Assembly: GCA_013265495.1 (NCBI GenBank) | Contig: MU057989.1 | Location: 1,939,513 to 2,003,512, forward strand | Source: Vicugna vicugna | Taxonomy: Eukaryota | Direction of reading: 5' to 3' | Length of the DNA: 64,000 bases | Shown here: in pieces, positions 1-64,000 of the stretch | How positions within the stretch are numbered: the first letter of the stretch is position 1 | Layout: the number at the start of each line of letters is the position of its first letter | Translations under genes and position numbers: made by a program | Notes under the pieces: generated by a model | Databases searched by the model: none | What the model saw: only the letters and a program-made list of their open reading frames with translations | What the model was told of the DNA's origin: nothing

Positions 1-210
1 TGTGGAAAAAAGCTCTAGAGAAAAACTTGTGTAGTTAAGAGTCGGGTTGATAATGCTTTTAGCCCTTTAAGCAGGCTGAGGCCTGGGACCTCCTGCTGTA
101 TGCTGAGTTCTGCAGCTGCAACAGCAGGATACAAGGAACACAAAGGGTCAAAAACAACTGCAGATGTGCAGTTGGGGTGAATTATGAACAACAAGATGCA
201 CAAATACAAC

Positions 211-282
211 AGCAGGGCACTGGGGGCAAGAGCCGGGCACTGGGGTCAGGAGCAGAGAACTGGGGACAAGAGCAGGGCACTG
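211..282 (+). repeat. 20-bp minisatellite, ~3.6 copies (AGCAGGGCACTGGGGxCAAG)
   Basis: Units start at 211, 231, 251, 271. Confidence 0.8.
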
Positions 283-499
283 AGCATGACCCCTGCACAC
301 AGCCCCACAAGGGGGTTGGGCAGACCACCCAAGCCTCTTCAGAAAGAGCATGAGAAAAACCCTTTAAAACATTGTATAGTTAAGCAGTTACAAAGAACAC
401 TAACGATACCAGATGGTCACCGATGATGACAGTAGGGATCCTGCTCCGTTACAGCTGCACACAGGCCAGGCAGCAATCTTTTTTTTTTTTAAGGATACC

Positions 500-626
500 T
501 TTTTTATTTATTTTTTGGTGGAGTGGTAACTAGATTTTTTTTTTTTAAATGGAGGTACTGGGGATTGAACCCAGGACCTCATGCATGCTAAGCGCACACT
601 CTACAACTGAGCTACACCCTCCCCCC
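500..626 (-). mobile_element. tRNA-Ala-derived SINE (camelid vic-1-like)
   Basis: Reverse complement of tRNA-Ala-like head (TAGCTCAG...GGTTCAATCCCC) plus AT-rich tail. Confidence 0.85.
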
Positions 627-1379
627 AGGCAGGAATCTTGGTCTCCTTGCTTCATATGCTGTAGATGGCTTATGGCCAGGCCAAGGCTGCGAGGTCCCAG
701 AGGATCACTTGGCCAGCCTGTGGCTGGGGTAGTCTTTGCTGGATGTTCTCACACCCACAAGTCTGACTTCCCCCGTCAGTCCCCTTCCACTTCCTCTACT
801 ATGTTGGAAATCGCAGGAAACCTCTTCCTCCTGTGATGTTCCATCAGCAACTTCTACTGAGAAAAGTTAACATAGTGGGCACTTTAAAAGAGAAATGCTT
901 AAAGGAATTCTGTTGTTTACCAGAGAGCATATATTGAAGGGTGCGTTTGGAGCTGAGAGGCAGTAAGTTAGCAACAGGCACAGCACCTCAAAGTTCACAA
1001 GCTCCAGCCACACTTGACGTTGTGTGAACAGCTAGGCATAGTCCCACCTTAGGTCCTTTGCATTAACTTTTCTTTTTCTGGAACATTGTCCGCCTGGGTA
1101 TCCCCTCCTTTGAGTCCTGGGTCAAACGTCACTCTCCCACTATTTTAGTATTGTGCCATTCCTTGTTCCTGGTCCCGTTTGCATGATTTTTTCCCTTTTT
1201 CAATGCAGCTTATCACCTTCTACTATATGGGATAATTTATATATGTATTATGTTTATTGTCTGTTTCACTCTGCCACAATGTAAGGTCCAGGAGGGCAAG
1301 AATAAACAAAGATCAGTATATCCCAAGAGCCTAGAATAGAGCTTGGCACACAGTATTTGTGACAAATATCCAAAAAAGA

Positions 1380-1465
1380 ATTTTTTAATGGAGGAACTGG
1401 GGATTGAACCCAGGATCTCGTGCATGCTAAGCATGTGCTCTACCGCTGAGCTCTAACCCTCCCCC
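1380..1465 (-). mobile_element. vic-1-like SINE
   Basis: ggggattgaacccagg...gctaagcatg...ctgagct core. Confidence 0.85.
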
Positions 1466-2189
1466 TATGACAAATACTGAGTGACTAAGTGAATGACTGA
1501 GACAAACGTGAGATATAAAGGATAAGAAGTAAAATCAACTAGGTAAGCTATATACCCACAAACAGATCTCTTGGTTTTTCCTGCTAGATAAAGTCCAAAC
1601 TCCATATGAAGATTTAACTAAAAAGTCACTCCTTCTATGATTTGGACACTGATGGCGGCTGCAAGATTGGGCAAAGACCACGTTCTCCTCTTGTGACAGG
1701 TCAGCAGCTGAGGTATTTGATTCTGGCCCGGTGGAGTGTTGCTCGCATGTTTTTGGTTAAGCTGACACCAGTGTACTTACAAGACTTTGGAAACAGCTGG
1801 AAGACAGCATTAAGCCAGCTGTAGTCATTTACAGGATTCCATGACAAGCACTGGGGCCCTTGGAGGACAAAAACAGAACTATAAAGCAGAGGTCTTCAGA
1901 CTGGAACAGGCATACTCCTGTGCATCCTGAAAGATGGCCCAAGGGCACCTGCAGTTGTAAGGAGATGGCTTTCCACATTTCAACTTCCAGCTTCAGCTTT
2001 CCAACTTCAACTTCCATTTTACTCTTTCCTGAAATTAACCTGCTTGAGAACAAGTCTGACTACACAACAGTCCTCCTTCTATTTTACAGAAGACAAACAT
2101 ACACCTATTACATCACAATTCAAAGAGAAGTATGTATCAAAATACTGGTTTCAGAGACATCTTTTAAAAAAGTAATCAAGATTTTTATC

Positions 2190-2560
2190 CATTGACAGAT
2201 GAATGGAGAAACAAAATGTGGTACATGCATACAATGGAAATATTCAGCCTTGAAAAGGAAGTCTGACACATGCTACAACATAGATAAAACTTGAAGACGT
2301 TATCTTAAGTGAAATAAGCCCATCACAAAAGGGCAAAATGCTGTATGATTTCAGTTACATGAAGTTCTAGAGTAGTCAAGTTCATAGAGACAGAAAGTAG
2401 AAGGTTGGCTACCAGGAGCTAGAGAGGTGGGGAATGGGGTTAGGGTTAAACGGGTAGAGTTTCAGTTCTGCATGATGAGTTCTGAGATGGATGGTGGTGA
2501 TGGTTGCACAATAAGGTCACTATATTTACTGGTACTGAACTGTACATTGAAAAATGGCTT
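2190..2560 (+). mobile_element. Old L1 3' end fragment
   Basis: gatgaatggagaaacaaaatgtggtacat...ctaagtgaaataagcc-type L1 3' motifs. Confidence 0.75.
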
Positions 2561-3239
2561 AAAACGATAGTGAAAAAAAAAGTAATCAAGGCATTCTAAA
2601 CCTAGGGGGTTCCTGTCTAATATGTATTTTTAATACATATTACATATGTAATATGCAAAGAGTTTGGTTTTAGATACAGATACTTGAAAACCTCTATTGT
2701 GTTGGAATCACAACAGCCGAAGCAGGATGGATTATTTCAAATGTGTGTATCATTTTTTGATGGGCTTTTGAGAACCAATGGATAAAACTCACCGATGAGA
2801 GTTGTACAGTTTCTTTGAGATTGTGTGTGCTTTTAAAAAGTCAAATAAAACGAAATGTTTATTCCAATTACAATCAACCCACACCTCATTCCATCTGGTA
2901 AAAACTGAGCATTTGACATTTTCCATTAGTTAAAAAAAATCCTTTAAATTACATTCAGAAAATTTCTCTGTCAGTTTCAATGTACGAGAAGGTCTGTAGT
3001 TTTCAAGATTTTTGTAGGCGACGCTCAGCAAACGCATGGGTTATCATCTGCTTGCCCGGGTTGGTTTTGAGAGGTTCCCACGCCAGCTGCTGGGTTCACC
3101 TGGATGGAGGGGAAATCGGCGGCTCCCGGGGCCCTGGGGCCCCGCCCCTCCACTGAGGGGGCGTGGTCCCACACGGCCCCGCCCAGGCCCTTCCGGGCGG
3201 GTTCCCGGTCGCATTCGCTTGGTTCCCGCCGGATTCTTA

Positions 3240-3251
3240 GGTTTCATTTCT
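3240..3251 (+). promoter_or_regulatory. ISRE-like element GGTTTCATTTCT
   Basis: TTTC-N-TTTC core ~80 bp upstream of the CGAS ATG; CGAS is a known interferon-stimulated gene. Confidence 0.5.
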
Positions 3252-3328
3252 CAGCACGACTGTGGCTGCATCTTCCCGCGGCCGTTTCCCGAAGCCGGGT
3301 CTCCCTCCGGGGGCAGTGAGCGCCAGCC

Positions 3329-3922
3329 ATGGCCCCGCCGCGCGAGAAGGCGACAAGGACAGCTTCGGTGGCGGGAGCCGTCGTCCCTATGGTCTCGGCG
3401 CGGAGCGCGCAGGGCGTCCCGACTGAGCCCAGCGGGCCCCCCGAGGCCACCCAGGCCCGCGCGCGGAGGAGCGGCCGCCCCGGGGAGAAGCCACGGGGAC
3501 GCGCGCCACCTTCCCGCGCCGAGGACCGGGCGGAGGGCGCTGCGGCTCCGACCAGAGAGGGAGAACCCCCCGCAGCCCCGGGGCCGCCCCTTCCCAGCTC
3601 CGGATCTCGCCGCCAGGGGAGTGTGCGCGCCACCCGGGAGCGCAGACCGCAGCCCGCGCCCGTCGAGGTCCCCGGTCCCACCGAGAGCCCCGGCCCGCTG
3701 GTCCCGAACCCCGGTCCTGGGCTGAGGGAGACGGCGCCCGGCGCCTGGAAGCTCCGGGCCGTGCTGGAGCAGCTGAGGCTGAGCCGCCGGGAGATCTCGG
3801 CGGCGGTGGAGGTGGTGAACCGGGTGGTGGACCACCTGCTGCGGAAACTGCAGCAGGGATGCGAGTCCGAGTTCAGGGGCGTGGGGCTGCTGCGCACCGG
3901 GAGCTACTACGAGCGCGTGAAG
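3329..3922 (+). CDS. CGAS: cyclic GMP-AMP synthase exon 1 (disordered N-terminus, spine helix, GSYYE)
   Basis: MAPPREK...[11 protein letters not shown]...TGSYYERVK then AAG|gtgagc donor; 594 nt, phase 0. Confidence 0.97.
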
Positions 3923-4319
3923 GTGAGCCGCCTGGGCACGCGCCCCCCGCACCCCCCGTACCCCTCTTTCGGAGTAACGCGAGCGCTTGCGCTTCTGGGG
4001 CTGGTGATGCAGCTCTAGTTAAAACGCGGTTTAATTAGAACTGTGTAGAATGAAAAAGAACAAACTACCCATAGACAAGACGATGTGGATGAACCTCACA
4101 GACACTGTTAGATGAAGTGAGATGTGAAGAGGATATCCTGTATGATTCAGTCTGTGTGATGTTCCCAAACAGGCAGATCTCACGTGTGGTGGTAGAGGTC
4201 AGCACAGTGGCTGCCTGGGTGGAGGGGGAACGATGCTGGGATGGGAATGGGGCAATTTAGAATGCCCGCAAAGCTCACTGTTCTCGCCGGGATTCAGCCA
4301 CTTTTCTTTCTTTCTTGTT

Positions 4320-4450
4320 AAATTTATTTCTTTATTTTGGGGGGAAGTAATTAGATTTTTATATATTTATTTTTAATGAAGGTCCTGGGGATTGAACCCA
4401 GATCTCGTGCATGCTAGGCATGCATCAACGCCTGAGCTATACCACCCCCT
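4320..4450 (-). mobile_element. vic-1-like SINE
   Basis: SINE core and tail. Confidence 0.8.
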
Positions 4451-4647
4451 CTCAGCCACTTTTCTTAAATAAATCCTTGCACTGTTTCAAGCCTTTGGTT
4501 AATTTACAGAGATAGAGATCTGAAAAAGTTGAATTTGACTGTTTCTACCCGTGTTGTTGTTGCTTTTATGGGAGAGTGGATTTTCAGAGACCTCTGTCTG
4601 AGGACTTCCTTCCCACTGACTTCAAGTGTTTGTTTCACCTTCTCAGC

Positions 4648-5030
4648 GTATCCCAGTCAGCTTGCGCTGCCACAACGAAATAGCACAGACTGAGCGGCTT
4701 AAAGAACATAAATTGATTTTTCTGGCCATAAGGCCAAAAGGCCATGATCAGGGTGCCAGAATGGTTAGGTTGTAGTGAGGACTCTGGTCCTGGTTTGCAG
4801 ACAACCACTTCTCCCCGTGTCCTCACTGTGTTCTCCATACATGTGCGCAGAGAGAACTTTGGTATCTCTTCTTGTAAGTCCACCAGTCCTATCCGATAGG
4901 ACCCCACCCTCCGGATCTCATTTAACCTTCATTACCTCCTAAAAGCCCTGTCTCTAACTTCAGTCGCATTGGGAGTTAGGGCTTCAATATGTGAATTTGG
5001 GGGGCAGGGCACTGTTAAGTACATAGCACA
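4648..5030. mobile_element. MaLR (MLT1-like) solo LTR
   Basis: gctgccacaacgaaatagcacagactgagcggcttaa...ctcatttaacctt..attacctcct...ggcttcaatatgtgaatttggggg. Confidence 0.7.
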
Positions 5031-5702
5031 ATAGGTCTCAATTTGAACTGGCCACAGTCACATGGTCAAGTAGACATGGGGCTACCAGGCACTGTGTTGA
5101 ACACTACAGTCTAATAGCTGTGCCTGAAAAGTACCCCTAGCTCATTTAAGACGTGCACTTTTAATAAAGGAAAAATAATCATTTATTATAATTGCTTTGA
5201 TTATTATTGTGATGTTGTAGATTTCTTTGAAGCTTGTAAAATGCTCTGGTTCAGAAACACTAATGTAGTATGTGACTTTGAGCTCACACTCACTTGGCTA
5301 ACTGGTGACTCTAACAAGAAGGCCCTCACTCAAGTAGCCAGGAGGTGACTACACACATTTTTAAGGCCACTGTGACAGGAGGGTGGCTCAGTGTGCAGCT
5401 TGTGATGTAAAAGGTAGCACCTTAAAGATCTTTAATTTTATTAAACTGTAAACTCAAAAAAAAACTGGTACATGATATTATTTTAAGTTGCTTTAAATTA
5501 TAAATACATACTTGTGGCTTAAGAAAATGAGTATAAAACCTATAAAATAAAACCAATAATATTCTCCCAGCTCCACTAATCCCATTCCCAGAGAGTATAA
5601 ATATTGGGAAACAGGATCTAAGTAGAAATTTCAAGAAAAAAATTGTAGCTGCTTGGAAAATATTCACAAGCAAACATTTCAGTGCTGTTTTCACTTTCTT
5701 AG

Positions 5703-5922
5703 GTTTCTGCTCCTAATGAATTTGATGTTATGTTCAAACTGGAGGTCCCCAGAATTGAGCTACAAGAATATGCCAACAGTGGTACTCACTACTTTGTGAA
5801 GTTCAAAAGAAATCCCAAAGGAAATCCTCTGAATCAGTTTTTAGAAGGGGAAAAAATATCAGCTTCTAAGATGCTGTCCAAGTTTAGGGCAATCATTAAG
5901 GAAGAAATTAAAAATATTGAAG
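5703..5922 (+). CDS. CGAS: CGAS exon 2 (catalytic E-F-D; nucleosome-anchor R in FKRNP)
   Basis: ttag|GTT TCT GCT CCT AAT GAA TTT GAT ([17 protein letters not shown]...KNIE) G|gtaag; 220 nt. Confidence 0.97.
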
Positions 5923-5974
5923 GTAAGATTTCTGAATTTTGATTCTTCTTTTTAAATGAGTGATGTTTTTCTAT

Positions 5975-6149
5975 TTTTAAATTTTGGGGGGGGTAATTAG
6001 CTTTTCCTTCTTCCCTTCCTTCCTTCTTCCCTTCCTTCCTTCCTTCCTTCTTGATGGAGGTACTGGGGACTGAGCCCAGGACATTGTGTATGCTAGACAG
6101 GCAGTCTACCTCTGAGCTGCACTCTGACGCTGAGCTACACCCTCCCCCC
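5975..6149 (-). mobile_element. vic-1-like SINE with (CTTC)n-expanded tail
   Basis: SINE core; CCTT repeats at 6005-6050. Confidence 0.75.
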
Positions 6150-6179
6150 TGAACTGTGACTCTTAAAAGTTATGATCAT

Positions 6180-8350
6180 ACCTACTGATTGCCAGTGCAC
6201 ACTCCTTCCTTGCTCTTTCTTGATCTCCCTGCAGCAGATTGTTGACTTCCGCCCGCTAGAAACAAGTCCTTGTTCTTGGTGTTAGTGAGCCACAGTCCCT
6301 TGGTATTCTTCCTAAGTGTTGATTGGCTCTATATTGGTCTCCACTGAATATTCACTGACCTGCCTACCCTGCGGGGTGTAAGTGGTTGATAAAATCGGTG
6401 GCATCCCCTCTGGAAGCCTGAAGCTTGTAAACACACATCCCAATTCCTGCTGTGAGGGCATGGGGTGGGATGGGTGGGAGCAACAGGCTCAAGGAGCAAA
6501 AAGAGGTCCTGTGGACAAGGAGGGAGAGGGACATGAGATGAAGAGGTGACCAGGGCCAAACTATGCAAGGACTTGTACATCCTGGAAGGGAGTTCAGCTT
6601 TTGTTTTGAGAAGCCAGGTTTGAATGAGAGAATGATGGGTGGCTTCGTATTCTAAAAAGTTACTCTGACTTCTGTGGATATTGGAAAGGCAAGTATGACA
6701 ACAGTTCAGGTGAAGGATGGTGGCAGCTTCGGTGGGGGTCCGGTAAGGGCCTGAGGGACATATCCATCTGTGTGCCAGGGGTGTGAGGATGGAGTCAAAG
6801 AAGGCTCCCAGTTTCCTAGATTGAGACCCGTGTGCATTGACTGTGCCCTTTTCTCCAATAGGAAGGGCTGATGACCATATTTTGAGACATGAATTAAGAG
6901 GCCGGCTCTGGATATGCTGAGTTAGACATTCTTGTGATGTGTGAATGTATCAAGTACATAGTCGGATGTGGGTTTGGAGTTCAGAGATGCGGGTGGGCTG
7001 CCCGTAAACATAACACATGGCATTGACAGTGGATGAGACCACGTAGGTAGAGAGTATAGATTCCTTTTTCATTAATTTCATCAATAGTCATCAGTCATCT
7101 GATGTGCCACGTGCGCTCGGTATTTGGGATCTGTTAATGAACAAATAGATGAAGTCCTTCACCTTTCCGAAGTTGATAATCACGTAAGGGCAGACGTGTG
7201 ATGAGTAACAAGTGGAAAACATAGTTATCTTGTAGAGTAGAAAGTAGAAAGTCCTGGGGTGAAAGAGTATAGCAAAGTCAGGGGGATCAGGGGTGCCAGA
7301 CATGGTACTGGTGGGGGAGATGGCAGTGTTAAGTAGAGTGGACCCCATTAGAGGTTGGGGAGGAGGGAAGGAGACCGCTAGTCTTGCCAGGAGTGGTCAG
7401 TGTCTGCAGGGGTGCTGACATCCAGAATGCTTTGGTCCTTGGTTTGTTTTGTGGGGAGTGGGGTGAGTAGCTGTGACTTAGCAGTTTCAGTGGGTCATGA
7501 GCACGAGAAGGGGAGGAGGGTGCAGGGATGCGGTGGAGACAGCATGTGTGGGCAACTGTTTGGAAAGTGCTGGCTGTGAGGAAGTAGGAAGATGGGTGAG
7601 TGTGGGGAGGTTGCAAATGCAGGGTTGTGGGAGGGGAATCTGAGAATGAGAGATCCTGGAATGACCCAGCGGGGAAGGGAGGCTGCTGACATGGGGAGGG
7701 AGCACATGGAGGGGTGGGTGCTTGACAAGGCAGAGGGAAGGAACCTGGAGACCATGGGCAGGGGTGGCCTTCGGAAGGGGGACAGGCACTTCCCTGGTGG
7801 TAGCAGGATGAGAGGAGAAGATAGTGGATGAAAGGTGGGTGAGTTTGTAGATTCAGTAATAAGATTTTTTTTCTAGTGGAGGCACTGGGGCTTGAACCCA
7901 GGACCTCACGCATGCTAAGCATGCACCCTGCCGCTGAGCTATACCCTCCCAACTCTGCTATAAGACATGAGGGCACGCTCGGATTTTCTCCTTGGCGCTC
8001 TGGTCCTGCCACTGTGGCCCCGTCCCGAAGTCTTGTCCAGAAGGGGCTTTGACTCCAGCTTGTACACCCCAAAACCCAAAGCCAGGGTCTCTTCCCTAGA
8101 GGCCTTCCCAGAGTTTCTGACCTGCCCAGCGGTTTAAGTCTACCTGGGTGTCCCACAGTCACTGAGAGATCAGGGCGTCTGAAATGAAGTTCATCTCGGC
8201 CCGCCTTTCTTTGTCCTGCTCACTCTGAATTGCAGAACAGAATCGGCATCGACCACTTCTCAGGTCAGGACTCATGCCTTCTTATCTCCCAGATTCAGCC
8301 CATCTCCCAGCTGTTACCTTGACCCTCTGATTGCTTTCACTTCTCTACCT
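6180..8350. mobile_element. L2-like degenerate fragments
   Basis: Purine-rich degenerate sequence typical of L2; boundaries uncertain. Confidence 0.45.
7864..7950 (-). mobile_element. vic-1-like SINE
   Basis: SINE core. Confidence 0.8.
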
Positions 8351-8489
8351 GTGCCTCTTTTGTGTTTTTTTAAATTGAAGTCTAGTCAGTTACAATGCTG
8401 TGTCAGTTTCTGGTGTACAGCATAATGGTTGCAGTCATACCGACACATGCGTATATTCCTTTTCATATTCTTTTTCATTATAAGTTACT

Positions 8490-8632
8490 GTTTTGGGGTT
8501 TTTTGGGAGGGAGAGATAATTAGATTTATTTATTCATTAATTTTTTTCTTTTAATGGAGGTACTGGGGCTTGAACCTAGGACCTCATTCATGCTAAGCAT
8601 GCACTCTACCACTGAGCTATACCCTCCCCCAC
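8490..8632 (-). mobile_element. vic-1-like SINE
   Basis: SINE core and tail. Confidence 0.85.
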
Positions 8633-8649
8633 CATGTGTGCCTTTTTAA

Positions 8650-9200
8650 AAGAAATAGAAACTACATATCTGGGGTATACAGCGTGATGACTTGATATAC
8701 ATAAACACAGTGAAGTGATTACCATGGTCAAGCTGATTGACACGCCTCCTCACATAGTTACCTTTTGGTGTGTGTGGTGAGGGCACCTGAAACCCATCCT
8801 CTTGGCACATTTCCCGAATTCAGTACAGTAGCATTAACAGCAGTCGTCATGCTGTACCTTAGATCTCTAGACCTCCTCGGCCCGCTTAACTGTTAACTCT
8901 GGTCTCTCTGATGACCCTCTCCCTGCTTCCCCCACCTCTCTGCCCCCGTAACCACCCTCTACACTTGCTCCTATGGATTCAACTTTTTTAGATTCGATGT
9001 ATAAGTGACAGCATTTGCCTTTCTGTGTCTGGCTTATTTCACTTGACATCACATCCTCCAAGTCCATCCACATCACAAGTGGCAGGTTTTGTTCCTTGTG
9101 AAAGCAGAACAATATCCCTCATCTGTGAATGCCACGGCCTCTTTGCCTGTTCATCCTCCGTGGGCACGAGGTTGTCTCTGTGTCTTGGCTGTTGCAGACA
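8650..9200 (-). mobile_element. Old L1 3' end fragment
   Basis: ttctgtgtctggcttatttcact...tccatcca motifs. Confidence 0.65.
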
Positions 9201-9384
9201 AGGCTGCAGTGCCCGTGGGCTGTTCGCCGTGTCTCGATGCTCACTGCCTCTGGGTTGGGGTCGCTCTGGCCTTCCCTGCTGCTCATCCAAACTGCTGTCC
9301 ATACATTTAAGTGAAAATTTAATCACAGCCCTCCCATTCTCCAGCGTCTGAGACTCCTCATTTTAGATACCAGACAGAATCTTT

Positions 9385-9535
9385 CTTTTTTTTAAATTTT
9401 ATCTTGTTGTTGTGGAGGAGGTAATTTGGTTTTTTTAAAAAACCTTATTTATTTTTAATGGAGGCACTGGGGATTGAACCCAGAACCTTGGCACATCAAG
9501 TGTGCTCTCTGCCACTGAGCTATAGCCCCCACCAC
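9385..9535 (-). mobile_element. vic-1-like SINE
   Basis: SINE core and tail. Confidence 0.75.
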
Positions 9536-9659
9536 CCGTAGAACTAATTTTCACCTTACACTTAGCGCTATGTGTATCTCCAAGTATATTTATGTTCCCT
9601 CTATTTTCAGAGAAAATTGGGTTGATCAGTCCTTTCTTCCCTTTTCTGTGTTGAAGCAG

Positions 9660-9902
9660 ACACAGATGTCATTGTGGAGAGGAAGAAAAAAGGGAGCCCA
9701 GCTGTGACACTTCTGATGAGAAAACCTATGGAAATATCTGTGGATATAACCCTGGCTCTGGAGTCCAAAGGCAGCTGGCCCGCCAGCACCTTCAACGGCC
9801 TGCCCATCAATAGGTGGCTTGGAGTAAAAGTCAGGAACGATATGAGACGAAGGCCTTTTTACCTGGTCCCCAAGCATGCCAGGGAAGGAAGTGGGTTTCA
9901 AG
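9660..9902 (+). CDS. CGAS: CGAS exon 3 (GSPAVTL, catalytic D in SVDI, FYLVPK)
   Basis: aagcag|AC ACA GAT GTC ([16 protein letters not shown]...GFQ) G|gtatct; 243 nt. Confidence 0.96.
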
Positions 9903-11639
9903 GTATCTGGAATGTGGTGGTTAATGTTAAGACATAGATTCAAGTGATGGGGGTATTGATAAACATAAAGGTTGCTCCTGGAATTATAGAATTGGTAATT
10001 TAAAAGCATTAGATACAAGAAACTGTCAGCTATGTCGATTGAGTACTCTGATTTTAATGTTGATATGGAACAAAGACAACTTTTTTTTTAGGCTTTTATC
10101 TTGAACACAGTGTCTGGACTTGAAAAAAGATATTGCGTATCCCAACGGTCAGTGGTCTTCCAGGGAGTGATGCTCAGGGGTAAATATGATTTGAACCTAA
10201 TGCATGTTTAGAGAGTGTCTAAAACTCAGACCAGGCAGCTCCATCTCCTCTGACCCTGAATATAGTCCTAAAGTAAACTGCTGAGGAAACTGCGTCCCAG
10301 AGATGACAGGTGAGGAGTTTTTGAAGTGCGTCCACGTTCTGCTGGAGATCACAGAAGCCCGACTGACTGACGTGACAGCTGTTGATTGAGCAGAAGTTCT
10401 TTTTGGAAGGGATATCTTGAAGATTATGACTCAGACATTGGAGGAACTAAGGTGACGGGCAGTGGAAGGAATCGGAACGTGTGAAATGCTTCGAAAATTT
10501 ATTGGCTGAAATAATTTTGCCCGTGTTGCACAATTGAAAAAAAAGCAAACCCTTTACACTTTTTGTAGGAAAAGCCAGCATGTATTTTTGCCTTGAAGTT
10601 TCTCTGGCGTTCTCCGTGGAGGGAACGGAAACACCAGGTACAGCTGGGACGTCCTCACACATGCAGTCGTGGGCGTGTGCAGGGCTGCTCACCTGGGGAA
10701 ATTCTCCTGCCCTCGGTCTGTCTTGGGCGTATGCGTCTTGCTCTGCTTTCTCTTCCTTTTGCTGTTGCACTTAAGCTAACTGACGGTATAATCTGTAAGA
10801 AACGTGTATGGAATTAAAGACAAACATTTAAGGAAGAAGACATCCATATGAAAGTTGTTACTGTTAGATGCGTGGGCAGGGAGAGGGCCGCTGTGCTGTT
10901 GGCATTTGATGGGAGGTAAAATTGGAAAGGGCGTGCCTGTACCAGTAGCACCAAATACTCAGCTCTGAAACATCTGCCAGCCCAGCCCACATTTGAAGGT
11001 TGGTTTTATTTGTAATAGAGAAAAGGCAGTACTGGCCTTGGAGCCAGACTGCCCTGCATCCGAGTCCTGAGGCCTCTCCCCTCACGAGCTGTGTGCTCTT
11101 GGACTAGTTTTCAGTTTTGTTTCATAACTGTATAAAGCATTCCCATGGCTCCAAAGTCAAAGCTGCAGAAGAAAGTAGTCTTAGAGAAACATAATGTCCC
11201 TTGATCTTCCCTCCACACCCTTCTCTTCTCCCCTGCTCGGAAACCCTTTCATTGTTTTCGCTTTACTTTTCATTTTTTAAAAATACAAGGAAACACACAC
11301 ACACACACATATATGCAACCCCCCTTTTTAAGATAAAAAGGTACATACACCTTTCTGTTTTCACTTACTAAGTTATCTCAGATACCACCGCATGGCTCTC
11401 TATAGACAGCAACCACTCCTTTCCACAGCTATTTTTACAGCTGGTCAAGGAGTAGTGAATCCACGTCTAACGCTGCCAGATATTGCTGAAATCCCCTCCG
11501 TATGGGACTCAGCAGCTTGCATTCCCACAGCGATGTATGGGAGTACCGATTTTACACTCAGCTTTATCAACAGAACTTGTTAAACTTTGGAAATTTTGCC
11601 AGTAATCCCAAAAGTGAGAAGTGATAACTCCATGCAGTT

Positions 11640-13290
11640 GTTTAAAATAAACTTTTACTTTTAGAATAGCTTTAGATTTACAGAAAAATTAATAGTGTAG
11701 AGAGTCCCTACATAGGAAATAGGTGTGGGGTATTTCTCTGTTCTTAGCATCTTACGTTAATGTGACACGCTTGTCCCAATTAGCGAACCAGTACTGATGC
11801 AGTCTTATTAACTAAAGTCCACAGTTTATTCAGATTTCCTTAGTTTTTACCTGATGTCTCTTTTCTGTTCCAAGAGCCCACCCAGGACACCACCTTGCAT
11901 TTGGTCATCCGGTCCCCTTAGTCTCCTCTGGACCATGACAGTTTCTCAGTCTTTCCTTGTTTTTGATGACCTTGACAGTGTAGAGGAGTACCAGTCAGCT
12001 GTTTTGTAGAATTTGCCTCACTGGGCATGTATCTGGTGGTTTTTTGTGATTAGGCTGGAGATTTGGGTGTGGGGAGGAAGGCGCAGAGGTGAAGTGCCCT
12101 CTTATGCCATCCCATCCCATCACACATCCCATCTCATCTCATCTCATCCCATCCCATCCCGTCCCACATCCATCCCATCCCCTCCCACATCTCATCATAT
12201 CCCATCCCGTCCCATGACATCGCATCCCATTATGTGCAGTGACCCTGAGTTAGCACTGCCGCTTGTGCCCTTGACCCCTGGCTGAGGGTGTGTTTGTCGG
12301 GGTTCTCTGCTGTTCAGCTACTCTTCTCTCCCTTTTCATCCTGTGCTGTTTGGAAGGAAGTTGCTATCCACAGCTCGCACCTAAGGAGAGCAGAGTGTTT
12401 ACACAGATTATGTGGAATCCTCCTGTGGGGGAGGTTGATCTTTCCCCCCTTTTGTTTATTTACTTAAACCGTATCAGTGTGGACTCGCAGATACTCGTCT
12501 CATATTTTGGGCTATAATCCAGTAGAGCTTTCATTTTCTTGCTTAAATTATTCTGACTTTGGCCTCTGGGATCTTTCAGGTGGTTTCTGCGTCCTTTGGA
12601 CATACCTCCCGTAATTGTGGAGTGTTTTTCTTTCTTGTTTTCAACACTAACTCACTTTCTGGCTCTGCAGGATGCTCCTGGCTCATCTGGTCTAGTTCCT
12701 GCTTCCGTCCTAGAACCAGCCATGTCTGCCAGGAGCCCTGGATCCTTTTACTGGAGAGTGTACTAGGAACTAAGCTCGGGGCGCTCTGTGTGCTCTGCCA
12801 CTAGGGGGTCATCTGGGAGGAGCAAGGAAGCCTGTGTATGTATACTGACCCCAGCGTGTGCACGAACCTGTAGATAGTTCTGTACGTCAGGACCTGTATC
12901 TGTAGTCAGAGAAACGTGACTTGTACTGACATCTCTCCCACAGCCTGTGATCACACACGTCATTCATACCTTCTGTCCTCACCATCTGCAACCTCTCATT
13001 CCAGCAATGAGAAACTTGCTCCTACCTCTGCCGTCCACCCACCCACGCCCCTGTCCCCCGTTCAGGTCCAGGCCAAGTGCACGGACATCTCGGGATTGTA
13101 CACACAGGCCCCATGTGTGCGGGGTGCATGCTCCATTCCTTTTGCCTTCAGCTTACAGACCCCATTTCTAAAGGAACTCGTGTCGGCACCTTTTTGCCCC
13201 CACCGTCTTCAGGGAGGTTGTGTCACACGTTAGTAATACAGTTAGAGCCCCTTTTCACAGTGTGACTTACTTCCCAAGACACTTGACTTT
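11640..13290 (-). mobile_element. Old L1 (L1MC-like) 3' region
   Basis: ttttagaatagctttagatttacagaaaa...ttattaactaaagtccacagtttattcagatttc motifs. Confidence 0.6.
12107..12230 (+). repeat. Degenerate (CCCAT)n pentanucleotide repeat
   Basis: catcccatcccat...cccatcccgtccc. Confidence 0.85.
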
Positions 13291-13304
13291 CTAAATGATT
13301 TTTT

Positions 13305-15689
13305 TTCTTTTTTTAAGTATAATTTGATTTACAATGTTGTATTAGTTTCTGGTGTATACCATAGTGATTCAGTTATACATATATATGTATATATGCATAT
13401 TTTTCATACTCTTTTTCATTATAAGTTACAAAATACTGGATATAGTTCCTTGTGCTATACAGAAGAAACTTGTTTATTTTATATGTAGTAGTTAGTTTTT
13501 GCAAATCTCAAACTCCCAGTTTATCCCTTTCCACCCCCTTTCCCGCCTGGTAACCGTAAGTTTGGTCTCCATGTCTATGAATCCTTTTCTGTTTTATAAA
13601 TAAGTTGATTGCTATCTTTTTTTTTTAGATTCCACATGTAAGTGATATCATACGGTTTTTCCCTTTCTCTGGCTTGCTTCACATAGTATGATAATCTCCA
13701 GGTCAATCCATGTTGCTGCAAATGGCATTATTTCATTCTTTTTTATAGCTGTGCAGCATTCCATTGTGTAAATATACCACATCTTCTTTATCCAGTCATC
13801 TTTGATGGACATTTAGGTTGCTTCCATGTCTTGGCTGTTGTAAATAGTGCTGCTGTGAACACTGAGATGCATATATCTTTTCAAATTAGAGTTCCCTCTG
13901 GATATATGCCCAGGAGTGGGATTGCTGGATCATAACTAACTCTGTTTTTAGTGTTCTTTTGAAGAAACCTTTGTACTTTTCTCTATCATGGCTGCAGTAA
14001 TTTGCATTCCCACCAACATTGTGGGAGGGTTTCCTTTACTCCACACCGTCTCCAGCATTTATCCTCTGTGGACTTTTTAATGGTGGCCATTCTGACTGGT
14101 GTGAGGTGATACCTCATTTTGGTTTTGATTTGCATTTCTCATATAATTAGGAATACTGAGCATCTTTTCATGGCCATCTGTATGTCTTCTTTAGAGAAAT
14201 GTCTATTTAGGTCTTCTCATTTTTGACTGAGTTGTTTCGGGTCTTTTTGATATTGAACTGTGTGAGCTGCTTATATATTTTAGAAATTAATCTCTTGTCG
14301 GTCTCTTGTTTGCAAATATTTTGTCCCATTCCATAGGTTGTCTTTTTGTTTATGGTTTTGCTGTGCAAAAGCTTTTAAGTTGAATTAGATCCCATTTGTT
14401 TATTTTTGTTTTTATTTCCATTACTGTAGGAGACAGACCCCAAAAAATATTGCTGTGATTTAAGTCAGAGTGTTTGTTCTGCCTATGTTTTCCTCTAGGA
14501 GTTATATAGTGCTTGGTCTTACATTTAGGTCTTTAATCCATTTTGAGTTTATTTTTGTATAGGGTGTTAGAGAATGTTCTAATTTCAGTCTTCTACAGGT
14601 AGCTGTCCAGGTTTCCCAGCACCATTTACTGAAGAGACTGTATTTTCTCCATTGTATATTCTTGCCTCCTTTATTGTAGATTAATTGACTGTAAGTGCAT
14701 TGGTTTATTTCTGGACTTTCTGTCCTGTTCCATTGATCTTTGTGTCTTGTTTCTGTGCCAGTACCATACTGTTTTTGTTACTGTAGCTTTGTAGTATAGT
14801 CTGAAGTCAGGGAGTGTGACTCCTCTAGCTCCATTCTTCTTTCTCAATATTGTTTTGACTATTCAGGGTCTTTTGTGTTTCCATACAAGTTTTAAAGTTT
14901 TTTGTCCCAGTTCTGTGAAAAATGCCACTGATAATTTATAGGGATTGCACTAAATCTGTAGATTCCCTTGGTTAGTGTGGCCATTTTAACAATATTGATT
15001 CCTTCAATCCAAGTACACGGTGTTGTATTCAGTTTCTTTCATCAGCGTCTTACAGTTTTCAGGGTACAGGTTCTTTGCCTCCTTAGGTAGGCTTATTCCT
15101 AGGTATTTTATTCTTTTTGATGGACAGATGGTAGATGGAATTGCTTCCTTAATTTCTCTTTCTGATTGAGTTGTTAGTGTATAGAAATGCCACAGATTTC
15201 TGTGTGTTAATTTTGCATCCTGCAGCTTTACTGAAATTCATTGATGAGCTCTAGTAGTTTTCTGGTTGCTTCTTTAGGGATTTATATGTAGAGTATCATG
15301 TCATCTGCAAACAGGGGCAGTTTTACTTCTTCTTTTCCAGTTTGGGCTCCTTTCATTTCTTTTTCTTCTGATTGCTGTGGGTAGGGCTTCCAAAACTATG
15401 TTGAATCAAAGTGGTGAGAGTGGCGTTCTTGTCTTGCTCCTGATCTTAGAGGAAATGCTTTAAGCTTTTCACCATTGAGTATGATGTTAGCTGTGGGTTT
15501 GTCATATCTGGCCTTTATTACGTTGAGATATGTTGCGTCTATGCCCACTTTCTGGAGAGTTTTTTTTAAATCATAAATGGATGTTGAATTTTATCGAAAG
15601 TTTTTTCTGCATCTATGGAGATGATCATATGGTTTTCATTCTTCAGTTTGTTAATGTGCTGTGTCACATTGATTTGTGGATACTGAAAA
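13305..15689 (-). mobile_element. 5'-truncated L1 (ORF2 3' part + 3'UTR) with TSD
   Basis: Antisense ORF2 motifs; TSD ctaaatgat(t/c)tttt at 13291-13304 and 15690-15703, followed by AA (TTTT/AA endonuclease site). Confidence 0.9.
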
Positions 15690-16969
15690 CTAAATGATCT
15701 TTTAAAAGTTTGTGTACATTAAGGTTCACTCTTTTTCTGTGTGTGTGTTTCCTTACTATAGTATAGTCAGTTTATAGTGTCATGTCACTTTTCGGCATAA
15801 AGCATAAAGGTTCACTCTTTGTGCCATGAAGTTCTGCTGGTTTTGATAAATGCAGTGTATCGTGTATCTACGATTGCATAAAAGTTTCACTTCCCTAAGA
15901 TGTCTCCCTTGCTTCACTTATTCAGCCCTCTTCCTCCCAAACTCTGGCCACCACTGAACTGTTCACCACCTCTAGTACAGCCTGCCTTTTCCAGGGTGGT
16001 GTGAGCGCGTGATGTAAGTGGGTGTATGCAGCGGCTGTGAGCACACCTAGTGTGGGGCCCCACTTCCGTATGTCGATTGCTGTACATGGTGTAACTGTAC
16101 TTCACTCTTTATTCTGTCCCATAAAGATCTTTCTCTGTCCTTGCTCTCTACTGTGTTGTCATATGGGATGTGGCTTTGTAAGTCTTGATATCTGGTCTCC
16201 CACTTTGTCCCTCGTCACAAGCGTTTTGGATATTCTTGACCCTTTGCTGTTTTCATAAAGATGTTGGGATCACCTCGTCAAGTTCCACAAAAACATTTTT
16301 TTCAGAGTTTTGATTGAGAGTGCGTTGAATCTGCAGGTGAATTTGGGGAGATCTGCTATATTTACAATAAGGAGTTTCTAATCCACGTACAGCTGCATGT
16401 CATCATTTACTTAGATTTTCTCTAATACTTCTCAGTGAAGCTTTAGAGTTTCTCCACAGAAGTTCTGTGTATCTTTTGTTAGATTTACTCATAGGCAATT
16501 GTAACTTTTTATTATGAAAAATTTTAAACCGATAGAAAAGTAGACTGAGGATTATATTGAACTCAAACACACCTGTCACCAGCTTCTTTTGTATTTTCTA
16601 CATACACAGTTATATCATCGATTAATAGTAATAGCTTTGTTTTTCTCTTCCCTGTGCTGTAACCCCATTTTCCTTCTGTGTGTGTTCAGAGAGCCAGTGT
16701 GTGTTGAACACATAGCAGAAGCCTGCCTTCCTGATTTCAAAGGAGAAACTTTAGTGTCTTACTGTAGATTATCGTGTTGCTGTGTTTTTTGTTTTTTTAG
16801 TACAGTCAACTACAGTGTGTCAATTTCTGGTGGACAGCACAATGTCTCAGTCATGCATATACATACATATATTCATTTTCATATTCTACTTTTCATTAGA
16901 TCAAGTTTCCACCCACATTTAAATCACTGAGAGTTTTTTTTAAATGATGATGAATGTTAAATTTTCTTT

Positions 16970-17395
16970 CTTTATTGAAGTACAGTCAATTACAATGTGT
17001 CAACTTCTGGCATACAGCACAACGTCCCAGTTATGCATGTACATACATACATTCGTTTTCATATTTTTTCCGTGAAAAGTTATTATAAGATATTGAAGAT
17101 AGTTCCCTGTGCTATATTGAAGAAACCTTTTTTTTTAAATCTGTTTTTGTATATAGTGGCTAACATTTGTAAATCTCAAACTCCCTGATTTATCCCTTCC
17201 TACCCTCTTTCCCTGGTAACCATAAGATTGTTTACCATGTCTTGTGAGTCTGTTTCTGTTTTGTAGATAAGTTCATAGTGTCTTTTTTTTTAGATTCCAC
17301 ATATGAGTGATATCACATGGTATTTTTCTTTCTCTGTCTGACTGACTGCACTTAATATGATAACCTCTAGGTCCATCCGTGTTGCAGCTGATGGC
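16970..17395 (-). mobile_element. L1 3' end
   Basis: tttattgaagtacagtcaattacaatg...ttccctgtgctata...tagattccacatatgagtga. Confidence 0.8.
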
Positions 17396-17624
17396 ACATG
17401 GCTTCTCCCCCCTGTTTTTTCCTATCTTGGCCCATTGTTTGCTTATTCAGATCACTTGTTTTAGTAGGTAATCACATTATTTATCTGTTCACCTCTTTTG
17501 GCCTGTCTCCGCCTGGCAATTTTTCAGAATGCCATTTAAATGAAGGAAATGACTGAAATATTGTGTTGTTTGTATACAGATGTGTTTGGTAAAGTGCTTT
17601 TCTGTTTTTCTTTTGGAAATTAAG

Positions 17625-17727
17625 AAGAGACGTGGAGGTTGTCCTTCTCTCACGTTGAAAAGGACCTTTTGAAAAACCATGGGCAAGCTAAAACATGCTG
17701 TGAAACTGATGGAGTGAAATGTTGCAG
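17625..17727 (+). CDS. CGAS: CGAS exon 4 (zinc thumb H...CC...C)
   Basis: taag|[48 protein letters not shown]|gtaact; 103 nt; absent from the ORF track. Confidence 0.97.
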
Positions 17728-18157
17728 GTAACTTCCTTGTTTTATTACAGGACAGAGCATCAACGGAACGTTTAATTCTTTGTTGACCCCATAGCTCAGA
17801 CCTGAAGATGATCATGGCTGGGTTGAGCTGTATTAGAGCGTGAGCGTGGAGCAAGGAAGCCAGGTCCCAGGGGCCAAGGGAAGAGTGCTGGTGGAAGGCA
17901 TGGCGAGGGCATAGTCCTGAGCCTGACTATGGGTGTACAGAGGAGGACAGAGTCAGGGTGTGAACACCAGGCAGGACTAGCCGTGACAGCTGAATTTGTC
18001 CTAGTGTTCTGGTTGCCTCAGGGTAATGAGTATTGATGCCGCATAGCGGGAGGAGGTCAGAGGACCACTCTTACTGGATGTGGGTGCTCGCTTTGAGACG
18101 GTTTGTCTGCATTCAAGGCCAGGGACTGACCACCCAAATCTGAAACCACACTAAGAG

Positions 18158-18275
18158 ATGGGTAATTACTTTCCTTGGTACTTCCTTGATTGCCGCTTGG
18201 AGGCGGTAGCGGGGGTTGAACTGGGGACCTCTTGATTGCTGAGCGTGTACTCTGCCGCTTGAGCTGTACCCTTCT
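18158..18275 (-). mobile_element. Highly diverged vic-1-like SINE
   Basis: ggtaatta ... gggggttgaactggggacctc...cttgagctgtaccct. Confidence 0.6.
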
Positions 18276-18394
18276 GCCAAAAAGAAACTGCTCTTGAAAA
18301 GGAATCATCTGTGGTTCTAAAGTTGTCCAGAGTAAGGGCCACAAAAATTAAAAGGTCGAAACAAGAACGTCCAGTGTGCAGGCCCAGGAGGTTC

Positions 18395-18523
18395 TTTGTT
18401 TTGCGGGGCGGGGGATAATTGGGCATTTATTTATTTATTTATTTAAATGGAGGCACTGAGGATTGAACCCAAGACCTCCCACATGCTAAGCATGCTCTGT
18501 ACCACTGAGCTATACCCTCCCCC
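18395..18523 (-). mobile_element. vic-1-like SINE
   Basis: SINE core and tail. Confidence 0.85.
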
Positions 18524-19124
18524 CAGGAGGTTCTTGAGGCTTCATCTAAGGGCCTTTGAAGCAAGCATATTAAGAAACATATATTGCTGATAAGGCTCAA
18601 TAACTACATAAACATTAAATTTTGTCAACTACAAATAGCTGGATAATTAATGTAAATGTTGCAGCCTAGTAAAGCAAAACCATTTTATAAAAATTAAAAC
18701 ATGATTTTTCCAGGTACTACATAACTGGATGACTACTATAAATGTCTGCCCAGTTTCATGTATTGAATTAATCCTGATAGAATAAAATATTTAAGGTAGG
18801 AATGGAGGAGAAAGAAGGAAAAAATGTATTTTTGAAACTTTTTTTTTAAGTTGAGGTGGTCAAGTGGTCAGACTATTGAAAATAGTCAGTTTAGAGTGTT
18901 GTGTCAATTTCTGGTGTACAGCATCATGTTTCAGTCATACATAGACACATACTCCTTTTCATATTCTTTATTATAGGTTACTACAAGATACTGAATATAG
19001 TTCCCTGTGCTCTAAAGAAGAAACTTGTTTATCTATTTTGTATTTCTATTTTTTAAGCTTCTTTTTTTTAAGTGTTAAGCATTTATTCTTAAATGTGGGA
19101 GAAAATGAAAAGATTATCACAGTA

Positions 19125-19590
19125 GTATAGAAATGAAGCCGTCTATTTGCAGCAATGTGGATGTCCCTGGAGAATGTCATTCTAAGTGAAGTAAGCCAGA
19201 AAGAAAAAAAAATATCACATGAGATTGCTAATATGTGGAATGTAAAGAAAAATAAATTTAAAAAAATAAATGAGCAAAAATACAAAACAGAAACAGACTC
19301 ATAGACATAGAATACAAACTTGTGGTTGCCAGGGCGGGGGAGGGTGGCGGGAAGGGACAGACTGGGAGTTTGAAATTTGTAGATACTGACGGGTATATAT
19401 AGAAAAGATAAACAAGATTATACTGTATAGCACAGGGAAATATATGAAAGATCTTGTGGTAGCTCATGGTGAAAAAGAATGTGGCAATGAATATATGTTC
19501 ATGAATAACTGAAAAATTGTGCTCTACACTGGAAATTGACACAACATTGTAAACTGACTATAATTCAATAAAACAAAATTAAAGAACAAA
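19125..19590 (+). mobile_element. L1 3' end (relatively young)
   Basis: ctaagtgaagtaagccaga...gtatagcacagggaaatat...aattcaataaaa A-rich end. Confidence 0.85.
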
Positions 19591-19893
19591 ACACAGCCAT
19601 CTAGCCACATGGTGCTCATAGGTGATACACCTTTTTTTTTATTGCAGTTATTTTTGAAACTTTTAAAGCATACATTTGAAAAAATCATTAGGTTTTAGAG
19701 TGACTTTATAATTATGTTATTTTTATATATCTTTATTGTTTATTATATCTTGTTTTCTGTATCATATGTATTATAATATCTGTACTTTTTATTATATCGT
19801 TACATGTTTTTCCTGTGAGGTGCCTAAAGCTCATTATAGAATGAAACAGATTGTAAATAAATAAAAATAAATGATACTCTTTTTTATTCAAAG

Positions 19894-20245
19894 GAAAGAC
19901 TGTTTGAAGCTAATGAAATATCTTTTAGAACAACTGAAGAAGAAGTTTGGAAAGCGAAAGGAGCTGACGAAGTTCTGTTCTTACCACGTGAAAACCGCCT
20001 TCTTTCATGTCTGTACCCAGGACCCGTATGACAGTCAGTGGCTCTCTAGGGACCTGGAGCTCTGCTTTGATAAATGCGTGACATACTTTCTTCAGTGCCT
20101 CAGGACAGAACAGCTTCAGCACTATTTCATTCCCACAGTCAATCTGTTCACTCCAGACCAAATTGACAAAGCAAGTAAAGAATTTCTATCAAAGCAAATT
20201 GAAGATCAGAGAAACAATGGATTTCCAGTTTTTGGTGCATTTTGA
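19894..20245 (+). CDS. CGAS: CGAS exon 5 (Mab21 C-lobe, stop)
   Basis: tcaaag|[22 protein letters not shown]...[10 protein letters not shown]...[11 protein letters not shown]; 352 nt; total CDS 1512 nt. Confidence 0.97.
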
Positions 20246-21039
20246 AATTATATTTTTTAACAGAATCAAGAATCAGAGTGCCTTTACAGTAACTGAAGTG
20301 TTTGGAATGTGTCACAGCAATGACTGATTAAAATGAATGTAAATCATTATTTATTCAGCTCTCAGTTTGTCTCGGTAAATGCTAATTAACATAAAAGGGT
20401 AGATTATCCTAGGAAAGAGATTAGTCAAGGAATAAGACGCAGAAGGAGTGTTGAACCAGGAAAGCTTTACCAGTGGAATGAGAAGGACAGAATTCCCATC
20501 ACCCTGGTTAACTCCATCAGGCCCCTGCTGCACACTCCGCATGCGGCGCTAATGCATGGAAGCTGGCGAGAGCGTCTTAGGAAGGACCGCTGCCTCCTTA
20601 CTGTTGGTTTTGTTCAGCGCACAAATATATTTAGAAGCCATGTCCTGTCCTTCTTAAGAAGAAAATGAAAAAAAAAAACAAAACAGGTTCTGCAAGTCTC
20701 AGGAAATTCATAACCTTTTACAGGAAGGCACAGGACACTTAACTACACGTGGCTAAATACAAAACAGAACTTATTTCATTTTCAGTACTACCTTCCATGT
20801 GTATTTCTGAAAAGGTAATACGTACCCATGGTACAAAACTCAAAAGGGTGTGGCATGAAACGTCGCCCTCTCTTCTTTGCGCTCAGGCAGGGTTCACCTA
20901 GAGGCACCTGCTGTTAACGTTTTCCCTTTCATGTATTTTGCACATTTTCTTATCGGTTATTTTATTGTTTTCTCGTCATTTTTATCATTTTCATATAACA
21001 ACTTCTACTGTGTGGATTGTCTATATCTTTCTTTTTGTA

Positions 21040-23250
21040 AATTTTCTTAATTAAAGTATAGTCCGTTTACAACGTGTTGATTTCTGGTGGACAGCATAGT
21101 GATTCAGTTATACATACATATATATATATGTATTCCTTTTCATATTTTTCATTATAGGCTATTACAAGATACTGAATATAGTTCCCTGTGCTGTACAGAA
21201 AAAATTTGTTTATCTAGTTTATATTTCTATTTTTGAAGCTATAGGACCTTGTTTATCAATTTTATATATAGTAGTTAGTATCTGTTTATCCTAAACTCCG
21301 GATTTATCCCTACAGCCCCTCTTCCCCCTGGTAATCTGAAATTTGTTTTCTATGTGAATCTGTCTGTTTCTGTTTTGTAAATAAGTTCATTTGTGTCATT
21401 TTTTAGATTCCACATATAAATGCTATCATATGGTATTTGTCGTTCTCTGTCTGACTTCATATAGTGTGACAATCTCCAGGTCAATCCATGTTGCTGCAAA
21501 TGGCATTATTTTTTTCTTCTTATGGGTGCATTGTATAAATATACCATAACTTCTTTATCCAGTCATCCATTGATGGACATTTAGGCTACTTCCATGTCTT
21601 GGCTATTGTACATAGTGCTGCTATGAACACTGGGGCACATGGATCTTTTCAAATTATAGTTTTCTCTGGATATATGCCCAGGAGTGGGATTGCTGGATCA
21701 TATGGTAAGTCTGACTTCAGTTTTTTTGTTTGTTTGTTTATACTATGAGGCTTTTAATAGGTAATGAAAATAAATAATATTAGAATATTATATATTCTGA
21801 AATATATACATATATGCATATATATATTTCTAAATCATCCACCTGATAATCTTTATATTCAGTTTCATATAAACCTTTTTTTTAACATATAGTTTACAGC
21901 ACTCTGCCAATTTCTGGTGTACAGCATAAAATTTCAGTCATACATATGCATATGTGTATTCCTTTTCATATTTTTTCATTATAGGCTATTACAAGATATT
22001 CAATATAGTTCCCTGTGCAACACAGTAGGACCTTGTTTATCTATTTTATAGTAGTTAGTGTCTGCAAATCTTGAACTCCCAGTTTATCCCTTCCCACCCT
22101 CTTTCCCCCACTAGTAACCATAAGTTTGTTCTCTATGTCTTTGAGTCTCTTTCTGTTTTATGAACAAGTTCATTTGGGTCATTTTTTAGATTCCACGTAT
22201 AAGTAATATGTGGTATTTTTCTTTCCCTGTCTGACTTCACTGAGTATGATAATCTCCCAGTCCACCTGTGTTGCTGCCAATGGCGATATTTTATTCTTTT
22301 TATGGCTAACTAGTATTCCATTGTATATATAGACCACAACTTCTTTATCTGGTCATCTGTTGATGGACATTTAGGCTGCTTCCATGTCTTAGCTATTGTA
22401 AATAGTGCTGCTGTGAACATTGGGGTGCGTGTGTCTTTTCAAATTATAGTTTTCTCCAGATACATGCCCAGGAGTGGGATTGCTGGATCATAGGGTAACT
22501 CTTTTTATTTTTTTAAGGAACCTTCGTACTGTCCTCCATAGAGGCTGCACCAAATTACATTCCCACCAACAGTAAAGGAAGGTTCCTTTTTTCCACACCC
22601 TCTCCAGCATTTATTATTTGTAGACTTTTGAATGATGGCCATTCTGACTGGTGTGAGGTGATACCTCATTGCGGTTTTGATTTGCATTTCTCTAATAGTG
22701 ATATGGAACATTTTTTCATGTGCTTGTTGGCCATTTGTCTTTGGAGAAATGTCTGTTTAGGTCTGCCATTTTTGATTAGGTGCTTTTTTCTGTTACTGAT
22801 TTGTATGAGCTGTTCGTATATTCTGGAAATTAAGCCCTTGTCAGTCACATCATTTGCAAATATTTTCTCCCATTCTGGAAGTTGTCTTTTCATTTTGTTA
22901 ATGGCTTCCTTTGCTGTGCAAAAGCTTGTATGTTTAATTAGGTCCCATTTGTTTATTTTTGCTTTTATTTCTACTGCTTTGGTAGACTGTCCTAGGGGAA
23001 CATTGCTAAGATTTAGGTGGGAGAATGTTTTGCTTATGTTTTCTTCTAGGAGGTTTGTAGTGTCTTATGTTTGTCTTTAGGCCATTTTGAGTTTATTTTT
23101 GTGTGTAGTGGGAGTGTTCTAACTTCACTGATTTACACGCGGCTGTCCAGTTTTCCCAACACCAGTTGCTGAAAAGACTGTCTTTTCTCCATTGTGTATT
23201 TTTGCCTCCTTTGTCGAACATTAATTGACTGTAGGTGTGTGAGTTTATAC
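21040..23250 (-). mobile_element. Two stacked L1 3' fragments (~21040-21725 and ~21880-23250)
   Basis: Repeated 3'UTR blocks; ORF2 C-terminal peptides [17 protein letters not shown] and EWEKIFAN in the ORF track. Confidence 0.9.
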
Positions 23251-23669
23251 CGTTTTTCTGATGTCTAAGTTTTAGTGAGCAAGGTTTTAAAATTTTAATG
23301 TAGTTGAGTTTACCAGCCTTCTCCTTTTGCTTGTGCATTTCATGTAGCTTGTTTAACCACCTATTGTGTTTGAACATTCTGAGTGAAAAGTTGGACATTT
23401 GGAGAGTCTGGGGGACAATGTATGCTAAGTAAATAGAAAATTAAGCAAACAAAAAAATCTAAGCTACTTTTAACTCCAGGAAAAAATGAATGTGTGCAAG
23501 AAAAGTAATCATGGTCTGATTTGAGATATTGCTCAGCTGTCAGTATTTATGAAGTCAAAGTGATAGAACTATTGACTGTTAATCTTACCAGAATTACGAT
23601 TAGTTATGTGGAGAGGATGGGGCAGCAGCCGAAGGGCTTGTGTGTGACAGTCGTGGAGGGGGTTGGATT

Positions 23670-24075
23670 ACAGTAGTTTCCCATTGCTGCTTAAGAAGTT
23701 ACTACAAACTCAGTGACTTAAAACAGCACACATTTATTATTTCACAGTTTCCGCAGGGCAGGGTTCTGGGCGTGGCTCTGCACCGGGCCTCATAAGACTT
23801 CCGTCCAGGTGTCACCTGGGGTGTAGTCTTATTTGAGGCTTGATCCACTTTTACTGGCCATGATCAGTTTTTTAGAGCCGTGGGCCTGAAGACCTCAGTC
23901 TCCCGCTGACTGTGGGCAAGAGATTGCCCTCAGCTGCTAGAAACCGCCTTCGGTTCTTGGCCGCGCTGACCTTCCAGCACGGGCAGCCCACAAGGCGGCA
24001 GCCGACTTCACAGCCCGCAGGGGAGGGCGGGCCTCCAGCAAGAAGGGTCCGAGCTCCGAGGCCCCATTTGCCCAT
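23670..24075. mobile_element. MaLR (MLT1-like) LTR
   Basis: tagtttcccattgctgct...actacaaactcagtgacttaaaacagcacacatttattat. Confidence 0.65.
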
Positions 24076-24229
24076 GTGTACTACGTGCATACGTGACTTC
24101 GATAAAAATGAAAACACTGAAAAGCAGTATGTGCCCGGTGTAACAAAAACCTGCTCACTTAAATGTAAAGAAGAAAGTGAAAATTGCTTGTAACTTCACT
24201 GCCCAGAGGGATATTATTATTAACCTAAT

Positions 24230-24383
24230 TCTTTTTTTTTAAGGTCTTTTTGTTTTTGGAGGGTGAGGTAATTAGGTTTATTTATTTCAACTTTAAATTT
24301 TTTTAAGATTGAGGTACTGGGGATCGAACCCAGGACCTCGTGCATGCTAAGCACATGCTCTACCACTGAGCTACACCCCCCTC
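24230..24383 (-). mobile_element. vic-1-like SINE
   Basis: SINE core and tail. Confidence 0.85.
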
Positions 24384-24984
24384 CAATTATGAACCTAACT
24401 CTGCATTTTGTTAAGAAGGAAAGGGGGCTCCTAGCTGTTAGCCTAGCCCACCGCCACTGAAAATCTGTCTATAACTCATACTAATGTTGGTATTTTCCAC
24501 TTATTTTAATGGATGTTAATGTAACGAAACTCTTAGTACAAAAATTTAATATATATACTCTTTGGTATATGTTTTTGTATTATGAGCATACTTCCTCGTT
24601 ACTATTCAGACTTGCCTAACAGGATACACGCCATTGTTAAAAAGCTCAGACAGCACCTGGTGCGTTTCCGCACTCAGACGGCACTTACCTCGCCAGACGC
24701 GGTCACTGCGCTTCCTAAGTGGCCTCCTAAGTACACGCCTGTCTGTGGTCACACAGTCTGGTGATGAGAGGCCACTGCCCTGGAGGAGGCGGGGCACTGC
24801 TCCATCCTTTCCGGTTTGTACTCTATTCCATTGCGGTATTCAGGGTGTTCTTCATTTCTGCAGATTTTATTCACACACAGCAGTGAGAATGGCTTGATTT
24901 GACGCTCTTTCCCAGCCTTGATATCAGTTATGCTAGCTTTGTTTAGCTGTATTTCATGCATGTTCTATTGTTTTGTCCCCCTTA

Positions 24985-25070
24985 GTAGGGGCACGGGGGG
25001 GTTGAACCCAGGCCCTCGCGCATGCCAGGTGTACAACACTACCACTGAGCCATGCCTCCCACCCCCCACC
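24985..25070 (-). mobile_element. vic-1-like SINE (partial)
   Basis: gttgaacccaggccctcgcgcatgcc...taccactgagc. Confidence 0.7.
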
Positions 25071-26044
25071 CCTCTCCTCTGCTAGCTTTATAGAGAGAGT
25101 TCAAGAGTCTTTCCTTTTCATCTTTTATTTCTGGTAAGCAGGATCTAGCCCCTGGAAGGGCCTTGATCATCTTTCATGTTCTTCTGTTTTACCTATTCAG
25201 CTTAACTACCTGAATTAATTTGCTCATTTAGGAGAATATAGTCGCTCTTGTGAACTCACATTTGTTGACACATTGTACGGTGTTAGGATTTTATGCCTCA
25301 ATATCCCGAAGGTAGTTGGAGCAGAGAAAGCTGTTTCCCCTCCCCACTGAGACTTACCAGAAATTTGCCTAATTGATGGCTCTTACTAAGGAATCACCTG
25401 TTGATTCTCTCAACTATTTTCTAATTCATTAGTTTCAGCTCTTACCTCCCTGTCCTTTGTTATCAATCTTCCTATCACTAATACACGGAACTATTACTGA
25501 AGAAATGAATAATGTAAGATTAGGAGATGAAGGCCTAATTATACACAAATATGATACTAAGTGTTAATACAAGTAATTAGGGGACAGAAAAATGTACATG
25601 AAACTACAAGGGAAAGTAGGGAATGTGAAGTCAAAGCAGCTTTCATGGGAGTGAACTTACGTGGATTTCTTCTAGCGCCGGACGCTAGGCCAGAATGTAA
25701 GGACAGCTGCTGCATATTTTGGTCCCATGAAGTCCTTTTACTGCTTCATTTCAAAGTAGGTAAAGTATTAAGAATAGTACCATCAAATAAAATACTATTT
25801 AGTAAACCCAAAATTAAAGGGCTGCTGAGAAAGTCCAGCTTGTCTTTTTATCATAGAAATCGTGTCGATAGCATCTTTTTCACGGCTCGGACGACATCTG
25901 AACAAGCTTTAAATCCTTAAGACTGACCTTAATACAGCAACATTCGAGGAGACAAAATTTACTTTTATTTCTTTAAATATAGATAGTAAAGAGTGAAATT
26001 TTAATACTACATTCCTTAATATCTAAAAAAATTTTCAACTCAAG

Positions 26045-26206
26045 TTTAAACAATCTCAATTTTTATTAAAGAAAAGTATAAAATATTGAATTCTACATTT
26101 TAAAACACTATTGTTTTAGGAATCAGTCAAGTCTCTTCATACTGCCAGCATGTTTCTACTGCTACCATAGTATCTTAAATAAGTCTATCTCCAACAATCT
26201 TGAATT
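26045..26206 (-). other. DDX43: DDX43 terminal non-coding (3'UTR) exon with AATAAA at 26067-26062
   Basis: Minus-strand acceptor ...ttttcag|aattcaag at 26206; poly(A) signal; 3' end approximate. Confidence 0.6.
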
Positions 26207-26654
26207 CTGAAAAATAAATAGGAAAAAAACCATAAATTGATGTTCTCAAATCCTCTTCAAAATTTTTACCTGTGATTAACACATAAAATTGACCATCCTG
26301 ACCATCTCAAGGTGTCCATTTGCATAGCGTGAGCAGCAGCCCCTCTAACGGGAGTGGAGTGATCTTTGAGCTGCATTTCCCCAGTGATCAGTGCAGTTGA
26401 GCAGCTAGGCTGTAGGTCATAATCCTTTATATGACACATGATTTGCAAAAATGTTTTCTCCATAGTTTACTCATGTGGCCCCCTTACTGGACATTTATGT
26501 TACCGTCTTCCTGCTGCAAATATCTCTAATTTGTAAATGCTGTATAAGCAGAAATGTTCAGAAGAGGTTATACCCCCACCAACTCCATTATACTCTTCAT
26601 GATTTCTGTACAACTTCAAGTTATTTTCTTACCTCTGAATTAATACTAAAAAAA

Positions 26655-26762
26655 TTTTTTTGGGTGGGGGTTAAGTTTGTTTTCAGAGGAGGTATTGGGC
26701 GTTGAATCCAGGACTTCATGCATATTAAGCACACACTCTACCACTTGAACTGTACCCTCCCC
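26655..26762 (-). mobile_element. vic-1-like SINE
   Basis: SINE core. Confidence 0.75.
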
Positions 26763-26980
26763 TCTGAATTAATACTTGTAACACTAAGCTACATTAACTA
26801 GAATTTACTTAACAGGTAGAGTAACATCCAATTTATTATGTTCATGACCCTCAGAGATAATGCTGATTACAATAAACACACTAACAAAGCCTAGTGAAGG
26901 ACGACAGGCATTTGAAAGTCCATGTGTTATTCAAATTTTACCTCTTTTAAGTAGACTGACACCACTTTTCAACATAGATA

Positions 26981-27097
26981 TTAATAATAAAACTTCTTGG
27001 GTTTCCCCGGGAGTCGTGCCATTTTTTTTTCCATTTCTTTTTTTAGTTTGTTTGCTTTGTATCTCTCCGCCATCGCTCTGAGATCCTCCGGGATACT
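26981..27097 (-). CDS. DDX43: DDX43 exon 16 (last coding exon)
   Basis: ttcag|SIPEDLRAMAERYKANKLKKEMEKKMARLPGKPKKFYY* (TAA 26983-26981). Confidence 0.92.
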   Translation of the reverse strand, partial: SIPEDLRAMAERYKANKLKKEMEKKMARLPGKPKKFYY

Positions 27098-27575
27098 CTG
27101 AAACCACGGAACATGTTACCAGGATTGAGATGATTCTTTACTGTAACAGCTCTTCTACAATATACTAAAATGCCTCCACATCTTCAGAGAAGCTCTATTG
27201 ATTACATGGCATCTTCCAAGCAGGATGCAGTGTTTCCCTTGGCATATGAAGCACTGAATCTTCAAGCCATAAAAACCACTGTCAGCAAGGATGCTGTGCT
27301 GCCACTCCACTGCTGCCTGGTGCCCTGCCTGGTGCCCCACCCTGGCGCCGTGTTCTGTACGTCCCCTCACCTGCTTCCTCTGCAGCTCTCCAGCCTCCAG
27401 CCCGCTGGGCTCTTCCTCAGCGATCCTCCTCCCTATCGAACTAGGATCCCCCAGTTATATGTTATCATGCCTCATCTTCGCCATGTTTAATCAATGCATT
27501 TCTTGGTAGGCAGGAAGCCCCACCACTTGGGATAAGTGAAATTTGAACGTTAGAACATGCGTTGTACATTCTCAC

Positions 27576-27663
27576 CTGATTTGCTCTTTCCAGAATATTA
27601 ATTAACTCGCTGGCAATCTTCCAATCACTTCTAGTGATAAGGGTAATAGATACCCCAGTCCTC
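27576..27663 (-). CDS. DDX43: DDX43 exon 15
   Basis: gaag|G RTGVSITLITRSDWKIASELINILERANQ|gtgag; 88 nt. Confidence 0.95.
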
Positions 27664-27799
27664 CTTCAAGGGGGAAAAACACTCAATGTAATTTGATTTG
27701 TAATTTATATTCATGACTCAGCTAGCCAAACAATTACAACAGCAGCAGCAAAACCTCAACGGTTTCACAACTCTACCCTGTATTAAGATTTAGTCATTC

Positions 27800-28060
27800 G
27801 GGGGGAAGGGAGTGGGAAGGGATAAACTGGGAGATTTGCAGATACTGACTGGTATACATAAAACAGATAAACAAGTTTATACTGTATAACACAGGGAAAT
27901 ATATTCAATATCTTGTAGTAGCTTACAGTGAAAAAACATGAAAATGAATCTGTATATTCATGTATGACTGAAGTATGGTGCTGTACACCAGAAACTGACA
28001 CAACATTGTAAACTGACTACACTTCAATAAAAATTTAAAAATGTAAAAAAAAAAAAAGAT
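27800..28060 (+). mobile_element. L1 3' end with poly(A)
   Basis: gggataaactgggagattt...cacagggaaatatattcaatatc...aataaaa then A-tail. Confidence 0.8.
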
Positions 28061-28427
28061 TTAATCATTCAAACAGCAATTTGGAATCTGAATAACCTGC
28101 AGTTGTTTAAACAGCGTGTTACAGGGGAGTTACGTTATGATGGTGCTTTCAGGGTAAAAAGGTCCTCTTATATATGCCAGCTTGGCCAACAGAGTAACCA
28201 CTGGGCATGGACTGAAATCGGATAGTGACAGGCAGCCAACAGCAGAGCGGTCTGGTTGATTCCGGAAAAGGCCAACTGGGCAGGGACAAAGTAATAAAGC
28301 AGGTTTGGGGTACAGCCCAGACAATTTACTGGCAAGAGGACAACAGTTTTTGAGTAAGAACAGCCTGTGAGGAGAGTAGGGAGGAGCCAGGTCTGGCTGC
28401 TTCCATGGGGAGGCTGTGCCTACTTAC

Positions 28428-28566
28428 CCTGCTCTTCCGGTGCGCCCCACTCTGTGCACATACTCTTCGATGTTGCGGGGAAAATCGTAATTATACACAT
28501 GTGTGATATCGTGGACATCGAGACCACGAGATGCTAAATCAGTAGCGATCAGTATTCTCACTTTTC
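28428..28566 (-). CDS. DDX43: DDX43 exon 14 (motifs V, VI)
   Basis: [18 protein letters not shown]...[12 protein letters not shown]; 139 nt, AG/GT bounded. Confidence 0.97.
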
Positions 28567-28661
28567 CTAAAGAGTAGAGACACATTGTGGTACAAACCAA
28601 CCCAAGACACATCCAATCAGGTGAACGATTATTGCTTTCAGTATTAAAACGCTTGAGGTAA

Positions 28662-28875
28662 GGGGAAGGTAGAGCTCAGTGGCAAAGCACATGCCTAGCA
28701 AGCATGAGGTCCTGGGTTCCATCCCCAGTGCTGCTGTTAAAAATAATAAATGAATAAAGAAATGAAGCCAATTATCTCCTCCCACCACCAAAGCCAAATA
28801 AATAAAAATTTTAAAATAAAATAAATAAATAAATAGAATCTAATTAACTCCCCCTACCATAAATAAATACATAAA
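28662..28875 (+). mobile_element. vic-1-like SINE with duplicated tail
   Basis: ggggaaggtagagctcagtggcaaagc...ggttccatccccag. Confidence 0.8.
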
Positions 28876-29204
28876 AACACATAAGATAGTGAAAATGGAA
28901 AAGGGGTGCTTGTAAGTCTTAACTGCTGGCAGGTTACAACACAACAGATGACCACACTTCTAACGGTCCCTGGTCACCTGAACCACGTCAAAGGTAGGTG
29001 CTCTCCGGTAAATTATCCCCCACTGCAAATTACTACCTTGACATCCAGGTTTAAACATTAGCCTGAGATAGTTCTGAGAATCTGATTAATATTTAGAACT
29101 CTTAACAGCCGTTCTGGGATCTGCCCACCAAGGACAGATCTTAGAAATGGGTTTCATGAAAAGCTGCCATCACTCAGGCAAGCCCAGCACAGTATATATA
29201 TTTT

Positions 29205-29344
29205 TTAAGTTTCTTTTTTTTAATTAAAAAAAATTTTTTTTAATTTTTGGAGGGGAGAGGTAATTAGGTTTATTTACTTATTTATTTTTAATGGAGGCAC
29301 TGGGGACTGAACCCAGGACCTTGTGCGTGCTATACCCTCCCCCC
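29205..29344 (-). mobile_element. vic-1-like SINE (internal deletion)
   Basis: ggaggtaattagg...gaacccaggacc...ctataccctcc. Confidence 0.8.
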
Positions 29345-29386
29345 ACAGTATACTTTTAAGCTGCGATATTAATTGTACAAATGTAC

Positions 29387-29496
29387 CTGTTTTAAAGTTT
29401 TTTAATGCTCTCTCTCGATCGCTCTGTTCTCTGTTGCCGTGCAGAGACTCTACAGATATGTGTCGGATACCCAGGTCACTTGACAAATGGTCAGCG
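29387..29496 (-). CDS. DDX43: DDX43 exon 13
   Basis: ADHLSSDLGIRHISVESLHGNREQSDRERALKNFKT G; 110 nt. Confidence 0.96.
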
Positions 29497-29697
29497 CTGA
29501 AGCCAAAGATAAAGTCAGGGATCTAAGTGATTATTCTCATACCACCATCAGTTCATCAGTCTTATTTCCATTAACAAAAGCCTGAAGTCACAATACTGTT
29601 AAGACATATACAACCCCATTTGAAATAAGCATGCAAATAGAAACAATGCTCCAGCCAAACCCAGGGCTGATGATGGGAACGTGAAGAAGATACCCAC

Positions 29698-29825
29698 ACA
29701 GCTTTCCGGCTAACAAATACGATGACTTTGTCTCTAGGAGACATGCTCTCTATGAAAGTCTGGATGTGCGACCGTTTCTCATCTTCTGTGGTGACAATTA
29801 TATTTTGCTTCACAGTACTTACAGC
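29698..29825 (-). CDS. DDX43: DDX43 exon 12 (motif IV)
   Basis: AVSTVKQNIIVTTEDEKR...DKVIVFVSRKAV; 128 nt. Confidence 0.96.
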
Positions 29826-30547
29826 CTAAAGGGTTCAAAGATCATAGGACATCAACATTAATGGTCAGTTCAAAATCTACCTTATTTCTGTCTTGGTTAA
29901 ATGTTTTCAGAAACTGCTAGCAGGAAAAATGGCAGATCCTTGCAAAAGTGACCTGTTTCTATTCAAGGATTTACAGCTCAGCCTCTTGCTTTTTACTCAT
30001 CCAAGCTAAGCTGCAAACTCTTGAATGCCTGGCAGTGTTGAAAGCAACCTTTGTAGGAAAAGGAATAACCCTGGTTTGAGGCCAAGGTTATGAAAACGGT
30101 CACCATGAATTATGGGTACACCCTTAGAGTGAAGGAAGATGATCAACTTATGACAGAAAGAACTTGCATTCAGTAAATATTTTGACAACTTCACGCAAAA
30201 TTTCAAAAGATCATTGGTACCATTTTTTGACCCAGAGATAAAACAGATTTTAGTAGCGTTTAATGAAAAGAACCAAGCATTCACCCTGTCTTTTCTGTGA
30301 AATCTAATGAAATAAGCCTAGGCAATGATCCATGATTAATTACTAGTGAGGAAGTAAAAAAGGTCAGTTTTCATGAATGATTAGTGGAAAGGCCATTATG
30401 ATCATGAATGATTAATGAAATTAATGGATTAATTTCAATTATGAAGTGAAAAGCCAGAGAACTATATTTATAATGGCCAAAACATGAAATAATGAACATT
30501 TCCATAGTTAATGAGACATAAACAATAGCAATAAAAAACAAGCTTAC

Positions 30548-30635
30548 AACTAGATCCAAAGTCCCAACATATACAATCATGGGCTCTTTCAAATAAGATT
30601 GTGCAAGTCTCCGGACAGCATATGGCCAAGTTGCG
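30548..30635 (-). CDS. DDX43: DDX43 exon 11 (motif III SAT)
   Basis: SATWPYAVRRLAQSYLKEPMIVYVGTLDLV; 88 nt. Confidence 0.96.
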
Positions 30636-31484
30636 CTGGGAATAAAACATGATACACGAACGTTAAACATTTATTATAAATCTAACATTACTAAGATTCC
30701 CTAAGAATGCTATGAACGAAATTACCTGTGAAAGACAAAATTCAGGTTTTTAATGAGGCAGATTTTACAATGTATGCTTTCACAATGAATTGCTCAACTA
30801 GAATGAAACTACTAGTTTTAACCTTTAAAGAAGTTTAATGAATAGGTTTGTCAAGCACAGGTGAAGGAGATCTACACCTTTCTAATCTATGGAAAGGCAA
30901 AATGAGTTCAGGTTTTAGATTTCTCTTGGCCTTTAAAAAGGGCAAAAAAAACCCCAAAAAAACCCTAAACAAACAAACAAAACAAACACCCCAGTATTTT
31001 TCATACACTATCAGCACGTAAAACCAAGGGCTTATGCCAAACAAAAATGTGTTAACTGTACTGATGAATGGGTATGTAAATTCAGGTGTTTTCTTCACCC
31101 ATATATGACGGAAGTAACCACCTTCTGCATAAAGATGTCAAGTTTAGAGAAAACAAAGTAAGTTTAGTGTATTTCCTCAATCACATACTGTTCTTTTTTA
31201 TGCTAATGACAAAGGACACAAACCCAGGACAAAATGGTCTACAGATCACCCCGCATTTAAATAACAATCATTGCTGCCTCTGCTTTATTTTGGGCTAAGA
31301 AGTATTTGGTTAATATTTACCTCTAAGGACAGGTGATCACTTTTTCAAAGCTAAGACTCCCTAGAAAGTCAACCCTGCATGTTCTTATAAAAATCTAATT
31401 TATACTCCAGGGGTCACTGTCACACTGTTAGACTGCTTACACTAAGTGATGCCATCTTTCACCTACGACGTCAGAATACTTTCA

Positions 31485-31814
<330 letters not shown>

Positions 31815-32184
31815 CTAAATCTATTTATGAAAAAATATTTAAATGCCCAAATATTCATGTGGAATTTTGGGACTTATCTGCATTTTCCATATTTACTAAG
31901 AACACTAAAAATGGGATTATCTGAAAATCCTTATTTTAACAAACCAGAGGGAATGGGAAACACTTCTAGGATTTCAGACCGTCATGAAATGGACAGCCAT
32001 TCTCCACCCCTCCCCTTGTCTGAAGGTGGCCGACAGCAATGGCTAAATGAGCCATGCTGCTAATTTACCTCCTAAGGTGTATTTAGCACGTCAGAAATAT
32101 CTTTTCTCTTGACATGAAGAAAAAAGACAATGAAATTTCAGTACACGGACAGCCATTCCGAAGGACTGATCTGACTTGAATTCA

Positions 32185-32382
<198 letters not shown>

Positions 32383-32761
32383 TCACGATCAGGTTAAGGA
32401 ATATCCCATCACATGTCAAAATCCCAACCGACCTACGCATTTTGGATGTAATAACAAAATAAAGTATGTAAATCAAAAGAGGTATCAGGAGCCTTGGGCA
32501 GTACCAGCCCCTCTCTGAGAACTGTCCACAACCATCACCCCACAACGGCGTGTCCTACAAAGAGTCACGTTTCCATCCTTGTTATCTGACCTGACCGCCC
32601 CCCCAACCCCGACCCTGGCTACGGTTGATGTGGACCAGGGGTAACACCTGACCCAGGTTCAGCCAATCAGATTCTCATGATGTGTGAAAAGTAATGGGGA
32701 GAACGTGTAAGGCTACAAATGATGAAAATGCTGCTGCCGGAACGGCCAAAGAGATGACTTA

Positions 32762-32986
<225 letters not shown>

Positions 32987-33245
32987 CTACAGAAAAACAG
33001 CCAAACAGGAAAATCCTAGGGCTCAGATACAACCTTCCATTTGACACAGCCAGTGCTTTCCTGCATCAAGCATCCTCTCACAGGAATTGTATCGGAAATG
33101 GTAATTTAAACAATTTGTTTCACATGTTTCACTATAAGACTTTAATCCTACGTACTGCTTCCTAAAAATGTTCGGTTTATACTCCACCCGCACAATATAT
33201 GAATCTATTCAACCCCTAAAGAGAACCCGGAAGTAGAAATTCTTA

Positions 33246-33581
<336 letters not shown>

Positions 33582-33605
33582 TTAAGTTTAAAGAAAACAC
33601 ACCTG

Positions 33606-33735
33606 GAGGAGGAGGGTATAGCTGAGTGGTAGAGTGTGTGCCTAGCATGAACAAGGTCCTGGGTTCAATCCCCAGTATCTCCATCGGAATAAACAAATAA
33701 ACCTAATTACTTCCCCCCAAACAAAAAAACAACAA
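33606..33735 (+). mobile_element. vic-1-like SINE
   Basis: gagggtatagctgagtggtagag...acctaattac tail. Confidence 0.85.
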
Positions 33736-33743
33736 AACACTTA

Positions 33744-33944
<201 letters not shown>

Positions 33945-34185
33945 TTAAGGGAAATAGAACAAGGATTAGTGGCTTTGGTCATTGTACTCCCCAAGCAAGC
34001 AGTTCTTCCCAACATTAGTCCAGGTTATATCTAGAAATTCAACTGCCAACTGATAAAGATGTAAGAAGAAATGTGAGCGAGCCCATCTTTTTCTAAACAG
34101 AATAGTTCTAGAGTAAAAAACTGCAATGTACCTATGAATGGGCCGAGGAAAATTTCACAGAAAGGTTAACAATAGACCCTGAGGT

Positions 34186-34330
34186 GGGGAGGGTGCAGCT
34201 CAAGCAGCAGAGTGCATACTTGGCATGCCCGAGGCCCTGGGTTCAATCCCTGGCACCTCCTCTAAAAAATAAAATAAGTAAACCTAATTACCTCCCCCCT
34301 GCCAAACAAACAAACAAACAAACAAATAAA
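34186..34330 (+). mobile_element. vic-1-like SINE
   Basis: SINE head and tail. Confidence 0.8.
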
Positions 34331-35067
34331 AAGTCTTAGGGGAAAAAAATGGATTTTAAAAATTAAAAAAAAAAAGAATGGAGCCTAAAAATTATGCACT
34401 TCATGAATCGAAGTCAGATTTGGCAAATACCTGATGGCCCACAGTGTTTCACACACATTTCTAAAAATTAATCCTCAACAGTCCTTGGAAGTGGGAATTA
34501 TTCTCATTTGACAGGTGATCTTTAGTTACTTGTCCAAGGTCTGAGCTGAGCCCTACCCCTAACCTGGAACAACTGTTCTATCTGCTATACCACTATCTTA
34601 GTTTTATAACAGATATTAATAGAAAAAAATATTGCCTTAGGACCTATTTAATTCCAGATAATGAAGACTGAAGAGGAAGACATTATTCTGATATTCAGAT
34701 CAGGTCAATTTCTTATGATTTGCAACAGCGGCAGAAATAATTCTCTAAAATGGTTGTCTAATACAGCAGGCACTAACCACACTGCCCTTCATATTAAAAA
34801 TTCAGTTCCTCATTTATACTAGCTGTATTTCAAGTGTTCAGTGGCTATATGGATAGTAACGCCTCTATTTGACTCCAATATAGCTCATTTTCCCTCTTTG
34901 CCAAAAGTTCTATTGGACAGCAATGTTCTGAAATATATTATGTAGGATGCAACCAAATTTTCATTTGAATATGGAAGCTATAGCCTCAAATGCAATCATT
35001 TCAAATTTTTTCCTAAAGAGTTAATAGCATACCTATATAAACACTAACAAGTAATAAGACTACTCAC

Positions 35068-35149
35068 CTCCAATTGTCTACCTGTTCCTGTGACATTGAA
35101 CTTGTCGTTTCTGACTCCACGTAAAAGTTTTTCTTAATTGAAGGTAAAC
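35068..35149 (-). CDS. DDX43: DDX43 exon 5
   Basis: GLPSIKKNFYVESETTSSMSQEQVDNWR; 82 nt. Confidence 0.95.
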
Positions 35150-35744
35150 CTGGGACAGAGACGAAAATTCAACCTTGGATGAATAATGAGAATTTACATT
35201 TCATTGACACGAATTCCACGCTTGGCCAGCCAGGTTTACACCAGCCTCTAAGAACTCTCCCTTTTTGGTTTGTCTTCCAGTTACATTGTTCACCCAAGAA
35301 AGAGACCTTTAATAATGAAATATGAAAGAAACCACGCTTCACAGGTGAGTGATGATTCTTCTCTATAGCTGACTGACTTCTTCTTTGAAGGTCTATCCTG
35401 TTACTATTTAGGAATAAAATATTTCTCCTATTCCATCCTCTGAAGCTACTTTGTTTTCTTCTTTAAATGCTTATCATAACTCCTCCAAACTTAAATCCTT
35501 TTTCTGGACCCCCCGTCCCAAATCTCCCCACATACATGTGGTTGTGATGCCCCTGGACAGGCTGACCATCGCAGTGGAATTAACCACTGTTAACATCTGT
35601 CAGAGTTTAGTGCTCACTTTTTAACTTTAAATCAGTGATGTTGTATTGCTGCCTCATTTTGATCACCAGATTAGCACTTGAACTTACTCTGAAATTCAAA
35701 CTCTGAATTTCTTCTCAAGAACTGTATGATTTTACTTAAAATTC

Positions 35745-35907
35745 TTTTCTTTTATTTATTTTTAAATTTGTATTTATTCCTTTTTGAGGGAGGAAGGTAA
35801 TTAGGTTTTAATTTATGTATTTATTTATTTTAATGGAGGTACTGGAGAGTGAACTCAGGACCTTGTGGATGCTAAGCACACACTCTACCACTGAGCTACA
35901 CCCTCCC
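35745..35907 (-). mobile_element. vic-1-like SINE
   Basis: SINE core and tail. Confidence 0.8.
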
Positions 35908-36326
35908 TTCTGTGTGATCTTATCAAATGTTTTTCTCTTCTTATTTTGCCATCGTTGGCCAGGACACTCCAAGATCAATTTTTGCTTAGTCCACAGCTAG
36001 ATGTTAACTCATGGTTGGCAGGTTTACTCACTTCATTTCCCTTTTGGCCCAATTTTCTTTGTATTTTCATTAAACTTGTGCAGTGAGTTACCTCAAATAA
36101 GACAAGGTATAAATAAACTTAACATTTTAACTTTCCATTTATAACAAAAATCGCAACACAGACAATATCGAAATTACCATGCCTCAGGGACTAATTCCAG
36201 CGTTTCAAGTTCTACTGTCATTTTGCATATAGATTTCATTCCTAAAAGCAACACACTACTTAGAGGCTAAAAAACCTCAGTTAAGAGAAACACCACCACC
36301 TGTACATGTCGGGATGCAGCACTAAC

Positions 36327-36452
36327 CTGCCCACTTCTTTTCGCTCCATTTCCAAATATTTTCTCGCAAGTTATCCCAATCAATCAACTTCTGATCTCTT
36401 GAAACATCCTTCCTTGCGTCTTTTCCACCAGAAGTTTGGATAGCAGCAACAT
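36327..36452 (-). CDS. DDX43: DDX43 exon 4
   Basis: DVAAIQTSGGKDARKDVSRDQKLIDWDNLRENIWKWSEKKWA; 126 nt, phase 1-1. Confidence 0.9.
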
Positions 36453-37248
36453 CTGCTTCCAAACAAACAATTAGTTTCCAAACAAATCCTACCAGTCCAA
36501 GGCCAAAACTATTTTTACTATTTTCTGTTTTTAATAACCCAACAATAATGCTTTAAATAGAAAATTCAGGAATTCAGTCCAACAGTGCCATGATAATTCT
36601 GGTCAGGATTTGTCAAGTTATCTACTTCAGATTTCTGAAATGCAAAAAAAATTTACTGGGTAAGTTAAGTAGCATGAGAGCCTAGTGTCTGCTAATAAGT
36701 CACACACCGTTTAATCTTTACAACAACGCTGTGCGGCAGACGCTGCCCCAGGTAAATGGAAGAAGTCTTAGAGCTTTTCAGAGGTTCCTTCCCGAGAAAC
36801 ACCGAAAGGCGATGCTGCCATCTGATCCAATGCTTTTTGCTTCTGGAAATATTTCAATACGGCTTTTTCCCTAGTCCAAGCAGATCTGAGAGTTTTTGAA
36901 AAATATCAAATAAGTAGTCAGTTTTCAAAGTCAGGCACATTCCAGGGAAGTGACCACTAGGCAGGAGACCACGACTAATCCTTGCTCTACCATCAACAGT
37001 GAAATGTCTTAAAAGGTTGTTTTCTTTTTACTCAAAAGTAAAGTTCCTAGGCTGAACCACAGAGGTTAAGTGTTTTGATTTGAGGAAAAACATGCTAGGA
37101 TTTCATAGGAAAAAAAATTCTGTTACAGACAAGATTTAATGAAAGCAATCCAAAGCTTTGCTGTCAGGAAAAGCAGCTATAAAATGGCTTATAACATGAC
37201 TGAAACATTTTAAACTTTACAGGGCTTTAGTGGGTAAAAATTACTTAC

Positions 37249-37375
37249 CAACTCTGCGTTCTGATTTGTATTCTTCTTGTTTTTTAACAAGATCATCTAT
37301 CACCGTTTTCGCTTTGCTCTGCATTGCCTTGGTGCCAAAAATCCTTACTTCTGCCTCAGGGTACCCTTTTATTAC
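37249..37375 (-). CDS. DDX43: DDX43 exon 3 (KH domain C-terminal half)
   Basis: VIKGYPEAEVRIFGTKAMQSKAKTVIDDLVKKQEEYKSERRV; 127 nt. Confidence 0.92.
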
Positions 37376-37654
37376 CTAGATACAAGGGGAAAAATAGGTG
37401 AGACTGAAGTTCCTTCACCCTTCTCCCCTCCAACAATCACTCGACTTCAAACAGTATAAAAGTATAAAGTAAATATAGTATTGCTATCAATCAGCGTCTA
37501 AGATATTATGAATGGATGACAGTTTAGGTGAGTTAAGAAGTATGAAAAGCTTTGGTAACTTACCTAAGTTACCACAGCATGTCAGCAACTGAACAGAGAC
37601 TAGAGTTAGGAATGAACTATGCTTTTTAAAGATTTAAGAACACAGATCACTTAC

Positions 37655-37710
37655 CTGTATTTTGGTGGATGTTGTGCTCTGAATCTCATTTATTTTTGAT
37701 CCGCCACGGC
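37655..37710 (-). CDS. DDX43: DDX43 exon 2 (KH GxxG loop)
   Basis: GRGGSKINEIQSTTSTKIQ; 56 nt. Confidence 0.93.
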
Positions 37711-38089
37711 CTGTTTTTAAAAATAAAGGAATCTTTAAAAATAAATAAATAAAAATAAAGGAATAAAAAAAAAAGCAACTTGAAATCAATAAGGGGAAAT
37801 TTACCTACTTTGCTCAAAGAACCTTCTCTAGTTCCTTCCCAAATCATCCAAACAAAGGCTCCTAGGGTTCAGTAATCACTTTCAGTTTGGAAAAAAGAAA
37901 GCATTTCTATTTCAAATTTTGGTGGATGGTAGGAGGCTCCTTTCCCAGAGAAGGTACTAAGGAGCCATCATCAGCCCAAGCAAAGACAAGACTAATTGGA
38001 CCCAAAGTGTTGGCAAGAATGTGGAGAAACTGGAACCACTGCACGTTACAACTCAATAAAAAAGTTCCAGTTACAAAGGGTCAAAGTTC

Positions 38090-38880
38090 TTGAATAGATC
38101 TTTCTTTAAAGATATATTTATGTTCAACGGGTATATATGAAAAGATGGCGAAGTCAGAGAAATGCAAATCAAAACCACAGTGCGGTATCACCTTATGCCC
38201 GTTACCATGGCTAGCATCAAAAAGACAAGGGGTAACAAGTGTTGGTGAGGATGTGGAGAAAGGGAACCCATATGCACTGTGGGTGGCAATGAAAATTAGT
38301 GTGGCCGCTATTTAAACATTATGGAGGTTCCTTTGAAAAGTAAAAATAAAGTTACCATATGATCCAGCAATTCCACTCCTGGGAATTTATGCACAAGAAT
38401 TGGAATTAGGATCTCCAAAAGATACCTACACTTCCATATTCATTTCACCATTATTCACAGTAGCTAAGAAGTGGAAATTACCTAATTATCTGTCAACAGA
38501 AGATTGGATGAAGAAAATGTGGTATATACATACAATGGACGTTTTCAGCCTTAAAAGGAAATCCTGCCATTTGTGACAACATAGATGAACCTTGAGGACA
38601 TTACACTTGCCATTTGTGACAACATAGATAAACCTTGAAGACATTACACTAAGTGAAATAAGCCAATCACAAAAAAACAGTGGGCCACTTCTATCAGGTG
38701 TTTAATGTAGTCAAACTTACAGAACCAAAGTGGAACGGTGGTTGCTAGGGATGGGGGAATGGGGAAATGAGTAGTTCAGTAGGTAGATTCTGTCATGCAT
38801 GATGAGAATCTTCTAGAGATCTACTACACAACGTTGTTCTTACAGTCAACAATACTGTACCATACACTGTACGCTTAAAA
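38090..38880 (+). mobile_element. Old L1 ORF2-end/3'UTR fragment
   Basis: gaaatgcaaatcaaaaccacag...gatccagcaattccactcctggg. Confidence 0.85.
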
Positions 38881-38918
38881 TCATCGTCTACTACAAGTGG
38901 CAAACCTAAATTCCAATC

Positions 38919-39047
38919 TTTTTTTTGGAGGGGGAGGTGATTAGGTTCATTTACTTATTACTATTTATTTTAACGGAGGTACTGGGGATTGAACCCAGGA
39001 CCTTGCGCATGCTAAGCACACGCTCTATCACTGAGCCAAGCCCTCCC
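38919..39047 (-). mobile_element. vic-1-like SINE
   Basis: SINE core; flanked by ctaaattccaatc direct repeats (TSD). Confidence 0.9.
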
Positions 39048-39479
39048 CTCTAAATTCCAATCATTTTAAAATGCTTTTCAAAAATGAATTTGTAAGACTC
39101 AAGATATACTAAGAAAAACGATGCTGTTTTCCAGCAGATAAATCATATTCAAGTTAAAGAAACTAAATGCAAGATATGGGTAATGTTCTGAGCAGCCTTT
39201 AATATCCTTCATCTTCTTATCTTTGGTTAATGGCTCTAACCCGTGCTCCAGTCGACTGACTTCAGCACTCCTCTCTTGTTCATCTTGGGGTAAGCTGCCA
39301 AAGATCTGATCTTTCATCCCAAAGATTTCATAAGTCTAAGAGTCTGTTCTCCCAAAACATCGTGTATATAAAATATCAAAAGCTACACTGAACGACACCA
39401 TTCTAGCACCAGAAGGTATTAGAAGCACTACAAGAAGAGAGCTGAGTCTCTTCGGGTGGCAGATGATTGGAGGGGAGGA

Positions 39480-40120
39480 GAGTGGGCGTGGACGCTGGGC
39501 CCAGTCCCCGCCCACCTCCCCGGCCAGGCCTGCGTGCCCACCCTCCGGCTCTCACCGATCACCGCGCCGACCCAGTCGTTCTTCAACCTGAAGGACAGTG
39601 GCGGTTCCTGACAACCAGCGACCCCAGGCTGCTGAAGGCCACAGGGGTCCCTCCAGCCGCCGACTCTGCCGCGCCTATGGCCTCCTCGCCCTCTCGGGTT
39701 CGTCTCCTCCGCCGACCTCCTTTCCAGAGCCCGAGACACTGCCTCGCCCCGCCCGGAAGCAACGACCCAAGAGGAGGCGTTGGCGCCTGCTTCCTGCCTG
39801 GACATGGTACCGGGAAGAAGATCCGGCACGTCCGACGTCGTTGCTGCTGCAGCCCTCGTCCGACCGACGTCGGGCTAGTCCACTAGGGCAACCACGCAGC
39901 TGCAAATCGAGGGCTGCGTGAGCCCCGCCCCGCCCCGCCCGCCCAGCCACGCGTCCATTGGTGGACGAGGCGCCATGGGCGGGGCCTGCGGGGCTCGCCC
40001 AATCCGCGCCATTTCTGCAGCGCGCAGGTTGGCGGAGACCGTGCGCCGCCCTTGCTCTTCCCCGGGGCTTTTGCACTTTGCCGCTCTGAACTCCTTTCTG
40101 TACCTACTTCCCGGGGCTCC
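39480..40120 (-). promoter_or_regulatory. DDX43: DDX43 CpG-island promoter
   Basis: CpG-rich; tandem GC boxes ~39923-39944; CCAAT ~39999. Confidence 0.8.
39556..39805 (-). CDS. DDX43: DDX43 (HAGE) DEAD-box helicase exon 1
   Basis: ATG 39805: MSRQEAGANASSWVVASGR...PLSFRLKNDWVGAVI G|gtgag; 250 nt; total spliced CDS 1932 nt, 643 aa. Confidence 0.95.
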
Positions 40121-41928
40121 AAAGCATCTCCTAATGTGATTCGTAAGCATCAGTCACTTTTAACACTGCGACCCAGTACAACACAAAAATTTGAAACAAA
40201 AGGTTGACAAAACAGTACTTACACCACCGCTACGTGAACAACACTTGGATGTAGTTACGCCTATATTCGTTTGTTAAATGTTGACTGTAATCCACAAGAT
40301 TGGGTGACCTGCAGTTTAAAAATCCCTGAACCGATAGATGCTGCTTCAAGGCTTCAAACAACACTTGACCTGAATGTTTGCTGTAATTTTAGGGCTAGTG
40401 AATAAATTGAATAAATACCTGAAGCAATCCTGAGATTGTAGGCTTGGCTCTGTGGCTAGACATGTTACTCCAGGGATGCAAGCCAGAAGGGAGTGACCCT
40501 GTTTTGATTAGGATCGTGGAATTGTCTGAACAAATCTCAGTCTGATCATCTATCTAGCATAGTAGACATCTATTATACTGCTAGACATGTGGTCTGTGCC
40601 CAGGATTGAAAAAAAAGTACTACTCCTGGTCCATCGGGGTTGAACGGGTTAACTCACATGGAATTAACTGTAACTCAATAAATCCTGGATTTACAGTGTT
40701 ATTGGAGCACCCAGGAAACACATAAAAAGATGAGTATTTTATATATTTAATCTCCATTTTCTAATCCTTACTGATATGGATTGTATTGATGATCTTTAAA
40801 AAGGAATTTTATTGGATTAGACTTGCCAATATTTTGTTGAGGATATTTGCATCTATGTTCACGAGAAATAGTTATGTACTTTATTTGCAATGTCTTTGTT
40901 TGGTTTTGGTATTAGGACAACGCCGGCCTCATAAAATGAGTTAGGAAGTTTTCCCTCTTCTATTTTTTAGAAGCTATTGTAGAAAATTGGTATACTTTCT
41001 TAAACGTATCTTAGAATTCACCAGTGAACACATCTGGGCCTGATTCTTTATGTTTTACAAGTTGTTAATTACGGATTTAATTTCTTTAATAAATGTCTTA
41101 TATGTAGTTCGTCTAATTTCTTCATACGTGAGTTTTGGCAGATTTCAAGGACTTGGTCCATTTCATCTAAATTATCAAACTTGTGGAGATTGACTTGTTC
41201 ATAGCATTCTTTTATTATCTTTTTAAAGTCCATGGGATCTGTAGTGAAGTCCCATCTTTCATTTCTGATACAAGTAATTTGTGTCTTCTCTTTTTTTTCT
41301 TAGTTTAGCCTGGCTAGAAGTGTATTAATTTTATTCAAAGAACTAGCTTTTGGTCTCACTGATTTTCTCTATTAATTTCCTGTTTTCAATTTCATTGATT
41401 TCTGCTCTAATTTGTATTATGTCTTTTCTTTTGCTTACTTAGGATTTAATTTGCTCTTCTTTTTCTAATTTCCTAAGGTAGAAACTTTGATGACCGATTC
41501 TACATCTTTCAAAACAAGAAAGACAAAGAGGGGTCTTGTCACTGGGCAAGGCCTCATGGGGTCCTGCTTGGTTTCACTATCTTTTAATTTCTCTTGAGAT
41601 TTCTTCTTTGACCCATGTGTTATTTAGAAGTGTGTTCTTTAATCTCTAAGTATCTGGGGATTTTCCAGCTATCTTTCTGGTGATTGCTGATTCAAAATTA
41701 ATGAGGTCTGAGAACATACATTATATGACTTCTATGCTTTTAAATTTGTTAAAGTGTGTTTATGGCCCCACATATGGTCTATCTTGGTGAATATTCCATG
41801 TAAGCTTGAGAAGAATGTGTATGCTGTTCTTGTTGGATGAAGCAGTCTGTAGATGTCCATTATAACCAGTCGATTGATGGTGCTGTTGAGTTCAATTATG
41901 TCCTTACTGATTTTCTGCCTGCTAGATA

Positions 41929-42553
41929 TGAGACAGGAAGGAAGGGGGCAGGGCACAGCCATTAAAGAAATGACACAGAAATTAGCACCAAGATGGCAGA
42001 AAAGTCAGCTCCCAATAGACCTGGAGGCCCAAGATGGCAGGAGAGCTGACCTTCAGTGGACCTTGAGCTTCATTATACACATTGTAATGTATTAGCATGG
42101 TGAATGACACACATACAGGTGCCACTACAGTTCCAAGGCTAACCATGGAAGGTCAAAGAGAGGGCATGGCCCAATTCCTGGGAATCCCGGCCCCTTCCTC
42201 AAAGTAGTTGGACTAATCCTGTCACTTCTTAGCATATAAAAACCAGCAACACCACACCTCATGGCCTCTCTTGCTCCCTCACCTTCCGAGATGGCCCACA
42301 CTCTGTATATGGAGTGTGTATCTCCTTTTCTTTAAACTAAACACCCAAGCCCATACCTCTTGGCCTTTCTCTCGCCTTCTGAGATGGCCTGCTCTCTCTC
42401 TATGGAGTGTACATCTCTTTAAATAAATCTGCTTTTAATCAACCACGGCTCACTCTTGAATTCTTTCCTTACTTGGTGGGTCACATCCCAGGGACTCGCC
42501 TGGGGCCTGGGACATGGCCACTCTCTCATGCCCCACATTTTTTTCCTGTATCA
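41929..42553 (+). mobile_element. ERV1-class solo LTR (625 bp)
   Basis: TG...CA ends; 4-bp TSD GATA/GATC; TATAAAA ~42235; AATAAA ~42422. Confidence 0.85.
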
Positions 42554-42863
42554 GATCAGTCCATTTCTGACAGAGGGTTGTTGAAGTCTCCAGCCACAAC
42601 TGTGGAGTCATCTGTCTCTCCTTGTAGTTCTATCAGTTTAGCCTCACATATTTTGATGCTTTGTTGTTAGGCATACACATGTTAAGGTTTGTTATGGCTT
42701 TTGGAGAACTGAGCCCTTTATTATAAAAATGTCCCTCTTTACTCTTGCTAATTTTCCTGGCTCTGAAGTCCAGCATTCTTAGTCTTCTCATGGACTTTTA
42801 ATAGTCTATAGATTTCTAAAGGCTTTTAATAGTCTTTCTCTATCCTTTTACTTTTAATTTATA

Positions 42864-43373
42864 TGAAACAGAGCAGGACCCTACAAAAGACTTTCCCTAT
42901 CCCCTGTTTGTTTGTAGGATGTATCTGTGAATTCTTCTGGAGGAACTAAGACCCATACTCAGGTGGAAGATGTAACTTCAGGCTGAGTACAAGATTCCTG
43001 AAGTACCACCCTGTTACCGCCTCACCACTGACTAATCAGAAGAAAGTCACACACCCTGCAGCTCTCATCCCAAATTCAAATCCCAATGAAGAACTTATAC
43101 AGGTCCTTATCAAACCCTTCTAAAAGATTAAAGAGGAGGGAACACTCCCAAACTCATTCTATGAAGCCACCACCACTCTGATGCCAAAACCAGACAAAGA
43201 TACTACTTAAAACTCTTCCTCCAAAACTATCAGGGAGTTCAGCTGTTCTGAGCATGAGCCACCCATTCTCCTTGCTCGGCCCTGCAATAAACCTCTCTCA
43301 ACTCCAAACTCTTGACCTTTTGGTTTGTCTGGTCTCACCGTGCATTGGGCTCATGAACTTGGGTTCAGCAACT
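42864..43373 (+). mobile_element. Solo LTR with internal L1 ORF2 fragment
   Basis: Starts TGAAACAGAGCAGGACCC; gcaataaa signal; ends gggttcagcaac; L1 resumes after it. Confidence 0.7.
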
Positions 43374-44184
43374 TGTATATGTCTTTATATTTAAAACAAG
43401 CTTCTAGTAGATAACATATTGTTGGGTCTTGTTTCTTGATCCACTCTGACTTTTAGATGGTATACTTGGACCATTAACATTAAAGTGATGACTGAAATAG
43501 TTGGATTAATGTCTGCCGTATTTGCTACTGTTCTCTATTTGTTGCCCTTGTTTTTTATTCCTGTTTTTTCCTTCCATTCTTTTCAACCTCTGTGGTTTTA
43601 ATTGTGCAAATTGATTATTTTTCTTCTCCTATCTTAGCACAACAATTACATTGTTTATTTTTAAATTGAGTTGTTTTATTACTGCATTTTAAGGGTTCAC
43701 TGTACACTTCATATACAAATCCTTTTTCAGAAATGTGTTTTGCAAACAGTTCCTTCATGTCTGTGGCTTGTCTTTTTATTCTCTTAGCAGTGTCTTTGAC
43801 AAAGCAGTTTTAAATTTTAAGTAGTGTCCTGCTTTCTGAAGAATTTTGTTCAGTTTATTCTGCCATACAAAGGTGAATTCTACCAAAAATTTAAGGAAGA
43901 AATACCAATGCTCTAAAATCTCTTCCAGAAAGTAGAAGAGGGAATACTTCCTAACCCAGTCTGTGAGGCCAAGAGTGAGCGCTAAGGTCAGCTATGGACT
44001 TTGGGTGGTAATGGTGTGCAGATGTGGGTTTATCATAGTAACAAGTGTACCAGTACGGTGAGGGATGTTGATGGTGAGGGAGGTCCTGTGTTGGGGGATG
44101 GGGGGAATAAATGAGGAATATATAGGAAATCTCTGTACTTTCTGCTCAATTTTGCTGTGCACTTAAAACTGCTCTATAAAAGTC

Positions 44185-44305
44185 TTTTGTGGGGGTAATT
44201 GGGTTTATTTATTTAATTATTTCTCTAATGGAGGGACTGGGGATTGAACCTAGGACTTCGTGCATGCTAAGCATGCACTCTACCACTCGAGCTACACCCT
44301 ACCCC
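44185..44305 (-). mobile_element. vic-1-like SINE
   Basis: SINE core; taaaagtctttt/taaagtctttt flanks. Confidence 0.85.
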
Positions 44306-46124
44306 TGTAAAGTCTTTTTTTTTTTTAAAGAAGAGTTTTGTGTCTGTCCAGCTTCCTTTTGTTTTGTTTTTAATTGGATCAGCTAATTCCTTTCCCTTGG
44401 GCAGCTGATTAGCAAAAGACAACATTCTGATGTTGTTTTTTCACTTGGTGAGAGGTGGTGACGAAAGGCACATGTGAGATGTTACTTCTAAGCAATATGA
44501 GTCCTTGTACTTTTCTGTGTTTTAAATTATTCATAAAATAGAGCAAAATGCATCCCCTGCCCAATCTGTGACACTAAGCCTTTGGCATAACCAGTCAGGA
44601 CTTAAAAGGGTGTTCACTACTTAAAAGTAGAAAATCCAGTGTGGCTGTGGGCTTTAAGGTCCAGTCTATCACATTTCCCCCAGACATGGACGGAAAAGTT
44701 AATAAAAAGGGTGAGTTCACAGGGACTTTGACCTGAGAGCCCCTGGAGGGTACACTTGCTTTTTGCAGACCCCAAAGGCCTCACTGGCTCTGGAGCAGGG
44801 CAGGGACTTGGCTTGCCCGGAAGGCAGAGGCTGATCTAGCCCCGGGCTGGGCCGCAGCTCCGTGTGCCCTGCACCCCCTAACCCAGAAGCCGCGCCCGCC
44901 TCTTCCCGCTGCCATCCGGGCTTGGATGACCCTTGATGCTCCTGTGTCCCCAGGCTCCAGAGACGACACCTCCTCAGTCCCAGCCGGGCCACGGCCCTCT
45001 CGCGTTCACAGGATGGCGGGGTTCCCAGAGGTGGATGGGGTCGCCTCTGCGCATCTCCAGGGACCCCAGCCAGTAGGAGCCACTGTCCCACCACGGGCGG
45101 CAAACACCCTCCACCCTCACCTCTGCTCCCAAAGCAGCGGGACTTTACGCACCGACCAAGATGTGCCTTCAGTGGGAATCGTGATTCTGGAAATCAGACC
45201 CTGTGGGTTTAACTTCTCCCCTGGTCCAGGGAGGAAGGCACTGTCTCAGGTAGGGTCCCGACAACCGGCCAGGCTCGTCTTCTCACTTAATTCTTGGAAA
45301 ACTCCTGTGAAGTGAGGTGGGTGTCCACGCTTCACAGACGGAGAAACTCAGGTCACGGAGGCCCTGCCCTCGGGACGCCAGGGGTTGCGATGCTGAAGCC
45401 GGGCGTGTCCCGCGGCTCCGCTTTGCCTCTCCAGGCCCCAGGGGAGCACTTCCCGGAGGAGGTGGGTAGAGAAAGGGGGAGGGGAGGAGGAGGATGTCAG
45501 CCTCCAGCTGCGATTCATGTGCCAAGAAAAACTACCGCCCACTCAATTAGGCTAGCTAGCTGTAGTTTTAAGATCATTATAGAACTGAGTTCACTGCACA
45601 CAATTTCAAAAAATAAAAACATAACCTAGAGATAAATTTATTCCCTCCAAATTTTTTTCCAGGGAAATTTCTGGAAGTTCTGGAAATTAGAAGCCATATA
45701 TTGTTTTGCATGCTGACTTTTCCCCTTAAATTTTATAAAATAGGCATTTCCCCGTGTTATACATGTAATTATTTATTATATACGTTGTTCTCTGTTTATA
45801 ATTTGTTTTTACCTTCATATTTTGGGGGCGGTGCATAGGGGAATTTTTTTCCAACTAAAAGAAGTTTTAATTCTAATTTAGTAAAAACTATTACTGCCTT
45901 TTTGTTTTGTTTTCAATGGTGACAGCATTTGGGCCATGATCTGGAGATTCTCTTTAGCCTCGGATTATATAAACATTGATCTAGACATTCTTCCTGCACT
46001 GCTCTTTAAAAGATGCAAGAATATTTATTCTCTTTCTGCAAAACTCTTATATCAGACAGGCATTCACATTTATTTCAAAATATTCAGTGTCCCAGCACTG
46101 TTTTGAAATGTTTCACTGTATTAT

Positions 46125-46150
46125 ACACACACACACACACACACACACAC
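46125..46150 (+). repeat. (CA)n microsatellite
   Basis: About 13 AC units. Confidence 0.9.
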
Positions 46151-46769
46151 GTTTCTGGAAGTTTATAGATGTGCCACAAAGGCAAGGAGATTGAGAAGGA
46201 CTTGTTTGTATTTTTCAAGGATGACTTTGGCTGCTTTATGGAGAACAGACTTTAGAGGGGGAAGATTTTGATCTGATGGGAAAGTTGTAACTTAAGTGTC
46301 TGTAAGGCCATGAGGAAGCCATTACAGAGGCAGGGGTGATGGCTTGGACTAGTTTCTTAGCTGTGGAGGCCATGAGAGGACCTCCTACTTGAGATACATC
46401 TTGAAGGTAGAGAAGATAGGATTTGTTTATGGTGTGAAATGTGTCACAAAAAAGTCAGTTTGGTGAATGGCGGTGACCTTTACTGAACAGGAGAGAACAT
46501 GGTAAGGGTAGATGTGGGTAGCAGGTTAAATGACAGCCCTATTATAGTGCAGGGGCCAAGGCGGGAGTTGAATAATACTAAATAAACATTTTACTTCTCT
46601 GTTATTCTCTGTGGTTTGATACAAATAAAGCTGAAAAAAAAAGCAATCTCTAAAGAGAATGAAATGTGTTTGTGATCTTTGAATAGTAATTTCATATCTG
46701 AGGTTCTCCCATTCCTAATGGAAATATTCATAACATGCAAAGAAGTTTTCTGTATGCAGATAATAAAAC

Positions 46770-47250
46770 AACTAATATTAATTGAGTGTTTGCTATTGGC
46801 TTGGCACAATCAAGGGCTTTAAATGTATTAACTAATTTAATCCTTACAACTCTAGGATGGAGGTACTATTATCCCCCCCCCCAGTTTATAGATGAAAATT
46901 GAAGAACTGAGAGACATCTTGTCCAAAGTTACACACTGCTAGTTAGTGGTAAGCAGTGAGTGTAGCCAGAGGGAAAGGGGAGTGGGGCAGGCTCCACAAT
47001 TCAGAGCACCTAGTTACTATCATCCGCAGAGTGTCCGAGGCGGGTCAAATGTGCCAAGTATATCATCGTGTACAGTGGAAATAATTTTTATTCAGCTAGG
47101 AAAATACTATGAGCCAGAAACTGTGCTGATCTCTTTGCTTGAAATCAATATATTCACTCTCCAGTACAATCCTATGAGTATTACCATTTTTTATTGTCCA
47201 TGTTTTACAGATGAGGAAGTCGAGGAACAGAGAAGTTAAATACACTGACT
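46770..47250. mobile_element. MIR fragments
   Basis: atttaatccttacaac...gtactattatccc...tttacagatgaggaa. Confidence 0.65.
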
Positions 47251-47384
47251 AGGAAGATGACTCTCTTTTGCCAACATACTTAGCGCAGATATTCTGGACT
47301 CTAGTTCTTTACGGAGTGTATAATTCAGTAATTTTAGAAATCATTACTGTAATGTAACTTTAGGACATGTCCATCACCCCCAGA

Positions 47385-48077
47385 AGTAAACAGATGGGGT
47401 AGGAGGTCCCCGGAGAAAGAGAACCAGGCATGGCTTTCTTGACATAAGAGAAGTCACTTTTGGCCTAAGCCAGGCCACAGTGTTTGCCATTGAACAGTGA
47501 TTTAATTAATGATCTTAAGGGAAGAAAAGAACACAGAAATGGGGGTTATAGCTCAGTGGTAGAGCACATGCTTAGCATGCATGAGGCCCTGGGTTCAATC
47601 CCCAGTTCCTCCATAAAAAAATAAAAGTAAAAAAGAGAGAGAATTAAAAAAAAAAAGAAAAGAACAGAACACAGAAACAAAAGACTGTCATCAGTCAAGA
47701 GAAATGAGCAATAGCAAAGATAATACGTCAGTTGTAAAGACTCTCAGTTCTGCTTCTACAGGTAAAAATTAGCCTGAAGCTCAACCACCAGATCAACTGG
47801 AACCCAAGGGATGATGGTGTTGACCTCTTCTGACCCTGCCGACTTCAATCTCCTAAAGCTTGCACTCTTCCCACCATCCAAGTCCCCTCATGAGTATGCA
47901 TGTACCCTTGGCCTGAAACTTCCCCAATTTTGCTACTGGGGAGACAGTGCTTTGGGAAAGATCCTTGGTTCTCTTTACTTGGTACAAGTAATCAATTCTT
48001 CCTTCTCCAGCCCTTTGGCCTGGTTGTATCTTCTGGCTTCAAACCCACCAGGAGGTGAACCCAGTTTTCAGGTTACA
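47385..48077 (+). mobile_element. Solo LTR containing a SINE at 47540-47665
   Basis: Ends cccagttttcaggttaca; interrupts an L1 3' end. Confidence 0.65.
47540..47665 (+). mobile_element. vic-1-like SINE
   Basis: tRNA-Ala-like head with A-rich tail; gaaaagaaca flanks. Confidence 0.85.
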
Positions 48078-48337
48078 AAACTTTCTGCCCATCTGTAGTC
48101 ACTCCCATTTGTAGCCGCAGGTCATCTACTTTCTGTCTCTATGGAGAAAGAAAGATTTTTGTATAAATGGAATTAGACAATATTTATCCTTTTGTGTCTG
48201 GGTTCCTTCACTTAGTATACTGTTTTCGGGGTTCATCCATGCTATAGCATGCACCAATATTTCCTTCTTTTTAATTGCCAAATGGTGTCCCATTGTGTGA
48301 CTATGGTACATTTTATTTATTCATTAATTATTAATGG

Positions 48338-48794
48338 TGTGAAATAAAATTCACATTTTATGGCAAAGCACAAAAAATTTAACTGTAAAACGTGTTCTCT
48401 GCCCTCTGGCCTCCTCTCCCCTCACTGTGCATCATGTATCTGCCTTATGTATCAACCAGCCCCTCCCCACTGGCAGAAATACCTGCTCAGCCATAAAGAG
48501 CGATGTTCTCCTAGCATCAACAAGACAGCTCCTTCAAAGATAACACACCCTCTTGGCCTTGTGATGGGCCTCCAACGAGGTTAGATCTGGATTGTGTAAA
48601 CTGCCAATAATACGTCACTTAATGTACAGCCCTCTGTCTCAGAAAACGTACTTAACTGTGTTTTGACTTTTAGTGGGTGGAATAGTCCTTGGAGTTTTCT
48701 GAGATTCTGTTCCTGTGTTACAATCCTCAAATCTGGCTGGAATGAAATTTTCCACTTCCTTCATAGATTGACTATTGATTACTTTTTATCAACA
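48338..48794 (+). mobile_element. ERV1-class solo LTR (457 bp)
   Basis: TGTG...AACA with perfect 4-bp TSD ATGG (48334-48337 and 48795-48798) inside an L1 remnant. Confidence 0.85.
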
Positions 48795-49589
48795 ATGGAC
48801 ATTTGGGTGGTTTTCATTTTGAATGTCATGAAAAAATGCTATGAACATTTGCTTTTCAGACTTTGTGTTTTCATTTGTCTTGGGTGGATATCTAGGACTT
48901 TCCCAAGGCGGCAACACCTTCCAGCATCCGTACCAGCAATGTATGCGTTTCTGTTTGAGGGGTGGGCCGGGGGCAGAAAGTTGACAGAGCCCGTCTGAAA
49001 GCCCCGTCCCAGGGGACCCTGGAGGACTTGGCAACAAGGCTTTTCCTCTGATGTTTAATTCTCTTGCCCAATGTTCATTTTACTTTACTTTTTCTTAATC
49101 ATCAGCTCTTGGTGTAATGCAAAATTTCAACCATGAAAAATTACATTCCAGAAGTCATTTATGCCCTGTTTTACTTTGTCTTGGAGTTGGGGACTGCCCC
49201 TTTTCTAAGAGCATATGTTTACTTCTTGTTCCTTTATTTCCTCCCGTCTTCAAGGATTGAAAGCATTTAACACAGGACTCTAGAGTGTAAGTATCTCATT
49301 GGTTACATGTCATTAGCATTGTATATACAATATTATTTGAACTTTAAAGTTTATACCCAAACTATTCATCAACTGAGAGAAGATTAAAAATATTAAACAT
49401 GAAAAGCCTCAAAAACATAGTAGATTGAAACATAGAGCATTCATCAAGCACCATGCCAAAATCCCTCTAAATGACAGTAAAGATTGTTGAAAGACAAAAA
49501 TACACAAGGATAAAGAATGGGTGAGAATAAGGCAGCAACAGGAAAAAAAAATACAAGAAGCTGGAAAGCAGATGAAAGTGCGCTATGCG

Positions 49590-49781
49590 GGCTGCCTTTC
49601 TGCCCGCCCCCCTCCCCCCCGGAGACAGCCCACACTGTCTGTGGAGTGGGCACCTATTTTCACTTTAACCTGAGCACCCAGCCCCCACACCTCGTGGTCT
49701 TTCTCTTGCCTTTTGGAACAGCCTACATTCTATACAGTATGTATCTCTCTAAATAAATCAATCTTTACTAAAAAAAAAAAA
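49590..49781 (+). mobile_element. Poly(A)-tailed retrocopy of LTR R region (copy A)
   Basis: Homologous to ~42285-42440; AATAAA 49752; A12 tail; 15-bp TSD. Confidence 0.8.
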
Positions 49782-50529
49782 GTGGGCTATGTGATTTAGA
49801 CCAGAGGAAGCTGAAAAGGAAGCCCTGAGGAGGGCTGCTCCTGCTGTAGAAGCCCCCTCAGCCTGAGGAATGAGAGGCAGCACGCGCCTCTGAAGCGGGG
49901 ACGAGGGGAGAAGGGTTAGCTGAAAGTCTACGTAAGACGCAGAAAGACTGCCCCCCACCTTCAATCTGTTCTCGGCCCCCACCGAAAGACCATCTGAAAA
50001 AGACAGAACCAGGAAGATTCTGGACTCTGGGCTCACAGTGCTGTAAGAGCAAAGCGGAGCAAGAGCAGGCAAGACAGTGCAAGGCCTCTGCCTCGGCCGG
50101 CTGCGGACCCCCGGGACATGGGCGGGGAAGTGGACAGTCCTTCCCGGGGAAACGGATTCGTTCAAGAGAACAAAACTCCGATGCTGACACTGGGGAGGAA
50201 GAGCCTGGCTTCTGGTGAGATCAGCAACCCTTTGGAACAAGACCCCGCTCTGGAAATGGGAGAGGGGTGGGCTGTGCTGCTGGTGGGCCAGTAAACTAAG
50301 TGAGTTTGCCCTCCAGGTGACCTTTCTGTAGCTAAAGTTTACAGACTATTGAGATAGATTATTTCACACTGAAGTCCTGGAGTCAGAAGGCTAACCCCTG
50401 CCTTACAAATCTGCCAGTCAAGACTTTTAGAGATCAACTCTTAAAGGACTAGCCATATATAGTGAGCAGATTTTCTAAGAAAATCTCTGACACAAAAGAA
50501 AACCCCATATAACATGGACAAGTTAAGGA

Positions 50530-51800
50530 ACTTTTGGATACACTCTTACTTCCCAGCGAGGGGGCTGTTATAAACACAAGTCCCAAGTAAAAAGACAGAT
50601 TATGGAAGCCAAAGAAAATGCTTCAGCAGATCATTATGCCAAAGAAACCACTTTCACCAAGGTTATGATCCTATCTCAGCCTTCAGAGGATAAATTACAA
50701 GAGGACATCATAAAATATCAATATTTAGCCTCTGACTCTAAAAAGGAAGAATGAGAAAGTCTGGCTGTATCCTTTGCTCAGATCATCCCTGGCACTCTCA
50801 AGATGGCCATTTGGTGGTTCTAAATGATTTCAAATGGCTATTTGTTAAATTTTCCCATGAAACTACCCATTATGGAATAGACAAGTTGGTTACTATCTTA
50901 AATCAACATTGATGGAGAAACTTTAAAAAGAAAGCTAAGGCTATCTTCAGATTGTGTGCCACCTGTCAACAACATAATCCTGAAAAAACCGTGAAGGTGG
51001 GACATGGCCAGGAACCAAAGCCTCAAGGGCCCTCTGAAGGCCTTCAGATAGGCTATCCAGCTTTCACCCTCCAAGCGTGTGACTATGTTTAGTTACCGTT
51101 ATGTCTAGTTTCAGAATGAAGTAAAGCATTTTCTTGCTGAAAAGTTACAGCCTTTCTAGTCATTGGGAAGCTGCGTGATTTTGTGCTTCTAACCGGGGAA
51201 CATCCCAACTTTCATATCAAGTGACTGAGGCACACACTTCATGGAAATAGCTATAAAAGAAGTTTGCAAGGTGTTATCTCTTACTCAAAAATTACAATTC
51301 CTGGAAAGGTTGAAAAGATCAATGACATCCTTAAATTAAAATTAGCAAAACTTTCAGAAACTCTTGAGTTCACTTGGCTGGAAGTACTCCCACTAGCCCT
51401 TATGGCCATTCAGTCTCCTCCCTCAAGGACGCACTGGTCATCCTTCTGTGGATTGGTAGCTGGAAGGCCCATGTGTTTAGAGATTTCCTTCCCAATGCTA
51501 GACTCTGCTGACTGCATGCAGGCAGGGCAAAATGTTGCAAGGGCCTCATGTCCTATACCAGTCCTATCACCAACACGTTAAGACCACCCTCCCACAGCAT
51601 CTTCCTAAATTGTCTCTTCATGATCCTCAACCAGGAGATTTCATCTACAGGAAGAAATACCAGAAAAAAACTGCTCCTTAATCTTGTTGGAAGGGACTTT
51701 ATCAGATGCTGTTAACAAGTGAACAGTGAAACTCCAAGGAGCCAATACTTGGGTTCATGTTTCACAACCAAAAAAAGCAATTCACAGTTGCACACAATTG
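50530..51800 (+). mobile_element. Degenerate ERV (class I-like) pol integrase remnant
   Basis: HETTHYG...CATCQQHNP (HHCC), ISSD*GTHF, GKVEKINDILKLKL...WLEVLPLAL...GRPM, LQGANTWVHVS; many stops and frameshifts. Confidence 0.85.
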
Positions 51801-52204
51801 GAAAACAACTGCAATATGGGACCTCAAACTCAGGATTCCCAGAGGTCCTCCAGAAGTGAGTCTTGGGAAGCAGACAGCTGGAGCAAACAGATGACCTCAG
51901 ATAATCCTTGGTCTGCTGTTGGGCCAAGATACCTATCTAATCCCTGTTTTGTTTTTTATCTGCTTGTTGATAATCATTCTTTACATTTTTTATAGAGCCC
52001 TTGTTGTCATCCATCCGTAATGGTCTTTTCTCTTTTTTCCCCCTTATTATAAATGTTGGGTCAGAATATACTCATTCTAATGCCATTCTTAGATTATCCT
52101 GAACAGTACCCACTGCTCTCAATCATATGGACAGCTGGGTATGATATCCATTACCGACCATCAGAATGATGGTGTTTCCGTTGGCACCCATGTGGACAAT
52201 TGAC

Positions 52205-52355
52205 CTTTTTAAAATTAATTAATTAATTAATTAATTATGCAGGGTGGATATTTAGGTTTTTATTTATTTTATTTTTAGAGGAGGTCCTGGGGCTTGATCC
52301 CAGGACTTCGTGCATGCTAAACACACACTCTATCACTTGAGCTATACCCTCCCAC
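52205..52355 (-). mobile_element. vic-1-like SINE
   Basis: SINE core; attgacctt flanks. Confidence 0.85.
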
Positions 52356-52579
52356 CTCCAGTGATTGACCTTAAACAAGTCAATCTGTGGCTCTGCTAGT
52401 GTTCCTTTCTCCCAGAAGAGGAACCAATTATTACAACCTATTGACTGACCCAAGGTAATTATAAATTTGGATTTAATAAACTTCGTTGTGCAATGGGCCA
52501 TGGAAGGGACTAATAGAGATCCGAATATGTTATCCAGCTAATGTAAGGCCTTGGCTCCAACTTTTTCTAGCTGTGATAC

Positions 52580-53930
52580 ACTTTTTAAAATTGAAGTACA
52601 GTTGATGAACAATATTATAAAAGTTACAGGTTTGCAATATAGTGCAATATAGGTCATCGTTTATATACTCCATTTATAGTTATTATAAAATATTGACTAT
52701 ATTCCCCATGTTGTACAATACATCTTTGTAGCTTATTTTATACCTAGTAGTTTGTACCTCTTAATCTCCTACCCCTATATATTGCCCCTAACTCTTCCAT
52801 CTCCTCACTGGTAACCACTGGTGTATCCTCTATATCTGTGAGTTTCTGTTTTGTTATATTCACTAGCTTGTTGTGCTTCTTACATTTCACATCTAAGTGA
52901 TATCATACTTTTGCCTTTCTCTGACTTGCTTCTCTTGGCATAATACCCTCCAAGTCCTTCCATGTTGCTGCAAATGGCAACATTTCCTTCTTTGTTATGG
53001 CTGAGCAGTAGTCCACCGTGTGTGTATCTCATACATTTTCTCTATTCATTCATCTGTTGGTGGACACTTGGGCTGCTTCCATATCTTGGCAATTGTAAGT
53101 AATGCTCCTATGAACACTGGAGTGGATATATCTTTTTGAATTAGTGTTTTTGTTTCCTTCAGATATATACCCAGGAGTAGAATTGCTGGGTCATATGGTA
53201 GTTCTATTTTTAGTTTTTGAGAAACCTCCATACTGTTTTCTAGTGGCTGCACCAATTTACATTCCCATAAACAGTGTACGAGGGTTCCCTTTTCTCCATA
53301 TTCTCACCAATATTTATTATTTGTTGTCTTTTTGATGATGGCCATCCTGGCAGGTGTGGAGTGATCTTACTGTGATTTTGATTTGCATTTCTCCGATTAG
53401 TGAGATTGAACATCTTTTCATGTGTCTCTTGGCCATCTGCACTTCCTCTTTGGAAAAATGTCTATTCAGGTCTTCTGCCCATTTTAAATCAGGTTTGTTT
53501 TTGATGTTGAGTTGTATGGGCTGTTTATATATTTTGGATATTAACCCCTTAACGATCATGGCATTTGCAAATATTTTCTCCCATTCAGTAGGGTATCTTT
53601 TCATTTTGTTGATGGTCCCTTCTGCTGTGCAAAAACTTTTAATTAGATTCTATTTGTTTACTTTGTTTTTATTTCCTTTGCTTTCAGAGACAGATCCAAA
53701 AAAATATTGCTGCAATTTATGTCAAAGAGTGTTCTACCTATGTTTCCCTCTAGGAGTTTTAGAGTATCCAATCTTAAACTGAAGTCTTTAATCCATTTTG
53801 AGTTTATTTTAGTTTATGGTGTTAGAGAATGCTCTAATTTCATTATTTTACATGTAGCTGTCCAGTTTTCCCAGCATCACTTGTTGAAGAGACTGTCTTC
53901 TCTCCACTGAATATTCTTGCCTCCTTTGCT
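52580..53930 (-). mobile_element. L1 ORF2 C-terminus + 3'UTR
   Basis: Peptides EWEKIFAN and KIELPYDPAILLLGIY in the ORF track. Confidence 0.9.
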
Positions 53931-53974
53931 GTGACATACATTTTGATGTTATTTGGTGCAAAAAAAAAGTGTTC

Positions 53975-54165
53975 GAATAGATAAACAAGATTATACTGTA
54001 TAGCACAGGGAAATATATACAAGATCTTGTGGTAGCTCACAACGAAAAAAAATGTGTCAATGAATATATATGTATGTTCATGTATAACTGAAAAATTGTG
54101 CTCTACACTGAAATTTGACACAACATTGTAAAATGACTATAACTCAATAAAAAAAGTTTAAAAAC
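53975..54165 (+). mobile_element. Short L1 3' end
   Basis: gtatagcacagggaaatatatacaagatcttg...caataaaaaaa. Confidence 0.8.
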
Positions 54166-55175
54166 ATAGTGTTTGTTGTGCTTTGTAACATTTTTCATTG
54201 TATAGAGATTTCATCTTAAGAACTGAAGTCAAAAGAAGTGAAGTCGTGAAGAAAAAGGCTTCTCAATGGGAAATTACAAAACCAATTCACTCACATACTT
54301 CACTGACTGAACTCAAATCCCCTCAGACTGGCTCCTCCAGAGTTAAGCAGAGGAAATGAAAACAGGCCACCCACTGTCTTCTTGGTAGTATTTTTCTTTT
54401 AAATTTTATAGGGTGCAGAGTGTTTAAATACCTTGCGTTTGGTCACACAGCTAGAAGATGTTGGAGTAAGTATTCAAATCATGCCTCTCTCCCCCACCAG
54501 AGTCCAGGCAGGAAGCCTTGGAGGTATAAAGTGACAAAACTGATTCCTCCTGGCAAATTCTGCTAAATCCTGAAAAGCTTGCAATTCTGTTCTGACGCTG
54601 GCATGGATCAACTAATAAAATTCAAGGCTTGTCAAATGCAGAAAACTCAGTATGGGGTTTCCTCATGAAGTAAAACCCCAAATGGCTATACTTCCAAAAT
54701 AAAACTAAAGCAGAAGTAAACGTTGCCAGGCAGATGGAAAGGGCAAAGGAAAGTTTCTTGACCTTGTCTTCCTCAAGTATGTGTGGACCTAATAATCAAC
54801 TACCACAAACCAGCCTTGTGTCTTATTCATGCTACATGTAGGAGTCTGAAAAATGTCAGGGAGATAATTTGAAGAGGACTCAAGTCGGAGATGTATCCTT
54901 AAGAGAATGGCTCAAGCTAAAAATGATCAGTTTCTAAAAAGATGAAATTATATCCCTACATTGTGCCCAATTAAAAAAAATTAACCCCAGATGATTCAAG
55001 GATTTAAACATTAGGATAGAAACGCCAGCATTCTTAGCGGAAAGGAGAGTGGACGTCTCTAGGCCTCAGGGTGGGGAAGGATTTCTTAAGCAGGACAAGG
55101 AGTGCACTTACCATGAAGGCTGATGAATCTGACTATATTAAAATTAAGAATTTTATTCATCAAAAGACACCTTGT

Positions 55176-55560
55176 GGGAGGGTATAGCTCAGTGGTAGAG
55201 TGTGTGCTTAGCATGCACAAGGTTCTGGGTTCAATTCTCAGTACCTCCATTAAAAGATAAATAAATACCCCACTTGTTGGCATGTGAAGCCACCGAGCCC
55301 ATAAAAACTGGCAACACCATGCCTCGCGGCCTCTCTCACTCCCTCGTCTTCCAAGATGGCCCGCACTCTGTCTCTGGAGTGTGTATCTACCTTTACTTTA
55401 ACCTGCGCACCCAACCCCCACACCTCATGGCCTTTCTCTTGCCTTCTGAAACAGCCTGCAGTCTATGTAGTATGTATCTCTCTAAATCTATCTTTAATTA
55501 AAAAAAGATAAATAAATAAATAAATAAACTCAATGACCTCCCCCCCAAAACAAACAAAAG
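55176..55560 (+). mobile_element. vic-1-like SINE interrupted by an LTR retrocopy
   Basis: Head 55176-55250; tail resumes after 55503; caaaagacacctt flanks. Confidence 0.85.
55268..55502 (+). mobile_element. Retrocopy of LTR U3-R 3' end (copy B)
   Basis: Homologous to ~42220-42440 and to copy A; 16-bp TSD AAAAGATAAATAAATA. Confidence 0.8.
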
Positions 55561-56149
55561 ACACCTTAAAGAAGGTGAAAAGCAATTTAAACTGAAGATA
55601 TTCACAGTACATACAATTGAAAAAAAATTAGTAAGAGACTGACTTTATATCCCCAAGACTTTTTTTTACAATATGCATGCATTAGTATGTTGATTTTAAC
55701 ATTAAATTGAAGAAATAAAAATATCCAGTAAAGCTAGATCCATTATCTCCTCTCAGATAATTGTTGGAGCCTAGATGTAATGAGGGAATTCAGTACATTA
55801 AAATTATCCCTTTTATGTAAATGACTGAAACTCTCCATTTAAAGGATTTTTTAAAAATCATAACTAATTTTAAGAGCAAAACTGTTTGCATATCAGATGC
55901 CATTTACTCTAAAACAACTGCCAAAGAATATTTCTAGAAACGCACTGGAGAAAGTGTAAGAACATACATGGGTGAGACACACCGACTTCAGGACATGATT
56001 CCCTGCGGGGAGGGAAAAGAAAGACGCTTTAGTGATAGGCATTTTAAAGGAGAGAGGAGTGAGGCAAATGTGGGAAAATGCTAACATTTTATTAAGTGAG
56101 CGGGTCGTGGTACACAACTTTTCTGAATGTGTGAAATCTTTCATAGTTT

Positions 56150-56285
56150 AAATTGGGGTGGGGGGTCCTGGGGGGAGGTAATTAGGTTGGCTTATTTATT
56201 TATTTAACAGAAGTACTGGGGCTTGAACCCAGGGCCTCATGCATGCTTAGCACGCACTCTACCACTGAGCTGTCCCCTCCCTCCT
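56150..56285 (-). mobile_element. vic-1-like SINE
   Basis: SINE core; tcatagtttaa flanks. Confidence 0.85.
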
Positions 56286-56955
56286 CATAGTTTAAGTTCT
56301 TTAACATTAAGAACACTGGGAAGAAGTGTGCATCAACACTAGTTGTCTCAGGATGCTGGACACAAACAGGATTTGTCTACACTGGCTCGTTTGCTAGAAT
56401 GACCAACTCTAACATTTATATTTTAAAACACGACACATCTATTCAAATGATTTTGATTTGGTAACAAACCAGAGAATCAGAAGGCAGATCACAGGTTGCA
56501 GAAGAGACAAGCTGTAGACTCCATGAGCCTGTGCTCGGCCTGCCCCACCCCAACCTGCAGAAACCTGTTGTTTTTCTCTGTGTTCCCTTTTATCTGTGTG
56601 CCAGTGCCCTGTCTTTACTGCCTCCGTAATCTTTTAATATCTAAAAAGGGTAGTTGCTCTGTCATTCTAACTTTCAGAATTTGGGAGAATGATAGCTATG
56701 TACTTGTTGATAAGAGCTTGTATCACGCACCAGGCCCTGTGCCAAGCACCTAAATAGGATGGTTGGAGCATAAGGAACTTGCTGAGTCCCAAAGCCAGGC
56801 CATGGGGCTGGGTGAGATTTGAACCACACATTGATTCCAGGATCTTACCTCTATGCTATACTTTCCCCATGTGCGTTTATTTTTCTCCACAGCTGAATTT
56901 AGGCTCCTTTTCATTGTTTTTAATTTTTGTAATTTTTAATTTTAATTTTTTTTCT

Positions 56956-57144
56956 TTAGGGTTAGGGTTAGCGTTAGGAGTAGGTGTTAGGGCTAGGGTT
57001 AGGGCTAAGGGTTTAGGTTAGGCTTCATGTTAGGGTTAGGGTTAGGGCTTGGGCTAGGTTTAAGGCTAGGGTTAGGGTAAGGGTTTAGCGTTAGCGTGAG
57101 AGTTAGGGTTAGGGTTAGGGTTTAGCATTTAGGGGTAGGGTTAG
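56956..57144 (+). repeat. Interstitial telomeric sequence, degenerate (TTAGGG)n, ~31 units
   Basis: ttagggttagggttagcgttagg...gggttag. Confidence 0.95.
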
Positions 57145-59569
57145 TCTCATTGTCTTTATCTTTTTTAAGAGGAATTAGAATACCCTTCCTAATTTGTGAA
57201 GAATCCACAGTATTTGCTATCTGTGAGGGACAAGACAACTTGTTTTCCCTAACAAGTTGCTAAAATAGAAATATCTACTAGTGCCACGCTCGATATAAGA
57301 ATATCACTGTTGATTTTTCTGACAATAAACATACTTACATCCTCCATTTTTTAATACTATTTTTTTATTTTTACATTTTTTATTGATTCATAATCATTTT
57401 ACAGTGTTGTGTTACATCCTCCATTTTTGAAGAGTAAGGCGACATACAAAGTATTAAAGTACTCAAAAAATCTCACTGCCCATACATTCTCTTCGAGTAG
57501 CTTTCCATTGCACTAAATACTTTTGTATAATTTTAGTATTTTGTTGATTCATACAAAGTATTCTGTTCAGACCAAAGACATGCCCATCCACAGTGTAAAA
57601 AGATTCCTCAAACCCTACAAAGGGAACAGATCCTTTCAGCCAGCACCCAAAGAACGGCCATGACCAGCACTTTTTTCTGACTTTTTTCAGCACTGCTTTT
57701 CTGACTTAAATATAAATGGAATCATTGTGAGATTTATCCATGTTGCCAGCAGTTATAGTTCCACTCTCTGAATAAATCATAATTTAGTTTTCCATTCTGT
57801 TGATGTACATTTTAGTTGTTTCCCATTTAGACCTGCAATGAATCGGGCTACTGTGAAAATCCCTGTACGTGACTTCAGTGCATACATATATGCATTTCCA
57901 CTGAGTATTTGTCTACACTGGAATTGCTGAGTTAGAGGGTGTACGTAAAGTCACATTGCCAAGGTGCCTGAATCGATTTACCTTCCTTTCAGCAGGGTGT
58001 GGGACTTCCAGTTGCTCTGCATCTTTGTCAATGGTCGATTTTTATTTTAGAGACTAGGGATTAGCACTATTGCACTGCACTTCTAAAAAATACAATCACT
58101 TAACTGGTTACACAATATAAAATTGGGAGTGTACATTTCCTTCTTTGGTAAATTTGCAAGTTGTGCCATCATCACCACAAACCAATTTTTGAATATTTCC
58201 GTCACTTCAGTAAGTTCCCTTTTGCCTGTTTGCAGTCAGTCATCTCTACTGTCTCCAGCCCCAGGCAATCAGCCTGCTTTCAGTCTCCGCAAAGTTGTCT
58301 TTTCTGAACATCTAATTTAAGTAGAATAATATAAAGTGCCATCTTTTGCATCTGGCTTCTTTATCTAGTTGGAGTATCTCTGCTTTTTGATTGGAGTATT
58401 TAGCCCATTCTACTTTAATGTAAGTATCGTAAGATTGGATTTCTGTCTGCCATTTTGCTTTATTTCCTATCATGTCTTTTTTCTTTTCCTCCTTCATTAT
58501 TTTGTGTTGGATAAATTTTTGTATACCATTTTGACTCCTATTTTTAAAGTGATTTTTTTTTCCTCGGGGTTGCCTTAGGGATGATAGAAATCTTAACTCA
58601 TTACATGCTGTTTCTGATTAATGGAAAGGAGGGAAGGAGGAAAAAGAAACAGTTGAATAAATGGAAACACTAGGTTCTTGGATAGCAGAGTCCAGTGTTG
58701 CATGGATGTGGTCAGCTCTTCCCAGAACTCAATGCAATTTCAGTTATAATCACAACTGCTTTTTTAGGGGCTGAGGCTGTAGGTTGAGAGTCTTCCTTAA
58801 AGTCCGATTATACAGATGCTTCAGAAGGACTCGGGAAGGCTGTAAATAAGGTTTTTCCTAGATGTCTAGTGAAAAATTCCGAGATAAATAGTGCAAATGT
58901 GTATTAACTAAACTGAAGTACAACAGCCTGTCACATATGCTCCACAGCGAGACTCTCAAGATTTCCCAGAGAATCCATAAACCTCTGAAACTTTTCTCTG
59001 ATACCTTCAGTGAGTGAAGAGTGAGCCTATTCAAAGACACTGTCCACATTGAATTATTTGCTGCCAACCAGCTTCCCCTGCTCCCAAAGTGTGCAGGCAG
59101 GAGTCACTGTCCTCACGCTGTCTGTGGCTTTCTCTCTCCCAGGCTTACAGTTCCTCACGGTTAGATCTAGGTTATCTATTTTCGGCAAAAATACTAGATA
59201 AATCATATTGTGTCTTTCTCAGTGCTTCACGTCACGTGGCATGGGGTCTGTTTTTGTCCCACTCAGTGAGATTGTTAAAGGCCTTGTTTTGATCAAAAGT
59301 GTGGAGTCGAGAAATTTTGGTGAAGGAAGTAGTGCCAACCTGGTGTAACTGAAATGGAGCGGCAGGAAGACCTCGGACAGGCTATCCCGTGTGCTCCGTA
59401 GCTGAACTTCAAAAGTTTTCCACAGATTCTAGCAATGATGAAACTTTGATGACTCTGGTCAGCCTATTCAAAAGCTGTTCAGACTGACCTCTTTACTAGC
59501 CCTTGATCATTTTACCTGCAAAAATGTACAAACGAGAGTAGAGTTGCTGTTTCCAGACTTGTGTAGTTT

Positions 59570-60110
59570 TTTTTTTCTTTTAAAAATTGAGGTCTAGTTG
59601 ATTCACAGTATTATATTAGTTTCAGGTGTACAACATAATGATTTACTATTTTTATAGATTGTACTCCATTTATAGTTATTGAAAATGGTGGCTGTATTTT
59701 CCTGTGCTGTACAATAGATCCTTGTTGCTCACCTATTTTATACACAGTGCTTTGTACCTCTTAATCTCCTGCCCTCCGCCCCTCCCCCTTCCTTCTCCCC
59801 ACTGGGAACCACTAGTTCGCTATGTCTGTGAGTCTGTTTCTGTTTTGTTATATATATTCATTTATTTTTTAGATTCTATATATGTGATAACAGTATTTGT
59901 CTAACTTATTTTACTAAGCATAATACTCTAGGTCCATCCACGTTGTTGCAAATGGAAGAATTTCTTACAGTCGAGTAATATTTCATTCTCTCTCTATATA
60001 TGCCATATCTTTATCCATTTATCTGTCGGTGGACACTCAGGTTGCTTCCATATCTTGGCTGTTGTAAATAGTGCTGCTCTGAACATCGAGGTTCATGTGT
60101 CTTTCGAATT
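59570..60110 (-). mobile_element. L1 3' end
   Basis: ggtgtacaacataatg...ttgcaaatgg...ggttgcttccatatcttggctgttgtaaatagtgctgc. Confidence 0.85.
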
Positions 60111-60581
60111 AGAGGAGACTTCTGTAGTTTTTGCCTCTGTTCCTGGACAACTTACACTGATGGCCTTGGGCCTGTTTCCAATTTTCCTATCTAATGCATC
60201 TTCTTTTAATTCATAAAATACACTCTTTAGTGCATATATAATATACATGTAGTTTAAAGAATAAAATGAACACTAGAGCATACTTTAGTAGAATAAAATC
60301 AATATTTTTGAGAAGGCATTTGTATAGACACATTTTCCATGAACCAGTTTGTTATGCATTTTAATAAATTGCTTCATTGGGAAAACACATGACCAAGACT
60401 GCCAACTGAACAGTGAGAGTAGGCTAGTCCTCTAAGGTATTAAATTATTCTATGCAGCTACATAGTTGGAAGTGGGCTACATAGGAAAAAATGACACACT
60501 TGGATGTAAAACTGATTAGTACTAGCAAGTCTGGGTGAGGATGGAGAACAGCTTTCCTGCCATGCAGTGGGAAGATCCGTT

Positions 60582-60856
60582 GGTACGGCTACACCATTGT
60601 AGGGCAGTTTAGCAGTGTGGTTTCTAAAGGGGCTCCACGTCCCTAGGAAGCTCTCCTAGGGATATAGTCCAGCATGGACACAATGATGCCAGTGGAAATT
60701 CAGTGCAAAGGTACGGCTACACCATTGTAGGGCAATTTAGCAGTGTGGTTTTTAAAGGGGCTCGTTCTGTAACCCAGCCGTTCCACATCCCTAGGAAGCT
60801 CCCCTAGGGATATAGTCCAGCATGGACACAATGATGCCAGTGGAAATTCAGTGCAA
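60582..60856 (+). repeat. Tandem duplication of ~128/147 bp
   Basis: ggtacggctacaccattgtagggca...ggaaattcagtgcaa at 60582-60708 and 60710-60856. Confidence 0.92.
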
Positions 60857-62359
60857 CAGTTCGTAATCGAGTAATTTGGGAAAGAAACCAAACAACCAGT
60901 GGTGAAGGAAGGGGCTAAATCAAACTGTCCCCATCCTGAGGGAAATCAAGCTGCTAGAAGGTGAAAAAGGTATATCCAAAAATGTAAAAGTACATGTTAA
61001 ACTGTTTAAAGTGATTTCCTGTAAGACAGGAAGTTTGAGAGGGCAGACATGGAGGCCTGGGGACTTTGATTTGGGTGAAGACTCGGCATTGGTTTGGCAC
61101 TGGTTTATGCCCTGCTTGGAGAGGAAATTAAGTTTCTTTAAAAATCGATACTTTATGGGCATAAGGAATTTTACATAGAGGTTCGTAACACCTAAATGCT
61201 TGTATTTAAAGTTCAACCTCCCTTCTTTTCCTGAGTCCCTCCAGCCAAGGAGGTTTACTATATTTCACCACTTTCTTTCATAAACTGGTTTCAGACATGT
61301 CCATGTGATGTGTGTGCATATAGAGGGCATTTCTGTCTAAGTTTCAGAATAGTCAGAGACTCCTAAATATTCCCTTGGCTTGCTACCTGCTGCTCCTTTC
61401 TTATAAAGGAGAGAATAGGACATTCTGGTCAAGTGGGTACTACTTAGGTGGGGTAACACAAAACAAACCAGAAAAATATTGCTGAGTCTTAATTCTACTC
61501 TGCTGTAGCCTCTAAACATTGAGTCTGCATTGATTTTTAGTCTTGTGTTTAAGTTTCACTCACCTCAGCTATTTTTAGAAGAGGCAAGGAGAAGCCTATT
61601 AACTATTGGTAAATTCAGCTCGCACCTTTATTTTCCTTATTATAAACTAAAGACTTATTTAAAATTGGAGGGATCATTAGGGGACACACCACTCCCTGCT
61701 CTTTAAAGTTAGGTTTTGTTGAATTTTTTTTCTAGTTTTTATTTGCTTCCCAATGATTTCCTTGAAAGGATTAAAGATTAACAGCAAGATATGATAGATG
61801 ACAGTTTTATCAAGCAATATACTATGGAAGACACAGCTGGTGGTGTCCAGGTCCACTTACAAATATGACTTTCCTGCAGACAGAACTAGCAATACTTGCA
61901 AATGTGGAACACGTGCTCAACAAAATTCAAACAACCTAATAGAACATTGTGCCTTCTGTTCATCTTTGGGGCAGGTACTGATCATAACTTATTTTCAGTT
62001 ATCTGTGAAATACTTCAAGTGTTTACTGCCCTGTTCATTCCCCCCAGTTTTACTGTTTGTTCAGGATCTTTTGGGTTTTGTTTTCGTTTTCCCTGAGGTA
62101 TAATTTACCTACAATAAAGCTTACACTTTTTAGCTGATGGTTCAAGATTTGACAAATGTATACGGTTGCATAATCACCAACTAATCAAGCTGTAGACAGT
62201 CTGTTAACCCCAAGAGGCTCTCTCTTGGCCCTTTGCAGACAATTGGCTCCTTCCAACCCCAAGGTTTTGGTGAATTTTTAAAACAAAAGGTTCCGTAACA
62301 CTGAATTGATTCACGTTGTTTTTGATCCTAGCACCCAGCTGTTGGCAGTTTACTTCCCT

Positions 62360-63440
62360 CATCTAGCGACGGTGCCAGGACCGGGAGTCAGACCGATAGA
62401 GGTGCGAATCACCCCTGCCATGGAGCAGCCCCGCTGCCCCCGCTTTTCCGGTTCCCATCCCCCGACCCCGCCGTCAGTTGCCCGAGGGGAAGTCCGGGGC
62501 TTGCAGCGCCGAGAAACGCCAGGCCCGGGTTGAAACCAAGTTTTCGCTTCCCAGGTGATCTTGAGTGGAGACATCACAGTCTTGGACAGGTTTCCCGGAG
62601 AAGATGGGGCCAAGAGGCCTTTGACCTTCCAAAGCCGGATGCGCGCGGTGAAGGGGCACAAGGGAAGCACCTGGTCGGCCAGAAATCCAAAAGCTCCCCC
62701 CGGCCTGAGTGCGAGTCAGCCCAGAGCACTCGTGCCTCTCCCCCACTTCTCCCTGCCACTTAACAGCCGTTAGGGAAATTCGGCTCTTAATAGAACTCTG
62801 GGTTCGTGTTTGCAAACATTTTAATGGGGTGGTGGGGGGGAGGGGACACCAAAACCAACCCACACACCGTTTTCCTTCTTTTCAGCTTCTGCATCAGAAT
62901 CAGAACTGAGAATAGAGCTCCAGACAGGGGCTTCCACTTTGACCTTGCCTGGCGCTCTTGTTCCTGGGCCCCAGATGCCTTCAAAACCTGGTAACCGGGC
63001 TCTGGGCGGTAGCTTCGGGGAGGCGCTGGGCCGCCGCCTCCCTGACAGGCTCCTTCTCCGAGCCTGGAAGAAGAGCAGTGTGAGACCACGCCTGTGTTCC
63101 AAATACTCTCTCCTCAAAAGGAGTCAGCAGTACGGGCTGCCGGGGTTGGCCTGGAATCTGAGAGTACGAGGTCAGTTAGGTCCTCTAGATCCCTTGCAGA
63201 GAAGAACCCCCTCCCCGCCAAGGCGAACTAAGAGGATGAGACCGCTGCCCAGGCACAGCCAGGAGGCATCAAGATCCCCTGCCCAGGGAACCTTTCACTG
63301 TCCGGGGTCCCGTACTTGGCGGTGCAGGGGCCTGTTCGCAAGACTTCGCAGGTGCACCCGGCCCGAGCGCCTCATCTGGATCCTCCCACTTCCAGGTGCG
63401 CTGGTAGAGGGCGGAGCTCCGGGCTTGAGCCTACGACTGG
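62360..63440. promoter_or_regulatory. CpG-rich region around the KHDC3L remnant
   Basis: Elevated GC/CpG relative to flanks. Confidence 0.55.
62785..63063 (-). pseudogene. KHDC3L: KHDC3L (ECAT1/FILIA) last exon, collapsed, plus 3'UTR; upstream KH exons not found
   Basis: ctcttcttccag|GC TCG GAG AAG: (G/S)SEKEPVREAAAQRLPEATAQSPVTRF* (TGA 62983-62981) resembles recalled human exon 3 GSGK...VREAGTQR...DPVTRL*; following tgaaggcatct...aaagtggaagccc...gcaaacacgaacccagagttcta resembles the recalled 3'UTR; strand and position fit synteny. Confidence 0.7.
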
Positions 63441-63874
63441 GAAACTGTGGAAGCAGTTAACTGTGGACTCAGGGAGGTGAGGACGGTCCCAGAGAGGTAG
63501 GAGAGATCCAACACCAGGAAAATATCTTTCAGAGAAGCGAACTGATATTTGCAGACACCTGGGTGCATTTCAGACAGTTCTAATGGTATCAGTTTAGCAT
63601 TCCGGAGGGGTTGGAATAACTTTTAAATGGAAAACCTAATTAAATACATGGGAAAGCAAAAACTTAAGGGGGTAAAAAGGTGTTCAAAGCCTTAAGTCCC
63701 CCACTTCCTCCTGAACCCTGATCACCGAGTTCCCTCCCCAGATCCCAGTACATTTCCGTCTTCTTCCTTAGCATATTAGAGACAGCTGAGCACAGCCAAT
63801 AGCGGCTGGTCCCTGTGGTTTGGACACCAGAGGAAAATCCCTTAAAAATTTTTTCAATTCTCTAAATAACACGA

Positions 63875-63955
63875 TTGCCTAGCATGTATGAGGTCCTGGG
63901 TTCAATCCCCAGTACCACCATTAAAATCAATCAATCAATCAAATTAAAAAATAAA
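63875..63955 (+). mobile_element. vic-1-like SINE (5'-truncated)
   Basis: gcctagcatgtatgaggtcctgggttcaatccccagtacc plus tail. Confidence 0.8.
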
Positions 63956-64000
63956 TAGCATGATTATATCTTCATTTCTTGATTTTTCTTCCAGCTTAAA

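What the first reader, a model, noticed from the sequence alone, without database searches (positions are those of the whole stretch)
40120..62780. OOEP is missing from its syntenic slot; possible co-loss of the OOEP-KHDC3L module
Established: the human order is CGAS - DDX43 - OOEP - KHDC3L - DPPA5, with OOEP a few kb from the KHDC3L 3' end; here it would be on the + strand. Seen: both neighbours (DDX43 5' end, KHDC3L 3' exon) are present. I found no OOEP-like exon (RPWWFP, IPEMEW, EITVFGRP motifs) in the ORF track or by eye in this interval, which is almost all L1/LTR/ERV/SINE plus a telomeric array. OOEP (FLOPED) and KHDC3 (FILIA) are interacting SCMC proteins and Ooep-null female mice are infertile. 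Inference: joint loss would imply a remodelled maternal complex in camelids, or relocation of the genes. A by-eye negative is weak evidence.
Basis: partly seen in the sequence, partly recalled or inferred. Interest (0 to 1): 0.8.

Follow-up and report, generated by a model that had tools for sequence, protein, structure and literature searches.

The report
OOEP absent beside DDX43 in camelid
In this camelid genome the stretch between DDX43 and KHDC3L holds no trace of the maternal-effect gene OOEP and only a truncated KHDC3L copy, but the region is an old, badly assembled duplication, so the gene may lie in unassembled DNA instead of being lost.

Summary
Between the DDX43 5' exon (about 39.4-39.9 kb, minus strand) and a real KHDC3L exon 3 (62,981-63,063, minus strand) no OOEP coding sequence is detectable. 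I searched with Pfam MOEP19, a camelid OOEP, nine other OOEPs and an OOEP profile. Four whole-assembly searches also found none.

New points:
- The window's KHDC3L is a remnant. About 660 bp carrying exons 1-2 are deleted.
- The only copy that keeps exons 1-2 lies at the very start of another scaffold and has an in-frame TAG.
- The block from 54.8 kb onward exists in at least three old copies, about 76-84% identical, on gap-rich scaffolds.
- A database protein, P0033, whose KHDC3L half is identical to a Camelus ferus protein, carries an intact OOEP half. A camelid-wide loss is therefore unlikely.

Verdict: absence from the DDX43-adjacent slot is real. Loss from the genome is unproven. I put about 45% on OOEP lying in unassembled sequence beside the paralogous KHDC3L copy, and about 35% on a true lineage-specific co-loss with KHDC3L. 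Interest is moderate.

The parts
19871..20245 (+). CGAS last coding exon (context, left neighbour)
   Evidence: Mab-21_C, E 2.1e-29; ORF.
27576..39874 (-). DDX43 exons. The 5' exon ORF is 39,428-39,874, so the gene's 5' end faces the interval.
   Evidence: tblastn with the DDX43 retrocopy ORF of locus L009 gave 13 exon-sized hits from 27,576 to 39,640. Two ORFs match the DEAD domain. The exon-1 ORF is; its likeness to DDX43 is partly recalled.
40120..62780 (.). DDX43-KHDC3L interval with no detectable OOEP coding sequence on either strand
   Evidence: No N.
50847..51089 (+). Weak retroviral integrase-like fragment (observed only)
   Evidence: Integrase_H2C2 at E 0.0015 in the joined frame and E 0.033 for ORF 50,913-51,089. 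Both are below Pfam's cut-off.
52803..53928 (.). High-copy L1-like segment, repeated inside the window at 13.3-14.7 kb and 21.9-23.2 kb
   Evidence: Self-comparison. The L1 name is recalled from the ORF 53,317-53,649; Pfam gave no hit.
54803..56566 (+). Start of the block that exists in at least three old copies. It is 84% identical to C724:18,712-20,476 and 83% to C10018:11,391-12,703.
56956..57144 (+). Degenerate interstitial (TTAGGG)n array, about 31 units, 70% matches. It is an insertion relative to the paralogous copy.
   Evidence: TRF; sequence. In C10018 the flanks (matching window 56,573-56,928 and 57,147-57,354) abut with no array between them.
57150..59560 (.). Mostly low-copy DNA at the place where OOEP would be expected, 4-6 kb from the KHDC3L 3' end. 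It holds one old dispersed repeat at about 58,127-58,532.
   Evidence: Own-genome DNA search found 228 first-look candidates. All 40 scored lie in 57,150-57,530 or 58,127-58,532. The expected distance is recalled from the human locus.
59567..60112 (.). High-copy dispersed repeat (L1-like), 71-79% identical to copies on many scaffolds
60120..62440 (.). Low-copy DNA, collinear in pieces with the gap-rich scaffold C10018. It holds one low-copy repeat at 61,751-62,262.
   Evidence: Only 16 first-look candidates.
62981..63063 (-). KHDC3L exon 3 with stop codon. It has a 36-nt internal deletion relative to the C4059 copy.
   Evidence: Sequence. tblastn with P0012, E 4.5e-9. Alignment A4.
63064..63320 (-). 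KHDC3L intron-2 remnant. Together with exon 3 (window 63,013-63,320) it is 79.7% identical to C4059:89-393.
63321..63342 (-). Deletion junction. These 22 bp stand in place of C4059:394-1056, which carries the alternative 5' exon and exons 1-2 (the KH domain) of KHDC3L.
   Evidence: blastn blocks; alignment; exon positions on C4059.
63343..64000 (-). Upstream flank of the KHDC3L remnant. It is the start of a 4.4-kb block 80.7% identical to C4059:1057-5368, and runs out of the window.

Best explanation
The OOEP-KHDC3L end of the oocyte KH-gene cluster was copied several times in an ancestor of camelids. The blocks are now about 76-84% identical. The copies then degenerated differently.

The copy that stayed next to DDX43, which is the one in this window, lost OOEP completely. 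It also lost KHDC3L exons 1-2 through a deletion of about 660 bp, leaving only exon 3.

If a working OOEP still exists, it sits beside the paralogous KHDC3L copy (KHDC3L-B). In this assembly that copy lies at the first 1.1 kb of scaffold C4059, and its downstream flank is not assembled.

So 'missing from the syntenic slot' is a true feature of the sequence, while 'missing from the genome' is most likely an assembly drop-out.

Shown: absence from the slot and from the assembly, the deletion, the paralogous blocks, and an intact OOEP in a Camelus-like protein model fused to a KHDC3L paralog.

Inferred: that OOEP was part of the duplicated unit, that it now lies off the start of C4059, and the order of events.
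For: 1. No OOEP was found in 106.6 kb around the slot. The same searches do detect weaker relatives. The OOEP-like paralog at 75.0-75.7 kb (28-47% identity) scored E 0.27-0.97. The similarly old KHDC3L exon 3 scored E 4.5e-9 with a KHDC3L query. A decayed OOEP of that age should therefore have been seen, which points to removal by deletion and not by slow decay.

2. Paralogous blocks:
- Window 54,803-56,566 matches C724 (84%) and C10018 (83%).
- Window 62,433-63,028 matches C10018 (76%).
- Window 63,013-67,660 matches C4059 (80-81%).
- Window-coordinates 65,600-70,369 match C10018 (81%).
- Window-coordinates 71,375-81,455 match C724 (82-83%).
- The other copies are about 81% identical to each other.

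3. P0033 residues 7-111 are 105/105 identical to C. ferus P0012. Residues 123-227 match solved 'Oocyte-expressed protein homolog' chains at E 2.6e-36 and fall inside the OOEP group in a tree. Its invariant OOEP residues are kept.

4. The intron-2/exon-3 part of P0012 is 91.7% identical to C4059:66-209 but only 58.5% to the window copy. The first 22 residues of P0033 match C4059:1024-1089 at 91%. The Camelus gene that is joined to OOEP therefore corresponds to the C4059 copy, not the window copy.

5. C4059 starts 24 bp after that gene's stop codon. No other scaffold overlaps its first 1.1 kb.

6. The neighbourhood is poorly assembled. C10018 has 5,450 N in 30 kb, C4059 has 11,780 N in its first 30 kb, and C1192 has N runs from window-coordinate 87,952.
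Against: 1. A 1-2 kb unique gene that is entirely missing from a 2.03-Gb assembly is unusual. Four whole-assembly searches found nothing better than the OOEP-like paralog at 30-35% identity.

2. The retained KHDC3L-B copy carries an in-frame TAG in the KH domain. That fits decay of the whole OOEP/KHDC3L module in this lineage better than it fits a working relocated module.

3. Exon 2 of KHDC3L-B is only 67% identical to P0033. The orthology between the Camelus model and C4059 is therefore not clean.

KHDC3L and OOEP are convergent in human (recalled), so a same-strand fusion may itself reflect a draft-assembly error.

5. Neither sequenced paralogous flank (C10018, C724) contains OOEP, so there is no direct sign that OOEP was ever inside the duplicated unit.
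Confidence: 0.45

Rival explanations
1. True lineage-specific co-loss. In the clade this genome belongs to (closest to Vicugna pacos among named proteins), OOEP was deleted and KHDC3L became a pseudogene. The subcortical maternal complex would then work without this heterodimer, or with a substitute.
For: - No OOEP was found anywhere in the assembly with a camelid OOEP, a whale OOEP, the fused model or Pfam MOEP19.
- The slot itself is gap-free.
- 20 of 24 listed run rows, from 7 studies and 4 organism labels, hold 72-86% of the sampled 31-mers of window:55,000-63,400. The OOEP-less slot sequence is therefore shared across the clade.
- No KHDC3L copy is intact. The window copy has exon 3 only. 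C4059 has a TAG. C10018 showed only an exon-3-like piece. C516 holds a retrocopy-like fragment.
- The family is known for lineage losses: KHDC1 and DPPA5 are absent from ruminants and horse (PMC7226043, passages read).
Against: [quoted passage not shown]
- A Camelus-like model has an intact OOEP.
- The assembly breaks exactly where that model places OOEP.
- The single TAG could be an error or a polymorphism.
- The whole-genome tool is not exhaustive. One search missed the OOEP-like gene on C1192 that one search found.
Confidence: 0.35
2. Misassembly of the window. The 40-63 kb interval is a false join or a collapse, and the real sequence next to DDX43 contains OOEP.
For: Neighbouring scaffolds are fragmented and gap-rich. 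The read-laying test could not be run.
Against: - There is no N in the 64-kb window.
- The paralogous copies are only 76-84% identical, too different to be collapsed by an assembler (inference).
- 72-86% of the sampled words of 55.0-63.4 kb recur in 20 run rows from 7 studies.
- If OOEP were merely misplaced on another scaffold, the assembly-wide searches should have found it.
Confidence: 0.07
3. OOEP is present but changed beyond recognition. The divergent OOEP-like gene (here called 'L007-type', at window-coordinates 74,988-76,160, with further copies on C724 and C10560) would be the lineage's OOEP.
For: It is the best match to OOEP in the assembly, at 34-35% identity and E 5e-5 with whale OOEP. 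In a tree it groups with OOEPs on a long branch.
Against: The same subfamily exists in goat, sheep, reindeer and Camelus. Sheep has an ordinary OOEP (PMC4247878), and Camelus has one if P0033 is from Camelus. The gene is therefore an extra paralog, not the orthologue. It also lies on the far side of KHDC3L, head to head with it, not in the OOEP slot.
Confidence: 0.05

Closest known systems
Human/mouse OOEP (FLOPED, MOEP19) and KHDC3L/KHDC3 (FILIA, ECAT1) gene pair in the KHDC1/DPPA5/ECAT1/OOEP cluster (human 6q13)
   Same: The neighbours and orientation match: CGAS +, DDX43 -, then a KHDC3L piece on the - strand. The family lies in a single syntenic region, is restricted to eutherians and evolves fast (PMC4247878 and PMC5137016, passages read).
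   Different: There is no OOEP between DDX43 and KHDC3L. The KHDC3L here lacks its KH-domain exons. The block is multiplied into at least three old copies. The exact human gene order and distances are recalled, not taken from a call.
Lineage-specific absence of other members of the same family (KHDC1 and DPPA5 absent from ruminants and horse)
   Same: It would be the same kind of event, loss of a member of this rapidly evolving oocyte/embryo gene family in one mammalian lineage (PMC7226043, passages read).
   Different: The gene in question here is OOEP, a core maternal-complex component whose knockout makes female mice infertile (PMC4247878). I found no paper reporting its loss in any mammal, or mentioning it in camelids (searches; one search was swamped by unrelated hits).
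Duplication followed by reciprocal degeneration of copies (apparent gene relocation)
   Same: There are several old paralogous blocks, each with different parts deleted. The window copy lacks KHDC3L exons 1-2. C724 joins the 56.6-kb point directly to the 71.4-kb point. C4059 keeps KHDC3L exons 1-3.
   Different: The copy that should hold OOEP has not been seen, so the relocation is inferred from one fused protein model.
Short interstitial telomeric sequences inserted at repaired breaks
   Same: A degenerate (TTAGGG)n array of about 190 bp is present in one paralogous copy and absent from another, with intact flanks. The repair mechanism is recalled from the literature, not checked here.
   Different: It is not tied to the missing gene. 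The copy without the array has no extra sequence at that point.

Membership tests
OOEP (Pfam PF16005 MOEP19; 'oocyte-expressed protein homolog') | Exons coding the atypical KH-like domain (conserved ..PLVFYLEAWLA..FGPD..EW.SQALL..VEI.VFG.P.. core) inside the interval | tested here: not met
   0 MOEP19 hits. With the camelid OOEP query the best in-interval tblastn E was 1.3. Profile: best in-interval E 23 over 4,898 ORFs. Stop-tolerant frames: at most 0.7 bits. Ten OOEP queries: 0 of 4 hits in the interval.
OOEP (Pfam PF16005 MOEP19; 'oocyte-expressed protein homolog') | Any OOEP orthologue elsewhere in this assembly | tested here: not met
   PF16005 gave 13 matches from 17 candidates, none OOEP-type. 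P0033 gave 7 matches from 8 candidates. Its OOEP part gave 3 from 5. Whale OOEP gave 3 from 6. The best was always the OOEP-like paralog on C10560 at 30-35% identity. Caveat: the tool scores only first-look candidates and missed a split-exon paralog on C1192.
OOEP (Pfam PF16005 MOEP19; 'oocyte-expressed protein homolog') | Presence of OOEP in another camelid (tests whether the loss is camelid-wide) | tested here: inconclusive
   P0033 residues 123-227 match solved OOEP chains at E 2.6e-36. Residues 7-111 are identical to a Camelus ferus protein. No tool names the organism of P0033 itself (UniParc entry).
KHDC3L / FILIA (window copy) | N-terminal atypical KH (FILIA-N) domain coded by exons 1-2 | tested here: not met
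   C4059:394-1056, which carries these exons, has no counterpart in the window. 22 bp stand in its place at 63,321-63,342. No PF16005 hit on C1192.
KHDC3L / FILIA (window copy) | C-terminal exon 3 with splice acceptor and stop codon, on the strand expected from synteny | tested here: met
   62,981-63,063 (-). tblastn with P0012 gave E 4.5e-9.
KHDC3L / FILIA (copy on scaffold C4059) | Uninterrupted reading frame through the KH domain | tested here: not met
   There is an in-frame TAG in exon 2 (..VSQT*LHVSK..), where P0004, P0012 and P0033 have V. Whether this is fixed, polymorphic or a sequencing error was not testable.
Interstitial telomeric sequence | Head-to-tail TTAGGG units away from a chromosome end, present or absent between otherwise collinear copies | tested here: met
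   TRF found period 6, 30.7 copies, 70% matches. The array is absent between the abutting flanks in C10018.

The most novel reading that the evidence does not exclude
The South American camelid lineage has lost OOEP outright and has no intact KHDC3L. That would make it a natural double knockout of the OOEP-KHDC3L heterodimer of the subcortical maternal complex. The complex (NLRP5-TLE6-...) would then assemble without its bridging KH protein, or would use the divergent OOEP-derived paralog that lies 12 kb beyond the KHDC3L remnant.
Probability: 0.3. Interest if true: 0.75.

Novelty: new member of a known kind. Interest (0 to 1): 0.45.

Why it matters
OOEP is a core part of the subcortical maternal complex, and female mice without it are infertile (PMC4247878). 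A fertile mammalian lineage without OOEP, and without a working KHDC3L, would show that the complex can be rebuilt. It would also provide a natural system for asking what OOEP is needed for.

If instead the gene sits in an unassembled paralogous block, the finding is a caution for automated gene-loss calls in this cluster. Here the syntenic slot is truly empty, yet the gene may still exist elsewhere.

Either way, the camelid cluster turns out to be an old multi-copy duplication with differently decayed copies. I found no paper describing this.

Tried and rejected
1. The telomeric array as a scar of the OOEP deletion: rejected. In the paralogous scaffold C10018 the two flanks abut with nothing between them, so the array is a plain insertion.

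2. Locus L007 (C10560) as an OOEP retrocopy or relocated OOEP: rejected. It belongs to a separate subfamily shared with goat, sheep, reindeer and Camelus. It is OOEP-derived but on a long branch.

3. The ORF at C556:70,053-70,223 (L011; MOEP19 E 0.29) as OOEP: rejected. It has no similarity to any solved OOEP or KHDC3 chain.

4. Searching the genome with the OOEP alignment was not accepted by the tool. Single proteins were used instead.

Only 20 kb more was obtained. It showed GC-rich, gap-rich sequence and no homology of at least 700 bp to the window other than two 66%-identical matches to dispersed repeats.

7. Earlier notes of this scan held nothing.

8. Literature: no paper links OOEP with camelids. 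One search listed 2 irrelevant papers of 3. One search returned only camelid veterinary papers, none containing OOEP. One search found nothing on OOEP loss.

9. The last cluster look-ups found OOEPs of fox/dog, pig, horse, rhinoceros and meerkat, and four unnamed Logan fragments. None was a camelid.

10. The status of NLRP5, TLE6 and PADI6 was not attempted. No reference proteins were at hand, and orthology among their many paralogs could not be settled with these tools.

Full report
**Setting.** The window is G000:C1192:1,939,513-2,003,512, 32.7 kb from the end of a 2.04-Mb scaffold. The assembly has 2.03 Gb in 12,405 scaffolds. The window contains no N. CGAS lies on the + strand: its last exon, 19,871-20,245, matches Mab-21_C at E 2e-29. 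DDX43 lies on the - strand. Thirteen exon-sized tblastn hits from 27,576 to 39,640 were found with a DDX43 retrocopy ORF, two ORFs match the DEAD domain, and the 5' exon ORF is 39,428-39,874. Named proteins that match family members of this genome are camelid. The KHDC1-like exons differ at 1 of 92 residues from a Vicugna pacos protein and at 7 of 92 from a Camelus dromedarius one.

**The observation.** The right-hand neighbour is real. KHDC3L exon 3 lies at 62,981-63,063 on the - strand, with an AG acceptor and a TGA stop.

No OOEP reference could be typed, so I obtained one from the databases. P0033 is a 250-aa UniParc entry.
- Its residues 7-111 are 105/105 identical to Camelus ferus protein P0012.
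- Its residues 123-227 match solved 'Oocyte-expressed protein homolog' chains at E 2.6e-36.
- Its residues 21-122 match KHDC3/Filia chains.

A search of 1.84 billion representatives with P0033 gave 105 relatives. Among the 20 looked up are OOEPs named by their sources from Jaculus, Ctenodactylus, Galeopterus, Balaenoptera, Equus, Carlito, Mus, Vulpes/Canis and others.

With these references the slot is empty:
- tblastn with the camelid OOEP part gave a best in-interval E of 1.3.
- A profile of 16 OOEP rows against all 4,898 ORFs of at least 12 aa in the last 96.6 kb of the scaffold gave a best in-interval E of 23.
- Frames read through stops scored at most 0.7 bits in the interval.
- Ten OOEP queries against 106.6 kb gave four hits at E<=1, none in the interval.
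- Pfam gave no MOEP19 match on the + frames of 40-64 kb, or on 121 of the 232 ORFs of at least 45 aa.

The same searches pick up weaker things. The KH domain of DDX43 itself scored E 0.3. A 28-47% identical OOEP-like gene at 75.0-75.7 kb scored E 0.27-0.97. A KHDC3L query finds the equally old exon 3 at E 4.5e-9. A decayed OOEP exon of comparable age should therefore have been visible.

**The whole assembly.** Four searches found no OOEP:
- Pfam MOEP19: 13 matches from 17 candidates.
- P0033: 7 from 8.
- The OOEP part of P0033: 3 from 5.
- A whale OOEP: 3 from 6.

The best hit was always an OOEP-like gene copy on C10560 at 30-35% identity. The tool is not exhaustive: one search missed the split-exon copy of that same gene on C1192, which one search found.

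**KHDC3L.** The window copy is a remnant. Window 63,013-63,320 matches C4059:89-393 at 79.7% identity, and 63,343 onward matches C4059:1057-5368 at 80.7%. The 663 bp in between on C4059 are replaced by 22 bp in the window. Those 663 bp carry an alternative 5' exon and exons 1-2, that is, the whole KH domain.

C4059 is the only place in the assembly with those exons. Its gene has an in-frame TAG in exon 2, where three related proteins have valine. An exon-3-like piece also lies on C10018, and a retrocopy-like fragment lies on C516. The assembly therefore holds no intact KHDC3L.

**Architecture.** From 54,803 rightwards the window belongs to a block present in at least three copies:

| Window coordinates | Matching scaffold | Identity |
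|---|---|---|
| 54,803-56,566 | C724 | 84% |
| 54,803-56,091 | C10018 | 83% |
| 56,573-57,354 | C10018 | 77-86% |
| 62,433-63,028 | C10018 | 76% |
| 65,600-70,369 | C10018 | 81% |
| 71,375-81,455 | C724 | 82-83% |

The other copies are about 81% identical to each other. At this divergence an assembler would not collapse them (inference), so the window's structure is probably right.

The other copies sit on short, gap-rich scaffolds. C10018 has 5,450 N in 30 kb and C4059 has 11,780 N in its first 30 kb. None of the sequenced parts holds OOEP.

The place where OOEP would be expected is 57.15-62.44 kb, 4-6 kb from the KHDC3L 3' end by recall of the human locus. This stretch is mostly low-copy DNA. 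It has one old repeat at about 58.1-58.5 kb, an L1-like piece at 59,567-60,112 and a low-copy repeat at 61,751-62,262.

The (TTAGGG)n array at 56,956-57,144 is an insertion relative to C10018, whose flanks abut. It is not a scar of the missing gene.

**Where OOEP may be.** The intron-2/exon-3 part of P0012 is 91.7% identical to C4059:66-209 but only 58.5% to the window copy. The first 22 residues of P0033 match C4059:1024-1089 at 91%. The Camelus gene that a predictor joined to OOEP therefore corresponds to the C4059 copy.

On C4059 that gene reads towards base 1, and the scaffold starts 24 bp after its stop codon. The position predicted for OOEP is just off the scaffold, and no other scaffold overlaps it.

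Two points weigh against this. Exon 2 of the C4059 gene is only 67% identical to P0033. P0033 is also a fused prediction of unnamed origin.

**Independent data.** 20 of the 24 run rows listed hold 72-86% of the sampled 31-mers of window:55,000-63,400. They come from 7 studies under 4 organism labels. The best holder may be the source of the assembly itself. This shows that the slot sequence is shared in the clade.

**Reading.** The absence of OOEP from the DDX43-adjacent slot is real.
- Most likely (about 0.45): old duplication with differential decay. The slot copy lost OOEP and the KHDC3L exons by deletion, and any surviving OOEP lies beside KHDC3L-B in unassembled DNA.
- Main rival (about 0.35): true co-loss of OOEP and functional KHDC3L in this lineage. 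The TAG and the blank assembly-wide searches favour it. The essential role of Ooep in mouse (PMC4247878, passage) and the Camelus-like OOEP speak against it.
- Misassembly of the window: about 0.07.
- A diverged OOEP: about 0.05.

**Comparison with what is known.** The family is eutherian-specific, clustered and fast-evolving (PMC4247878 and PMC5137016, passages). KHDC1 and DPPA5 are absent from ruminants and horse (PMC7226043, passages). I found no paper on OOEP in camelids, or on OOEP loss in any mammal. Supplements were not consulted.

Noticed in passing
C1192 beyond the window: window-coordinates 74,988-75,116, 75,336-75,527 and 76,104-76,160 (+). Also C724:24,196-25,263 and C10560:2,196,346-2,196,909 (L007:1222-1785).: A divergent OOEP-derived paralog, rich in hydrophobic residues (..WFGVLLVVSAVPGCGVLIFIIG..). 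It has three exons with open frames on C1192 and C724, plus an intronless copy with a 188-codon open frame on C10560. Relatives exist in Camelus, goat, sheep and reindeer, and as part of a panda KHDC1 model. In a tree it joins the OOEP group on a very long branch.
   Followed up: partly
L009 = C1292:392,526-395,720. The open frame is L009:1-1899 (-).: An intronless DDX43 copy with a 633-codon open frame that runs to the end of the fetched locus. It is 48-94% identical per exon to the DDX43 exons in the window, so it may be an expressed retrogene.
   Followed up: no
window 56,956-57,144: A degenerate interstitial telomeric array that is absent from the paralogous copy on C10018, so it was inserted after the duplication (or removed precisely from the other copy).
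   Followed up: yes
C4623:14,812-15,102 (L004) and C9932:10,335-10,580 (L005): Two DPPA5-like exons on separate scaffolds. The frame is open on C4623 and has an in-frame TGA on C9932. The cluster continues on scaffolds other than C1192.
   Followed up: no
C556:77,308-77,833 (+); C6043:7,592,650-7,593,027; C7489:4,522,240-4,522,647: A KHDC1-like two-exon gene on C556, plus two intronless copies (126- and 136-codon open frames). The family has been retrocopied repeatedly.
   Followed up: no
C4059:6,000-40,000 and C1192 window-coordinates 84,300-87,740: C4059 is 55-67% GC with many N runs from 6 kb to at least 40 kb. The C1192 end carries a 3.4-kb internally repetitive stretch (65-76% self-identity) followed by N runs. 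These may be why the cluster is broken into scaffolds.
   Followed up: no
window 50,847-51,720 (+): Weak retroviral integrase-like matches (Integrase_H2C2 E 0.0015; MLVIN_C E 0.07), both below Pfam cut-offs. This looks like an old ERV fragment. It was observed only.
   Followed up: no
The genome search: The Pfam-family search of the whole genome did not report the OOEP-like split-exon copies on C1192 and C724, which local tblastn found. Blanks from that tool are weaker for short, diverged exons.
   Followed up: yes
P0061, P0082, P0098: Some OOEP relatives carry changes in otherwise conserved motifs (RPRWFP, VFGWP, a shortened C-terminal helix). P0061 is from a fin whale. OOEP may be decaying in other lineages.
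   Followed up: no

Follow-up and report, generated by a model that had tools for sequence, protein, structure and literature searches.

A LINE-1-type retrocopy of the 3′ end of an LTR transcript, nested in a camelid tRNA-derived SINE and probably one of a multi-source population

Results

The window, by which we mean the whole 64,000-nucleotide stretch of DNA analyzed here, contains 23 tRNA-Ala-derived SINE heads, 17 of them on the minus strand. ARAGORN labels 10 of these 23 heads as tRNA genes, making them a source of false tRNA annotation. On the minus strand, 28450-39805 contains the exons of a gene for a DDX43/DDX53-type DEAD-box helicase (recognized by Pfam DEAD, with DDX53 as the best match in PDB), whose likely first ATG is at 39805; from its intron-rich structure we infer that the gene is DDX43. 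A solo LTR of 625 bp (41929-42553, plus strand) is found approximately 2.1 kb upstream of this ATG on the opposite strand, and no provirus was detected in the 64-kb window. Two shorter plus-strand elements related to the solo LTR, which we call copy A (49575-49791, including its target-site duplications [TSDs]) and copy B (55268-55502), follow further along, and searches of the window with blastn and nhmmer found no relatives of copy B beyond copy A and the solo LTR. A degenerate interstitial (TTAGGG)n array occupies 56956-57144, preceded by a T-rich tract (total span, 56911-57156), and near-identical 10-mers stand on either side, at 56911 and at 57147. On the minus strand the array reads as (CCCTAA)n with an A-rich tail, and it is possibly a retroposed C-rich telomeric RNA.

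Copy B interrupts the A-rich linker of one of the SINEs (55174-55554, plus strand), whose tRNA-Ala head was matched at 55178-55249 by both ARAGORN and Rfam, and which carries its own TSD of 13 nt (55161-55173 and 55555-55567, 13/13 identical). When the insert and one of its TSDs were removed, an ordinary SINE remained that could be aligned end to end with 17 other copies in the window (of the 22 other heads, 17 were used, for the most part full-length ones with better scores). With copy B splitting an otherwise normal SINE at a clean empty site, the proposal in an earlier note on this DNA that the insertion postdates the SINE is upheld. The description of the host as young did not hold: of the 75 positions in its head, 6 deviate from the majority of the local copies (18 copies; range, 5 to 16), which places it among the least diverged copies, yet it is not recent. 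We presume the host to be vic-1-like, the name being taken from the SINEBase text (PMC3531059). It would resemble vic-1 as described there in being a simple SINE of tRNA origin in a genome of camelid type, and its role here is that of a landing site only.

The insert measures 235 nt and is flanked on both sides by the exact 16-nt TSD AAAAGATAAATAAATA (55252-55267 and 55503-55518, 16/16 identical). The left flank before the TSD reads ...CTCCATT, and the junction at 55247-55256 (CCATT/AAAAG) conforms to the L1 endonuclease site TT/AAAA. The 16-mer occurs only at the two TSD positions when both strands of the 64-kb window are searched, and it is the sole exact run of at least 16 nt among 15.9 million position pairs with spacings of 150 to 399 nt. 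The duplication reported in the earlier note is thus exact and unique in the window, and its TT/AAAA site is confirmed. A G inside the left TSD is rare in the linkers of the other SINE copies, so the change to G is likely older than the insertion. The lengths of the TSDs of both copies (16/16 identical in copy B and 12/13 in copy A) fall within the variable range of approximately 7 to 20 nt of retrocopies generated by L1-mediated target-primed reverse transcription.

Alignment to the solo LTR assigns the first part of the insert (55268-55326, plus strand) to the last ~59 nt of U3, including a TATA-like box (55300-55307) that begins 32 nt below the 5′ end of the copy. The remainder (55327-55499), separated from U3 at a predicted border, corresponds to the putative R region, which comprises two tandem units of ~95 nt each and stops at the poly(A) site of the LTR. 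The AATAAA hexamer, present in copy A and the solo LTR, is missing from copy B, which has a 4-nt gap relative to copy A at this position. Although copy B terminates where the LTR has its poly(A) site, only 3 A's (55500-55502) lie outside the TSD, or 7 when the first four letters of the TSD are counted, compared with 9 in copy A. The anatomy of the insert is that of a TATA box plus a poly(A) end, and ARAGORN and Rfam gave no tRNA or Rfam match in it that would correspond to the pol III promoter required by the strict definition of a SINE (PMC3531059, in the part available). We are highly confident that copy B was inserted by L1 as a genuine, well-formed nested retrocopy of the end of an LTR transcript. 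Taken alone, it shows no sign of function and is likely dead.

The solo LTR has the TG...CA ends and 4-bp TSD (3/4 identical) by which the ERV1 class is recognized. Its TATA-like box (42235) and AATAAA (42422) are ~190 nt (about 187 nt) apart, and compared with copy B it is missing ~17 nt directly above the TATA box. Copy A spans 49588-49778 without its TSDs (49575-49587 and 49779-49791, 12/13 identical) and consists of a body at 49588-49769, with AATAAA at 49752, and a 9-nt A tail. Its 5′ end lies ~26 to 28 nt below the start of the TATA-like box, the distance at which a cap site is expected, and thus about at the predicted cap site of the LTR. Compared with both the solo LTR and copy B, the 5′ part of copy A (49588-49630) is markedly C-rich: of the 12 differences there that are private to copy A, 7 are T to C; this is either a subfamily trait or the result of GC-biased change.

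Copy B is 79% identical to the solo LTR and 83% identical to copy A by blastn. The 3′ ends of copies A and B coincide at ~13 nt below the AATAAA of the solo LTR, whose last ~112 nt are absent from both, and their 5′ ends differ, copy B reaching above the TATA box into U3. These observations agree with the earlier note, as does the status of the two copies as independent L1-type insertions of an LTR transcript end.

To place these copies in a genomic context, we compared the region 55246-55520 at 80% likeness with the whole-genome contigs of four out of 24 runs, which represent two organisms and four studies. The comparison was made on 275 bases with 55493-55520 left out, so that the poly(A) ends of other loci fall outside its view; runs X21 to X24, which contained next to none of the query words, were excluded. 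Between 2,394 and 2,982 contigs matched per run in all four runs. Relative to the depth of long unique contigs, the TATA box reached ~2,200 to 2,800 copy-equivalents and the peak 7,100 to 9,000, where the single-copy depths of runs X4 and X14 are rough estimates and a summed depth is no copy number. In each run, 67 to 74 contigs continued before 55269 with letters like those of the U3 of the solo LTR, and judging from these letters, the pool includes full LTRs. The suggestion in the earlier note of a high-copy repeat behind copies A and B is therefore well founded, with the reservation that its thousands of copy-equivalents include full LTRs. Exact-pattern scans of viral contigs, metagenome contigs, and prokaryote genomes were blank, but these need not hold camelid DNA and were given no weight.

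The positions at which the matching pieces start bear on how many of them are retrocopies. Among the 32 pieces listed, which are the longest of 10,911, all 6 located in contigs longer than 1 kb run from a start at 55327-55339 to an end at 55479-55487 and represent ~4 distinct loci that start near the cap site. Short contigs contain the other 26, of which 25 begin no later than 55302, in the TATA region or above it; none of the listed pieces spans the whole compared region. This pattern is apparently that expected of cap-site copies in unique flanks, with the caveat that 55316-55355 is variable and could stop local alignments of full LTRs near 55327. The depth at the junction of the two tandem units was 1.2 to 1.6 times that at the TATA box, an excess of roughly 640 to 1,440 copy-equivalents. 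The larger, 2- to 3.5-fold excess of depth in R over the TATA box was rejected as a copy count, because cross-mapping between the tandem units and the contribution of additional LTR subfamilies confound it. Some contigs jump back by approximately one unit, which suggests that LTR variants differ in their number of ~95-nt tandem units.

Finding two copies in 64 kb would have a probability of 0.002 if there were 2,000 copies and of 0.03 if there were 9,000. At ~2,000 copies this value calls for a local hot spot, for selection of the window, or for many more copies, and local enrichment or window selection contributes to the pairing seen here. One could regard copies A and B as sporadic processed copies, two of only a few dozen genome-wide, that landed together in an L1-accessible region by a germline-type gene and form no family. 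The SINE density of the window and its selection for this very feature fit such a view, as does the fact that no further poly(A) end was observed, in a contig view that stops before 55493; the tandem units can also partly explain the excess in depth. Against it stand the junction excess and the pieces listed for run X1, 4 of 8 of which start near the cap site in contigs of 1.3 to 7 kb. We consider a purely sporadic origin unlikely and it likely that there are hundreds of such R-region retrocopies in the genome, our rough guess being hundreds to ~1,500.

We then compared copies A and B with the solo LTR and the contig pool with respect to their source. In 128 core columns of the three-way alignment, copies A and B agree against the solo LTR in 22, copy B and the solo LTR against copy A in 14, and copy A and the solo LTR against copy B in only 1, with all three differing in 4. 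Both shared motifs quoted in the earlier note are present in copies A and B, and its observation that the two share variants absent from the local solo LTR is confirmed by the 22 columns versus 1, which also group them apart from it. The solo LTR is related to them but does not belong to their source subfamily. At 55402 and 55450, the two positions with data, its letters account for 11 to 14% of the depth, and as minority states they make the states shared by copies A and B look like LTR-subfamily traits.

The earlier note had gone further and traced both copies to one master transcript with a 3′ LTR at its end, which would imply one non-autonomous family whose members are truncated to different extents at the 5′ end. 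The 22 shared columns, the common 3′ end, and the extension of copy B above the TATA box are all in keeping with this idea. However, copies A and B are only 85% identical in the core (19 of 128 columns differ) and ~50% identical in the 38 columns 5′ of it (19 of 38 differ, a value that depends on the alignment). Moreover, the letters of copy A at 55352, 55374, 55386, and 55458, where copy B carries other letters, make up 43 to 48%, 34 to 40%, 27 to 32%, and 42 to 48% of the depth, respectively, in all four runs, in a pool that is biased to B-like copies and in which some positions receive the other tandem unit. Copy B itself differs from more than 90% of the depth at at least four positions (55374, 55391, 55406, and 55461 among the rows listed, with 25 further rows). 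Copy A, like the ~4 other loci, begins near the cap site, and a copy starting there needs no 3′ LTR. Contigs combining a B-like R with continuing U3 also exist (e.g., records 9 and 25), so that the states shared by copies A and B occur in longer LTR copies too. The claim of one master is thus not borne out, and we regard such an origin as improbable. Judged by these sequence differences, the simplest reading would be that the retrocopies come from at least two source subfamilies and the local solo LTR from a third.

Finally, it is very improbable that copy B belongs to a composite SINE+LTR element that was amplified, or that it is a decayed piece of LTR framed by a chance repeat. Its TSD does lie in low-complexity AAAT sequence and its tail is short, but the 16-mer has no occurrence in the window other than the two TSDs, removal of the insert restores a normal SINE, and the depth on the SINE side is only ~4 copy-equivalents, as opposed to thousands inside the insert. 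With ~4 copy-equivalents, the SINE and the LTR piece were not amplified together, and a composite family was rejected on this ground.

Discussion

We consider it probable that copy B represents the U3 end and R of an old retroviral LTR, made by LINE-1 from a polyadenylated LTR RNA, and that it is one of a multi-source population. The parent is a high-copy LTR family carrying a TATA box and a poly(A) signal separated by the spacing seen in the solo LTR. Its pol II transcripts would stop at the LTR poly(A) signal, leaving out U5. Transcripts of the copy A type would start at the cap site of the LTR itself, and those of the copy B type should start further upstream, because copy B includes the TATA box; they may derive from a provirus or from read-through into the LTR. 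The source RNA of copy B may have been either proviral or a read-through of a solo LTR, and copy B, being too short, holds no internal sequence. L1 ORF2p would then have nicked the TT/AAAA site, primed on the tail, and halted early, with only the last 232 nt copied from a longer RNA; this step is suggested by the TSD, the site, and the tail. Several source LTRs belonging to at least two subfamilies likely did so, giving rise to dispersed R-region retrocopies, probably in the hundreds.

Elements of this kind have been described in other mammals. According to the available portions of the reports on tarsier TINEs (PMC5059674; PMC5322556), these are LTR-derived, mobilized by L1, and cover the part of the LTR between its TATA box and its own poly(A) signal; the copies number 29,041 for TINE1/2, mostly full length, and 1,668 for TINE3. 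A reviewer comment in the accessible text of PMC3183009 ascribes TINE1 to polyadenylation at a solitary LTR. The TINE anatomy, a short pol II transcript from TATA box to poly(A) signal spread by L1, fits copy A and the cap-site loci, and a 5′ end at the cap site below the TATA box is seen in copy A and apparently in the ~4 other loci. Copy B is likewise LTR-derived, ends at the poly(A) signal, and lacks U5, but it includes the TATA box and hence is not a cap-site copy. The host and the LTR are also different from those of the tarsier, where the TATA box and the signal are, in the parts of the reports available, ~80 nt apart compared with ~187 nt here; a tandem duplication lies inside the element here, and the copy number is probably lower than 29,041. 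The host being of camelid type, we do not claim membership in TINE1/2/3 proper, whose sources are the tarsier LTR77_TS or MER83B-like LTRs.

Copy B itself resembles the HERV-W processed pseudogenes, which, in the available part of PMC5016936, have a U3-R 3′ end, poly(A), a TT/AAAA site, and TSDs of 5 to 15 bp, and which include short 5′-truncated members. A U3-R 3′ end without U5, the TT/AAAA site, and the TSD were all found in copy B. It differs in that the HERV-W copies, as far as that text covers them, usually keep internal viral sequence, whereas copy B keeps ~59 nt of U3 only, and in that its TSD of 16 nt is slightly longer than the quoted range. By analogy, copy B would work like a heavily truncated HERV-W processed pseudogene and copy A like a TINE. 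This kind of element has already been described, in tarsiers and humans, and copy B likely belongs to a modest, multi-source camelid population of it.

The parent camelid LTR probably has a catalogue name, as camelid LTR families are catalogued. The Repbase name ALPINE1/2 may simply denote the tRNA SINE; there were no occurrences of ALPINE in the available portions of the camelid, SINE, and TINE texts and two supplement sets searched, and literature searches for it yielded no relevant entry among the rows listed. Alpaca LTR entries exist in Repbase, e.g., LTR2_Vpa, named in the accessible text of PMC6726744. No such family was found in the available parts of the camelid repeat surveys PMC8605555, PMC6675863 (with its supplement), PMC6726744, and PMC12849490. 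The literature searched gave no camelid description of such copies, and Repbase, Dfam, subscription papers, or supplements may hold one.

It is a tentative and somewhat doubtful possibility that camelids independently evolved a TINE equivalent, with at least a thousand uncatalogued R-region retroposons that derive from pol II transcripts of several solo-LTR subfamilies and were spread by L1 alongside vic-1. If true, annotations would conceal such an equivalent under the label "LTR fragments", and camelids would be a second mammalian lineage with an amplification of this kind. If a sizeable family were confirmed, the TINE route, in which an LTR promoter and the LTR's own poly(A) signal are combined with L1, would have recurred in another mammalian order, and the LTR features that turn a solo LTR into a retroposon source would become testable. 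The copies would also provide presence/absence markers for camelids, and counts of solo LTRs could prove to be inflated by retrocopies.

Follow-up and report, generated by a model that had tools for sequence, protein, structure and literature searches.

The window analysed here is the whole stretch of 64,000 nucleotides at positions 1939513-2003512 of scaffold C1192 (G000) in an assembly of 2.03 Gb and 12,405 scaffolds, and it is free of N. A gene of the Mab-21 type (Mab-21, Mab-21_C) occupies ~3-20 kb on the plus strand and a DEAD-box/Helicase_C gene with a KH exon occupies ~28-40 kb on the minus strand; from their sequences and the gene order of human 6q13, we take the two to be CGAS and DDX43. 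They stand in the order and orientation expected from the human locus, and DPPA5-like exons were found on other scaffolds. In human 6q13, KHDC3L lies between OOEP/DDX43/CGAS and DPPA5, beyond DDX43 and on DDX43's strand; a gene relic sits in the window at the corresponding place, beyond the helicase gene and on its strand. KHDC3L, also known as ECAT1 or C6orf221 and as Filia in mouse, is an oocyte/embryo gene and a member of the subcortical maternal complex. The relic is composed of the following parts, described in relation to a paralogous copy on scaffold C4059 (locus coordinates L020) and to shorter copies on scaffolds C10018 and C7947.

62786-62980, minus strand: 3' UTR relic with ATTAAA (62825-62820) and ATTAAG (62791-62786), 75.7% identical to C10018 21540-22155 and 76% identical to the C7947 fragment.
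62981-63063, minus strand: relic of a KHDC3L-type exon 3, 80 nt of coding sequence plus TGA, recognised by sequence, translation and identity to the paralogue.
63064-63291, minus strand: intron 2 relic with a polypyrimidine tract, acceptor AG (63065-63064) and distal donor GT (63291-63290), colinear with L020 140-364 (intron 2 of the C4059 copy).
63292-63324, minus strand: exon 2 remnant, its last 33 nt, starting with CAC CGC CAA (63324-63316).
63324-63325, minus strand: deletion junction, at which the upstream flank ending ...CCCCTG is joined to CACCGCCAA of exon 2, supported by flank-wise alignments and reads.
63325-64000, minus strand: former upstream (promoter-side) flank, 81% identical to C4059 over 683 bp and then 80.6% over 3.7 kb past the window.

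The exon 3 relic carries 27 codons including the split first one (coding 63063-62984, final codon 62986-62984, TGA 62983-62981), and is entered in phase 1 at nucleotide 63063, directly behind the acceptor AG (63065-63064). On the minus strand the acceptor context is ...ctgctcttcttccag/GC TCG GAG AAG..., and the exon reads GC TCG GAG AAG GAG CCT GTC AGG GAG GCG GCG GCC CAG CGC CTC CCC GAA GCT ACC GCC CAG AGC CCG GTT ACC AGG TTT TGA, translated as (G)SEKEPVREAAAQRLPEATAQSPVTRF followed by the stop, with a single repeat unit and the C-terminus PVTRF. Sequence and translation thereby agreed with the first-pass annotation, which had described a phase-1 last exon of 27 aa behind an acceptor at 63064, and the CAC CGC CAA followed by GTACGG at 63315 that it had pointed out is likewise present (63324-63316 and 63315-63310). 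Its proposal of that site as a possible exon 2 donor stood only in part, since the donor-like CAA/GT (GT at 63315-63314) exists but is in phase 0, and a second, distal donor AAAG/GT (63292/63291) is in phase 1 and fits the acceptor better. The distal-donor frame of the exon 2 remnant reads ..PPSTGPRTVK/G, and the frame chosen in the first pass reads HRQVRDPGQ and is ended by TGA. The same distal donor fits the C4059 copy (..YHRQIHVQNTGPGTMK/G; ..NTGPGTMK/G) and the porpoise protein P0006 (..YHRQLRAQSTGPGTMR/R; ..STGPGTMR/R), and the proximal CAA/GT is homologous to the donor used in models such as baiji (..YHRQLRAQ/SSEK), but is in phase 0 in the window. The assignment of CAC CGC CAA is ambiguous, as these codons may represent the HRQ of YHRQ or the next four codons; a contig of the RNA library X18, described below, favours the HRQ assignment because its match starts exactly at CAC. 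As for the poly(A) signal, the ATTAAG reported earlier was found at 62791-62786, but an ATTAAA at 62825-62820 had been missed.

The relic peptide aligned to both ends of the last exon of the Lipotes 'KHDC3-like protein' P0011 (start, pairwise E 7e-5; end, 2e-5), and to P0001 and P0003 at E values of 0.004 and 2e-9, respectively. A KHDC3 HMM gave the last exon alone only E 3.4, and the homology rests mainly on the DNA identity to the paralogue, which is 79.7% over 310 bp (window 63013-63320 vs. L020 89-393, blastn E 2e-71). Judged from these alignments, the window exon is homologous to the last exon of KHDC3L-type genes, in agreement with the identity first proposed. Compared with the KHDC3L/KHDC3 proteins P0004 (Mustela nigripes), P0011 (Lipotes vexillifer), P0006 (Neophocaena) and P0009 (Cynocephalus), the window exon has the same opening, x-SEK-x-P-x-x-(E/D)AA-x-QR, and the same end, PV-x-R-(F/L) before the stop (P0011 SSEKPPAREAATQR...QGPVNRF, P0009 ...DPVTRL), as well as a phase-1 acceptor and a place beside the helicase gene on that gene's strand, as in the human order. 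In contrast to KHDC3L, the window copy is without the MOEP19/KH-like domain, exon 1 and the start codon, and it has one repeat unit where the cetacean and ferret proteins examined have ~3 to ~10. The single unit had been ascribed to collapse of the exon; one unit is indeed present, but the shortness of the repeat region is for the most part shared by the camelid copies of the family, with 1-2 units each, and the window exon is only 12 codons shorter than that of C4059. For proteins carrying the relic last exon, a search with the 50-residue frame against a 5.8-billion-protein collection yielded 71 word-sharing candidates, none of them with E≤1, a 27-residue match being near the detection limit.

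The KHDC3L-type identity of the paralogue was evaluated separately. Exon 1 of the C4059 copy retrieved P0001 (UniParc UPI00018BCABA, 98%), P0003 (EPY76214.1, Camelus ferus, 85%) and P0002 (UPI00057A2133), and P0001 in turn retrieved P0004, 'KH domain-containing protein 3 [Mustela nigripes]', the two being 55% identical across 99% of P0001. Identities of 94-98% to P0001 and of 85% or less to the Camelus models point to a South American camelid. By HMMER, 105 family members were recovered from 1.84 billion representatives, and among the 20 that were checked by name, those on the KHDC3 side are called KHDC3-like or KH domain-containing protein 3 (porpoise, baiji, colugo, bats and jerboa), and those on the OOEP side oocyte-expressed protein homolog. 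With KHDC3 and OOEP HMMs built in-house from these two name-sorted protein groups, the C4059 exons scored 90.8 and 73.6 bits on KHDC3 vs. 14.9 and 8.8 bits on OOEP. The C4059 exons thus score far higher on KHDC3 than on OOEP and have KHDC3-named relatives, and the C4059 paralogue is therefore of the KHDC3L type. It lies at the very start of its scaffold and is arranged as follows.

L020 904-733, minus strand: exon 1, with a PF16005 match.
Between exons 1 and 2, minus strand: intron 1, GTGAGT..CAG.
L020 568-365, minus strand: exon 2, with a PF16005 match.
Between exons 2 and 3, minus strand: intron 2, GTTCTC..CAG.
L020 139-23, minus strand: exon 3, ending PVTRF before the stop.

The C4059 and window copies are alike in ~80% DNA identity over the upstream flank, intron 2 and exon 3 and in the same PVTRF end, but the C4059 copy keeps exons 1-2 (MOEP19; PF16005 56 bits), both introns with GT..AG and two repeat units. 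Its defects are not a deletion: in this assembly it has one in-frame TAG (L020 521-519, ..CVSQT-stop-LHVSK..) inside the KH-like domain, being otherwise open, and no canonical ATG, with CTG (904-902) where the models of other mammals start with Met. An in-frame ATG lies 34 codons upstream of the CTG with no stop between, and could replace the missing canonical start. P0001 and P0003 have Val at the TAG codon, and the TAG may be an assembly error, a polymorphism or species-specific.

The deletion junction was placed by flank-wise alignments of the window and C4059 copies. Besides the intron 2/exon 3 alignment given above, window 63343-67660 was colinear with L020 1057-5368 on the upstream side (80.7% over 4.4 kb), and inside the window the 63325-64000 side is 81% identical to C4059 1057-1737. 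The stretch up to 64000, formerly noted as promoter-like, is thus an upstream flank by homology; it contains a tRNA-derived SINE at ~63876-63960. Relative to the C4059 paralogue, 625 bp are missing (L020 1035-411), with the junction at L020 1036/410 and a microhomology of at most 1 nt. The lost piece runs from the 5' leader through exon 1 and intron 1 to the ...ADY codons near the end of exon 2 and includes the entire MOEP19 domain; a KHDC3L start codon, exon 1 and a three-exon ORF are absent at the window locus, this region falling inside the missing 625 bp. The earlier proposal that the KH-encoding exons had been deleted was borne out by this missing segment and by the presence of its junction in three DNA runs. 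We infer that the window copy has lost the segment and that the paralogue has not gained it, since what is missing codes for the conserved part that the KHDC3 proteins of all other mammals possess. By this mechanism, one 625-bp deletion would have fused the 5' flank to what is left of exon 2 (33 nt). With the start-codon region, exon 1, intron 1 and the bulk of exon 2, the coding sequence of the whole KH-like domain would have gone, leaving the upstream flank, 33 nt of exon 2 with the donors, intron 2, the 27-codon last exon and the 3' UTR. No KHDC3L protein can be encoded by such a stump.

Duplication of the region and gaps in neighbouring scaffolds would suit an assembly artefact, with the KH exons lost through a mis-join or repeat collapse. 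However, the junction was bridged in each of three DNA runs (X4, X2 and X10, one for each of the organism labels A, B and C, and each from another study, P2, P1 and P5) by one 1,693-base contig covering 62213-63905, with 2-3 mismatches and 0 gaps vs. the window, which itself has no N. The depth of the DNA runs over 62313-63827 was flat and single-contig, and very high contig depth and many loose ends marked an interspersed repeat at 63876-63928. An artefact at the junction is very unlikely because three labels and three studies carry it, and we give such an explanation hardly any credence. Further, ≥90% of the sampled words of 62600-63900 were present in 14 of the 24 public runs listed (labels A, B and C; six studies), and the deletion is common to several closely related taxa, as represented by the DNA runs labelled A-C. 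The best-matching run may be the source of the assembly itself.

An RNA library, X18 ('reproductive system metagenome'), yielded contigs covering 61072-63324 that differ from the window at 51 of 2,217 aligned bases (~2.3%), and these contigs are therefore from a related species. Record 16 of this library (1,118 nt) matches 62883-63324, and its other 680 nt are unlike the window from exactly 63324. It is not a paralogue of the same genomes, because DNA runs A-C lack a second contig, none being seen at ≥90% in the relic interval. The simplest reading would be that the orthologous copy of the relative still has sequence where the window has none, and the 680 nt are close in length to the missing 625 bp; this suggests that the deletion is probably recent and clade-specific, arising after the split from the relative ~2.3% diverged.

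The contigs of X18 were rejected as expression of the window locus, as they come from a relative, retain the intron, have low depth and show no joints. In detail, their depth over the relic was 2-8, they were found on both strands and ran ~1.8 kb past the 3' end, and no splice junctions were seen in the X18 contigs over the relic; they may be DNA carry-over. The library leaves 63424-63827 uncovered, which hints, weakly at best, at a transcript start in the relative.

With the frame of 27 codons open and the acceptor, both donors and an ATTAAA preserved, there is some room for transcription or a short ORF from the window stump. It could be supposed that the stump has been co-opted, under the control of the retained upstream flank, to give a non-coding RNA or a short ORF, since this flank is kept together with the splice and ATTAAA signals, a 26-codon ATG-initiated ORF, MRRSGRVHLRSLANRPLHRQVRDPGQ followed by a stop, crosses the junction, and RNA-library contigs of the relative cover the region. 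We consider co-option quite improbable, however, as the X18 contigs show no splice junction and keep the intron, both strands, the low depth and the extension past the 3' end noted above, none (0/7) of the window ORFs overlapping the relic matches a Pfam family, and the 5.8-billion collection has no protein match to the relic.

The missing exons were also sought along the rest of the scaffold. PF16005 (MOEP19) had 13 matches in a Pfam search of the whole assembly, none of them on C1192, and no KH exon of KHDC3 was found in 96.7 kb of C1192, made up of the window and the remaining 32.6 kb of the scaffold; intact exons 1-2 past 64000, the finding that would have spoken against a deletion, were thus not found there. 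In a KHDC3 HMM scan of all six-frame ORFs of at least 15 residues on C1192, only the last-exon relic (E 3.4) and the helicase KH exon (E 1.4) were returned. OOEP was not found in the window, including its expected place between the helicase gene and the relic, nor in the scaffold tail, C4059 1-50 kb or C10018 1-32 kb. A weak OOEP match at 45181-45077 (E 4.1) was taken as chance, as it lies in a GC-rich ORF on the wrong strand. The Camelus model P0002 contains a conventional OOEP that was not found in this assembly, and the region is therefore incompletely assembled.

Comparison of the relic DNA with the assembly gave three further places, C4059, C10018 and C7947. The duplicated block is ~15 kb long (window ~54.8-70.4 kb), and it is present as three or more old paralogous units (C1192, C4059 and C10018); on C10018, 11391-22155 runs colinear with window 54.8-63.03 kb and 4569-9326 with window 65.6-70.4 kb. 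No second unit was found on C1192, where comparison of 40-70.4 kb with 70.4-96.7 kb gave only interspersed repeats. The scaffolds of the duplicated region contain N gaps, among them those at C10018 12.9-21.1 kb, where OOEP would be expected. The K2P distances were 0.167 for C4059 vs. C1192, 0.184 and 0.160 for C10018 vs. C1192, and 0.186 for C10018 vs. C4059; at commonly assumed mammalian neutral rates, the duplications would be tens of millions of years old, and these distances (0.16-0.19) are far above the ~2.3% divergence of the X18 relative. At least two ancient duplications of the block gave units that are now 17-19% diverged. The copy on C10018 is itself reduced.

C10018 21828-22155: third copy, the distal half of exon 3 only, ..SPGAAHEAATQSLPNATNRGPVSRF, with the stop lost.

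In view of the observed homology and deletion, the presence of the latter in independent DNA runs and the lack of KH exons along the scaffold, we read window 62786-63324 (minus strand) as very probably a non-functional deletion stump of one copy of KHDC3L, a gene with a MOEP19-type KH-like domain, in an old duplicated block beside helicase and Mab-21/cGAS-type genes. The first-pass annotation had gone further and called the gene a pseudogene in this lineage. The window copy is indeed dead, but loss across the lineage was not established by it, as C4059 has a three-exon copy and P0001 and P0003 have Val at its TAG. Gene loss from the whole lineage is possible but not demonstrated.

For the fate of the gene beyond this locus, two explanations were weighed. 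One, with a chance that we put a little short of even, is that a functional KHDC3L persists elsewhere, as a C4059-type or an unassembled copy, and that the window holds a redundant decayed duplicate, an ordinary fate in a tandem family. At least three old units exist, and Camelus ferus has two neighbouring KH-bearing models, P0003 and P0016 (EPY76215.1), on one 33.5-kb record, neither of which had a match above 85% in this assembly. The C4059 copy is well preserved, with canonical splice sites, 56 bits on PF16005 and an open frame apart from one codon, and the absence here of the OOEP that P0002 contains also fits an incomplete assembly. Against persistence, the single KH-bearing copy of this assembly has a stop, assembly-wide PF16005 and DNA searches found no other copy, and the camelid copies diverge, with 55% identity between P0001 and the ferret protein and with C-terminal repeats cut to 1-2 units.

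The other explanation, that no functional KHDC3L remains in the camelid, we regard as somewhat doubtful. It is consistent with the deleted window copy, the half exon on C10018, and the C4059 copy with its nonsense codon in the KH-like domain and CTG at the usual Met. The KH-exon segment (L020 380-1060) is single-copy in the assembly, and the sole other KHDC3-type match is the intronless, stop-bearing copy on C516. The four camelid gene models that were found are all abnormal: P0001 lacks a Met, P0002 is a fusion with OOEP, P0003 continues through intron 2, and P0016 is a partial model without the end of exon 2. The lack of a protein with the window last exon among 5.8 billion sequences points the same way, although weakly. 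However, P0001, 98% identical on exon 1, and P0003 have Val at the TAG codon, the C4059 introns keep GT..AG with an in-frame upstream ATG and no stop between, and N gaps in the duplicated scaffolds could hide a copy. In its specific form, that this camelid group lost every functional KHDC3L through the 625-bp deletion, post-dating the split from the ~2.3% diverged relative (probably Old World camels), together with the C4059 nonsense codon, the scenario is unlikely.

KHDC3L is a maternal-effect gene, and its loss in women leads to recurrent hydatidiform moles. If every functional copy were lost, the oocytes would build the subcortical maternal complex without KHDC3L, and the animal would be a natural knockout in a large, induced-ovulating mammal; a mammal naturally without the gene would show how dispensable it is. 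What the window displays is one member of an old, camelid-specific multi-copy KHDC3L cluster that is decapitated by a clean deletion, and the stump is a relic of an ordinary kind in a gene family that is labile. The cluster is poorly assembled, and OOEP is missing from the assembly. For annotators, the window locus should be recorded as a pseudogene and the C4059-type copy re-examined.

As described in a part of PMC7226043 (citing Pierre et al. 2007), the KHDC1/DPPA5/ECAT1/OOEP family is clustered and oocyte/embryo-expressed, with lineage-specific duplications and losses in eutherians, and KHDC1 and DPPA5 are absent from ruminants and horse (PMC7226043). In contrast to this turnover, loss or duplication of KHDC3L/ECAT1 in camelids goes unmentioned in that part of PMC7226043, and a full-text search found no literature on KHDC3L in camelids, the matches being unrelated by title/abstract.

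Two smaller KHDC3L derivatives were found in the assembly.

C7947 (L026), 205 bp: fragment with the exon-3 end and 3' UTR and no KH part, 76% identity.
C516 (L008): processed KHDC3L pseudogene, an intronless retrocopy with stops.

The C516 retrocopy keeps the ancestral exon 2/exon 3 joint ..KKK/SSEKVPAP, which matches the start of the window exon. The retrocopy and the window relic are both dead KHDC3L derivatives of one genome, but the former is intronless and lies at an unrelated locus, whereas the latter is an intron-bearing copy truncated by deletion.

A strongly diverged OOEP-like gene with three exons was found on scaffold C1192 past the end of the window, ~12 kb upstream of the KHDC3L relic.

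window-equivalent ~74916-75115, 75336-75519 and 76103-76398 (~916-2398 of fetched stretch L015), plus strand: OOEP-like gene, three exons
~1350-2023 of fetched stretch L007: intronless retrocopy of the OOEP-like gene

The top family matches of this gene were OOEP-type, and its KH-like part was hydrophobic to an unusual degree (..WWWFGVLLVVSAVPGCGVLIFIIGLPFYQ..). The intronless copy, on scaffold C10560, is 95-97% identical and open over a frame of 188 codons; the parent gene must therefore have undergone splicing and germ-line expression in the recent past.

The relic itself lies within an old segmental duplication, in which a unit of ~15 kb occurs three times or more (K2P 0.16-0.19), spread across three scaffolds.

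window ~54800-70400: copy of the duplicated unit
C10018 4569-22155: copy of the duplicated unit
C4059 1-5368: copy of the duplicated unit

The damage to the KHDC3L copies in these units differed from copy to copy. Conventional OOEP, as in the camelid (Camelus-type) gene model P0002, had no match in the whole vicuña assembly, and it was not found in the window between the DEAD-box helicase gene and the KHDC3L relic. N gaps on C10018 fall on the downstream side of the KHDC3L remnant in that unit, where OOEP would be expected to lie.

C10018 12856-14964, 17148-18730 and 19482-21056: N gaps

In P0002 (UPI00057A2133), OOEP is fused to KHDC3L-type exons 1-2 on a single strand. Because KHDC3L and OOEP are convergent at the human locus, this one-stranded fusion reflects either a rearrangement of the unit or an error in the gene model.

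Downstream of the relic, a stretch was similar in translation to the C-terminal extension (..FGFLAARGRSLSRLGQVLPLCSFTARIWLCKVRDL..) of P0006, a porpoise KHDC3-like model.

window 62362-62715, minus strand: stretch downstream of the relic, translation ..FGFLADQVLPLCPFTARIRLWKVKGLL..

No Pfam match was obtained for this stretch, which could represent an alternative 3' exon or else a conserved, GC-rich element situated downstream of KHDC3L.

The other members of the family were located on further scaffolds, as exons of KHDC1-like and DPPA5-like type; some of these lack introns, and one contains a TGA. The 6q13-type cluster is therefore scattered in this assembly.

C556:70053-77833; C4623:14881-15054; C9932:10359-10526; C6043:7592761; C7489:4522258: KHDC1-like and DPPA5-like exons
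C1292:392526-395720 (fetched stretch L009): intronless open frame with full KH and DEAD-box helicase, at least 633 codons, running to the edge of the stretch

The helicase frame on C1292 has the appearance of a DDX43-type retrocopy that is still intact.
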